Origin: Hydrolagus colliei
Taxonomy: Eukaryota
Assembly: GCA_035084275.1 (NCBI GenBank)
Contig: CM068774.1
Span: 558,001-622,000 of the forward strand
Reading direction: 5' to 3'
DNA: 64,000 nt
The translations under genes and the position numbers were made by a program. Below, piece after piece: positions 1-64,000 of this stretch. The notes under the pieces were generated by a model that was not told the origin of the DNA, made no database searches, and saw only the letters and a program-made list of their open reading frames with translations. The number at the start of each line of letters is the position of its first letter. The stretch's first letter is position 1.

Positions 1-1775
1 GAGGGATTGAGGGATGGCATTCCATAAGGTGGGAGCGGAGAAACTGAAGGCCCGGCCTCCGATGGTGGGGCGGTTCGGGCAGGGGGCTTGGAGCAGGCCA
101 AGTCCTGTTGAACGGAGGGTCCGGGTGGGCTTGTAGGGGGAAAGTAGATCGGTTAAATAGGGCGGGGCAAGGCCGTGTAAGGCCTTGTAGGTGAGGATGA
201 GGATCTTGAACTCGATCCTCTGGAGGATGGGGAGCCAGTGGAGATGGGCGAGGGTGGGGGTTATGTGGTCGCGGAGGCGGGTGCGGGATAGTACACGGGC
301 TGCAGAGTTTGGGATGACCTGCAGCCTGTGAATGGAGGGACTGGGGAGGCCGACAAGGAGAGAGTTTCCGTAGTCCAGCCGTGAGGTGATGTGCGTGTGC
401 ACGAGTGTTTCGGCAGCGCGGGGGGTAAGATAGTTGCGGAGCCTGGCAATGTTGCGCAGGTGGAAATAAGCAGTGCCGGTCAAGGCACGGATGTGGGGGA
501 GGAAGGAAAGTTTTTGATCGAACGTGATGCCGAGGTTCCTGACTGGCTTTGTGAGGTGGAGAGTACAGCCTTGGATGTTGAGGCTGGCAGCGCCCGATGT
601 GCGGAGGCGCTGGCTTGAGCCAATCAGGAGGGCCTCGGTCTTACTCACGTTTAATTGCAAAAAGTTGTCCCTCGTCCAGGACTCGATGTCGGACAGACAT
701 GCTGTCAGAACATCGATGGTCTGGGGGTTGAGGGATGAGGCAGAAAGGTACAGCTGGGTGTTGTCCGCATACATGTGGAAGTTTACCCCATGTTTGCGGA
801 TGACATCGCCCAGAGGGAGCGTGTAAAGGGTGAAAAGGAGGGGACCGAGGACAGAGCCCTGGGGGACGCCGTGAGAAACTGTGCGGGGGTTTGAGGAAAA
901 ACCGTTGGAAGAAACAAAATGTAAATGGTGGGTCAGATAGGAATGGAACCAGTCAAGGACTGTGCCTTGAAGGTTGAGGTGGGAGGAAAGACGTTGAAGG
1001 AGGATGGTGTGATCGACTGTGTCGAACGCAGCAGACAGGTCAAGGAGGACGAGGAGGCAGAGGGAGCCCTGGTCACAGGCGGTTAGGATGTCATTTGTGA
1101 CCTTGACCAGGGCAGTTTCTGTGCTATGGATAGGGCGGAAACCTGATTGGAGGGGTTCAAAAAGTGAGTGATTTGAAAGGAAAGAGCGGAGCTGGGAGGT
1201 AACCACTCTTTCAAGGACCTTGGATAGAAACGGGAGGTTGGAGATGGGTCGATAACTTGATGGTTGCGACGCATCAAGGGAGGGTTTCTTCAGGATAGGG
1301 GTGATGGTGGCTGTTTTAAGGGAGGTAGGGACGGTTCCTGAGGAGAGGGAAAGGTTAACGGTGTCAGAAATGAGCGGGGCTAACAAATGGAGCTGGGTGC
1401 GGAGGAGGGGGGTGGGGATGGGGTCCAATGAGCACGTGGTGGGTTTCATGGAGGTAATTGTTTTTGTGACTGAAAGCGGGGTGGTGGGGTTGAAAGTGTG
1501 AAATGGGGGTGAGTAGGGGTTGAGGTAACGGATGGAGGGGCGGGGGTGGAGGAGTGGTGGGGGGAGGAAACCGCAAGAGCGGATTTTCTCAATTTTGGAC
1601 TCGAGGAAGTCCAGCATCTCCTCACAACGAACGTTTGAGGAGAGGATCTGCGAGGTGAGGCGGGGGGGGGGCGGAGGAGCTGGTTGGTGGTGGCAAAGAG
1701 TGGTGGCAAAGAAGGTGGTTGTCCTTCGCTTCCAGGATTATCCTGGAGTAGAAGGCTGATTTGGCGGTGGCTAGG
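1..1775 (-). mobile_element. L2 LINE fragment (ORF2 RT and C-terminal region), young family
   Basis: Minus strand encodes GxPQGSVLGP, YADDTQLY and HLRNIAR motifs with frameshifts; near-identical by eye to L2 copies at 21.6-23.5 kb and 32.9-34.6 kb. Boundaries approximate. Confidence 0.9.
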
Positions 1776-1789
1776 GCGGAGCGGTAAAA

Positions 1790-2135
1790 GACAGTGGGAG
1801 ACTGTTTCTCCTGGTTGGAGAAACTATAACCAGGGGGTCACAGTCTGAAGATTAGGAGTCCGCCTTTCACACTGAGTTGAGGAAAAACCTCTTCACTCAG
1901 AGGGTAGTGAAATTATGGAATTCTCTACCCCCAAAGGGCTGTAGATGCTTAGTCAGTCCTTGAACATATTAAGACTGAGTTTGATAGATTTCTTGTGGAC
2001 AAAGGGATTAAAGGATATAGTCATTAGGCAGGTAGGTGGAGCTGGAATAGATCAGCCATGATCTTATTGAATGGCGGGGCAGTCTTAAGGGGCCGAATGG
2101 CCTACTCCTGCTCCTAATTCTCATGTTCTTATAAA
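1790..2135 (+). mobile_element. CR1 LINE 3' end
   Basis: Degenerate ...TQRVVKLWNSLP... coding remnant followed by the CR1 3' UTR ending gaatggcctactcctgctcctaattctcatgttcttat. Confidence 0.8.
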
Positions 2136-2571
2136 TCACTACATGAAATGTATGGATTTATTTTTAATCAGCTCCTAATAACCAACCAATCAACCAAATA
2201 ACTGGGAGGGTGGTCCTAGGCAGACAGCGCTCTCTCTCTCTCTCTCTATCTCGATGGCCAAGCTATTGTGGGGTTTAGTTGGTTAGATTCCAGCAATTAC
2301 CCCAACACATACTCTGGGCTCCCTCCCGCCACACCCACCCACCGCCCAAACCTTGGCTCTCGTCAACCTGCGCCTAATACTCTCCGGAATTAGGTAAATA
2401 GGGAGGGAGGGGAGAGAGTGAGGGGGGTGGGGAAGACTGTGGGTGGGGGGGGTGGGGGAGAGAGTGCGGGGGAAGAGAGAGCGGTCGAGAGAGAATGGGA
2501 GGAGAGAGAGAGAGTGGGTGGGGATAGAGTGTGGGGTGAGAGTGTGTGGGGAGTGAGGAGACACAACTTAC

Positions 2572-2886
2572 CATACACAGTGAGATTGTAGAGGTTTTCA
2601 AGTTTACTCCCATGTTTCGTGGTTGTGACCACCCTATACACCCCAGTGTCTGTGAGCTGCAGGTCACTGATCTGTACAGTCAGGTTCTCTGTGTGAACAG
2701 CCACACGGTTCCTCATCTCCTTAATCACAAAGTAGTCAACCTGTCCAGGCTCATATTCTGCTATTGTCTGGTCTGGAGTCTGGAGGATCCACTCAACACG
2801 TCTGATCTCCCCCAGGGAGAGAGGCTGAGGGTATGGGAGCCACGCACTGTCACCCAGTGTCCCATTAACAACAACAACAGCGTCAC
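2572..2886 (-). CDS. Gene D cysteine-less IgV exon
   Basis: Acceptor (CT)n-TGTAG, donor GTAAGT, 315 nt, phase 1/1, open: [20 protein letters not shown]...[14 protein letters not shown]...YNLTVY. Resembles CD84/SLAMF N-terminal domains (VNGILGESVTFP...ISDL...YNLQIY). Confidence 0.9.
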
Positions 2887-5800
2887 CTACAGAGAGAGAG
2901 AGAGAGAGAGAGTGAGGGAGGGATTGTCACTGAGCGAGTGTGTGGGACAGTCTGAGAAACACACACACGCACACACACACACCAATAGACAGAGACACAC
3001 ACACATAGAGAGAGACATACACAAAAATGGAGAGTGATACAGACAGATTGACAGAGACACACAAAGGCTACAATGTAAAGTTAGTTTTCTGGCCAAATGC
3101 GGCAGCCAATTGCGCCCAGCAACGTCCCTCAAACAGCCGGGGAGTGAAGTGACCACATTATTTTTTTCTTGAGGGATTATTATTAGAAGCGTGACTTTGT
3201 GTGTGTGGGTCTATGTGTGTGTGGGCGGAATAAGGAAACTTGCCTAAGGTTTCACCCTGAACTGTCCCACCCAGGAACCCAGGTTCTATCGCTTGAGAGC
3301 GCTCTAACCACTGAGCAGCACAGACACACACAGAGACAGAGACACAGACTGAGTTACACACAAAGTGGATGTTTCCATGTTTCTCAAACACTCAGCTAAC
3401 CGCAACAACATCTCTCTTCCTCTCTCAGTCTCTCTATCTCTCTCTCTCTCTGTCTCTCTACACTCTCTCTCACTCAATCTCTGTCTCTCTCTCGTTCTCT
3501 CTCACTCTTGCTCAATCCTTCTCTCACGCTCTCTTATAACAGCAAGCCCGTACGCAGGGGGGGTGCGACGGGTGCGTACGCACCCCCCCAAATTATAAAA
3601 GGTCCACATTTTCCGGGGTAGAGAATTGCATTTTTTATCAAATTTAAATACCAAGTAAATTTATTGAGGATTTGTGTAACAATCAGTTCTTCAAAACTAT
3701 GTATAAATTATAAATACACATCTTTGAATGATTTAGTATTAATATAAAATTATCGAGTCGCACACCAGAATCGGCGTCTCCCCAAAACATACCGCGTCGA
3801 TAGACCAGTCCATGACGCGGCGAGTCTGTGACTCGTGATTGGATAAACATAGGCGCCAAGACTCAAATCCTCGTTTGGAAATCATCCCGTAAACAGCCAC
3901 AAGGGGCAGCACCACTACTGGAGTTAAAATCATCTTTTCATCTGATCACCGTAAGTAAAAATTGCTCAAGTTTTGAGAGGTGTGACTGTAATGCCAGCAA
4001 ACAATGACAACATATGTACAAGCTTCTGAGAAATTAAAGCTTTTGAGAACCCAACAAAAAAGTTACATGTGTCTGGATGGGAATGCCTATCTTTAAAAGA
4101 AATACTCATGGACGTAGGCCTAGGCTTTAGCGCCTATTCCACGTGGTGTGTCAATCGGAAATCATCCCGTATACAGTCACTACATAAAAAGGTAGGACCA
4201 CTTTGTGGAAGCTGAAATCGTATTTTAATCTGATAAATGTAAGTAAAAATGACTTAAGTTTTGATAGGCGTGTTTCTGAAACATCATGTATCTTGTTATG
4301 TCTTGATTATCACATTTGATTTATATTATTAAAGATGTATTCCTGTCATTAAAAATTGCTTTTAGAGACGTCCACTGGCATGCAAAAAACATATGACCGC
4401 AAAGATAAACAGTGCGACTTTATTTCACATTCAGTTTTGTACCCAGAGTGAAAAAACATCAATGTCGCACGAATTTGGCATAAAAATAGTTTCACCGTCA
4501 TCTGATCGAGCGAACTCGGGCATTGACAACCACACTTCTCCACTGATCCCTTCTCTCCATGCAGCCTGAACACTCCCGCCTGCCAATACCCCAATCGCGC
4601 TCCAGAGTATCGATGTAGGTTAGGGTCGGTCTACCTCGTGTTTTGTGACCGTGCAATGGTTTCCATGGGATAGTAGCACTATGGACAGTTTCCTCCTGGC
4701 TTCTCCAGCTATGTCCGCTAAACCAAAGACGCCTCTGCAGTAATGTCTGTGATACCAGTGTGGTAGTGTACCATATAGCTCACTATTTGTCAGATGCTGT
4801 CGCCAGTAAACGTTCAGGGCGTCTCTTAGAAGCCTGGTATATACCTCACGAGTCACCTAATCTCCTGGTCGAGGTTTGCCTAAGTGTCCAGCATTCTGCT
4901 CCGTATAGGAGCGACTTTCAGCCCTCGCGTTAATGCACATTCATTATAATATGGAAATCGATATTGGTAGAGCGGTTGACGTATTCGCTTCAAAGCGACC
5001 GAGGCGTCTCGAATACGGAACGCTATTAAAGAATTAATTTCCCCTCCCTTATTTTTTCAAGTATTTTTTCGTCAGATCAGTATTGCTTGATGGGTCACTG
5101 CCTTTAATTGTGATTCTAAATAAATAAATAAAAACTAACTACACTATTGCTCACAGTTCAACGATATTTTCAGGATAATGCTGATAACAGGCTTGTAACA
5201 CGTGTGAATTAACTGTTTTACACTGATTTTCAGTTTCTGTATATTTTCTTGTCTTTTATAAAATTTGCTTTGCTGGAATATCTGAGCACATCATTCATAC
5301 TTTACTCTTACATTATTGTTCATTACAGTCCGAAAGAAATTTAGTCTTAGGATAACAATGCAGAACAACTTATTAATTACCGTCAATCTGTAGTTTATGA
5401 TCATTTTCTCTATACGCCTACATTTATCAAGCATTCGTCATTGTACTGTGTTAATTGGATTGTAATTTACTTTATCGTTCGCATTCCTTACATCATCGAG
5501 TCAACAATCGTGTTGGCTTTTATTGGTGAACACATTCGACCTTCCCAATTAGACACGGACTACCGGGGAAAATAAAAACACTGAATAAATAATGATGCTC
5601 TTAAACACCAAGGGCATGAAACATTTACCGTTCATATTGGATCTTCTGAACCGATTAAATAAGACTTCAAACTGTGTAAAACGTCGGAGCCTCGAGGGGG
5701 CCTCGGGGGCAGCCCCCAAGCCGCCGGCCATTGTTGGTCCCATCACTAGCAATTCGCACCCCCCCAAAAAAAATCCTGCGTACGGCCCTGAACAGCGACT

Positions 5801-6075
5801 TTCTCCCGCAGCAAAACATCTCAAAGTACTTTCCAGGACTCGTTGAGAGACTGAGGCAGAGAGAGAGAGAGAGCAACAGAGAGACTGTGTCTTTTGTCTC
5901 TCTCACACATGCTCTCTTCATCTTTCGCACTCTCTTTCCCACCCATTCTCCCTCTCTCTCTCTCTGTCTACCTCTCACACTCTCTCTCTCTCCTACCTCC
6001 ATTTGCAAATCCCCCGAAATTTTCCACAGAAACAATAACAGCGACAGAGAGAAACAGTCCACAGTCAGTCAACAT
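2572..6075 (-). CDS. Gene D (partial): CD2/SLAM-family receptor, leader + IgV exon; remainder lies left of the window
   Basis: Leader exon 5997-6075 (phase 1) is phase-compatible with V exon 2572-2886; no C2 exon within the window. Confidence 0.75.
3060..3320 (-). mobile_element. tRNA-headed SINE (partial)
   Basis: Minus strand: box A-like GCTCAGTGGTTAGAGC, linker ggcaagtttccttat, (CA)n, then gcgcaattggctgccgc core shared with other copies. Confidence 0.7.
3543..5790. mobile_element. Non-autonomous DNA transposon, hAT-like termini, 5-bp TSD
   Basis: 16-bp TIRs CAAGCCCGTACGCAGG (3543-3558) and reverse complement CAGGGCCGTACGCAGG (5775-5790), 14/16 match; AACAG on both flanks (3538-3542, 5791-5795); no transposase ORF seen. 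Confidence 0.75.
4600..4915 (-). mobile_element. RTE/RTEX-type LINE RT C-terminal fragment inside the DNA transposon
   Basis: Translates to SLLYGAECWTL ... YTRLLRDALNVYWRQHLTNSELYGTLP (one frameshift), characteristic of the post-RT region of RTE-clade elements. Confidence 0.75.
5997..6075 (-). CDS. Proximal leader (signal peptide) exon of gene D
   Basis: ATG at 6075, MLTDCGLFLSVAVIVSVENFGGFANG+G, 79 nt, donor GTAGGA; same length, phase and ANG ending as the other leaders. Confidence 0.8.
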
Positions 6076-6180
6076 TTCTATTTTAGTTCTTGGGAAGGAA
6101 ACCAGAGGAATCTACCACGGAAACCAGTCACCGTCATTAGGTGTATGACAGACACACAGACATACACACAGACACACACA

Positions 6181-7440
6181 TCATAGAATCATAGAATCTT
6201 ACGGCACAAAAGGAGGCCATTCGGCCCATCAAGTCTGTGCTGACTCTTTAAAAAGAGAATTCAATGCCACTCTCCCCATAACCTCTCAAACCCGTCCTCC
6301 CCAAATAAACATCTCCCTGTCTTCTAAAAGTTGTTATCGAATACAGCCTCCACCACCTTTTCAGGCAATGAATTCCAGATTCATGAAGTTTAATGCAGAG
6401 AAGTGTGAGGTGATGCATTTTGGGAGAAGAAATGAAGGGAGGCAATATAGGCTAGATAGTACAATTTTAAATGGTGTAAAGGAACAGAGAGACCTGGGGA
6501 TTTGTGTTAGTGACTCGTTGAAGGTGGCAGGACAGGTAGACAAGGCTGTTAAGAAGGCATATGGGATACTAGGCTTTATAAATAGGGGTATAGAGTACAA
6601 AAGTCAGGAAGTGCTGACTAACCTCTATAGGACTTTGGTGAGGCCTCAGCTGGAATACTGTGTTCAATTCTGGTCACCACACTACAGAAAGGATGTGAAG
6701 GCATTGGAAAGGGTACAAAGAAGATTTACTAGGATGGTGCCAGGATTGAGGGACTTCAGCTATGAGGAGAGGCTAGATAGGCTAGGGTTATTCTCTCTGG
6801 AGCAGAGAAGATTGAGGGGAGACCTAATAGAGGTTTATAAGATCATGAGGGGTTTCGACAGGGCAAATAGAGAAAAGCTACTTCCATTCGTGAGCGAATC
6901 TGTGACTCGTGGTCACAGATTTAAAATAGTTTCAAGGCGCAGTAGAGGGGAGCTGAGGAGAAATTTTTTCACTCAGCGAGTTGTTCGAATCTGGAATGCA
7001 TTGCCTGAAAAGGTGGTGGAGGCTGATTCAATAACAACTTTTAAAAGGGAATTAGATCTTTATTTAGGGAGAACGGGTCTATTAGGCTATGGGGAGCGGG
7101 CAGGGCAGTGGGATTGAATCGCTCTTTTCAAAGAGCCGGCACAGACTAAATGGGCCGAATGGCCTCCTTTTGTGCCGTAAAATTCTATGAATCTATTCAA
7201 ACAACTCGCTGAGTGAGTGAAAACATTTCTCCTCACCTCCCCTCTGCTTCTTTTCGAAACTATTTTAAATCTGTGACCATTAGTCACTGATACACCCACC
7301 AGTAGAAACAGTTTTTCGCTGTTTACCCTATCGAATCAGCTAATGATCTTAAAAACCTCTGTTAGGTCTCCTTACAATTACAACCTTCTCTGCTCCAATG
7401 AGAATTAAACCTGGCCTCTCTAGCCTTTCCTCAAAACACA
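6181..7440 (-). mobile_element. Older CR1 3' fragment, interrupted by a younger CR1
   Basis: (CATAGAAT)n tail at 6181; sequence either side of the insertion rejoins into the CR1 3' region seen uninterrupted at 50140-50200. Confidence 0.75.
6384..7194 (+). mobile_element. Young 5'-truncated CR1 LINE
   Basis: Open frame KFNAEKCEVMHFG...[15 protein letters not shown]...IWNALP..., ATTCTATG tail, TSD ATTCA (6379-6383, 7195-7199). Confidence 0.92.
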
Positions 7441-7485
7441 CTTCTGCAAAACACACACTCATTACACTTTACATGATAATTATAA

Positions 7486-7810
7486 TAATCCTGGCATTGG
7501 ATAGCGCGCTTTTCATGTTTTCCAGATGGGTGTCTCAAAACACTTCACAGAATATACTGTAAAGTGAATTGACTGTACAGTATGTATTTGTGGGTGAAAC
7601 GCGGCAGCCAATTGCGCACAGCCACGTCCCCCACAAACAGTTGTGGGTTGAAATAACCAATTTATTACTTATTTTTTCTAGGAATTATTATCAGGCGTGT
7701 GTGTGTGTGTGTGGAGTGAGGAAACTTGTCCAAGGTTTCATCCTGACCGGGAATTGAACCCAGGTCTCTCACTTGTAAAGCGAGTGCTCTAACCACTGAG
7801 CTACAGGACT
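7486..7810 (-). mobile_element. Full-length tRNA-headed SINE with Deu-like domain and L2-like tail
   Basis: Box A TAGCTCAGTGG, box B GGTTCAATTCC, internal (CA)n, core tgtgcgcaattggctgccgcgtttc, tail tgtgaagtgttttgagac...gaaaagcgcgct ending in an ATT-rich tract. Confidence 0.75.
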
Positions 7811-8133
7811 CCAACTCCATTATGCACAGAGAGAGAGAGAGAGAGAGAGACTGAGAAAATAAAATATAATTTGGTCACTCAATCCATGTCTGTACAATTG
7901 GCTGCCATGTTTCACCCACAAAACTCTCCCTCCCTCACATGCTCTGTCTCTCCATCACTATCTCACCCACATTCACTCGATCTCTCCATCTCTCTCACAC
8001 ACTCTCTCACAGTCTCTCTCTCTCTCACACTCTCTGTCTTTCTCTCTCTCCCCATCTCGCTCTCTCACACGCTCTCTCGTCGTCTCTCTCTCTCACACAC
8101 ACACACTCTCTCTCACTTTCTCTCTCTCCCTAC

Positions 8134-8212
8134 CTCCATTTGCCAAGCTCCCCACAGTGTTTATGGATATGATGGTGAGAATGGAGAGAAGTGATCGAGA
8201 ATCCAACGCCAT
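8134..8212 (-). CDS. Distal leader exon (second first exon upstream of gene D, or orphan)
   Basis: ATG at 8212, MALDSRSLLSILTIISINTVGSLANG+G, 79 nt, donor GTAGGG; close paralog of the gene A and B leaders. Confidence 0.8.
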
Positions 8213-8255
8213 CTTTCTTCTTCTTCTTCTTCTTGTTTCTCAGAGCCCAGACAAG

Positions 8256-8265
8256 AGGATGTGGG
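8256..8265. promoter_or_regulatory. ETS:RUNX-like composite motif (variant) upstream of distal leader
   Basis: AGGATGTGGG at the same relative position as AGGATGTGGT in genes A, B and C. Confidence 0.45.
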
Positions 8266-8921
8266 TTAAACCGTAACCAACAAGGAAACAGATAAGTATC
8301 CATCTCAACACAGCAACTCACAGTCACCCCACGTCACACTATAGACTGAGAGAGAGAGACTGAGACAGAGAGACTGAGACAGAGAGAGAGATTGAGACAG
8401 AGAGAAAGACTGTGACAGAAAGAGGCAAAGAGAGAGAGAGAGAGACAGGGAGACTGAGACAGAAAGAGACATACATAGTGACTGAGACAAAGAGAGACAA
8501 CAACAAAATTACATATATAGTGGGCCTTTCTTTCACGTCGGCAGGATGTCCCAAGGCGCTGAACAGTTAGGTCAGGACAAGACAGAGACTGAGACAGAGA
8601 GAGTCACAGAGAGAAACTGAGACAGAGAGAGAGACTGAGACTGAGAGACATACATACACACAGAGAGAGACTGAGACAGAGAGACTGAGACTGAGACAGA
8701 GAAAGAGACAGACTGTGAGGAGCTGGTTGGTGGTGGAGAAGAGAAGCCGAAGTTTGTCCTTCACCTCCAGGATTATCCAGGAGCAGAAAGACGATTTGGT
8801 GGAGTCTAGAGCAGAGCTGTAGGTCATAGGACGTAGGATAGGTTAACGTGTGAGAGGGAGATGGATAGAGACTTGGGGAGAGTCAGGGATGGAGTGAGTG
8901 TGAGAAGGCGACTGATAGAGA

Positions 8922-9655
8922 TGTTGGGATATACCGATCCCAAGAGTTCAACACATGACCCAAGAATCTAGTAAGGTGCGGCCGATTTATATAAAATACA
9001 AGTTATTGGACATAACTAAAATATGTAAAATGTACAAACCATACGACAGTATGTCTTGGTGGATAATACACTCAGCACTAGCTTTGCAGATCTTGGTTGG
9101 CTGATTGACACCCTCTCTCTCTCTCTCTCTCTCTCCCAAGTCAGGCTGTGACTTAGGTTCATTGATGGGTTGATGGTCCGCTCGCCGGTCGATCTCAGCT
9201 TCTCTGTGTCTCTTCTCCGAGTCTTTCCTGAGATGCCTTTCTGTGTCTTGTGTCTCTGTATCTCTCCATATCGCTCCATGTCTTGCGTTGCTTCTCTGTG
9301 TCTCTCTGTGTTTCCCCCCAAACCTGCCTATTTTTATGCAGCGTCAGGACAATAACCAACCTAACTGCCAAACTCTTCATCAAGTTCAAAGGAAGCATCT
9401 TCTTAGTTATTGTCCCTTAGATCTGCATCAACCCTTTGTACCTCACCCCCATCACAGCCTTGGCCTCCATATCAGTGGGTCTGCACTAATCTCGTTACCG
9501 CGTCCACCCTATTGTCTTTCATGCTGTCACTACTTCCACTGCCCCCCTGCCTTGCCTCCTTATCTCGTATCCCAAGTGTCTCATCTCACACATTTCTCAA
9601 ACCTTGAGGCGACGGGCTCGTTACAGGAAACTAATCCCTGCTCTATACACCAACA
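8922..9655. mobile_element. Solo-LTR-like element inserted in minisatellite
   Basis: TGTTGG...CCAACA termini, 734 bp, imperfect 4-bp TSD (GAGA/GTGA), minisatellite units on both sides. Confidence 0.5.
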
Positions 9656-9659
9656 GTGA

Positions 9660-10560
9660 TTTTTGGGGGGCCCAGGGATGGAGGAGTGTGACATGGAGAT
9701 GGATGGAGACTTTGGAGGAGTCAGGGATGGAGTGAGTGTGAGAGGCAGATGGATAGACACATTTGGGAGTCAGGGGATGAAGTGAGTGTGAGATCAAGAT
9801 AGATAGAGATGTAGGGAGCCAGGGTTGGTATGAGTGTGCGAGTGTGATGGATAGAGACTTTGGAGGATTCAGGGGATGGAGTGATTGTGAGAGGGAGCTG
9901 GATAGAGACTTGTTGGAATTAAGAGATGGATTGAGTGTGAGAGGGAGATAGTTAGAGACTTGGAGAGAGCCATAGAATGGAGTGAGTTTGAGAGGAAAAT
10001 GGATAAGGACTTGGGAGTCAGGGGATGGAGTGAGTGTGAGAGTCAGATGGATGGAGACTTTGGAAGATTCTGAAGATGGAATGAACGTGAGAGGGAGATG
10101 GATAGAGACTTAAGAGGAGTCAGAGGATGGAGTGAGTAAGAGAGAGATAGATAAAGACATGGGGCGAGTCATGATATGAGCGAGTGTCAGAGGGAGATGG
10201 ATAGAGACTTGGGGGGAATTAGGGAATATAATGAGTGTGAGGTAGATGGAGACTTGGGCTGAGCCATGGGATAAAGTGAGTATGAGAGGGAGTTGGATGG
10301 GGACTTGGGAGTCAGGGCATGGAGTGAGTGTGAGAATGAGTTGGATTCAGGAAGACTTGGAGGATTCAGGGGATGGAGTGAGTATGAGAGGGAGATTAGA
10401 GACTTGGGGAGAGCCATAAAATGGAGTGAGTTTGAGAGGAAAATGGATTAGGACTTGGGAGGCAGGGATCCCGCAGAGAGGGAGATGGATAGAGACTTAA
10501 GAGATTCGGGGGATGGGGTGAGTGTCAGAGTGAGATGGATAGAGATTTGGGGGAGTTGTT
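9660..10560 (+). repeat. G/purine-rich minisatellite (~47-50 bp unit)
   Basis: Tandem degenerate units of GGATGGAGTGAGTGTGAGAGGGAGATGGATAGAGACTTGGGGGAGTCAGG. Confidence 0.9.
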
Positions 10561-10799
10561 GGAAAAATATTGGTTTATAAAAGAAAGTTTACAGTTACAA
10601 AATGATTAATAAGGTTTGGAGTTTTATTGATTTTTTATGTCTCAGTTTTGTTAAAATATCTTATGTCTTCATCTAATATTTGTTTTAAAAAATGGACAAC
10701 GATAGAAGTGGCTTTATTCTGGAAGCAGAGTAAATCCTGGATTCTATCCATATGTACTTGGGACATCCTCCCGACATGAAAGGAGCTCTAAAAATGTTA

Positions 10800-11435
10800 A
10801 TTTACTATTGTTGTCGGCCTTCCCGGCTCTTCCCTTCACAAGCTGCAAATCATCCAGAAATCTGCAGCTCGTGTCCTCTCCTGCACTCGGCTCTGTGACC
10901 ACATCACTCCCACCCTCGCCCGGCTCCATTGGCTCACCATCCCCCAGAGGATCCAATTCCAGATGCTCATCCTCACTTGCAAAGCCATTTACTTGCAAAG
11001 CCTTGCTCCGCCTATCTGAGACGCTGTCCGGCGTGGAGGGTGCCATATAAATCAAAGTTGTTGTTGTTGTTGTTGTTGTATCTCTCTGACCTGCTGTCTC
11101 CCTATGAACCTGCCCATCCCCTCTGGTCTGCTCCATGTCCCCCACCTGATCCACCCAACCACCGGCGGACGGGCTTTCAGCCTCTCTGCCCCCACACTCT
11201 GGAATTCTATCCCACAGTCCCTTTGCCTCGATCCCTCCCTTAACTTCTTCAAGGCCGGTCGCAAGACCCTCCTCTTTGACCGTGCCTTCTGCTGCCCTCC
11301 CAATTCTCTCCCTCCCCTCGTAACTCTCTCCCACCCCTCCACCCCTACCTTGCCCCTCTCCCCTACTCGGGTCCTGACCTGACTGTTCAGCGCCTTGGGA
11401 CATCCTCCTAATGTGAAAGGCGCTCTATAAATGTA
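10800..11435 (+). mobile_element. Old L2 3' fragment
   Basis: LQIIQ..A.RVL, HWL.IPQRIQF and GGRAFS remnants plus tail cagcgccttgggacatcctcc...gtgaaaggcgc. Confidence 0.75.
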
Positions 11436-12062
11436 ATTTTATTTTTGAGAGATGTTTGGTTGGTCAGGGGAGAAAGCAGGGAATTGGAATTGAAAGAGAT
11501 ACATCAGCCAGGTCTTATTAAATGGGGGAACAGGCTTGATGGGCTGAATGGCCTTCTCCTGAGCCTATGTTCTTATGTCTCTCTCGCTTCGTTATTTCTG
11601 AGAATTAGAGAGGATATTGTGGTCACTATTTCTGGTCTTGAGACACTGACTGCGAGAGAGAGAGAGAGAAAAAGAGAGGGAGAGAGAGAGAGAGGAATTA
11701 AGAGAAACAGCGACAGAGTGAGAAAGAAAGACAGACAGAGACTGTGAGAGAGAGAGTCTGAGAAACTGAGAGAGGGAGTGCAGTAGTGAGACAGCGAGAT
11801 GGAGGGAGAGACTGAATGAAAGAGAGAGGGAGAGAGAATATATCATTTTGTTTTTCTAGTGAATACAGTTGAGAAAATATGTTTCTGCTTGTAAACTGGG
11901 CTGCAATAATCACAATAATATTAATAATAATCCTGGCGTTTGGCCCCCAGCGCCTTATCATATCCTCAAAATTTCTCAAAACACTTCACGGCGACACACT
12001 GTAAAGTGTAGTGACTGTGAGTTGAGAGGTCACCCGTCTGTTTCCGTGTTGGGTAGGGTTTC

Positions 12063-12072
12063 ACCACATCCT
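12063..12072. promoter_or_regulatory. ETS:RUNX-like composite motif, gene A promoter
   Basis: ACCACATCCT (reverse complement AGGATGTGGT) about 30 nt upstream of the ATG, conserved in paralogs. Confidence 0.55.
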
Positions 12073-12100
12073 CTCTGGGTCCCAAAGACAAGCAAGAAAA

Positions 12101-12179
12101 ATGGCGTTGGATTCTCGATTGCTTCTCTCCCTTCTCACCGTCATATCCATATACACCGTGCGGAGCTTGGCAAATGGAG
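12101..12179 (+). CDS. Gene A leader exon
   Basis: MALDSRLLLSLLTVISIYTVRSLANG+G, 79 nt, donor GTAGGG. Confidence 0.85.
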
Positions 12180-12599
12180 GTAGGGAGAGAGAGAGTGAGT
12201 GTAAGAGAGTGTGTGAGAGAGATGGAAAGAGAGTGTGTGTGAGTAAGAGAAAGAGCGAGTGCGAGAGAGAGAGATAGAGACAGAGCAAGAGAGCGCGCGT
12301 GAGAGTGAGAAAGGGGGGGAGGGGGATTGGGGTGAGAGGAGAGACCGACAGTGTGGGGTGGGGGAGCAAGAACCAGCATCAACACGATACGGAGACTGAG
12401 AGAGAGAAAGAGAGAGAGACAGAAAAAGAGAGACAGTTGGAGAGAAAGAGAGAGAGATGGAGAAAGCGGAAAAAGTGAGAGTGCCACCATTTTGTCAGAG
12501 ACGTGATGTATGGCTTCCTCTTCATGACTGTGTCCTGTTCAGGGCAGACATTAAACACCACAACATTCCTCCACCCCACCCCACCCCCCGCCTCACCTC

Positions 12600-13350
12600 T
12601 CAGGCCACTGAAACCCTTACATTCACGTTGTCACCTCAAGGCTCAACTACGGAAACTCCCTCTTTGTCGGCCTCCCCAACCCCAACCCCCCTCCCTTCAC
12701 AAACTGCAGATCATCCAGAACTCTGTGGCCCGTGTCCTCTCCCTCACCAGCTCTGTGACCCCATCTCCCCCATCCTCACCCAACTCCATTGGTCCCCATC
12801 ACCTGAGGATTCAATTCAAGATCCTGGTCCTGACCTTTAAAGCCCTCCACGGCCTTGCCCCACCTTACCTCTGCAATCTCCTAAACCCTCACCAACCTCC
12901 CCGTCCCCTCCATTCAGTGGGCTCTGGCCTACTCCATGTCTCCCGTCCGACCATCCCTACCATTGGTGGACGGGTTTTCAGCCTCTCTGCCCCCACTGGA
13001 ACTCCATCCCACAGTCCCTTCACCTCGCTCCCTCTCTGACCTCCTTCAAGGCCGGTCTCAAGACCCTCCTTTTCGACCGTGCCTTCTACTGCCCTCCCAA
13101 CTCTCTCTCCCTCCCCTCCTAACTCTGCCTTCCCTCCAAACTCTCTCCCTCCCCTCCCAACTCTCTCTCTCCCCTCCCAACTCTCTCCCTGCCCTCCCTA
13201 CTACCCACCCCCCTACCCTAAACCCAACCCTCCCCCCCCTATCCTGCCCCCTACCCTCCCCCCTACTCTACCCTCCCACCTACCCTGCTCCTCTCCCTTG
13301 CTGTCGGTTCCTGAACTGACTGTTCAGCGCTCGTTCTATAAATTTTGTTT
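12600..13350 (+). mobile_element. Old L2 3' fragment in gene A intron 1
   Basis: [13 protein letters not shown]...[22 protein letters not shown]...GGRVFS and L2 tail. Confidence 0.8.
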
Positions 13351-13638
13351 TGTTGTTGTTATCTCTCAGACTGAGGCTGACACACACATATTTGTGTCTA
13401 TCTGTGTGTACGTGTGTATTTATCTCTCTTCCACTCTGTGTCTGTGTCTATCTCTGTGTCTTTCTGTCTGTTAGTTTCTCTAGGTCTCTCTCTATGCTAT
13501 TTCTCTCACACTCACTCTTTCTATCTCTATCCTGTCTCTCACACATTAACACTCTCTCTATATATATATCTTGTCTCTCGCTCACACTCTCTTTCTCTCT
13601 ATCCTGCCTCTCACACTCTCTCCTCTCTCTGTATCTAG

Positions 13639-13947
13639 GTAAACCTGTCGATGTGCCCGGTGTGTTGAACCATTCGATCTGGCTCCCATACCCTGAGAAA
13701 CTCTCTCTGAAGGAGATCAGCCGTATTGAGTGGATACACCAGGCCTCACTCAAGATAATAGTGGAATATCAGGATGGGAAGGCTGACTACTTTGGGAATG
13801 AGGAGATGACGAAACGTTTGGCTGTTCACACAAACCTGACTGTACAGATCAGTGACCTGCAGCTCACAGACACTGGGGTTTATGTGGTACAAACAGTGTT
13901 TAATGATAGGAAAAAACATCAAACCTTCTACAGTCTTACTGTTTATG
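13639..13947 (+). CDS. Gene A IgV exon
   Basis: Acceptor ATCTAG, donor GTAAGT, 309 nt, phase 1/1, open: KPVDVPGVLNHSIWLPYPE...[14 protein letters not shown]...YSLTVY. Confidence 0.9.
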
Positions 13948-14059
13948 GTAAGTTTTATCTCCTCGCTCGCTCACCCACCATCCCATCCCTCCCTGTTTAC
14001 CTAATTACGGAGAGTATTAGGTGCAAGATGGCTTGGGTGGGGTGAGGGACGGGTGGCGG

Positions 14060-14697
14060 GGAGCCCAGTGTGTGTGTTAGAGTTGGCCTCCCCATCTCCT
14101 CCCTTCATACGCTGCAGATCATTCAGAATTCCTCAGCTCGTGTTCTCTCCCGCACCAGGCTTCGCAACCACATCACTTCCCCCCTCGCCCGTCTCCCCTG
14201 GCTCCCCGTCACCCAGAGGATCCAATTCAAGATCCTCGTCCTCACTTTCAAGGCCATTCACGGCCTTGTCCCCGTCTGTCTCTCTGACCTACTGTCTCCC
14301 TATCAGCCTGTGCCCGTCCCCTCCGCTCAGCAGCCTCAGGCCTGCTCCACATCCACCGCCCTAACCCCCCAACCATCGGGGGCCGGGCTCTCAGCCTCTC
14401 TGCCCCCACACTGTGGGACTCCATCTCACAGCCCCTTCCCCCCCCTCGCTTCCTCCCTTTCCTCCTTCAAGGCCAGTCTCAACACCTTCCACTTCGACCG
14501 CATCCTTGGCTGCCCCACTGACTCTTCCTCCTCTCCCATTCTCCTACCCCTTCCACTACCTCAACCCTCCCCTCCCCTCCCCCCCCCTCCCCCCCACCCC
14601 CCCCCCGCTCGGGTCCCGACCTGACTGTTCAGCGCTTTAGGACGTCCTCCCGACATGAAAGGCGCTATATAAGTGCAATTTTGTTGTTGTTGTTGTA
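14060..14697 (+). mobile_element. L2 3' fragment
   Basis: [22 protein letters not shown]...RIQFKIL and (TTG)n tail; absent from the homologous gene D intron (2200-2400). Confidence 0.8.
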
Positions 14698-14929
14698 GGG
14701 TAACTGCTGTATTCTAACCAGCTAAACCCACACAATAGCTTGGCCATAGAGAGAGAGAGAGAGAGAGCGCTGTCTGCTTGTCCAGCGAGAAACACCCTCC
14801 CCATTAGTTGTGGAGAGGATGTTGTGGAGGAGAGTTAGTGTGCAGGATGGGTCGGAGCGGGAGGTGGACCAGAGGGGGAGGAGTTCAGAGGACTCCAGGG
14901 CAGCGGAGACGGATTGGGGAGAGATCTTC

Positions 14930-17060
14930 TTCCAGGGGTGGTAAAAGACTGTGTTTGGATTGGAAGCAATTGGGAGAGGGACAGAGGAGTTGAAAGAAAT
15001 GAAATGGTGGTCAGAGATAACCTCTATGAAACCCACCACCTGCTCCCTTGACCTCATCCCACCCCTCTCCTCTCCTCACCCCCAGCTCCACCTCCTCAAC
15101 CCCTACTCTCCAACTCCATCAATTTCTCCCTTTCATCCGGTACCATTCCCCTCCCCCCAAGTTAGAAGTAATATCTTCACCATCTGTGACCAGGGCTCCT
15201 TCTGTCTCCTTGTCTCCTCGACCTATCCACCACCTTTGACACCATGGACCACACAATCCTCCTCCGCCGCCTCACCTCCCACCTCAACCTTCAAGGTTCT
15301 GTCCTTGACTGGTTCCAGTCCTACCTTACACACCGCCTTCACCTTGTCTCTGTCAACCATTTCTCTTCCATCACCCACACCACCTTATGTTCCATCCCCT
15401 GTCTCTCTTTCCTCCCTCTCACGCACTCTCACCTCTATGAGGCCAACAAACTGCTGCCTCGATCCCATCCGCACTAACCTACTGCTCACCCAGCTCCCCC
15501 TCCTCTGCCCACTGTTGGCTGATATCATCAACCAGTCTCTCTCCTCCGGATCAGTCCCTGCCCCCCTCAAAACTGCCGTCATCACCCCCCTCCTTAAAAA
15601 ACCCTCCCTAGATCCCTCAAACCACAGCCGCTACCCCCCCTGTCTCAAACCTGCCTTTCCTCTCAAATGCACTGGAATGCGTTGTCGCAAACCAACTCCG
15701 CGCTCACCTCTCCTCCCACTCCCTCTTCGAACCCCTCCAGTCCGGTGTCCGCTCTGCCCACAGTACACAGACAGCACTTGCGAAAGTCACAAACGATGTC
15801 CTCTCTATCTGTGACCAGGGCTCCCTCTGCCTCCTCATCCTCCTGGACCTGTTGGCTCCTTTGACACCATCGACCACCCCATCCTCCTCCACCCCCTGTC
15901 CTCTGCCATCCACCTCAGTGGGACCGCACTCGCCTGGTTCGAGTCCCTACCTCACAAACCGTCAGCAGCACATCTCCACAAACAGCTTTTCCTCCCGATC
16001 TCACCCAGTTACCTGCGGGGAACCCCAGGGATCTATCCTTGGCCCCTCCTCTTCCTCATCTACACTCTTCCTCTTGGGGATGTGATCCGCAGACATGGGG
16101 CACACTTCCACATGTACGCGGATGACACCCAACTCTATTTCTCCTCTTCACTTTGTGACCCCCAGTCCCCTGATGTTCTGTCAGCCTGTCAGACATCAGG
16201 GGCTGGATGAGCACAAATTTCTTGCAGCTGAATGTTGACAAGACGGAGGCCATACTCCTTGGCTCTTGTCAACGTCTCCATTCACACGGCTCTCACCTCC
16301 TCCACCTTCCCGGCCTGGCCCCTAAACCTCACCGAATCTGTGCGCAACCTTGGCATCAGGATTGACCCCAACTGTCCTTCCTCCCCCACATCCGGTCCCT
16401 CACCAGCACTGCCTTCTATCACCTCCGACGGATCGCTCGTCTCCGGCAATACCTCACCTTAAAAGCCGCCAAAACCTTGGTCCACGCCTTTGTCACCTCT
16501 CGGCTGGACTATTGCAACGCCCTCCTCGCCGGTCTCCCTGCCACCACAATCCACAACATCCAGCTAATCCAGAACTCTGCCACCCACTTACTCACCCGCT
16601 CAAAGCTTCGCTCCCCCATCACCCCAATCCTTGCCAGACTTCCCTGGCTCCCTATCCCAGAGAGGATCGACTTCAAGATCCTCACCCTTGTTTTCAAATC
16701 CCTCCAGTCCTCTGCACCCCCCCTATCTCTCTGATCTCCTCTCCCCACAACCCAACTCCCGCTGCCTTCGTTCCTCTGGGTCTGGCCTCCTCCATGTCCC
16801 CCAAATCCTCCGCTCCACCCTCGGCGGCCGTGCCTTTAGCCACTACGCCCCGAGGCTCTGGAACTCCCTTCCTCACTCGCTTCGCCTCGCCCCCCTCTCC
16901 TCCCAGTTTCAGGTCACAGTTGAAGTCCTTTCTCTTCGACCGAGCTTTTGGTCACCTTCCTGCCCTCTGCTCCTGGCTCAGTCCCGGGACCCGCTACTGT
17001 GAAGCGCTCTGAGACGCCTTTTGGCGTGGAGGGTGCTATATAAATCGAAGTTGTTGTTGT
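14930..17060 (+). mobile_element. Degenerate L2 ORF2 fragments
   Basis: Remnants [53 protein letters not shown], ending in L2 tail. Confidence 0.75.
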
Positions 17061-17079
17061 ATCCCCCAGGGTTCTATCC

Positions 17080-17620
17080 TCAGTCCCCAGTCATCACAAA
17101 TCAGGCGCTGGCAGCATCAACCCTCCATGGTTGCTCATTGGACCTCACCAATCCAGTCAGGAACCTACGTGTCTTGTTTGACCTAACTAGGCAGAGGGAA
17201 GCCTGGTGACAGAAGGTCAAGATTTCAATTGTGACCTTGACCAGAGCAGTTGCCATGCTGTGAGCAGCGAGGAAACCTGATTGAAGGGGCTCATGGAGGG
17301 AGTGGGAGGAGAGGTAGAGAGCGAAGCTGGGAATCAACAATTCTTACAAGGACCTTGGACAAAAAACTTAGATTGGAGATGGGTAGGTAATTGGAGAAAA
17401 GTGATGTGTCCAGGGAAGGTTTGTTGAGGATGAGGGTTATTGTGGCTGTTTTGAGGGTGGGGGCAAAATGGTTCCGGATGAAAGAGAGAAATTGATGGTG
17501 TTAGAGAGTAGGGGTTGAGGAGATGGAGCTGCGGGTGAGGAGAGGAGAGGAGTGGGGTGGGGTCAAGGGAGCAGGTGCTGGGCTTCATGAAGGTTATGGT
17601 GGTGATGGCAGAGTAGGGGG
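17080..17620 (-). mobile_element. Degenerate L2 fragment
   Basis: MKPSTCSLDP and LHEPLQSGF..HS..TALVKVT remnants on the minus strand. Confidence 0.6.
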
Positions 17621-17760
17621 AGACAGGTTTGAACCTGTGGAAGGAGGAATGGGGAGGGGGTAGCAGTATAGATATAGATCCACTGTCTCTTTTAGTCTAT
17701 TTGTGTCTCTCCCTCTTCCCCTCCCTAACACACTCTCTCCCCCCTCTCTCTCTTTAACAG

Positions 17761-18043
17761 AGCGAGTGACTGGAGTTGAAATCACCTCCTCTCTCACTAA
17801 AGGCCAGTGCAATGGGACTCTGACGTGTGATGTGAAGTCTGGTAAACCAGTTATCTTTGTGTGGGAGAGAGATGGGGTTCGTTTGCCCATTTCCCAGCCC
17901 AGTGACAACCGCTACGCTCTCTGTCACTCTCTCCCCCAAACGACAGTAACACTGTGTTCACGTGTAAAGCTGGGAACCCAGTGAGTGAGGATTTTAAAGA
18001 GATTTCCTTCCAGGACAGAGAATTCTGTGTCAAGTCTCCTATG
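17761..18043 (+). pseudogene. Gene A IgC2 exon with three single-base indels
   Basis: First 147 nt identical to the gene B and C C2 exons; +1 at gacaacc, +1 at cccccaaac, probable -1 at cctatg; 283 nt; as written the frame stops at TGA 17982-17984. Confidence 0.8.
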
Positions 18044-18399
18044 GTGAGTGTGTCAGAGAGAAAGAAGAGTGTGAGAGAGACAAGTGTGTCACAGAAAGAG
18101 TGTCAAAGAAAGTGTGAGAGTGTCAGTATGTGGGAGAGACTGAGAGTATAAGAGGGTAAGAGAGAGACCGGCAGTGTGTGTTTGAGGATGTATAATGTGT
18201 GTCTAAGTGTGTGCATATTTGTGAGTGTGTAAGTGTGTCTAAGTGTGTGTCTATGTCCATAAGAAAGGCAATGAGAGAGAGAGAGAGACTGTGTGTTTAT
18301 GTCGGTATTAGAAACAATAATAAATTGGTCATTTCAAACCCACGACTGTTCGTGAGGACGCAGCTGTGCGTATGGCTGAGCGGAGGGGGTGAGCAGGTT

Positions 18400-19850
18400 G
18401 GGAAGGGGTAAGTAGGTCACAGAGGTAGGATGGGGTGAGGCCATGGAGGGCTTCGAATGTGAGGACCAGGATCTTGAATTTGGATCCTTTGGATGATGGG
18501 GAGCCAATGGAGTCGGGCGAGGATGGGGGAGATGGGGGTCACGGAATTTGGAACGGTAGAGGACATGGACCACAGAGTTCTGGATTATCTGCAGCCTGTG
18601 TAGGGAGGAATTGGGAAGGTCGACAAGTAAGGCATTGGCGTAGTCGAACTGGGTTGTGATGTATTTGTGAATGAGGGTTACAGCGGCTTTTGGGGTAATG
18701 GCGGAATCGGGCAATGTTGTGGAGGGGAAGGAAGATAGGGCAGGTCATGGCTTGGATGTGGAGGAGGAAAGACAGTTGAGGATCGAACAAGACATCTAGG
18801 TGAGGTTGGTGAGGTTGAGTGTGCAAACTAGGATACGTCGATATGGAAATTTTCCGATTTAGACATATCGATGGGCTCATATCGAGATATACCCAAATAT
18901 CGATATTTTCGGGTTTTTTCGTACTGCACATGCGCGCGCTGCACACGCATTCGGGGCCTATCTCCTCAGGAGGTAAATATCTCTCTCTCTCTGTGTCTCT
19001 CACTCTCTCCATCTCTGAGTTTTTCTGTCTGTGTCTCTCTTACATTCCCCCATCTCTATCTATTTGTATATGTATCACATCCACCATCTCTCCCTCCACC
19101 CCGCCCCCCCCCTCCACCCCCCCCCGCCGTCCCTCTCCCCCCCCCCCCCACACCCCCCAGCTGTCTCTTTCCCCCTCCCACCCCCAGCCGTCTCTCTCCC
19201 CCTCCCTCCCCCAGCTGTCTCTCTCCCCCTCCCCCCCCCACAGCCGTCTCTCTCACCCCTCCCCCCCCCCAGCCATCTCTCTCCCCCCCCCCCCCCCCAG
19301 CCGTCTCTCTCCCCCTCATTCCCCACCAGCCATCTCTCCCCCTTCCACCCCTTGCATACCTGTATATTGTATTCGAGGACTATGAATACAATATGGCGGC
19401 TTTGCACCTCGGTCTGTGCATTGTGTATAGAGATGAGCATTCTGGGTCTTGTAGTTCAGTGTGTGCGGCATTCCGATTTTGTACCTCGATATATCGATTT
19501 TTCGACATATCGATATTTTTGAAAGTCTATATCGGCGTATCGATATGATAATTATATCGGGTTTTAGCGATATATCGCTGGACCCTAGTGCAAACATGGC
19601 GGTTGATGCAGCCAGCGCCTGATGTGTGAAGGCTCTGGTGTGAGCCAATCAGTAGGTCCTCGTCTTGTTGACATTCAACTGTAGAAAGTCCGCTCTCGTC
19701 CAGGACTTGATGTCTGACAGACAGTCTGTCAGGACAGTGGTAGTCCTGGAGTCGAGGGTAGAGGCAGAGAGATAGAGTTGGGTGTCATCTGCACACATGT
19801 GGAAGTTCACCCCATGTTTGCGGATGATGTCATCAAGTGGGAGCATGTAG
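18400..19850 (-). mobile_element. Old L2 fragment split by a hAT MITE
   Basis: LQIIQNSVVHVL and [16 protein letters not shown] remnants; homologous uninterrupted copy at 40000-40780 in gene B. Confidence 0.7.
18829..19587. mobile_element. Non-autonomous hAT element (MITE)
   Basis: TAGG...CCTA termini, many subterminal CGATAT/ATATCG motifs, perfect 8-bp TSD GTGCAAAC (18821-18828, 19588-19595). Confidence 0.85.
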
Positions 19851-20073
19851 AAAGAGAGAGTGTGAGAGATGAGAGAGACTCAGAGGTACTGAAAGAGATG
19901 GAAAGAGAGACAGAAATAGAATGAGAGCGGGAGTGTGTGTCTAAATGTGTCTACGTGTACATGAGAGAGTGAGATGGAGAGAGACAGAGAGACCATGTAT
20001 TTATATCTGCGTTTGTGTGTGTATCACACACACATCTTTCTATTCGACCGCACCTACACTCACCTTCCCCCCA

Positions 20074-20273
20074 NNNNNNNNNNNNNNNNNNNNNNNNNNN
20101 NNNNNNNNNNNNNNNNNNNNNNNNNNNNNNNNNNNNNNNNNNNNNNNNNNNNNNNNNNNNNNNNNNNNNNNNNNNNNNNNNNNNNNNNNNNNNNNNNNNN
20201 NNNNNNNNNNNNNNNNNNNNNNNNNNNNNNNNNNNNNNNNNNNNNNNNNNNNNNNNNNNNNNNNNNNNNNNNN
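20074..20273. other. Assembly gap (200 N), expected position of gene A TM exon
   Basis: Flanks are homologous to gene B sequence upstream (40770-40920) and downstream (43760-43953) of its TM exon. Confidence 0.9.
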
Positions 20274-20379
20274 TGCCCACAAGCATGCTACCACAGTGTG
20301 CTACCAGTGGTCACGAGAAGGTGCTATAACCGATACATCTACATATAAGGGCATAGTGATAGAGAGGACATGAATTTCA

Positions 20380-20920
20380 CAAGCGCAGTCTCTGTACTGT
20401 GGGCAGGGCGGAAACCGGACTGGAGAGGTTCGAAGTGAGAGGAGAGGTGGGCCCGGAGATGGTTGGCAATAACACGTTCCAGTGCTTTTGACAGGAAGGG
20501 CAGGTTAGAGATAGAGGGGTTAGGTAGCTGGGGTTTGAGGGATCTGGTGAGGGTTTTTTGAGGAAGGGGTGATGGCAGCAGTTTTGAGGGGGGCAGGGAC
20601 TGATCCCGTGGAGAGGGATTGGTTGATGATGTCAGCCAGCAGTGGGCAGAGGAGGGGAAGCTGGGGGAGCAGTAGGTTGGTGGGGAGGGGGTCGAGGCAG
20701 CAGGTGGTTGGCTTCATGGAGGTGAGAGTGCGTGAGATGGAGGAACGAGAGACCGGGGAGAAGGAGAGTAGGAAGGGGGTCGAGGTAGGAGCTGATGACG
20801 GGGAGGGTGAGGGGGATGGAGTGTGGGTGCTAATGGGTGACGAGAGGCAGGAGGATGATGCTGGCTGGCGGATATTGTGGATTTTGGAGAAGAAGTCCAT
20901 GACCTCCTCACACTGGAGGG
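20380..20920 (-). mobile_element. L2 ORF2 fragment
   Basis: MKPTTCCLDPLPTNLL...GSVPAPLKTAAIT and FEPLQSGF remnants. Confidence 0.7.
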
Positions 20921-21109
20921 AGCTTTACTGTGTCTCTAACTCTGACCTGGGTGTGTGCTTGGATGGACGCACAGTGTAGAGGGAGCTTTACTGTGTCTCT
21001 CAGTCTCATTCAGTTTCAGTCTCTCTCAAACCTGCCTGATCACAGTGACGGGTTTCCGTATGTGTCAGACACTGGCTGATCTCTCTCTCTCTCTCTCTCT
21101 CTCTTAAAG

Positions 21110-21189
21110 AAACGTCTCCAAAACTGGAACCTATCTGCCCGGAAACAAAGGATGGAGTGAGTGAGGAGGACTTGCCCCAAGCCAAACAG
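21110..21189 (+). CDS. Gene A cytoplasmic exon 1 (ITSM lost)
   Basis: Acceptor (CT)nTAAAG, donor GTAAAC, phase 1/0, (E)TSPKLEPICPETKDGVSEEDLPQAKQ; 21 nt longer than the gene B exon. Confidence 0.8.
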
Positions 21190-24100
21190 GTAAACAGAGA
21201 TGGATAGAGACTTGTGGGGAGTCAGCGGATGGAGTGAGTGTGAGAGGGAGATGGATAAAGAATTGTGAGGAGTCAGAAGATGATGGAGTGAGTGTGAGAA
21301 GGAGATAGATACAGACTTGGGGCGGTCAGGGAATGGAGTGAGTGTGAGTAGGAAATGGGTAGAGACTTGGGGCGGTTAGGGGATGGAATGAGTGCGAGAG
21401 GGTGATGGATAGATATTTGGGGGGTATGAATAAATGGATTCATTGTGAGAGGGAGGGTGTTAGAGACTTGAGGGTTGTCTCAATGGAGTGAGTGTGAGAG
21501 GGAGATGGACAGCGGCTTGGTGGGGTCAGTGGATGTAGTGAGTGTGAGTGTGTGAGCGAGATGGATAAGACTTGGGGGATTTGGATAGAGGCTTGGGGGG
21601 CATCAGGGGATGGAGATGCTGGACTTCCTCGAGTCCAAAATAGAAGGAATCCGCTCTGCGGTTTCCCCCCCCCACCACTCCTCCACCTCCGCGCCCTCAT
21701 CAGTTACCTCTACCCTACTCACCCCGCATTTCACACTTTCAACCCCACCACCCCGTTTTAAGTCACAAAAATAATTACCTCCATGAAACCCACCATGTGC
21801 TCATTGGACCCCATCCCCACCCTCATCCTCCGCACCCAGCTCCATTTTTTGGCCCCGTTCATTTCTGACACCATTAACCTTTCCCTCTCCTCAGGCACCG
21901 TCCCTACCTCCCTTAAAACTGCCACCAACAGGATAGGGGTTTCTTCAGGATAGGGGTTATCCTGAAGAAACCCTCCCTTGATGCGTTGCAACCATCAAGC
22001 TATCGACCCATCTCCAACCTCCCGTTTTTATCCAAGGTCCTTGAAAGAGTGGTTGCCTCCCAGCTCCGCTCTTTCCTTTCAACTCACTCACTCTTTGAAC
22101 CCCTCCAATCAGGTTTCTGCCCAATTCACAGCACAGAAACTGCCCTGGTTAAGGTTACAAACAACATCCTAACCGCGTGCGACCAGGGCTCCCTCTGCCT
22201 CCTCGTCCTCCTTCACCTGTCTGCTGCGTTCAACACAGTCGATCACACCATCCTCCTCCAACGTCTTTCCTCCCACCTCAACCTTCAAGGCACAGTCCTT
22301 GACTGCTTCCATTCCTACCTGACCCACCGCCTACATTTTGTGTCTTCCAACGGTTTCTCCTCAAACCCCCGCACAGTTTCTCACGGCATCCCCCAGGGCT
22401 CTGTCCTTGGCCCCCTCCTTTTCACCATTTACACGCTCCCTCTGGGCGATGTCATCCGCAAACATGGGGTGAATTTCCACATGTATGCGGACAACACCCA
22501 GCTGTACCTTTCTGCCTCATCCCTCAACCCCCAGACCATCAATGTTCTGACAGCATGTCTGTCCGACATCGAGTCGTGGACGAGGGACAACTTCCTGCAA
22601 TTGAACGTGAGTAAGACCGAGGCCCTCCTGATTGGCTCAAGCCAGCGCCTCCGCACATCGGGCGCTGCCAGCCTCAACATCCAAGGCTGTACTCTCCACC
22701 TCACAAAGCCAATCAGGAACCTCGGCATCACGTTCGACCATAAACTCTCCTTCCTCCCCCACATCCGTGCCTTGACCGGCACCGCTTATTTCCACCTGCG
22801 CAACATTGCCAGATCCGCAACTATCTTACCCCCCGCGCTGCCAAAACACTCGTGCACGCGTACATCACCTCAAGGCTGGACTACGGAAACTCTCTCCTCG
22901 TCGGCCTCCCCAGTTCCTCCATTCACAGGCTGCAGGCCATCCCAAACTCTGCAGCCCGTGTACTATCCCGCACCCGCCTCCGCGACCACATAACCCCCAC
23001 CCTCGCCCGTCTCCACTGGCTCCCCATCCTCCAGAGGATCGAGTTCAAGATCCTCGTCCTCACCTACAAGGCCTTACACGGCCTTGCCCCGCCCTATTTA
23101 ACCGATCTACTCTCCCCCTACACGCCCACCCGGACCCTCCGTTCAACAGGACTTGGCCTGCTCCAAGCCCCCGCCCGAACTGCCCCACCATCAGAGGCCG
23201 GGCCTTCAGTGTCTCCGCTCCCACCCTATGGAATTCCATCCCTCAATCCCTCCGTCTCGTTTCTTCCCTTTCCTCTTTCAAGGCCGGTTTGAAGACTTTC
23301 CTCTTCGACCGTGCCTTTTGTTCCACCCCGAATTTTTCGACCTCCCCTTCGTGTCTCACCCCTTCCCGAACACTCCCTCTCAGCTCGGGTCACAAGCCTC
23401 CTGTGCAGCGCCTTGGGACGTCCTCCCGACGTGAAAGACGCTTTATAAGTGTAATTTGTTGTTAATTTGTTGTTGTTGTGTGAGAGGGATATGGATAGAG
23501 ATTTGGGGGAGGCAGGAGATGAAGCAAATATGAGAGAGAGATGGATAGAGACTTGTTTGAGGGGGTGTTCAGAGGATGGAGTGAGTGTGAGAGGGAGATG
23601 GATAGAGACTTTTGGTTATCAGAGGATGGAGTGAGTGTGAGAGGGAGGGGCACGAGCGTAGGCGGTGTCAGGGGATGGAGTGAGTATGAGAGGGAGATGG
23701 ATGGAGACTTGCGGAGTGTCAGGGAAAGGAGTGATTGTGAGAGAGAGATGGATATAGACTTTGAAGGGGTCAGTGGATGGAGTGAGTGTAAGGGGGAGAT
23801 AGATAGAGACTTGGGGGAAGTCAGGTGATGGAGTGAGTGTGAGAGGGAGATGGAGAGAGACGTGGGGGGTGGGGTCAATGGATGGAGTGAGTGTAAGTGG
23901 GTGATGGATAGAGACTTAGGGGGAGTGAATGTATGGAGTGAGTATGAAAGGAATATGGATAGAAATGGGTGGGTTGGGGGTCTCTGGGAATGGAGTGAAT
24001 GTGAGTGGGAGTTGAAATAGAGACTTGGTTGGAGGGGTCAGGGGATGGAGTGAGTGTGAGAGGGAGTTGGATAGAGGTTTGTGGGGAGGCAGGGGATGGA

Positions 24101-24330
24101 GTGAGTGTACGAGGGGAATGGATAGAAACTTGGGGTGGTCAGAGGATGGAATGTGTGTGAGATGGAGATGGTTAGAGACTTGGGCGTTATCAGCGGATCG
24201 ATTCATTGTGAGAGGGAGGGGGCTGGGGACTTGAGGTTTGTTGGATTGGAGTGAATGGGAGAGGGAGATGGATAGAGACTTGGGGAGAATCGGGGGATGT
24301 AGTGGGTGTGAGAGGGAGATGGATAACGAG
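21190..24330 (+). repeat. Minisatellite array in gene A last intron, split by an L2 insertion
   Basis: Same ~48-bp unit at 21190-21600 and 23475-24330. Confidence 0.85.
21620..23470 (+). mobile_element. Young L2 LINE, 5'-truncated
   Basis: 335-aa open stretch [12 protein letters not shown]...GIPQGSVLGP...YADNTQLY...[10 protein letters not shown] and tail with (TTG)n. Confidence 0.92.
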
Positions 24331-24382
24331 TTGTTTTGTTGAAAACACTCTATAATCTCTCTTTTATTCCTTTTACCCTCAG

Positions 24383-24475
24383 CATGAATCAGAACCTCCT
24401 GCGCCTTCAACTGTCGATGCAGCTGGTGCACATTGTGAGGAGGTTGAAGGTTCAAGTAGTATTCTTCCAGAGTAA
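24383..24475 (+). CDS. Gene A cytoplasmic exon 2 (ITSM lost)
   Basis: Acceptor ttttaccctcAG, HESEPPAPSTVDAAGAHCEEVEGSSSILPE*; upstream intron and coding start align with 45321-45430. Confidence 0.75.
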   Translation, partial: HESEPPAPSTVDAAGAHCEEVEGSSSILPE

Positions 24476-24629
24476 ATACTACACACAAAGAAACCATCTT
24501 GTACAAAGTGGAGTAGGTGAAAGGTCATGTACCAACTGGATAAAGAGACATCGATTGGGGAAGAGAATCAGGAGAGACAGGGAGTTGGAACTTGTCAAGA
24601 ACATATTCCAGCTTCGAAAGAAGGAAAAT

Positions 24630-25090
24630 CAACAACAACAACAACAAAATTATATTTATATAGCGCCTTTCACATCAGGAGGATATCTCAAAGCGCTGAA
24701 CAGTCAGTCGAGACCCGAGCGGGGGTGGGAGGGGCTGCGGGAAGGGGAAGGAGAGGGGGGGAGAGTTAGTGGGGCAGCCGAAGGCGCGGTCGAAGTCTTG
24801 AGACCGGCCTTGAAGGAGGAAAGGGAGGAAGCGAGGGGGGGGGGGGGGGGCTGTGAGATGGTCCCACAGTGTGGGGGCAGAGAGGCTGAGAGCCCGGCCC
24901 CCGATGGTTGGGGGGTTAGGGCGGTGGACGTGGAGCAGGCCTGAGGCTGCTGAGCGGAGGGGACGGGCACAGGCTGATAGGGGGACAGTAGGTCAGAGAG
25001 ACAGGCGGGGACAAGGCCGTGAATGGCCTTGAAAGTGAGGAGGAGGATCTTGAATTGGATCCTCTGGGGGACGGGGAGCCAGGGGAGACG
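24630..25090 (-). mobile_element. L2 3' fragment
   Basis: (CAA)n, reverse-complement L2 tail, RIQFKILL remnants. Confidence 0.75.
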
Positions 25091-26069
25091 GCTACAGGTG
25101 AGAGCGGGAGGAAAAGCTGTTTGTGGAGATGTACTGGACCTGCAGTCAGGGGGAGCAGTGCCTCCCTCATGAAAATAAAAACTTTAAATTGTAGATGATT
25201 ATGTGATGGTGTGTATGGTTACAATGCACATTGGACACAATGCAAACCATTCTTAGTAGAAACTAAACCAAACTGATTTACTGTGATTTGATCTGCCGGC
25301 CTTAACAGCCACAGAAAGGCAGCGAGACGCTGGGCCTTTTCTCCCCATTGAGTTGAATGTAGTTCCGATGCTCCTGCGCGTTCCTTTCTCAGTGTCTCAG
25401 TGTCTCAGTAACGGGCGACATAGGCACAGGCCACCACTGCCTTTCCTCTGTCTGTCCATTGTGATCAGCTCACATTGAAATGCCATCTCCGCGCGTGGGT
25501 ATTTGTGGAAAAAATGACGGGGAAAAAGGCAGAGTCGGCTGCTGCCTTTGGGGGCTGGGTTTACGACGACATCGTAAAGTTTGTAAAAGTTTGTATGGAC
25601 TGAGGGAAGTCCATTTACCCTCCGCATGTCACTGCTGCTGGCGGTGTGTGAGGAAGGACCGGAGTCAGGCGCAAATATAATATTTTTATTATACTTTATT
25701 AAACAGTTTTCCATGTTAAACGCTGTGGTTTGTCAGAGGATTCCCAGCCCCGTGTTCGACACGTCAACACAGACATCAACATGTCGCACAGACAGATGAT
25801 GAAAAGTCTTCAATCGATCATTTGGTCCAGGATTAAATGATAATAACCTTGATCAGGTTACAGTGACCTGTCACTGAGGGATTATTAGCTACAAAACACA
25901 ATGCAATATTACATTTGTCAATCGCCCTTTCATAGTCGTAGAATGAGTGACCCCCATTTTTTGGGGGAGGGATTATTATCAGGCGTGTGAAGCAAGGAAA
26001 CTTGCGCGAGGCTTTGGCTTGACCTGCTGGGAATTGAACCCACTTGCCATGCGAGCGCTCTACAACAAC

Positions 26070-28290
26070 AACAACAACAAAATGACACTTTCACAGCGCC
26101 TTTCACGTCAGAAGGACATCCCAAGGCGCTGGACAATCATTGTTTCAGACCAGAGCTGGGGTCGGGGGTGGGGAGGGTGGAGGGAAAGGGAAGGATTTGG
26201 AGTGAACAATGGGACCATCGAAGAGGAGGGTCTTGAGGTGGGACTTGTAGGAGGCCAGGGAGGGGGCAAGATGGGGGGACTGTGGGATGGAGTTCCAGAG
26301 GTTGGGGGCAGAGCGGCTGAAGGCTCGCTCGCCAATGGTGTGGCGGGTGTGTCGGGGACGTGGAGCAGGCCGGAGCCTGCTGAGAGGAGGGAGGGGGCAG
26401 GTTGGTAGGGGGTTGAAAGGTTGCGGATGTAGAGTGGAGCGAGGACATGGAGGGCTTTGAATGTGAGGACCAGGACCAGGAACTTGACCAACTCAGTCTA
26501 ACCACTGAGCTACAGGGCTCCACAATAAATAAACCTGAAGAGAAGCCAGTTCCTACTGACTGCTGGTAAACAGAGGCTTGTGTGTCTGTATCTATGTGTG
26601 TGTGGAGTAAGGAAACTTTCCTAAGGTTTCTTCCTGTCCTGCCCCACACTGGGAATCATACCCTTTGAGGCTAGGGCTCTGACCACTGAGCTACATTCAC
26701 TCCATGTCTGTCACTAAACTCTCTGTGCAAATAAAGTTTCCAGGTGCAGAACATAATCAAAAATGCACCAGGCTCTGCGACCACATCACTTCCCCCCTCG
26801 CCCGTCTCCCCTGGCTCCCCGTCACCCAGAGGATCCAATTCAAGATCCTCGTCCTCACTTTCAAGGCCATTCACGGCCTTGCCCCCACCTGTCTCTCTGA
26901 CCTACTGTCCCCCTATCAGCCTGTGCCCGTCCCCTCCGCTCAGCAGCCTCAGGCCTGCTCCTCCTCCACCCCCCCTAACCCCCCAACCATCGGGGGCCGG
27001 GCTCTCAGCCTCTCTGCCCCCACACTGTGGGACTCCATCCCACAGCCCCTCCCCCTCACTTCCTTTCCTCCTTCAAGGCCTCAAGACCTCTCAAGCCCTT
27101 CCTCTTTGACCATGCCTTCTGCTCCCCTCCTAACTCTCCCCCCTCTCCTACTCTCATTCTCCCTACCCCGACTCCTCCCCACTGCTTGGATCCCGACCTG
27201 ACTGTTCAGCGCTTTGGGACGTCCTCCAGACGTGAAAGACGTTGTCTAAATGTAATTTTGTTGTTGTTGTTGTTTGGTTGGTCAGGGGATTAAGGGAGAC
27301 AGGAAGAAAGCAGGGAATTGGAATTTAAAGGATTAGAAGAACTACAGATCAGCCAGGATCTTATTAAATGGAGGAACAGGCTTGACGGGCTGAATGGCCA
27401 CCTACTGTGCCTATGATCCTAGGTCTCTATGTCTCTCTCCCCCTCTCCCAGTCTCTCCCAGACTCTCTCAGCCTCTGTCAACCCCAATACTGAACGCTGG
27501 CAATCTCTCCTGTAGATCAATAACTAGATGTAGTTCGTGTCCAGACAGTTAGAGGTAGACAGGAAACCTGAACACTGATCCCTTTATTGCCTCCTTCCCT
27601 CTCTCCCTGTATTCTCTCCCACTCTGTGTCTCACACACAGATACAGAGATTACATCATAACCAAAGCCCAAACCCTCATCCAGGCCTTCATTACATCCCG
27701 ACTTGATATGCAAATACCTTGCTGGTCGGCCTCCCCAACTCCTCCCCCCCCCCCCCCCCCCCCAGGCTGCAGATAATCCAGTCTCTGCTGCCCGTGTCCT
27801 CTACTGTTCCAAACTCTGTGACCCCGTCTCCCACCATCCTCGCCCGACTCCATTGGATCCCATCATCCAGAGGATCCAATTCAAGATCATCATCCTGACA
27901 TATAAAGCCTCCACAACCTCTCCCCCCACCCTGCATCTGTGACCTCCTACCCCCTTACCAACCTGCCCTCCCACTCCCTCCGCTCAGCAGGCTCCAGCCT
28001 GCTCCACATCCCCCCGACACACCCACCCACCCGCCCAACCATTGGCGGGCGAGCCTTCAGCCACTCTGCCCCCAACCTCTGGAACTCCATCCCAAAGTGC
28101 CTCCGCTTCGCCCCCTCCGTGGCCTCCTTCAAGTCTCGCCTCAAGACTCTCCTCTTCCATGGTCCCATCGGCGAATCCTCCCCCTCCCCCTGTCCTCAGC
28201 TCGGGTCTGAAGCAGTGACCTGTCCAGCACCTTGGGACGTCCTCCTGACGTGAAAGGCGCTATACAAATGTAATTTTGTTGTTGTTGTAG
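26070..28290. mobile_element. Cluster of L2 3' fragments, SINE heads and a CR1 tail
   Basis: L2 tails at about 26070-26490 (-), 26760-27270 (+), 27630-28290 (+); CR1 tail 27280-27430; tRNA-like heads near 26000-26060, 26490-26520 and 26600-26700 (-). Confidence 0.65.
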
Positions 28291-28683
28291 ATACAGAGAG
28301 AGAGACACCCACACACACTCATACAGTCTCTCCCCTCCCACCCCATACCTCTCTCTCTCTCTCTTGCTCTCTCTCACTTCATTATTTCTGAGAATTAGAG
28401 AGGATATTGTGGTGACTATTTCTGGTCTTGAGACACTGACTGCGAGTGAAAGAGAGAGAGATAGAGGGAGAGACTGAGTGAAAATTGAGAAAATGTGACT
28501 TGTTTCTGCTTGTAAACTGGGCTGTAATAATCCCAATAATATGAATAATAATCCTGGCGTTTGGCCCCCAGCGCCTTATCACATCTTCAAAACATCTCAA
28601 AACGCTTCGCGGCGACACACTGTAAAGTGTAGTGACTGTGGGTTGAGAGGTCACCCGTCTGTTTCCGCGTTGGGTAGAAATTG

Positions 28684-28693
28684 ACCACATCCT
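28684..28693. promoter_or_regulatory. ETS:RUNX-like composite motif, gene B promoter
   Basis: ACCACATCCT about 30 nt upstream of ATG 28724. Confidence 0.55.
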
Positions 28694-28723
28694 CTTCTGG
28701 CTTCCCAAAGACGAGCAAGAAAA

Positions 28724-28802
28724 ATGGCGTTGGATTCTCTGTCACTTCTCCCCGTTCTCATCGTCATATCCATAAACACCGCGGGGAGCTTGGCAAATGG
28801 AG
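28724..28802 (+). CDS. Gene B leader exon
   Basis: [26 protein letters not shown]+G, 79 nt, donor GTAGGG. Confidence 0.88.
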
Positions 28803-31800
28803 GTAGGGAGAGAGAGAGAGAGAGAGAGTGTGTGAGAGAAAGAGTGTGAGAGAGAGAGTGCGAGTGAGAGAAAGATCGAGTGCGAGAGAGAGATATAGAC
28901 AGAGCGAGAGAGCACGCATGAGAGTGAGAGACAGTGGGGGAGGGGGAATGGGGTGAGAGGAGAGAGCAACAGTGTGTTGAAGGGGGAGGGGGGGAACGAT
29001 AACTAGCATCAACACGATAGGGAGACTGAGAAACAGAGAGGGAGGGAAAGAGGGAGAAGGAAAGAGAGAGAGGGAGAGAAGAGAGAGAGTGAGACGGAAA
29101 AGAGGGAGAAGTGAGAGCGCGCCATTTTGTCAGAGACGTGATGTATGGCTTCCTCTTCATGACTGTGTCCTGCTCAGGGCAGACATTAAACACCACAACA
29201 TTCCTCCACCCCACCCCACCCCCCTCACCCCCACCCCCACCCCCAGCCAACTCACCCCTCAGGCGCTAAAACCCTCACATTTGTCACCTCAAGACTCGAC
29301 TACTTGTCGGCCTCCCTAACCCCACCCTCCCTCCACAAACTGCAGATCATCCAAAACTCTGCAACCCATGTTCTCTCCCTCACCAAACTCCCTGACCCTA
29401 TCTTCCCCATTCTCGCCCAACTCCATTGGCTCCCCATCATCCAGAGGATCCAATTCAAGATCCTGGTCCTCACATATAAAGCCCTCCACAACTTCACCCC
29501 ACCCTATATCCATGACCTCCTATCCCCTTACAACCTGCTCCCCACCCCCCCACCCCTCCCTCCGCTCAGAGGCTCTGGCCGGCTCCATCTCCACCAACCC
29601 ACCCGTCCCACCATTGGCTAAAGGGCTTCAGCCACTCTGCCCCCAACCTCTGGAACTGCATCCCAAAGTCCCTCCACCTCGCCTCCTCCCAGGCCTCCCT
29701 CAAGTCCCGCTTCAAGACTCTCCTCTTCCATAGGCCCATCGGCAACTCTTAATCCCCCCCTTCCCTCACCCCCCACCGTCCTCAGCTCGGGTCTGAAGCA
29801 GTGACTGTCCAGCGCCGTTCGATATCCTCCTGACATGTAAGGTCATACAAGTGTAATGTTGTTGTTGTGTCCAAGTCTTTGTCTATATGTATGCACAACA
29901 ACAAAATTACATTTATATTTAGGGAGGGGGTGAGGAGGAGTGACTGTGGGGTGGATATATGTGGATATGTGGGTGGGTGTCTTTGTCCATCTGTGTGTGT
30001 ATCTCATTCTCTCTCTCTCTCCCTGTCTGTAGGTGACGCTGTTGTTGTTAATGGGACACTGGGTGACAGTGTGTGGCTCCCACACCCTCAGTCTCTCTCC
30101 CTGGGGGAGATCGACAATATTCAGTGGAGCCAGGAGGGCACATCCCTGACGTTAGCAAAATATACTGAACATGGAATCACATACTATGACAATGAGATGA
30201 GGAACCGAGTGGCTGTTCACACAGAGAACCTGACTGTACAGATCAGTGACCTGCAGCTCACAGACACTGGGGTGTATAGGGTACAGACAGTGACGAGAAA
30301 GGGGAGTAAATATGAAAACTTCTACAATCTCAAAGTTTATGGTAAGTTTTATCTCCTCACTCTCTCTCCTTCCACCCCCTCCCCCCTCACCTCTCTCCCT
30401 CCCTCACTCTCTCCCACCCATCCCTTCCTCCAAACCTGCCTGCACTCTTCCCTCGCCCTCCGTCCCTCACCCCTACATCTCTCACTCCCTCATTCTCTCC
30501 CTACCTAGAGTATTGTGTGCAGTTTTGGTTTCCTTATGTAAGAAAGGACATACAGGAACCCCGCCCCAACCGCAGTTTTTTCTACCGCTAATTCCATGTT
30601 AGCGCCATAAAAATTTTGTTAAAAAACATTTTCATTTCATAAAAATTCATAAAGCTGGTCTTGTCCAAGCAGTAGTACATCGCCTTCTCATGGGAGCATG
30701 TGGATTGGGAGTGGAGGGGGTGGGCGGGGGGGAAATATGTCTTACATATATGTAAGAGTTGAAACAACCCTTACGGCAATGGGTTTTCCTTATCTACGGG
30801 TCTTAACACTAACACCAATGTTTGGCGCTAAGACCCAGTTGCATCAACCAGCAACGATGTCACTTCAAGCTGGCGTTTGGCGCTGGGATCCAGTTGCGAT
30901 GTCGCAATCAACCTGCGACGATGTCGCTTCTCTCTTAGGATTAAAGTAAATACAGTAACATGAATTTATTGTCGCTTCTCCGCAACTTCTCCCTTGGTGT
31001 CACCCACCACACCACCTTCTCTGCATCCAACCCGCTCCGTGTCACCCACCACACAATCTTCTCCATTGCCACCCCCCTCTTCCCAAAACCTTCACTTTCT
31101 CTCTCTTTCTCTCTCTCTCTCTTTCTGTCTGTGTGTAGATCAGTCAGTCAGTCAGGCAGCCTCACGGATTGCTACAGATCCCGGCAGCCAATGCTCCCAA
31201 ACTTATCTCCCTATCCTCATGTTTCCCATAGGGCCCTGTATTTTCCAACTGCCGTTCTACTAACCACGGAGGTTTTCAGGAACGTATCCCCCGTGGTTGG
31301 AGATGAGTACCTGTACTCGTCTTAGAGGGGCTACAGGGTAGATTTGCTAGGTTGGTTCCTGGGAAGAGGGGGTTGAGCTATGAGGAGAGGTTGAGTAATC
31401 TAGGCCTATATTCTCTAGAACAGTGGCTCCCAACCTTTTTTTGCTGCGACCCAGCCCCGGCCAGGCTTTAGACCACAGCGCCTCTGCATCCCCCAGCCGC
31501 GGCCTCACATCCCTTGGGATGATGCCGCCCCACTGACCCTTACTCCTGGTCCCCCGTGTGCGCAATATGGCTGCCGCCATGACCCGAGCTTCCCTCCCCA
31601 TTTCAAGTTTTTCCCCCCAACCCCCCATCTCCGTTATTCCTTCTTTACCCTTTTTTCTCTTCGCCCCCCTCGCCTACTGTCCCTGCTCGACCCTCCCACC
31701 GCTTCCCTCTGTTCCAGTATTGGAATCCTCCATCGGGCTCACCGTGGCACTCGGCGCTGGCTGTCCAATAGCAGCCACACCAAGTGCCCTGTCCCCCACC

Positions 31801-34800
31801 ATCCCCGCCAGCCCCACCGGACACAAACCCGGGGGGTCAACCTCTCCTCCCTTATTCAGATCCCCACCCTCCCCGCCGACCATCCCAGTCCCCCCTCACA
31901 CCCCTCGGCCAATTGCTCTTTCCGCATCGGCCTCCAAAATGTCCGCTCTGTCTGCAACAAGACCCTGGACATCAACGATCTCATCCTTGGTGAGAACGTT
32001 GACATCATGGCCCTGACTGAGACTTGGATCATCCCAGGCGACACTTTCCCCCTTGTTGAAGCCACACCACACAACTACACATTCCACCATGCTCCTCGAC
32101 CCAACCCGTCATGGCGGTGGCGTGGCCCTCATTTCAAAGTCATCCCTCGCCCTATCCCCCTATTCCTCCGGCTCCTTTCCCACTTTTGAACAGCTCACCC
32201 TCTCTCACTCCTCCCACAGTTCTTTCAAAATCCTATTAGTTTATCGCCCCCCCAAACCCTCCCCCACTTTCATTTCAGATTTTTCTTCACTTTTAACTTC
32301 CCTTTGTGCCTCCTCTGATCGCCTTATTATTCTTGGCGATTTCAACCTCCATTTCACCCCCTCCTGCCCCATTTCCTTTGAATTTTCCTCTTTACTTTCG
32401 TCTTTCAACTTCTCCCTTCATATCAACACTGCCACCCACACTCACGGCCATCCTCTCGATCTGGTGATCACCCGAGGCCTCAACGTCTCTGACGTCACCA
32501 TCACAGACAAGGCCATTTCTGACCATTTTTTCATTTCCTGCAACACCTCTATCTCTCCCCCCTCCACTTCCAAACCCACCACCATCTTCTACCGGCCCTG
32601 GAAGAAGATTCCCCCTCAAACTTTCACCTCTGTCCTAGAAACCTCCGACCTCTTCCCACACTGGCATTCTTTTTGTACCGACCCATCCTCCGCCTCCACC
32701 GCCCTCCACAACACCCTCTCCACTACCCTCGACACCCTGGCCCCCCTCACCTCCAAAACCGTCTCCCATTCCCGATCATCACCGTGGTACACAACTCACC
32801 TCCACTCCCTCAAAAGCCAAGTGAGAGCAGCTGAACGCACCTGGCTCAAATCTGGCCTCACGGTCCACCGGCAAATCTGGCTGGACCGCCTCCGCCCTAG
32901 CCACCGCCAAATCAGCCTCTACTCCAGGATAATCCTGGAAGCGAAGGACAACCACCGCCTCCTCTTCGCCACCACCAACCAGCTTCTCCCCCCCCCCCCC
33001 CGCCTCACCTCGCAGATCCTCTCCTCTAACGATCGTTGTGAGGAGATGCTGGATTTCCTCGAGTCCAAAATTGAGAAAATCCGCTCTGCGGTTTCCTCCC
33101 CCCACCACTCCTCCACCTCCGCGCCCTCATCAGTTACCTCAACCCCTACTCACCCCCATTTCACACTTTCAACCCCACCACCCCACTTTCAGTCACAAAA
33201 ACAATTACCTCCATGAAACCCACCACGTGCTCATTGGACCCCATCCCCACCCTCCTCCTTCGCACCCAGCTCCATTTTTTGGCCCCGTTCATTTCTGACA
33301 CCATTAACCTTTCCCTCTCCTCAGGCACCGTCCCTACCTCCCTTAAAACTGCCACCATCACCCCTATCCTGAAGAAACCCTCCCCTGATGTGTCGCAACC
33401 ATCAAGTTATCGACCCATCTCCAACCTCCCGTCCTTCAAAGAGTGGTTGCCTCCCAGCTCCGCTCTTTCCTTTCAAATCACTCACTTTTTGAACCCCTCC
33501 AATCAGGTTTCCGCCCTATCCACAGTACAGAAACTGCCCTGGTTAAGGTCACAAATGACATCCTAACCGCCTATGACCAGGGCTCACTCTGCCTCCTCGT
33601 CCTCCTTGACCTGTCTGCTGCGTTCGACACAGTCGATCACACCATCCTCCTTCAACGTCTTTCCTACCACCTCAACCTTCAAGGCACAGTCCTTTACTGG
33701 TTCCACTCTTATTTCACCCACCGTTTACATTTTGTTTCTTCCAATGGCTTTTCTTCAAACCCCCCGCACAGTTTCTCACGGCGTCCCCCAGGACTCTGTC
33801 CTTGGTCCCCTCCTTTTCACCCTTTACACGCTCCCTCTGGGCGACGTCATCCGCAAACATGGGGTAAATTTCCACATGTATGCGGACGACACCCAGTTGT
33901 ACCTTTCTGCCTCATCCCTCAACCCCCAGACCATCGATGTTCTGACAGCATGTCTGTCCGACATCGAGTCCTGGACGAGGGACAACCTTTTGCAATTGAA
34001 CGTGAGTAAGACCGAGGCCCTCCTGATTGGCTCAAGCCAGCGCCTCCGCACATCGGGCGCTGCCAGCCTCAATATCCAAGGCTGTACTCTCCACCTCACA
34101 AAGCCAATCAGGAACCTCGGCATCATGTTCGATCAAAAACTCTCCTTCCTCCCCCACATCCGCGCCTTGACCGGCACCGCTTATTTCCACCTGCGCAACA
34201 TTGCCAGGCTCCGCAACTACCTCACCCCCCGCGCTGCCGAAACCCTCGTGCACGCGTACATCACCTCACGGCTGGACTACGGAAACTCTCTCCTCGTCGG
34301 CCTCCCCAGCTCCTCCATTCACAGGCTGCAGGCCATCCCAAACTCTGCAGCCCGTGTACTATCCCGCACCCGCCTCCGCGACCCTCGCCCGTCTCCACTG
34401 GCTCCCCATCCTCCAGAGGATCGAGTTCATGATCCTCGTCCTCACCTACAAAGCCTTACACGGCCTTGCCCCGCCCTATTTAACCGATCTACTCTCCCCC
34501 TACACGCCCACCCGGACCCTCCGTTCAACAGGACTTGTCCTGCTCCAAGCCCCCCGCCCAAACCGCCCCACCATCGGAGGCCGGACCTTCAGTTTCTCCG
34601 CTCCCACCCTATGGAATGCCATCCCTCAATCCCTCCGTCTTGTTTCTTCCCTTTCCTCTTTCAAGGCCAGTTTGAAGACTTTCCTCTTCGACCGTGCCTT
34701 TTGTTCCACCCCGAATTTTTCGACCTCCCCTACGTGTTTCACCCCTTCCCAAACACTCCCCTCCCAGCTCGGGTCACATGCCTCCTGTGCAGCACCTTGG

Positions 34801-37800
34801 GACGTCCTCCCGACGTGAAAGGCGCTTTACAAGCTTAAGTTGTTGTTGTTGTTGTTCACTCAGAGGGTTAGTGAATTGATGGAATTCTCTACCCCCAAAG
34901 GGCTGTAGAAGCTCAGTCGATCCTTGAACATATTCAAGACTGAGATTGATGGATTTCTTGTGGATAAAGTGATATGGGGATAAGGCGGGGTAGGCAGGTG
35001 GGAGTTAGATTAGAAGATCAGCCATGATTTTACTGAATGGTGGGCAGGCTTGAGGGGCTCAAATCTTGGGAGACCCAAAGTAATGAGATCAGGCTGCTCC
35101 TCCTCCTAGATTTCGCGATATCAACTCCACCCTCCACTCACTCAGTGCCACCATTGCCCTGGAAGTGCTTTTATTCCTCTATTCTACTCAGCCACAAACA
35201 CAAACCTTCTTCAAGTCCCACCTCAAGACCCTCCTCTTCGATGATCCCATCGGCAACTCCTAATCCCCCCTTCCCTCCCCCTCCCACCCCCCCCACCCGT
35301 CCCCAGCTTGGGTCTGACTGTCTAGGACCTTGAGACGTCCTCCTGGCATGAAAGGCGCTATACAAGTATAATGTTGTTGTTGTAGTTAGGGGTATACTAT
35401 ATATGCACAATATTGGGAAGTAGATAGATGTGCAAGTCGTCAAAGAGATTTCAGAAAGATATAAAACTAACAGAGTGATAATGGGGGACTTCAACTATCC
35501 CAGACTGGGAAACACACACAGTGGAAAGGGCAAGGCGGGGGAAGGATTCCAGAAATGTGTACAGAACAACTTTCTGGATCAGTATGTTTCCAGCCCAACC
35601 AGGAAGGAAGCTGAGCTGGGTCTAGTTCTGAGGAATGAAGAAGTGAGGGCAAGTGGAGCAGGTTTCAGTATGAGAGAATCTGGGCATCAGCAATCACAAC
35701 ATCATTAGGTTTAGAATAGTTATGGAAAAGGACAACCATTCAAAGGTGAAGATACTCAACTGGAAGCGGGCTAATTTCAGTGAGCTAAAAAGGAACCTGG
35801 CCAAGATAGATTGGAAAGAAAGATTAGCAGATAAAATGTTAACAACAACAAAATTACATTTATATAGCGCCTTTCACGTCAGGAGGGTGTCCCACAGGAC
35901 TTGATGGAGGCCAGGGAGGGTGCAAGGGGGAGGGACTTTGGGATGGAGTTCCAGAGGTTGAGGGCAGAGTGACTAAAGGCCCGCCAATGGTTGGGCAGGT
36001 GGGTCAGGGGACATGGAGCAGGCCAGAGCTTGCTGAATGGAGGGGGCAGGCAAGTTGGGATAGGAGAGAATGGGAGGTCACGGATGTAGTGTGGGGTGAG
36101 GTTGTGGAGGGCTTTATATGTGAGGACCAGGATCTTGAATTGGATCCTCTGGATGATGGGGAGCCAGTGGACTTGGGCAAGAATGGGAAGATGGGGTCAT
36201 GAAATTTGGAATGGTAAATGCACAATGGGAAGCCTTCAAGGAGGAGATAGTTCAAGGACAAGGCAAATACATTCCCACAAAGGGGAGAGGCAGGGCCTGC
36301 AACCCTCCCTGGATGGCTGAGGAAATTGGGATTAAAATAAAACAGAAAAGAGGAGATTTATGACAAATGTCATGTCCAGAACACTCAAGGTAATCATGTA
36401 GAATATAGGAACTACAGAGGAGAAGCAAGTGGAAAGCGAAATACGAGGGGAGAAGAGATTATACGAGAAAGGATTAGCAGGAAACATAAAAGGGAACCGT
36501 AATGTACTTTATAAAAGAGTTAAAGGTTAGTCAAAGGTAGGATGGTCCAATTTGGAAATCTTATTGTGGAGGCAGACGGCATGGCTGATGTACTGAATGA
36601 GAACTTTGTATCTGTCTTGACAAAAGAAGACAATGCAACCAATGCCACAATATCTCAGGTGTATGAAAAGAAATTGGGTTTGAAAAAAAATCTACAGAGA
36701 GGAGGTACAGTACTAAAAAAGTCACCTGGTCCAGATCCCAGGTTATTAAGGGAAGTACGGGAGCAAATAGCAGAGACTCTGGCCACAATCTTTCAAACTT
36801 CCTTGGACACAGGGTTGGTGCCAGAGGACTGGAGGGTTGCTGATGTTACTCCCCTGTATAAAAAGGGGCAGAAGGACAAACCTGGGAACTACAGGCCAGT
36901 CAGTCTAACATCAGTAGTGGGGAACCTGCTAGAGACGATAATTGGGTCTAAATACATCTTCACTTAGAAAAATCTTGGTTAATAAATAAGCCAGCATGGA
37001 TTTGCTAAAGGCAAATCTTGCCTAACGAATCTGATAGAGATTTTTAATGAGGTAACGGAAAAGGTGGAGAAAGGTAATGTAGTTGATGTAGTTTATATGG
37101 ACTTTCAAAAGGCATTAGACAAAGTGCCACATGAGAGGCTTATAAAGAAAATAGAAGCTCACAGTGTTAAAGGGACAGTGGCAGCATGGATCCAGAACTG
37201 GCTGGGAGACAGAAAGCAGAGAGTTGTGGTGAGTGGCTGTTTTTCAGACTGGAGGGAAGTGTACAGTGGCGTCCCCAGGGATTGGTATTTAGACCACTGC
37301 TCTTTTTACTTTATATCAATGATCTGGACTTGGGTGTCGGGCGTACCATTTCCAAGTTTGTAGATGATACCAAGCTAGGAAATGCCATAAATGATTAGGG
37401 GGATAGAACCAAAAGGATTTAGACAGAATAGTAAAATGGGCAGACACATGGCAGATGAAGTTTAATGTCCTTCCTCCCTTATATCCACTCCAGCCTTCCA
37501 CCACCTCGGCAATATTGCCAGACTCCGTCATTACCTCACCTCCCATTTCGCCAAAACTCTCATCACGCCTTTATCACTTCCAGGCTTGACTACGGGAACT
37601 CTCTCCTCATCGCCCTCCCCAACTCCTCCCTTCACAGGCTGCAGATCATTCAGAACTTTGTAGCTCATGTTCTCTCCTGTACCAGGCTCTGTGATCACAT
37701 CACTCCCACCCTCGCTCGCCTCCACTGGCTCCCCATTCCCCAGAGGATCGAATTCAAGATTCTTGTCCTAACTCAAGGCCATTCACGGCTTTACGCCCGC

Positions 37801-40800
37801 CTGTCTCTCTGACCTACTGTCTCCCTATCAGCCGCCCATCCCCTCCGTTCAGCAGACTCAGGCCTGCTCTGCGTTCACCGCCCAAACCACCCAACCATCG
37901 TTGGCCGAGCTCTCAGCCTCTCTGCTCCCACACTGTGGAACTCTACCCTGCAGTTCCTCCACCTCGCTTCCTCTCTTTCCTCCTTCAAGGCCGGTCTCAA
38001 CACCTTCCTCTTTGACCGCACCTTCGGCTACCCTCCTCCCCCTCTCCTTCCCCCACCCCGACCCTCCCCCACCGCCCCCCATCCCCCATTTTGGTCTCGA
38101 ACTGATTGTTCAGCGCCTTGGGACATCCTCCCAATGGGAAAGGCACTGTACAAGTGTAATTTTGTTGTTGTTGTAATGTGGAGAAATGCAAAGTGTTGCA
38201 TTTTGGTAGGAAGAATGAGGGGAGGTAATATAGGCTGATGGTAGAATATTAAAGGGGGTGAAGGAACAGAGAGATCTGGGGGTTCATGTAAGCAAATCTC
38301 TGAAGGTGGATTTAACATTCAAGATCATGTGGGGATTTGATAGGTTGAATCTGGAAAAACTGTTTGCACTGGCACGTGGGTCAGTAACCGACTTAACATA
38401 GTTGTTAAAAGAAACAAAGTGGAGGTTAGGAAAGATGTTTAACTCAATGAAGTGTTGGGATCTGGGATGTATTACCTGGAAGGGCAGTGGAAGCCGATTC
38501 AATAACAATTTTTAAGAGAGAAGTAGATGGGTATTTGGGGAGGACAAGGCTATGGAGAGAGAGCGGACAGTGGGATTGAGTTGGATTGAGCTCTATTTGG
38601 AGCTGGCGCAGACATGATCAGCCGAATGGTCTCCTTTTGTGCTGTATGATTCTATGATTCTATCATATAGATATATCTCTGTGTGCTTTCCTCTGTCACT
38701 ATGTAGTTGCAGAATACATTGGATTCCTCATATTTTAGAGCTTAATTAAACATTGTTTATATAACTCATCAATGATAGGAGATTCCCCCCAAAATTAGTT
38801 ATTGTGTGATTGTCAGACAGACAGACAGACAGACAGACAGACATTGTTGTTCTATTAGTATAGATTCATTGTCTCAGTCTATCTGTGTCTTTCCCTCTTT
38901 TCCTCCCTCTCACTCACTAACACATTCTCTTTTTCTCTCACTAATGCTCTCTCTCTCTCTCATTAACGCACTCTCTCCCTCTCTCTCACAAGCACACACT
39001 ACACTCTCTCTCACTAACACTCTAGCAAACTCTCCGTCTCTCTCACTAACAATCTCTCCCTCTTTCTCTCACTAACACACATCTCTCTCGCCCCACTCTC
39101 ACACTCTCCCGTTGACACACTCTCACTAACTCTCTCTCTCTCACTAACAGAGCGAGTGACTGGAGTTGAAATCACCTCCTCTCTCACTAAAGGCCAGTGC
39201 AATGGGACTCTGACGTGTGATGTGAAGTCTGGTAAACCAGTTATCTTTGTGTGGGAGAGAGATGGGGTTCGTTTGCCCATTTCCCAGCCCAGTGACACCG
39301 CTACGCTCTCTGTCACTCTCTCCCCAACCGACAATAACACTGTGTTCACGTGTAAAGCTGGGAACCCAGTGAGTGAGGATTTTAAAGAGATTTCCTTCCG
39401 CCCCCATGATATCTGTTTCATGTCTAATGGTGAGTGTGTCAGAGAGTGCATGAGAGAGAGACTGAGAATGTGAGAGAGAAACTGAGTGTGTGAGAGAGAG
39501 ACTGAGAGTGTAGAGAGTAAGAGAGAGACTGGCAGTGTGTATATGTGGGTGTATAATGTGTGTTAATATGTGTGAGCGTATAAGTGTGCCTAAGTGTGTG
39601 TCTGTGTGCATAAGAAAGACGATGCGAGAGAGAGACTTGTGTTTATGTCGGTATTAAAAACAATAATAAATTGCTCATTTTCAACCCTCGCCTGTTTGTG
39701 TGGGGGACGCTGCTGTGCACAATTGGCTGCCGTGTTTCGCCCACAAATATATACAGTCAACTCACTTTACAGTATATTCTGTGAAGCGCTTTGAGACACA
39801 GTCTAATAGATGTGAAAAGCCGCGGTATCAAATGCAAGGATTATTATTATGATTATTAATTCTTGCATTTACATTTCTAAAGCACCTTTTTATGTCAGGA
39901 GGAGGCCCCAAGTTCAGGGATTTGGACCTGAGCAGGGGCCTGGAGATCAGAAGGGATGGAAGGAAGGGAGGGTGACCAAAGGCACAGTCAAAGATTAGTG
40001 CCTTGAGCATTGGGGATAATGAGATTGCCATAGTTATAATAACAGGGTGGGAGGAGGGAAGGGGGGATTAGGAGTTGCCAGAGCCTGCTGAGCAGAGGGG
40101 GTGGGCAGGCTGGTAAGGGGATAGGAGGTCACGGATGTAGAGTGGGTGGGGTGGTGAGATTATGGAGGGCTTTATATGTGAGGACCAGGATCATGAATTG
40201 TATCCTCTGGATGATGGGGAGTCAATGGAGTCTGGCGAGGATGGGGGAGACGGGGTCACAGAGTTTGGAGCAGTAGAGGACACGGGCAGCAGAGTCTGGA
40301 TTATCTGCGGCCTGGGGGGGTGGAGGGGTTGGGAAGGCCGACCAGCAAAGCGTTCGCATAATTGTAATGAAGGCCTGGATGAGGGTTTCAGCGGCTTTGG
40401 GGGTGAGGTAATGGCGGAGTCGGGCAATGTTGCAGAGATGAGGAAAGGCAGAGAGAGTTATGGCTTGGATGTGTGGAGGAAAGACAGTTGAGGATTGAAC
40501 CTAGATTCCTGACTGACTTGGTGAGGTCGAGTGAGCAAACATGGAGGTTGATGTTGCCATCGCCTGATGCAAGCCAATCAGTAGAGCCTCGGTCTTGTTG
40601 ACATTCAACTGTAGAAAGTTAGCTCTCATCTAGGACTTGATGTCTGACAGTCATTCTGTCAGGAGAGCAGTGGTCCTGGAGTCGAGGGTAGAGGCTGAGA
40701 GATAGAGTTGGGTGTCATCTGCTTACATGTGGAAGTTAACCCCATGTCTGCGGATGATGTCATCAAGGGGAGCATGGAGAAAGAGAGAGACAGTGAGAGA

Positions 40801-43800
40801 GACTCGCAGATCCTGAGAGAGATGGAAAGAGGGATGGAGATAGAATGAGAGAGGGAATGTCTGTGTAAGTGTGTCTATGTGTGTATGAGAGAGTGAGAGA
40901 GAGATGGAGAGAGACAGTGAAACCGTGTATCAGGCATCCCTCAATTTACGACAGGGTTGAGTTCCTGAACAACGTCACGTAAATCGAAATCTCGTAAATA
41001 GGAACGCGGTTTCCCATGTGGTCCCATTATATAACCCAAGATGCGTTCTTTTGACAACATTTTTGGACATTAAACCCACTAAAATAACACACAAAACACA
41101 AAATAACACACAAAACACACAAAATAACACACATAGGCAAGATTTAGTATCTAAAGTGATGACTTTGCGGGCTCTCTTACTACTAGCAGTATTACTGCTG
41201 CTCATTTCACTTACCGGTCTCTTTTCTGACATTGTAGAAATGCGGTAGAGGCTGTAAAATTGCTCAAAATTGCGCTTCAAAAGAAGCTGGCTTTTAAAAC
41301 GCTAAGAAAAAAGCTTTTAATGCTTTAAAAAAAATGCGACTCCACTGACTAATTTGTATAAAGAGTGTACTTACAAAAGAGCTGAGTCCACAAAACAGAT
41401 AACAGATAACTGAGAGAGAGGGAGCAAGTGTGTGAGAGAGAGTGTGTAAGTGCCTCCCTCACACAGGCAGAGAGGGTGCGAGAGAAACCAGGAGAGTGAG
41501 AATGTGAGAACGTATGTGATGGAGAGAGAGACTGACACAGAGACTGAGACCGAAAGAGACTGAGAGTGTGAGAGAGAGACTGTATGTGTGAGACCGAGTG
41601 ATTTGAAAATGAATAATATTTTATATTTATTGCAGGTACTCCCCGTGGAAATATTGGATATTATGTTGTGCTGGGGGTCTGTCTCGCAATTATTTGGGTG
41701 GTTCTGTTTATTGTCTTGTATCTAAAGCTTAAAAAGAAAGGCAAATATCAAGCAGGTAAAATAACTTTTACAATAATAATAATTCTCACATTTCATACTC
41801 AGCCATATCCCGTCTCCAAAAGCGCTTCGTGAGACACACTGTAAAGTGAGTCCCCCGACTCCCCCAAGTCTCTATCCATCCCCCTCTTACACTCACTCCA
41901 TCCCATAACTCCCCAAGTCTCTATCCATCTCCCTCTCACACTCACTCCATCCCCTGACTCCCTAACTCCGTGACCCCATCTCCCCCATCCTCGCCCAACT
42001 CCATTGGCTCCCCAACACCCAGAGGATCCAATTCAAGATCCTAGTCCTGACCTTTAAAGCCCTCCACCACCTGCGACCCCCTTACCCCCTACCAACTTGC
42101 CCACCCCCTCCGCTCAGTGGGCTTTGGCCTGCTTCATGTCCCCTGTTTGACCCGCCCTACCATCGGTAGACAAGCTTTCAGTTTCTCTGCCCCTGCACTT
42201 TGGAACTCCATCCTGCATTCCCTCTGCCTGGCTCCCTCCCTGGCCTCCTCCAAGCCTCGCCTCAAGACTCCTCTTCAATGGACAGATCAGTAATTCTTAT
42301 GCCCCCCCCCCCCCCCCCCCCCCCAACCCTTATCCTCAGCTCGAGTCTGACACATTGACTGTCCAGTGCCTTGGGACGTCCTCCTGACATGAAAGGCTTT
42401 GTCTATACAAGTGTCATTTTGTTCTTGTTGTTGTCTCTCACATGTTCACACACACTCTCTCTATTCTCTCTATCCTGTCTCTCAACCTCTCTGTCTTTAT
42501 CGTGTCTCACACACATTCACACACATTGTCTCTCTCTCTCTCACTCTCTCTCTCTATCCTGCCTCTCACACTCTCTCACTCTCCCTGTGTTTCTAGATAA
42601 AACTGTTGATATGCCTTGTGTGGTGGGAGATTCGATCTGTCTCCCCGGCCCTCAGGATCTCTCTCAAGGGGAGATCAGACGTATTGAGTGGAGCCTCCAG
42701 CCATCTCCCTCTCACACTCATTCCATCCCCCGACTCCCGCCAAGCATCTAACCATCTCCCTCTCACATTCACTCCATCCCATGACTGACTCCCGCCATGT
42801 TTCTATCCATTTCCCTCTCACTCTCACTCCATCCCCTGACTCTCCCTGAGTCTCTATCCACCTCCCTCTCACACTCACTCCATCCCGTAACTCCCCAAAT
42901 CTCTATCCATCTCCCTCTCACACTCACTTCATCCCCTGATACCCCCCTCCCACCCAAGTCTCTAACCATCTCCTCCTCACACTCACTCTGCTTCATGCTC
43001 CTGACTCCCACAAATCTCTTTCCATCTACCTCTCATACTCACTCCATGCACTGACTCCCCCAAATCTCTGTCCATCTCCCTCTCGCACTCACTCCATCCC
43101 CTGACTCCACCCCAAGTCTCTAACCAACTCCTTCTTACATTCACTCTGCTTCATGCCCCTGACTCCACCAAGTTTCTTTCCATCTCACTCTCACATTCAC
43201 CCATCCCCCGACTCTCCCAAGTCTATCCATCTCCCTCTCACATTCACTTCATCCCCTGACTGATCCCCCCAAGTCTCTGTCCATCTCCCTCTCACATTCA
43301 CTCCATCCACTCACTCCACCCAAGTGTCTATCTATCTCCCTCTCACACTCATTCCATCCCATGACTGACTCTCCCGAAGTCTCTATCCATCTCCCTCTCA
43401 CACTCACTCCATTCCCTAACTCTCCCCAAATCTCTATCCATCTCCCTGTCAAACTCACTCCATCCCATAACTCCCAAGTCTCTATCTATCTCCCTCTCAC
43501 ATTCATTCCATCCCCTGACTCCCCCAAGAGGGAGGTTTTCAGTTGGTGTTTGAAAAGTGGGAGAGAGAGGGCAAGATGGAGGGATTGAAGGAGAGGGTTC
43601 CAGAGTTTGGGGGCTCAGTGGCTGGCATCTAATGGTGAGCGGAGGGTGTGAGGGATGATCAGGAGGGAGGGAGGGAGACCAGTGAGGAGAGTAAATCCAG
43701 GGGAAGGTGTCTTGGCTACATTTAGATGGATGTGGGTTATGTGGGGGAGGTGGGAGAGAGAGAGAGACTGAGAGACATGGAGGGGAGCTTTAGTGTGTCT

Positions 43801-45460
43801 CTAAGCCTGACCTGGGAGTGTGGACGGACATACGCACAGTGCAGAGAGAGCTTTACCATATCTCTCAATCTCATTCAATTTCAGTCTCTCTCAAACCTGC
43901 CTGAGTTTCCATGTGTGTGTCAGACATTGGCTGATCTCTCTCTCTCTTTATAGAAACATCTCCCAAAACGGAAACTCTCTATGCTGTGGTGGACTTGCCA
44001 AAAGCCAAACAGGTAAATAACAACAAACAACAAAATGACATTTATAGAGCGCCTTTCACGTCAGGATAAGGGATGGATAGAGACATGTGGGGTGTCAGGG
44101 GATGGAGTGAGTGTGAGAGGGAGATGGATAGAGACTTGGGGAGAGCCATGGAATAGAGTGAGATTGAGAGGGAAATGGATAAGGACTTGGGAGTCAGGGC
44201 TGGAGTGAGTGTGAGAGTCAGATGGTTAGAGATTCAGGGGATTCAGTGGATGGAGTGTGAGGGATAGGTAGATGGAGACTTGGGGAGAGCCATGGGATGG
44301 ATTGAGTCTGAAAGGGAGATGGATAGGGACTTGAGAGTCAGGGGATGGAGTGAGTGTGAGAGTGATATGGATAGAGACATGGGGCGAGGCATGATATGGA
44401 GTGAGCTTGCGTAGGAGATGGGTAGAGACATTGGGGAGTCAGGGGCTGGGTTGAGATTCCAGAGGAAGATGGAGACATACTTGGGGGAGTCCGAGGATTG
44501 AGTGAGTTTGAAAGTGAGTATGATACACACTTTGGAGGCATCAAGGGATGGAGTGATGTAGGATGGAGATGGATAGAGACATTGGTGGGGTCAGGGGATG
44601 GGTTGAGGTGTGAGAGGGAGATGGATAGATACTTGGGGTATTCACGGAATGGATTGAGAGTGAGATGATGATTGGTAGAGACTTCAGGAGAGTCAGCGCA
44701 TGGACGGAGTGTGTGAGTGAGATGCATAGAAATTTGGGGGGAGTCAGGGGATATAGTGACTGTGAGCGGGAGGTAGATGGAGACTTGGGGAGAGCCATGG
44801 GATGGAGTGAGTGTGAGAGGGAGTTGGAGAGGGACTTGGAGGATTCAGGGGGTGGACCGAGTGTGAATTGGAGTCAGGGGATGGAGTGAGTGTGAGGAGG
44901 AGTTGGATTGGGAATTGGGAGTCAGATGATGCAGTGATTATGAGAGTGAGATGGATAGAGAAACTGGGGAAGTCAGGGGATGGATTGAGGTGGAGTGAGT
45001 GTGAGAAGACAATTGATAGAGACTTCGGGGGAGTCGGGGAATGGAATGTGTTTGAGAGGGAGATGGATAGTGTGATCGGGCAAGCCATGGTATGGTGTGC
45101 GCATGAAATGGAGATCGATATCAACTTTGGGAGAAGTTAGGGGATCAGTTGATGTGTGAGAGGGAGATGGATAGAGACCTGAGGGGGTTCAGAGAATGGA
45201 GTCAGTGTGAAAGGGCGATCGATAGAGACTTTGGGGGAGTCAATGGATGGAGTGAGTGTGAGAGGGAGATGGAAAGAGACTTGAGGAGAGTCAGGGGATG
45301 GAGTGACAGGGAGGTAGATAGCGAGGTGTTTTGTTGAAAGTATTCTATAATCTTTCTCTTGTTCCTTTTTCAGAACCGAAGTGAACCACCTGAGGTTTCA
45401 ACTATCTATGCCACTGTCACTGCACCAGGTGCAAATCATAATAACTTAGACATCCTCTAA
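28724..45460 (+). CDS. Gene B: intact SLAM-family (CD84/SLAMF-like) receptor, 310 aa, IgV-IgC2-TM-two ITSMs
   Basis: join(28724-28802,30033-30341,39151-39429,41636-41755,43954-44012,45374-45460) = 933 nt = 311 codons including stop; all GT-AG and phase-compatible. Confidence 0.88.
29190..29870 (+). mobile_element. Old L2 3' fragment in gene B intron 1
   Basis: [13 protein letters not shown]...[22 protein letters not shown] and tail; positional homolog of 12600-13350. Confidence 0.78.
30033..30341 (+). CDS. Gene B IgV exon
   Basis: Acceptor CTGTAG, donor GTAAGT, 309 nt, [19 protein letters not shown]...[14 protein letters not shown]...YNLKVY; no cysteines. Confidence 0.92.
31421..31560 (+). 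mobile_element. hAT-Charlie-like 5' end inserted into a CR1 remnant
   Basis: CAGTGGCTCCCAACCTTTTT terminus preceded by CTCTAGAA (Charlie-type NTCTAGAN target); left flank encodes CR1 [17 protein letters not shown]; other end not found. Confidence 0.55.
31900..34856 (+). mobile_element. Near-complete L2 ORF2 (APE endonuclease + RT), frameshifted
   Basis: [12 protein letters not shown]...[26 protein letters not shown] (APE); [18 protein letters not shown] (RT and C-terminal region); (TTG)n tail at about 34840-34856. Confidence 0.92.
35385..38665 (+). mobile_element. Long degraded CR1 ORF2 interrupted by L2 fragments
   Basis: [49 protein letters not shown] remnants and ATTCTATG tail; L2 inserts at about 35845-36210 (-) and 37465-38175 (+). 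Confidence 0.8.
39151..39429 (+). CDS. Gene B IgC2 exon
   Basis: 279 nt, phase 1/1, RVTGVEIT...[10 protein letters not shown]...W...[11 protein letters not shown]...DICFMSN; four Cys spaced as in CD2/SLAM C2 domains. Confidence 0.92.
39640..39860 (+). mobile_element. SINE 3' half (Deu-like core + L2-like tail)
   Basis: ctgtgcacaattggctgccgtgtttc...tgtgaagcgctttgagac...gtgaaaag...aaatgcaagg(ATT)n. Confidence 0.7.
39990..40780 (-). mobile_element. Old L2 fragment (empty site for the gene A hAT MITE)
   Basis: Colinear with 18400-19850; single gagcaaac site near 40530 where gene A has the duplicated GTGCAAAC. Confidence 0.7.
40931..41290 (-). mobile_element. Tigger/pogo-like remnant
   Basis: CAGGCATCCCTCAATTTACG terminus; minus-strand MSEKRP...[14 protein letters not shown] resembles the N-terminus of pogo/Tigger transposases; second TIR not found. 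Confidence 0.55.
41636..41755 (+). CDS. Gene B transmembrane exon
   Basis: Acceptor atttattgcAG, donor GTAAAA, 120 nt: (G)[39 protein letters not shown]; uncharged TM segment plus basic stop-transfer. Confidence 0.9.
42597..42700 (+). pseudogene. Truncated IgV exon fragment inside gene B TM-cyt1 intron
   Basis: Intact acceptor TTTCTAG; (D)[34 protein letters not shown] homologous to the gene A V start; upstream 42430-42596 resembles 13480-13638; runs directly into minisatellite. Confidence 0.8.
42700..43530 (-). repeat. Minisatellite array, reverse orientation
   Basis: Units CTCCCCAAGTCTCTATCCATCTCCCTCTCACACTCACTCCATCC, the reverse complement of the G-rich unit. Confidence 0.9.
43954..44012 (+). 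CDS. Gene B cytoplasmic exon 1 with ITSM TLYAVV
   Basis: Acceptor (CT)nTTATAG, donor GTAAAT, 59 nt, phase 1/0, (E)[19 protein letters not shown]. Confidence 0.88.
44070..45320 (+). repeat. Minisatellite array, forward orientation
   Basis: About 1.25 kb of the G-rich unit between the two cytoplasmic exons. Confidence 0.9.
45374..45460 (+). CDS. Gene B cytoplasmic exon 2 with ITSM TIYATV
   Basis: Acceptor ttcctttttcAG, phase 0, [28 protein letters not shown]; a weak donor CCAG|GTGCAA at 45428/45429 leaves a further exon possible. Confidence 0.85.
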   Translation, partial: NRSEPPEVSTIYATVTAPGANHNNLDIL

Positions 45461-45649
45461 TTCCCCCCAAGTCTCTATCCCTCTCACACTCACTCCATCC
45501 CAGGACTCCCCCCAAGTCCCTACCTATCTCCCTCTCACACTCACTCCATCCCCTGACAAGATTTTCCTTGAACAAACCCATTTTGGCTCAATTATTGAAC
45601 CCAGGTCTCTCAATTGTAATGCCGGCGCTCTAACCACTGAGCTGCAGGA

Positions 45650-46190
45650 CTCCACATGACCAGCCTTCCACCAACATTGCCCAACTCCGCCATTACCTCA
45701 CCCCTCAGACCACTGATACCCTCACACACACATTTGTCACCTCAAGGCTCGACTACATCAACTCCCTCCCCATCGGCCTCCCCAGCTCCTCCCTTCACAG
45801 GCTGCAGATCATTCAGAATTCCTCAGCTCGTGTTCTCTCCCGCACCAGGCTTCCCGCCACATCACTTCCCCCCTCGCCCGTCTCCCCTGGCTCCCCGTCC
45901 CCCAGAGGATCCAATTCAAGATCCTCGTCCTCACTTTCAAGGCCATTCACGGCCTTGTCCCCGCCTGTCTCTCTGACCTACTGTCTCCCTATCAGCCTGT
46001 GCCCGTCCCCTCCGCTCAGCAGCCTCAGGCCTGCTCCTCCTCCACCGCCCTAACTCCCCAACCATCGGGGGCCGGGCTCTCAGCCTCTCTGCCCCCACAC
46101 TGTGGGACTCCATCCCACAGCCCCCCCCCCCCCCTCGCTTCCTCCCTTTCCTCCTTCAAGGCCAGTCTCAAGACCCTCTTCACGACAGTG
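45650..46190 (+). mobile_element. L2 3' fragment
   Basis: [17 protein letters not shown]...[17 protein letters not shown] remnants. Confidence 0.75.
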
Positions 46191-48850
46191 CCTTCAGCCT
46201 TCAGGAGGGAGGGAGGGAGCGAGGGAGGGAGGGAGGGAGGGAGGGAGGGTGTTGAGGAAACTTGCCCAATGTTTCACCCTGACTTGAACTCAGACCCTCT
46301 TGCTTGCGAGGCTTGAGCTCTAACCTCTGAGTTACAGGACCTGCTCCTCATTACATTGATATTACTAATAATAATAGTAATAATCATTATAATCATTGCA
46401 TTTGATAATTTGATGCAGCGGCTTTTCACGTCTTTTAGACGGTGTCTCAAGGTGCTTCATACAATAGACTGTAAACGTGTAGTGACTGTATGGCTGTGGG
46501 AGAGCGAAACGCAGCATCAGCTTCCCCCACACAAACAGCCAACAGAAAAAATAATTTACTTTTTAATCAAATTGTTTTTGAAATAGCTACATTAATGATC
46601 AACAGAGAAACTGAGAGAGTGAGAGAGAGACTGAGTGAGACTGAGAGAGAGAGTGTGAGAGAGAGACTGAGTGAGACTGAGAGAGAGAGTGTGAGAGAGA
46701 GACTGAAATAAAATGAGAGACTGAGCGAGAGAAAGACTGAGAGTGATACTGAGAGAGACTGAGTGAGAGAGAGAGATTGAGAGAGAGATTGAGAGAGAGA
46801 GAGAGAGAGAAAGGGGACTGAGTGAGAGAGACTTAAATAGAGTGAGAGACTGAGTGAGAGAGAGACACTGGGAGAGACTGAGTGAGAGAGAGACCAGAGT
46901 AGTGGGGGAGCGGGTGGGGGGTAGGGGTAGGGGGATGGAGAGGAGGAGAATTGACTGTGANNNNNNNNNNNNNNNNNNNNNNNNNNNNNNNNNNNNNNNN
47001 NNNNNNNNNNNNNNNNNNNNNNNNNNNNNNNNNNNNNNNNNNNNNNNNNNNNNNNNNNNNNNNNNNNNNNNNNNNNNNNNNNNNNNNNNNNNNNNNNNNN
47101 NNNNNNNNNNNNNNNNNNNNNNNNNNNNNNNNNNNNNNNNNNNNNNNNNNNNNNNNNNNNTGGTGCTGGATAAACAGGCTTTTACTGTGTATACGGTAGT
47201 AGTGAATCACAACGATACCACTGGCAATACGAGGAGTAGTCGCTGGAGACAAACAGTCACGTTTGCGTTGTAACATACACACCATCACATAATCATCAAC
47301 AATTTAAAGTTTGTATTTTCATAAGGGAGGCACAGCCCACCTCTGCGCCCCCTGACTGCAGGTCAATGATACAGACAGAGAGAGACACACACACTCACAG
47401 ACACACACACTCACAGACACACACACACACACTTACACACACAGACAGAGATCGAGACAAAAACATAAAAATATAAGTAGGAGCAGGAGTAGGCCATTCA
47501 GCCCCTCGAGCCTGCCCCGCCATTTAATAGGATCACGGCTGATATTCCATCCTGATTCCATTTACCCGCCTATGATTTTTTAAAAAACTATCAATCTCAG
47601 GCTTGAATATGTTCAAGGACTGACTGAGCATCAACAGCCTTTTGGGGGTAGAGAATTCCATCGATTCACTGCCCTCTGAGTGAAGAGGTGTTTCCTGAAC
47701 TCAGCGCGAAAAGGCTGACCCCTAATCTCAAGACTGTGAGAGTTATAGTTTCTCCAACCAGGGGAAACAGTCTCCCACTGTCTATAGGGCCCTACACAGC
47801 TGCAGCACGACTCCCTCAGCCTTGTACTCTAACAACAACAACAACAAAATTGCATTTATACAGCGCCTTTCACGTCGGGTGGACATCCCAAAGCTCTGAA
47901 CAGTCTGGTCAGGACCCGAGTGGGGGGGGAGGGGAAGGAGAGGGGGAGAGGGGGGGACAGTTAGTGGGGGTGAAGAGGAAGGTGTTGAGACCGGCCTTGA
48001 AGGAGGAAAGGGGGGAAGCGAGGGGGGGGGGGGGGGGGCTGTGGGATGGAGTCCCACAGTGTGGGGGCAGAGAGGCTGAGAGCCCGGCCCCCGATGGTTG
48101 GGGGGTTAGGGAGGTGGACGAGGAGCAGACCTGAGGCTGCTGAGCGGAGGGGACGGGCACAGGCTGATAGGGGGACAGTAGGTCAGAGAGACAGGCGGGG
48201 ACAAGGCCGTGAATGGCCTTGAAAGTGAGGACGAGGATCTTGAATTGGATCCTCTGGGGGACGGGGAGCCAGGGGAGACGGGCGAGGGGGGGAGTGATGT
48301 GGCGGGAAGCCTGGTGCAGGAGAGAACACAGACTGAGACACACTTGCTAATACTTTTGTCCATAAAACACAGTCACTACACTGTCCAGTGCATGCTGTGA
48401 AGCGCTTTCAGATGTCTGGAATACATGATCAGGATCTTTGGCAAACGTAAGGATTAATGATGACATTACCGGATTTCTCAACACAAACCACAAAGGCTCT
48501 CTCAACTTCTCTCACGCTCTCTCTCACTCTCTCAGTGTCTCTCTCTCTCAGTTTCTCTCCTTGACACACTATCTTTCACCCCCCCCCCCCCACCCCGCGA
48601 GACGTCACAAAGCGCTCCCCAGGACTTGCTGTAAACTGTAGTGACTGTGCGTTCAACACGAGACTGAGAGAAACACACACACACACGGATAACCCCATTT
48701 CTACACTCCTCCTTTCTTTCTCTCTCTGTATCGCAATCTTCCGCTCGTTTCTACCTCTGTCTCTCACTCACACGCAGTCATTTTCTTTCTCTCTCACACA
48801 CACCCTCACAATCGCTCGCGCACACACACACTCCTCCTGTCTCTCCCTAC

Positions 48851-48920
48851 CTTCAGCTCCAAAGCACACGACATTTTGTGTAGAAATAATAGCGAAAGCG
48901 AGAATGTAGCTGGCCTTCAT
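48851..48920 (-). CDS. Orphan inverted copy of gene C leader exon
   Basis: MKASYILAFAIISTQNVVCFGAE+G, donor GTAGGG, same as 55163-55232; no minus-strand V exon follows before 2886. Confidence 0.7.
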
Positions 48921-48945
48921 TGTTCCTTTCCGTTCTTCACACAGG

Positions 48946-48955
48946 AGGATGTGGT
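48946..48955. promoter_or_regulatory. ETS:RUNX-like motif, duplicated gene C promoter
   Basis: AGGATGTGGT, mirror of 55128-55137. Confidence 0.5.
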
Positions 48956-49009
48956 AAACCAGCTTGTTGGTAAACCTCCGTGTGTCTGACATGCGCAGGA
49001 ACCCGTCAC

Positions 49010-49395
49010 CGTGTTAAATAATAATAAACAATCCTGGCATTTGGATATCGCGGCCTTTCACATCTGACCGACGTCTCAAAGCGCTTCACAGGATATACTG
49101 TAAAGTGTAGTGACTGTATATTAGTGGGGGAGCGAAACGCGGCAGCCGATTGCGCACTGCAGCGTCCCCCCACACACAGTCGTGCGCTGAAAATGACCAA
49201 TTTTATTATTGTGTATTTTTTTGCATGGATTATTAAAGGGCGGGTGTGTGTCTGTGGTCTGTGGTGTGTGTGTCTGTGATGTGTGTCTGTGATGTGTGTC
49301 TGTGGTGTGTGTCTGTGGTGTGTGTGATGTGTGTCTGTGATGTGTGTAGGAAGGAAACTTGCCCAAGATTTTGCCCTGACCTGCCTGGATTCGAA
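49010..49395 (-). mobile_element. tRNA-headed SINE (head truncated by gap); mirror copy at 54642-55068 (+)
   Basis: TTCGAATCC box B-like, linker, (CA)-rich spacer, cagtgcgcaatcggctgccgcgtttc core, L2-like tail. Confidence 0.7.
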
Positions 49396-49916
49396 NNNNN
49401 NNNNNNNNNNNNNNNNNNNNNNNNNNNNNNNNNNNNNNNNNNNNNNNNNNNNNNNNNNNNNNNNNNNNNNNNNNNNNNNNNNNNNNNNNNNNNNNNNNNN
49501 NNNNNNNNNNNNNNNNNNNNNNNNNNNNNNNNNNNNNNNNNNNNNNNNNNNNNNNNNNNNNNNNNNNNNNNNNNNNNNNNNNNNNNNNNNNNNNNNNNNN
49601 NNNNNNNNNNNNNNNNNNNNNNNNNNNNNNNNNNNNNNNNNNNNNNNNNNNNNNNNCCCGGTGTCTATCTGACACACATAGAAACCCATCACCATGAGTT
49701 GGGGAGACCAGCGAGGAGGGAGGGAGGTTGGGAGGGAGGGAGGGAGGGAGGGAGGGATCGTGCATCAGGCAGTGGCAGCATCAGCCTCCATGGTTCCTCA
49801 CTCGACCTCTCCAAGCCAGTCAGGAACCTCGGTGTCTCTTGTTCGACCCTCAACTGTCTTTCCTCCCCCACAGCCCAGGCCATGACTCTCTCTGCCTTTC
49901 CCCATCTCCGCAACAT

Positions 49917-51096
49917 AGAATCATAGAATCATAGAATTTTACGGCACAAAAGGAGGCCATTCAGCCCATCTAGTCTGTGCCGGCTCTTGGAAAAGAGCGA
50001 TTCAATCCCACTGCCCTGTCCGCTCCCAATAGCCTAATAGACCTGTTCTCCCTAAATAAAGATCTAATTCCCTTTTAAAAGTTGTTATCAAATCAGCCTC
50101 CACCACCTTTTCAGTTATCAAATCAGCCTCCACCACCTTTTCAGGCAATGCATTCCAGATTCGAACAACTCGCTGAGTGAAAAAATTTCTCCTCAGCTCC
50201 CCTCTACTGCGCCTTGAAACTATTTTAAATCTGTGACCACGAGTCACAGATTCGCCCACGAGTGGAAATAGTTTTTCTCTATTTGCCCTGTCGAAACCCC
50301 TCATGATCTTATAAACTTCTATTAGGTCTCCCCTCAATCTTCTCTGCTCCAGAGAGAATAACCCTAGCCTATCTAGCCTCTCCTCATAGCTGAAGTCCCT
50401 CAATCCTGGCACCATCCTAGTAAATCTTCTTTGTACCCTTTCCAATGTCTTCACATCCTTTCTGTAATGTGGTGACCAGAATTGAACACAGTATTCCAGC
50501 TGAGGCCTCACCAAAGTCCTATAGAGGTTAGTCAGCACTTCCTGACTTTTGTACTCTATACCCCTATTTATAAAGCCTAGTATCCCATATGCCTTCTTAA
50601 CAGCCTTGTCTACCTGTCCTGCCACCTTCAACGAGTCACTAACACAAATCCCCAGGTCTCTCTGTTCCTTCACACCATTTAAAATTGTACTATCTAGCCT
50701 ATATTGCCTCCCTTCATTTCTTCTCCCAAAATGCATCACCTCACACTTCTCTGCATTAAACTTCATCTGCCATGTGTCTGCCCACTTTACCAATTTGTCT
50801 ATATCCTCTTGCAGATGGCTACTATCCTCCTCACTGTTTACTATTCTCCCTAACTTAGTGTCATCTGCAAACTTGGAAACTGTACTCCGTACACCCAAGT
50901 CCAGATCATTGATGTAGATTACAAACAGCAATGGTCCCAAAACTGATCCCTGTGGCACACCACTGCTCACTTCCCTCCAGTCTGAAAAACAGCCGCTCAC
51001 TACAACTCTCTGCTTTCTGTCTCGCAGCCAGTTGTGGATCCACGCTGCCACTGTCCCTTTTACGCCATGGGCCTTTAATTTCATATTGGGCAATTT
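49917..51096 (-). mobile_element. Young 5'-truncated CR1, left arm only
   Basis: 366-aa open frame (GVPQGSVLGP, FADDTKL); (CATAGAAT)n tail; TSD CAACAT (49911-49916, 51097-51102); 30-nt in-frame tandem duplication (EKVVEADLIT twice). Confidence 0.93.
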
Positions 51097-51299
51097 CAAC
51101 ATTGCCCGACTCCGCCATTACCTCACCCCCAAAGCCACTGAAACCCTCATCCAGGCCTTCATTACATCCCGGCTTGACTATGCAAACGCCTTGCTGGTCG
51201 GCCTTCCCAACCCCTCCCCCCCCAGGCCGCAGATAATCCAGACTCTGTGGCCCATGTCCTCTAGCATGTGAGTGTGTCAGACAGAGAGAAAGAGGGAGA

Positions 51300-52115
51300 G
51301 TATGTGACAACAACAACAAATTACATTTATAGAGCGACTTTCACGTCGGGAGGACGTCCCAAGGCGCTGCACAGGAGGCGTGTGACCCGAGCTGGGAGGG
51401 GAGTGTTTGGGAAGGGGTGAAACACGAAGGGGAGGTAAAAGAGTTCGGGGTGGAACAAAAGGCACGATCGAAGAGGAAAGTCTTCAAACCGGCCTTGAAA
51501 GAGGAAAGGGAAGAAACGAGAGGAGGGATTGAGGGATGGCATTCCATAGGGTGGGAGCGGAGAAACTGAAGGCCCGGCCTCCGATGGTGGGGCGGTTCGG
51601 GCGGGGGGCTTGGAGCAGGCCAAGTCCTGTTGAACGGAGGGTCCGGGTGGGCGTGTAGGGGGAGAGTAGATCGGTTAAATAGGGCGGGGCAAGGCCGTGT
51701 AAGGCCTTGTAGGTGAGGACGAGGATCTTGAACTCGATCCTCTGGAGGATGGGGAGCCAGTGGAGACGGGCGAGGGTGGGGGTTATGTGGTCGCGGAGGC
51801 GGGTGCGGGATAGTACACGGGCTGCAGAGTTTGGATGGCCTGCAGCCTGTGAATGGAGGAACTGGGGAGGCCGACGAGGAGAGTTTCCGTAGTCCAGCCG
51901 TGAGGTGATGTACACATGCACAAGTGTTTTGGCAGCGCGGGGGGTGAGGTAGTTGCGGAGCCTGGCAATATTGCGCAGGTGGAAATAAGCGGTGCCGGTC
52001 AAGGCGCGGATGTGGGGGAGGAAGGAGAGGTTTGGGTTGAACATGATGCCGAGGTTCCTGATTGGCTTTGTGAGGTGGAGAGTACAGCCTTGGATGTTGA
52101 GGCTGGCAGTGCCCG
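51300..52115 (-). mobile_element. Young L2 3' fragment (left arm); mirror at 52965-53770 (+)
   Basis: [23 protein letters not shown]...[14 protein letters not shown] and (TTG)n tail. Confidence 0.88.
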
Positions 52116-52271
52116 ATATACAGTCACTACAGTAAAGTGTAGTGACTGTGTATATATTGTTAGAGATTAAATTCTCAGGTTGAAAATATCAATTTCTCCA
52201 GTCAAAAATGAGGTTACAGCCAGCCTCCGATTGACCAGGTACTACTGATTCATTTCTTTTAAAACAAATAT

Positions 52272-52921
52272 TGTTAGAATTGGTGAAGAACTGGTGAAAA
52301 TTAGTATAGACTGTTAAAAACAGAGAGTGGGCTAGAATGATGCTATGTGATGTTGTTGTATAACTGCTGTATAAGATAAGGGAAGTTACTACACATAGTT
52401 TGAGTCATCCAGGTCACCATTAGAAACCGGCTAGAACAGACTGCGATAAGAAGAGCTCGTTTGCGAAGAAAGGCAGAGTTGGGTGTAAAAGAGGATGTGA
52501 ATAAGCACGAGAGTGGCATGAGATGTTCACGTGAACACCATGTGTCCAAGAAAGGATAAAAGTGTTGAGACACAGGAATAGAGCGGAGACGGAGGAGCAG
52601 AAGGAGAAGGACCTGATGGAAGATACTGTAACGTGACAGCAGATCCCCAAAGAGATCAACACCCCTACTTTTCCCCCAGACTGACTGAGAGGAGGCAAGG
52701 AAGAGAAAGGACTATTCCCTTTTAACCTGAAGAATGCGTGCCGGGTAGTATATTGTAGTCGTTGTAGTCGTTTTATATGCTTTAGTGTCAGCTCAATGAG
52801 TATACCTGAATAAAATAACCTGTTTTAAAGAAATGAATCAGTAGTCAATCGGAGGCTGGCTGTAACCTCATTTTTGACTGGAGAAATTGATATTTTCAAC
52901 CTGAGAATTTAATCTCTAACA
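52272..52921 (+). mobile_element. Solo LTR at the centre of the fold-back
   Basis: TGTTAGA...TCTAACA termini, 4-bp TSD ATAT (52268-52271, 52922-52925), AATAAA at 52809-52814; same family as 60362-61231. Confidence 0.8.
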
Positions 52922-55127
52922 ATATATACACAGTCACTACACTTTACTGTAGTGACTGTATATCGGGCGCTGCCAGCCTCAACATCCAAGGCTGTACTCT
53001 CCACCTCACAAAGCCAATCAGGAACCTCGGCATCATGTTCGATCAAAAACTCTCCTTCCTCCCCCACATCCGCGCCTTGACCGGCACCGTTTATTTCCAC
53101 CTGCGCAACATTGCCAGGCTCCGCAACTATCTTACCCCCCGCGCTGCCGAAACACTCGTGCACACGTACATCACCTCACGGCTGGACTACGGAAACTCTC
53201 TCCTCGTCGGCCTCCCCAGTTCCTCCATTCACAGGCTGCAGGTCATCCCAAACTCTGCAGCCCGTGTACTATCCCGCACCCGCCTCCGCGACCACATAAC
53301 CCCCACCCTCGCCCGTCTCCACTGGCTCCCCATCCTCCAGAGGATCGAGTTCAAGATCCTCGTCCTCACCTACAAGGCCTTACACAGCCTTGCCTATTTA
53401 ACCAATCTACTCTCTCCCTACACGCCCACCCGGACCCTCCGTTCAGCAGGACTTGGCCTGCTCCAAGCCCCCCGCCCGAACCCCCCCACCATCGGAGGCC
53501 GGGCCTTCAGTTTCTCCGCTCCCACCCTATGGAATGCCATCCCTCAATCCCTCCGTCTCGTTTCTGCCCTTTCCTCTTTCAAGGCTGGTTTGAAGACTTT
53601 CCTCTTCGACCGTGCCTTTTGTTCCCCCCGAACTCTTTTACCTCCCCTTCGTGTTTCACCCCTTCCCAAACACTCCCCTCCCAGCTCGGGTCACACGCCT
53701 CCTGTGCAGCGCCTTGGGACGTCCTCCCCACGTGAAAGTCGCTCTATAAATGTAATTTGTTGTTGTTGTCACATACTCTCCCTCTTTCTCTCTGTCTGAC
53801 ACACTCACATGCTAGAGGACACGGGCCACAGAGTGTGGATTATCTGCGGCCTGGGGGGGAGGGGTTGGGAAGGCCGACCAGCAAGGCGTTTGCATAGTCA
53901 AGCCGGGATGTAATGAAGGCCTGGATGAGGGTTTCAGTGGCTTTGGGGGTGAGGTAATGGCGGAGTCGGGCAATGTTGCGGAGATGGGGAAAGGCAGAGA
54001 GAGTCATGGCCTGGGCTGTGGGGGAGGAAAGACAGTTGAGGGTCGAACAAGAGACACCGAGGTTCCTGACTGGCTTGGAGAGGTCGAGTGAGGAACCATG
54101 GAGGCTGATGCTGCCACTGCCTGATGCACGATCCCTCCCTCCCTCCCAACCTCCCTCCCTCCTCGCTGGTCTCCCCAACTCATGGTGATGGGTTTCTATG
54201 TGTGTCAGATAGACACCGGGATGGTCCTTGCAGCTCCNNNNNNNNNNNNNNNNNNNNNNNNNNNNNNNNNNNNNNNNNNNNNNNNNNNNNNNNNNNNNNN
54301 NNNNNNNNNNNNNNNNNNNNNNNNNNNNNNNNNNNNNNNNNNNNNNNNNNNNNNNNNNNNNNNNNNNNNNNNNNNNNNNNNNNNNNNNNNNNNNNNNNNN
54401 NNNNNNNNNNNNNNNNNNNNNNNNNNNNNNNNNNNNNNNNNNNNNNNNNNNNNNNNNNNNNNNNNNNNNNNNNNNNNNNNNNNNNNNNNNNNNNNNNNNN
54501 NNNNNNNNNNNNNNNNNNNNNNNNNNNNNNNNNNNNNNNNNNNNNNNNNNNNNNNNNNNNNNNNNNNNNNNNNNNNNNNNNNNNNNNNNNNNNNNNNNNN
54601 NNNNNNNNNNNNNNNNNNNNNNNNNNNNNNNNNNNNNNNNNTCGAATCCAGGCAGGTCAGGGCAAAATCTTGGGCAAGTTTCCNNNNNNNNNNNNNNNNN
54701 NNNNNNNNNNNNNNNNNNNNNNNNNNNNNNNNNNNNNNNNNNNNNNNNNNNNNNNNNNNNNNNNNNNNNNNNNNNNNNNNNNNNNNNNNNNNNNNNNNNN
54801 NNNNNNNNNNNNNNNNNNNNNNNNNNNNNNNNNNNNNNNNNNNNNNNNNNNNAATCCATGCAAAAAAATACACAATAATAAAATTGGTCATTTTCAGCGC
54901 ACGACTGTGTGTGGGGGGGACGCTGCAGTGCGCAATCGGCTGCCGCGTTTCGCTCCCCACTAATATACAGTCACTACACTTTACAGTATATCCTGTGAAG
55001 CGCTTGAGACGTCGGTCAGATGTGAAAGGCCGCGATATCCAAATGCCAGGATTGTTTATTATTATTTAACACGGTGACGGGTTCCTGCGCATGTCAGACA
55101 CACGGAGGTTTACCAACAAGCTGGTTT

Positions 55128-55137
55128 ACCACATCCT
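55128..55137. promoter_or_regulatory. ETS:RUNX-like composite motif, gene C promoter
   Basis: ACCACATCCT about 25 nt upstream of ATG 55163, although the flanks have diverged from genes A and B. Confidence 0.55.
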
Positions 55138-55162
55138 CCTGTGTGAAGAACGGAAAGGAACA

Positions 55163-55232
55163 ATGAAGGCCAGCTACATTCTCGCTTTCGCTATTATTTC
55201 TACACAAAATGTCGTGTGCTTTGGAGCTGAAG
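55163..55232 (+). CDS. Gene C leader exon
   Basis: MKASYILAFAIISTQNVVCFGAE+G, 70 nt, phase 1, donor GTAGGG. Confidence 0.8.
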
Positions 55233-58200
55233 GTAGGGAGAGACAGGAGGAGTGTGTGTGTGCGCGAGCGATTGTGAGGGTGTGTGTGAGAGAGAAGAAA
55301 ATGACTGCGTGTGAGTGAGAGACAGAGGTAGAAACGAGCGGAAGATTGCGATACAGAGAGAGAAAGAAAGGAGGAGTGTAGAAATGGGTTATCCGTGTGT
55401 GTGTGTGTTTCTCTCAGTCCTCGTGTTGAACGCACAGTCACTACAGTTTACAGCAAGGCCTGGGGAGCGCTTTGTGACGTCTCGCGGGGTGGGGGGGGGG
55501 TTGAAAGATAGTGTGTCAAGGAGAGAAACTGAGAGAGAGAGACACTGAGAGAGTGAGAGAGAGCGTGAGAGAAGTTGAGAGAGCCTTTGTGGTTTGTGTT
55601 TGAGAAATCCGGTAATGTCATCATTAATCCTACGTTTGCAAAGATCCTGATCATGTATTCCAGACATCTGAAAGCGCTTCACAGCATGCACTGGACAGTG
55701 TAGTGACTGTGTTTTATGGACAAAAGTATTAGCAAGTGTGTCTCAGTCTGTGTTCTCTCCTGCACCAGCTTCCCGCCACATCACTCCCCCCCTCGCCCGT
55801 CTCCCCTGGCTCCCCGTCCCCCAGAGGATCCAATTCAAGATCCTCGTCCTCACTTTCAAGGCCATTCACGGCCTTGTCCCCGCCTGTCTCTCTGACCTAC
55901 TGTCCCCCTATCAGCTGTGCCCGTCCCCTCCGCTCCAGCAGCCTCAGGCCTGCTCCTCGTCCACCGCCCTAACCCCCCAACCATCGGGGGCCGGGCTCTC
56001 AGCCTCTCTGCCCCCCACACTGTGGACTCCATCCCACAGCCCCCCCCCCCCCCCCTCGCTTCCTCCCTTTCCTCCTTCAAGGCCGGTCTCAACACCTTCC
56101 TCTTCACCCCCACTAACTGTCCCCCCCCTCTCCCCTCTCCTTCCCCTCCCCCCCCACTCGGGTCCTGACCAGACTGTTCAGAGCTTTGGGATGTCCACCC
56201 GACGTGAAAGGCGCTGTATAAATGCAATTTTGTTGTTGTTGTTGTTAGAGTACAAGGCTGAGGGAGTCGTGCTGCAGCTGTGTAGGGCCCTATAGACAGT
56301 GGGAGGCTGTTTCCCACTGGTTGGAGAAACTATAACTCTCACAGTCTTGAGATTAGGGGTCAGCCTTTTCGTGCTGAGTTCAGGAACACCTCTTCACTCA
56401 GAGGGCAGTGAATCGATGGAATTCTCTACCCCCAAAAGGCTGTCGATGCTCAGTCAGTCGTTGAACATATTCAAGCCTGAGATTGACAGTTTTTTTTAAA
56501 ATCATAGGCGGGTAAATGGAATTAGGATGGAAAGTCAGCCGTGATCCTATTAAATGGCTGGGCAGGCTCGAGGGGCTGAATGGCCTACTCCTGCTCCTAC
56601 TTATATTTATGTGTTTTTGTCTCGATCTCTGTCTGTGTCTGTGTGTGTGTGTAAGTGTGTGTGTCTGTGAGTGTGTGTGTCTCTCTCTGTCTGTATCATT
56701 GACCTGCAGTCAGGGGGCGCAGGGGTGGGGCAGTGCCTCCCTTATGAAAATACAAACTTTAAATTGTTGATGATTATGTGATGGTGTGTATGTTACAACG
56801 CAAACGTGACTGTTTGTCTCCAGCGACTACTCCTCGTATTGCCAGTGGTATCGTTGTGATTCACTACTACCGTATACACAGTAAAAGCCTGTTTATCCAG
56901 CACCCTCGGGNNNNNNNNNNNNNNNNNNNNNNNNNNNNNNNNNNNNNNNNNNNNNNNNNNNNNNNNNNNNNNNNNNNNNNNNNNNNNNNNNNNNNNNNNN
57001 NNNNNNNNNNNNNNNNNNNNNNNNNNNNNNNNNNNNNNNNNNNNNNNNNNNNNNCTCCCGCCATTGCCTTCACACCTCAGGCAGTGGCAGCATCAGCCTC
57101 CATGGTTCCTCACTCGACCTCTCCACGCCAGTCAGGAACCTCGGTGTCTCTTGTTCGACCCTCAACTGTCTTTCCTCCCCACAGCCAGGCCATGACTCTC
57201 TCTGCCTTTCCCCATCTCCGCAACATTGCCCGACTCCGCCATTACCTCACCCCCAAAGCCACTGAAACCCTCATCCAGGCCTTCATTACATCCCGGCTTG
57301 ACTATGCAAACGCCTTGCTGGTCGGCCTTCCCAACCCCTCCCCCCCAGGCTGCAGATAATCCAGACTCTGTGGCCCGTGTCCTCTACTGCTCCAAACTCC
57401 GTGACCCCGTCTCCCCCCATCCTCGGCCAGACTCCATTGACTCCCCATCACCCAGAGGATCCAATTCAATATCTTGGTCCTCACACATAAAGCCTCTACA
57501 ACCTCTCCCCACCGGCTAAAGGGCGAGCCTTCACTCACTCTGCCTCCAACCTCTGGAACTCCATCCCACAGTCCCCCGCCTCGCTCGCCCCCTCGCTGGC
57601 CTCCCTCAAGTCTCATCTCAAGACTCTCTTCTTCAATGGTCCCATCAGGACGTCTTCCGACGTGAAAAGCGAAATACAAAATGTAATTTTGTTGTTGTAA
57701 TGAGGGAGTGGGAGCTTCTGTGGCCTTTAATCTGTTTCCCTCCTTGGGTTTGATTGTGTGTTCAAAACGGCCATGAAAGCTCCCCCCTCCCCCATTACAA
57801 TCATCACCTCCAGACACCCACTTGCCTCTGGTGTGTTGCCTGCTCTCCCAGGCGAGGGCGGGAGGGTCCATGGAGACCTGCAGCTCAGTGGTTAGATCCC
57901 TCACCTCACAAGCGAGAGACCTGGGTTCGATTCCCGGCAGGTCAGGGCAAAACCTTGGGCAAGTTTCCTTACTCCGCACACACACACAGTCACACACACA
58001 CAGTCACACACACACACAGACATACTGATAGTACAGCCTCACTGTACATCTGTGCCCTCACTGATATACAAAGAAACATCTTAAACACCATATGTTAGGG
58101 GTGACACCCAGTACAGTATTGGAGCTGGGTTGATGACGACGTTCATATGGACTGAGGGAAGCGCCCACCCTGTCATGTTACCCTCCTCATGTCACTGCTC

Positions 58201-59223
58201 TGTCTGTGTCTCTCTCAGTCTCTCTCTCTCTCTCTCTCTCTGTAGTGACGCTGTTGTTGTTGTTAATGGGAAACTGGGTGACAGTGTGTGGCTCCCATAC
58301 CCTCAGCCTCTCTCCCTGGGGGAGATCAGACGTGTTCAGTGGATCCTGCCCTCAGGCCAGTTATTAGCGGAATTCTACAGAGGGCAGATTGAACACTTTA
58401 CTGTGACGAGGATCAATGTGACAGTGAACCTGACTGTACAGATCAGTGACCTGCAGCTCACAGACACTGGGGTGTATAGGGTGGTCACAGTGACGGGAAA
58501 GGGGAGTCAGTATGAAAACCTCTACAATCTCACTGTTTACGGTAAGTTTGGTCTCCTCCCTCTCTCTTTCATTGCCACTCTCCCTCTCTAACTTTCTCCA
58601 CCCCCCCTCCCTCTCTCTCCCTCCCTCTTCCTCACTCTCCCCCACCTCTCTCCCCCTCCCCCTCGCTCTCCCCCGCTTTCCCTCTCTCCCTCCCTCTCCC
58701 TCGCTCCCCCCACCTCTCTCCCCCTCGCTCCCCCTCTCTCTCTCTCCCCCCTCTCTCTCTCTCCCTCGCTCCCCCCTCTCTCTCTCTCCCTCGCTCCCCC
58801 CTCTCTCTCTCTCTCCCTCACTCTCCCCCCACCTCTCTCCCCCTCCCCCTCGCTCTCCCCCGCTTTCCTCTCTCCCTCCCTCTCCTCCCTCGCTCCCCCA
58901 TCTCTCTCTCTCCCTCGCTCCCCCCCCTCTCTCTCCCCCTCGCTCCCCCCCCCCACTCTTTCTCTCCTTCGCCATCCCCCTCTCCCCCCACCCCCCCTCC
59001 CTCTCCCTCGTACTCCCCTCAACAACAACAACAACTTCAATTTATATAGCACCCTCCACGCCGGACGGTGTCTCAGAGCGCTTGGAGCCCTTCTCTCTCT
59101 CTCTCTCTCTCCTCCCTCTCCCTCACCTCCCACCTCTCCTCTCTCTCTCTCCCCTTCGCTCCCCCTCACTCTTTCTCTCCCTCGCCCCCCCCCTCCTCTC
59201 TCTCTCCCTCCCTCCCACCCGTC

Positions 59224-59254
<31 letters not shown>

Positions 59255-60085
59255 CCTCTCTCTTGCTCCCCCATTCCCACTCTCCCTCTGAGATGCTATC
59301 CAGCATGGAGGTCTCTGTATCAATGCAAATTGTTGTTGTTGCTCCTGCATTCAACAGCTCTCTCTCTCCCCCTCTCTCTCACTATCTCCCTCTCTCTCTC
59401 ACTAACACTCTCTCTCACTAACTCTCTCCCTCTCTCTCTCTCACAGAGCGAGTGACTGGAGTTGAAATCACCTCCTCTCTCACTAAAGGCCAGTGCAATG
59501 GGACTCTGACGTGTGATGTGAAGTCTGGTAAACCAGTTATCTTTGTGTGGGAGAGAGATGGGGTTCGTTTGCCCATTTCCCAGCCCAGTGACACCGCTAC
59601 GCTCTCTGTCACTCTCTCCCACAGTAACACTGTGTTCACGTGTAAAGCTGGGAACCCAGTGAGTGAGGATTCGGCAAAGATTACTTTCCAGGACAGAGTA
59701 TCTGTGTTGCGTCTTCTAATGGTGAGTGTGTGTGAGGGAGAGAGAGTGAGTGTGTGTGAGGGAGAGAGGGAGTGAGTGAGTGTGAGGGAGAGAGGGAGTG
59801 TGTCAGAGAGAGTGTGAGAGAGGATGTGTGTATTTGGTGTGAGACGTTGGGATGGATTGAGATGATAGAAGGGGATGTCTGCCGTGTGTATAAGTGAGAG
59901 AGACAGAGAGTGTCAGACACAGAGAGAGAGAGAGAGAGAAAGGATAAGCAGAGGCATGAGAGATTTCAAAATGAATATTTTATGTTTGTTTTACAGGGAA
60001 TTCAGCTCACAGACACAGTGAAGCCTCAGTCACAATTATTGCATTATTTTTTATAGAATTTATATTTGTTGAATACATTTTATAA
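55163..60085 (+). CDS. Gene C: CD48-like IgV-IgC2 protein with GPI-signal-like C-terminus (two -1 indels as assembled)
   Basis: Exons 55163-55232, 58246-58541, 59447-59721, 59997-60085; V and C2 exons are each 1 nt short of phase 1/1 symmetry. Confidence 0.7.
55770..56610 (+). mobile_element. L2 3' fragment followed by CR1 3' end (mirror of 47460-48310)
   Basis: L2 tail with (TTG)n at about 56230-56245, then CR1 tail ending ctcctgctcctacttatatttatg. Confidence 0.75.
57075..57700 (+). mobile_element. L2 fragment; third copy of the segment that holds the CR1 in the left arm (empty site)
   Basis: cgcaacattgcccgac uninterrupted at about 57220. Confidence 0.7.
58246..58541 (+). CDS. Gene C IgV exon
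   Basis: [20 protein letters not shown]...[14 protein letters not shown]...YNLTVY; donor GTAAGT; acceptor reads TGTAG|TGACG, one G fewer than paralogs (296 nt). Confidence 0.85.
59447..59721 (+). CDS. Gene C IgC2 exon
   Basis: RVTGVEIT...QCNGTLTC...[11 protein letters not shown]; 275 nt; adding one base at gagtatc restores ..DICVASSN|G (4th Cys and phase 1). Confidence 0.85.
59997..60085 (+). CDS. Gene C terminal exon, GPI-anchor-signal-like
   Basis: Acceptor gtttgttttacAG, preceded by sequence homologous to the gene B pre-TM intron; phase 1 reading (G)NSAHRHSEASVTIIALFFIEFIFVEYIL*; ATTAAA at 60098-60103. Confidence 0.7.
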
Positions 60086-60361
60086 TGTAAAATATTAATT
60101 AAAAATAATGTACAATTCCACAACCTCGCCCCCCCCCCCCCCCACCCCACCCCCACCCCCGACATCCGTGACCTCCTATCCCCTTATCAACCTGCCCATC
60201 CCCTCCCTCCGCTCAGCAGGCTCTGGCCTGTTCCATGTCCCCCAACCCACCCGCCCAACCATTGGCGGGCGAGCCTTCAGTCACTCCGCCCCCAACCTCT
60301 GGAACTCCATCCCTCCTCTCCTCTTCCATGGTTCCCATCGGTGTTTCTGACTACTCCCTCT

Positions 60362-64000: not shown

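What the first reader, a model, noticed from the sequence alone, without database searches (positions are those of the whole stretch)
2572..60085. A SLAM/CD2-family cluster whose members share one ectodomain design but have three different membrane and signalling outputs
Seen: four loci with leader / Cys-less IgV / four-Cys IgC2 exons. Gene B has a TM segment and two TxYxxV motifs, gene A has the homologous tail with both tyrosines lost, and gene C ends in a GPI-signal-like peptide. Established: ITSMs in SLAMF1, CD84 and 2B4 recruit SAP/EAT-2, and CD48 is a GPI-linked ligand of CD2 and 2B4. Inference: this is a lineage-specific receptor / decoy / ligand set in a probable cartilaginous fish, expanded independently of the mammalian SLAM locus. 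None of it is visible as a whole gene in the ORF track.
Basis: partly seen in the sequence, partly recalled or inferred. Interest (0 to 1): 0.85.

Follow-up and report, generated by a model that had tools for sequence, protein, structure and literature searches.

The report
Chimaera SLAM-family cluster, one intact receptor
This stretch of cartilaginous-fish DNA holds a tandem cluster of SLAM/CD2-type immune-receptor genes, but only one copy (a receptor with two tyrosine switch motifs) reads through cleanly, so the proposed receptor/decoy/ligand trio is not shown.

Summary
The exons are real and belong to the CD2/SLAM family. The ectodomain profile hits CD2 and SLAMF6 best by sequence (E about 1e-15), and the predicted fold matches NTB-A, CD2 and CD48. 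The nearest proteins are two Callorhinchus milii "SLAM-like" proteins (52-54% identity), which form one clade with all four window genes.

- **Gene B (28724-45460):** six exons with canonical splice sites and consistent phases give a 310-aa type I receptor. It has a Cys-free V domain, a four-Cys C2 domain, a TM segment and two ITSMs (TLYAVV, TIYATV).
- **Gene A:** the homologous tail has lost both tyrosines, as claimed. However, its C2 exon (283 nt) carries three 1-bp indels and a premature stop, and no TM exon is visible. An assembly gap sits where that exon is expected.
- **Gene C:** the last exon is a truncated homologue of B's TM exon and looks GPI-signal-like only in phase 1. Its V exon (296 nt) and C2 exon (275 nt) each lack one base, so nothing joins in frame and the fourth Cys is lost.
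- **Gene D:** only the leader and V exon lie in the window.

Verdict: this is a lineage-specific SLAMF cluster, a new member of a known kind. A and C are probably pseudogenes, or else affected by assembly errors.

The parts
8134..8212 (-). Leader exon, gene D side (MALDSRSLLSILTIISINTVGSLANG, phase-1 donor GAG|GTAGGG)
5997..6075 (-). Second leader-like exon, nearer to D's V exon (MLTDCGLFLSVAVIVSVENFGGFANG). It most resembles gene C's leader.
2572..2886 (-). Gene D V exon, 315 nt, phase 1-1, open, no Cys. No C2 exon follows in 1-2571, so the gene runs off the window.
12101..12179 (+). Gene A leader exon
13639..13947 (+). Gene A V exon, 309 nt, phase 1-1, open, no Cys
17761..18043 (+). Gene A C2 exon, 283 nt. 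It has 1-bp insertions at about 17907 and 17936, a 1-bp deletion at about 18040, and an in-frame stop at 17982-17984. The four Cys codons are spread over different frames.
20074..20273 (.). Assembly gap in gene A's intron, where the TM exon would be expected. Not filled.
21110..21189 (+). Gene A cytoplasmic exon 1. It is a homologue of B's first ITSM exon with a 21-nt insert, and the Tyr is lost (ETSPKLEPICPETKDGVSEEDLPQAKQ).
24383..24475 (+). Gene A cytoplasmic exon 2. TIYATV is replaced by TVDAAG, so the Tyr is lost. The stop is at 24473-24475.
28724..28802 (+). Gene B leader exon (signal peptide)
30033..30341 (+). Gene B V exon, phase 1-1, no Cys
39151..39429 (+). Gene B C2 exon, 279 nt, phase 1-1, four Cys in frame
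41636..41755 (+). Gene B TM exon ([22 protein letters not shown] followed by KLKKKGK)
42455..42706 (+). V-exon remnant plus its upstream intron, lying inside B's TM-to-cy1 intron. It is cut off by the 51-bp minisatellite at 42701.
43954..44012 (+). Gene B cytoplasmic exon 1 with ITSM TLYAVV
45374..45460 (+). Gene B last exon with ITSM TIYATV and the stop codon
55163..55232 (+). Putative gene C leader (MKASYILAFAIISTQNVVCFGAE, phase-1 donor). It is separated from the V exon by gap 56911-57054.
48851..48920 (-). Inverted copy of C's leader exon in the other palindrome arm. It has no V exon partner.
58246..58541 (+). Gene C V exon, 296 nt. One G is missing right after the acceptor, so it needs phase 2 and does not join the phase-1 leader in frame.
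59447..59721 (+). Gene C C2 exon, 275 nt. A 1-bp deletion at about 59698/59699 puts the 4th Cys out of frame, and the donor is then in phase 0.
59997..60085 (+). Gene C terminal exon, a truncated homologue of B's TM exon. It reads as a hydrophobic GPI-signal-like peptide only in phase 1. An ATTAAA hexamer lies at 60098.
47162..56904 (.). Large inverted duplication between genes B and C. The arms 47162-49231 and 54853-56904 are 97.3% identical, with assembly gaps at mirror positions.

Best explanation
The window carries a tandem, partly inverted cluster of CD2/SLAM-family genes from a holocephalan: Callorhinchus or a close relative.

**Gene B** is an intact type I receptor. It has a signal peptide, a disulfide-free V domain for trans-binding (inferred, by analogy with SLAMF members), a C2 domain with two disulfides, a TM helix, and a short tail with two ITSMs. 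Once phosphorylated, these ITSMs would recruit SAP-type SH2 adaptors (inferred).

**Genes A and C** are decaying paralogues. A has three 1-bp indels and a stop in its C2 exon and has lost both ITSM tyrosines. C has 1-bp deletions at the V acceptor and before the fourth C2 cysteine, and a truncated TM exon.

**Gene D** is cut by the window edge.

The paralogues still exchange sequence by gene conversion. A 150-nt tract of the C2 exon is identical in A, B and C, and a 47-nt tract of the V exon is identical in all four genes.
For: - **Gene model:** B has six AG/GT exons, consistent phases and a 310-aa ORF. It is collinear with C. milii XP_007883923.1, including both ITSMs and the C-terminus.
- **Family assignment by sequence:** profile against PDB gives CD2 at 2e-15 and SLAMF6 at 2.5e-14.
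- **Family assignment by fold:** the AlphaFold model has pLDDT above 90 over the ectodomain. Foldseek's top hits are NTB-A, CD2 and CD48 (TM 0.78-0.82), about 1e5-fold better than nectin or CEACAM.
- **Wider family:** 1118 family hits, and those I named are SLAMF, Ly9 or CD48-like.
- **Conserved cysteines:** the four C2 Cys are invariant or at least 90% conserved in 51 sequences.
- **Adaptor:** a SAP orthologue exists in C. milii and in catshark.
- **Frame breaks in A and C:** alignments to B and to the C. milii paralogue, whose C2 exon also ends in phase 1.
- **No rescue found:** there is no alternative phase-2 leader for C and no TM exon for A.
- **Conversion tracts:**
Against: - All five indels are single bases and three lie in homopolymer runs, so assembly errors cannot be excluded.
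- A's and C's exons have no stop codons when each is read in its own conserved frame, and all their splice sites are intact. If the frame breaks are real, they are recent.
- V-exon dN/dS of 0.83-1.27 does not separate neutral decay from diversifying selection.
- There is no expression data.
- A's TM exon may be hidden in the gap.
Confidence: 0.62

Rival explanations
1. All of A, B and C are functional: B is an ITSM receptor, A a tyrosine-less decoy, and C a GPI-anchored ligand made by truncating the TM exon. The frame breaks are sequencing or assembly errors.
For: - Each exon of A and C is open in its own conserved frame, with intact AG/GT sites.
- C's terminal exon in phase 1 has small residues (SNGNSA), a polar spacer and an 18-aa hydrophobic end. 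An ATTAAA hexamer lies 13 nt after the stop.
- That exon is homologous to B's TM exon in the ancestral frame.
- GPI-like and tail-less members exist elsewhere in the family, for example coelacanth CD48.
- Three of the five indels lie in homopolymers.
Against: - It needs five independent 1-bp errors within about 1.2 kb of exon sequence in A and C, while B's 933-nt CDS and D's exons have none.
- A has no visible TM exon.
- C's leader-to-V link crosses a gap and lies beside a palindrome.
- There is no binding or expression evidence.
Confidence: 0.22
2. Gene C, and possibly A, is expressed as assembled but makes a different product. This could be a secreted or truncated form made through other exons, cryptic splice sites, or exons hidden in gaps.
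For: - With the phase-0 donor, C's C2 exon continues into GIQLTDTVKPQSQLLHYFL*. This is a short non-hydrophobic end compatible with secretion.
- Gaps at 56911-57054 and 20074-20273 could hide exons.
Against: - C's V exon cannot be joined in frame to any leader found.
- The fourth C2 cysteine, at least 90% conserved in the family, would be lost.
- A hits a stop inside its C2 domain.
Confidence: 0.08
3. The exons belong to another IgSF family with a Cys-free N domain, such as CEACAM, rather than to CD2/SLAM.
For: - One frog relative in the hit list is auto-named 'CEACAM5-like'.
- CEACAM structures appear among the weaker fold hits.
Against: - The top sequence and fold hits are CD2, SLAMF6, CD84 and CD48, by about five orders of magnitude.
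- The four-Cys C2 domain, the ITSM tail and the exon plan match SLAM.
- Nearly all named relatives are SLAMF, Ly9 or CD48-like.
Confidence: 0.02

Closest known systems
Callorhinchus milii 'signaling lymphocytic activation molecule-like' XP_007883923.1 and LOC103173067
   Same: - The exon plan and domain order are the same.
- The N-terminal half of the C2 domain is nearly identical.
- Both ITSM positions and the ...APGAN..NL C-terminus match (XP_007883923.1).
- The same 51-bp minisatellite and SINE/LINE families surround the genes.
- They fall in the same clade with SH-aLRT 100.
   Different: - Overall identity is only 52-54%, and about 50% in the V domain.
- No database protein matches any window gene more closely. 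These are therefore unannotated paralogues, or orthologues in another chimaera.
Mammalian SLAM-family ITSM receptors (SLAMF6/NTB-A, SLAMF1, CD84)
   Same: - The ectodomain has a V domain without the disulfide and a C2 domain with two disulfides.
- The tail carries TxYxx[V/I] switch motifs.
- The fold matches NTB-A at TM 0.78-0.81 with 28-29% identity.
- The ITSM consensus is taken from PMC3958483.
   Different: - There is no one-to-one orthology, because the chimaera genes form their own clade.
- Ligand specificity and SAP binding are untested.
CD48 / CD58-type GPI-anchored CD2-family members
   Same: - Gene C has the family ectodomain exons.
- Its terminal exon is derived from a TM exon, has no cytoplasmic part, and is hydrophobic in phase 1.
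   Different: - As assembled, that peptide is out of frame with the ectodomain.
- The V exon is out of frame with the leader.
- The fourth C2 cysteine is lost.
Lineage-specific CD2/SLAM expansions in other non-mammals (Xenopus: Guselnikov et al. 2011, cited in PMC4536121; slamf genes in the elasmobranch MHC: PMC10751288)
   Same: Tandem multigene clusters with diversified TM and tail exons, where the clades follow the taxon.
   Different: - This is a holocephalan cluster.
- No flanking genes lie in the window, so linkage to the MHC or any other region cannot be checked.

Membership tests
CD2/SLAM family (IgSF) | N-terminal V-set domain lacking the canonical intradomain disulfide | tested here: met
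   Pfam V-set E = 2e-8 to 3e-6. There is no Cys in the V exons of A, B, C or D.
CD2/SLAM family (IgSF) | Membrane-proximal C2-set domain with four conserved cysteines (two disulfides) | tested here: met
   Met for gene B: C146, C152, C197 and C218 are invariant or at least 90% conserved in 51 sequences. Not met in frame for A (frameshifts and a stop) or for C (4th Cys out of frame).
CD2/SLAM family (IgSF) | Closest solved relatives by sequence and by fold are CD2/SLAMF members | tested here: met
   hmmsearch against PDB: CD2 2e-15, SLAMF6 2.5e-14, CD84, CD48. Foldseek: NTB-A, CD2 and CD48 at TM 0.78-0.82.
CD2/SLAM family (IgSF) | One exon per module (leader, V, C2, TM, short cytoplasmic exons), with phase-1 Ig exons | tested here: met
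   Gene B phases are 0-1, 1-1, 1-1, 1-1, 1-0 and 0-stop, all with AG/GT sites. The C. milii paralogue has the same boundaries.
SLAM subfamily (ITSM / SAP-coupled receptors) | Cytoplasmic ITSM TxYxx[V/I/L] | tested here: met
   B has TLYAVV and TIYATV, conserved in XP_007883923.1. A has lost both tyrosines. The consensus is from PMC3958483.
SLAM subfamily (ITSM / SAP-coupled receptors) | SAP/EAT-2 adaptor present in the lineage | tested here: met
   An SH2D1A-like protein exists in Callorhinchus milii (69% identity, E = 9e-42) and in Scyliorhinus. Its presence in the window's own species is inferred.
SLAM subfamily (ITSM / SAP-coupled receptors) | Phospho-ITSM binds SAP/EAT-2, and the ectodomain binds itself or a family member | not testable with these tools
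   This needs peptide pull-down or SPR and ectodomain binding assays.
GPI-anchored CD2-family members (CD48/CD58 type) | C-terminal GPI signal in frame with the ectodomain | tested here: not met
   Gene C's hydrophobic peptide is in phase 1, while its C2 exon ends in phase 0, and its V exon is out of frame with the leader.
GPI-anchored CD2-family members (CD48/CD58 type) | No cytoplasmic exons after the anchor exon | tested here: met
   No tail-exon homologue lies downstream of 60085, and ATTAAA lies at 60098. The window ends at 64000.
CEACAM family | Groups with CEACAM N and A/B domains rather than with CD2/SLAM | tested here: not met
   CEACAM is absent from the best 60 sequence-profile hits listed. 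It is about 1e5-fold weaker than SLAMF6/CD2 by fold.

The most novel reading that the evidence does not exclude
The five single-base frame breaks in genes A and C are assembly errors. In that case a chimaera-specific SLAMF cluster really encodes a matched trio that shares a gene-converted ectodomain:
- an ITSM receptor (B);
- a tyrosine-less non-signalling copy (A);
- a GPI-anchored copy (C) made by truncating the TM exon.

This would be an independent reinvention of the mammalian 2B4/CD48-style receptor-ligand split.
Probability: 0.2. Interest if true: 0.5.

Novelty: new member of a known kind. Interest (0 to 1): 0.3.

Why it matters
SLAM-family receptors tune lymphocyte and NK-cell responses in mammals. 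Their state in the oldest jawed vertebrates shows when the ITSM/SAP switch arose.

This window shows that a chimaera has an intact ITSM-bearing SLAMF gene of the canonical design, and a SAP orthologue exists in the lineage. It also shows that the family evolves there by local duplication, inversion, gene conversion and decay.

That fits what is already annotated in sharks, rays and Callorhinchus. The value is therefore a careful gene model and a correction of the proposed three-output story, not a new kind of system.

Tried and rejected
- **TM exon for gene A.** I searched with tblastn using B's TM exon and both C. milii TM exons, with blastn using B's TM exon and intron, and with a hydrophobicity scan. 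Nothing was found in the readable sequence.
- **Alternative phase-2 leader for gene C.** Only low-complexity TG-repeat ORFs turned up.
- **dN/dS of the V exons.** I hoped to separate pseudogenes from selected genes, but values of 0.83-1.27 are uninformative.
- **Closer annotated proteins.** None exceeds 58% identity in the V domain.
- **Literature.** I searched for SLAM in cartilaginous fish and found only a mention of slamf in the elasmobranch MHC.
- **CEACAM reading.** Rejected on sequence and fold ranks.
- **Long ORFs of the 'ORF track'.** These are LINE reverse-transcriptase and endonuclease fragments, not genes of interest.
- **A Ly9-like four-domain gene.** I considered whether the V remnant at 42.6 kb makes B such a gene. 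I rejected this because the remnant lies after the TM exon and is cut off by a minisatellite.

Full report
**The window.** The window is vertebrate-type DNA with GC 0.507 and CpG o/e 0.43. It has six N-gaps, many SINE/LINE copies and a 51-bp minisatellite. The long ORFs listed mechanically are LINE reverse-transcriptase and endonuclease fragments.

**Finding the exons.**
- Candidate Ig exons from the ORF list served as tblastn queries. These found five V-type exons: 2572-2886 on the minus strand, 13639-13947, 30033-30341, 58246-58541, and a truncated one at 42599-42706.
- They also found three C2-type exons at 17761-18043, 39151-39429 and 59447-59721. E-values ranged from 1e-26 to 1e-72.
- Pfam calls these V-set and Ig_2/ig domains.
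- A scan for ATG-started hydrophobic exons with a phase-1 donor found clearly paralogous leader exons. These are 12101-12179 (A), 28724-28802 (B) and 8212-8134 (D side).
- A second leader type occurs at 6075-5997 (D side) and 55163-55232 (C), with an inverted copy at 48920-48851.
- A motif scan found TLYAVV at 43974 and TIYATV at 45401, each in a short exon with AG/GT sites.
- A hydrophobicity scan found one TM exon at 41636-41755.

**Gene B.**
- Joining 28724-28802, 30033-30341, 39151-39429, 41636-41755, 43954-44012 and 45374-45460 gives a 933-nt ORF. Every intron has AG/GT and the phases are 0-1, 1-1, 1-1, 1-1, 1-0 and 0-stop.
- The 310-aa product has a signal peptide, a Cys-free V domain and a C2 domain with four Cys. 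It also has a 22-residue TM helix followed by KLKKKGK, and a tail with two ITSMs.
- It aligns end to end with Callorhinchus milii XP_007883923.1, 'signaling lymphocytic activation molecule-like' (54% identity). Both ITSM positions and the C-terminal ...APGAN..NL match, which validates the exon model.
- The ITSM consensus TxYxxV/I/L is taken from PMC3958483.

**Family placement.**
- A three-sequence profile hits CD2 (1hnf, 2e-15), SLAMF6/NTB-A (2if7, 2.5e-14), CD84 and CD48 first among solved structures. Antibodies and other IgSF proteins are far weaker, and no CEACAM appears in the listed hits.
- The AlphaFold model has mean pLDDT 82.8, and above 90 over the two Ig domains. Its best Foldseek matches are NTB-A, CD2 and CD48 at TM 0.78-0.82. 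These are about five orders of magnitude ahead of nectins, PD-L1 and CEACAMs.
- Against 1.84 billion representatives the profile finds 1118 proteins. Those I looked up are named SLAMF5-, SLAMF8-, Ly-9-, SLAM- or CD48-like in sharks, rays, coelacanth, lungfish, paddlefish, frogs, birds, turtles and mammals.
- In a 51-sequence alignment the four C2 cysteines, the V-domain Trp, and the Asp, Gly and Tyr of its D-x-G-x-Y motif are invariant or nearly so.
- In a 116-sequence tree the four window genes and the two C. milii proteins form one clade with SH-aLRT 100 on a long stem. This clade is separate from the elasmobranch clade (99) and from the tetrapod and teleost clades.
- The expansion is therefore lineage-specific, and there is no one-to-one orthology with a mammalian SLAMF gene.
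- A C. milii contig carrying LOC103173067 shares the minisatellite, the repeat families, and the C2 exon with its flanking introns at about 80-82%. The source is therefore Callorhinchus or a close chimaera.
- No database protein is closer than 58% to any window V exon, so these copies are unannotated.
- A SAP (SH2D1A) orthologue exists in C. milii and in catshark.

**Gene A.**
- The leader and V exon are intact.
- The C2 exon is 283 nt. Relative to B, C and the C. milii paralogue it has single-base insertions at about 17907 and 17936, and a single-base deletion at about 18040.
- The conceptual mRNA therefore stops at 17982-17984, and the four Cys codons lie in different frames.
- No TM exon is found in the readable sequence. 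The gap 20074-20273 lies exactly between the pieces that correspond to B's introns on either side of its TM exon.
- The tail exons are present with good splice sites. However, TLYAVV is replaced by PICPETKDGVSEE, including a 21-nt insert, and TIYATV is replaced by TVDAAG.
'Decoy' is unsupported.

**Gene C.**
- The V exon begins ...ctgtag|TGACGC, whereas its paralogues have ...tag|GTGACGC. It is 296 nt and needs phase 2, but the only homologous leader ends in phase 1. Joining the two gives a stop after about 40 codons.
- No alternative phase-2 leader exists.
- The C2 exon is 275 nt. A 1-bp deletion at about 59698/59699, just before the fourth Cys codon, makes it read ...FQDRVSVLRLLM and end in phase 0. 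B and the C. milii gene both end in phase 1.
- The terminal exon (59997-60085) shares its upstream intron and part of its sequence with B's TM exon.
- In the ancestral phase 1 it reads GNSAHRHSEASVTIIALFFIEFIFVEYIL*, which does look like a GPI signal, and an ATTAAA hexamer follows at 60098.
- In the phase dictated by the assembled C2 exon it reads GIQLTDTVKPQSQLLHYFL*.
- The GPI reading therefore requires two base corrections.

**Gene D and other pieces.**
- D has two candidate leaders and an intact 315-nt V exon, but no C2 exon before the window edge.
- A V-exon remnant with its upstream intron sits in B's TM-to-cy1 intron and is cut off by the minisatellite.

**Gaps.** No exon model touches a gap. 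Besides the gap in A's intron, the remaining gaps bound or interrupt, at mirror positions, an inverted duplication. Its arms 47162-49231 and 56904-54853 are 97.3% identical, and 49657-49916 matches 54220-53973 at 95.4%. This duplication contains both copies of C's leader. Continuity across the gaps is unknown, and I did not try to fill them.

**Concerted evolution.** A 150-nt run covering the last 4 nt of the upstream intron and the first 146 nt of the C2 exon is identical in A, B and C, while the flanks are 58-76% identical. A 47-nt run in the V exon is identical in all four genes. The C. milii paralogue differs in the same C2 tract, including at synonymous sites. This pattern points to gene conversion within the cluster.

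**Weighing pseudogene against assembly error.**
- Five single-base lesions fall in A and C, and none falls in B's 933 nt or D's exons. This favours real decay, although the contrast is not statistically strong.
- Three of the five lesions are in homopolymers, and no exon has a stop in its own frame. Errors or very recent inactivation therefore remain possible.
- V-exon dN/dS is about 1 and does not help.

**Verdict.** This is a real, lineage-specific SLAM-family cluster with one demonstrably intact ITSM receptor. The three-output design is only partly visible and is not in frame. The kind of system is already known and is annotated in related genomes (PMC10751288; Guselnikov 2011 via PMC4536121).

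Noticed in passing
47162-49916 and 53973-56904: A large inverted duplication lies between genes B and C. The arms are 97.3% identical over 2.08 kb, with a further 95% segment. Assembly gaps sit at mirror positions in both arms and at both outer ends. Each arm carries a copy of gene C's leader exon.
   Followed up: partly
52271-52829 and 60361-61202: The centre of the palindrome holds a 96-97% identical direct copy of the DNA that lies about 280 bp downstream of gene C's last exon.
   Followed up: no
17757-17906, 39147-39296, 59443-59592; also about 47 nt in each V exon: A 150-nt run (the last 4 intron bases plus the first 146 nt of the C2 exon) is 100% identical in genes A, B and C, although the flanks are only 58-76% identical. 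A 47-nt tract ([15 protein letters not shown]) is identical in all four V exons. This looks like gene conversion among paralogues, including the frame-broken ones.
   Followed up: partly
42701-43525, 44072-45306, 21197-21590, 23478-24333, 9662-10556; L001 16519-17881: A 51-bp minisatellite flanks the ITSM exons of B in opposite orientations. It also lies in A's tail introns and next to the tail exons of a C. milii paralogue, so it seems to be an old feature of these introns.
   Followed up: partly
8134-8212(-) and 5997-6075(-): Two different leader-type exons lie upstream of gene D's V exon. The nearer one resembles gene C's leader, and the farther one resembles those of A and B. They could be alternative first exons or an orphan from a lost gene.
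   Followed up: no
42455-42706: A V-exon fragment with its upstream intron is most similar to gene A's V exon (73%). It sits inside gene B's intron between the TM exon and the first ITSM exon. This may be the remnant of a further gene copy whose tail exons B now uses.
   Followed up: partly
21986-22993, 32053-34838, 50002-51102(-), 6368-7117: LINE fragments with reverse-transcriptase and endonuclease ORFs, plus many SINE-like copies, fill the introns and spacers. These account for the long ORFs of the window.
   Followed up: yes
L001 17413-17939 (-): In the C. milii contig, the tail exons matching XP_007883923.1 lie on the opposite strand, downstream of LOC103173067. That cluster therefore also has tail-to-tail genes, and the older model may combine exons of neighbouring paralogues.
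   Followed up: no
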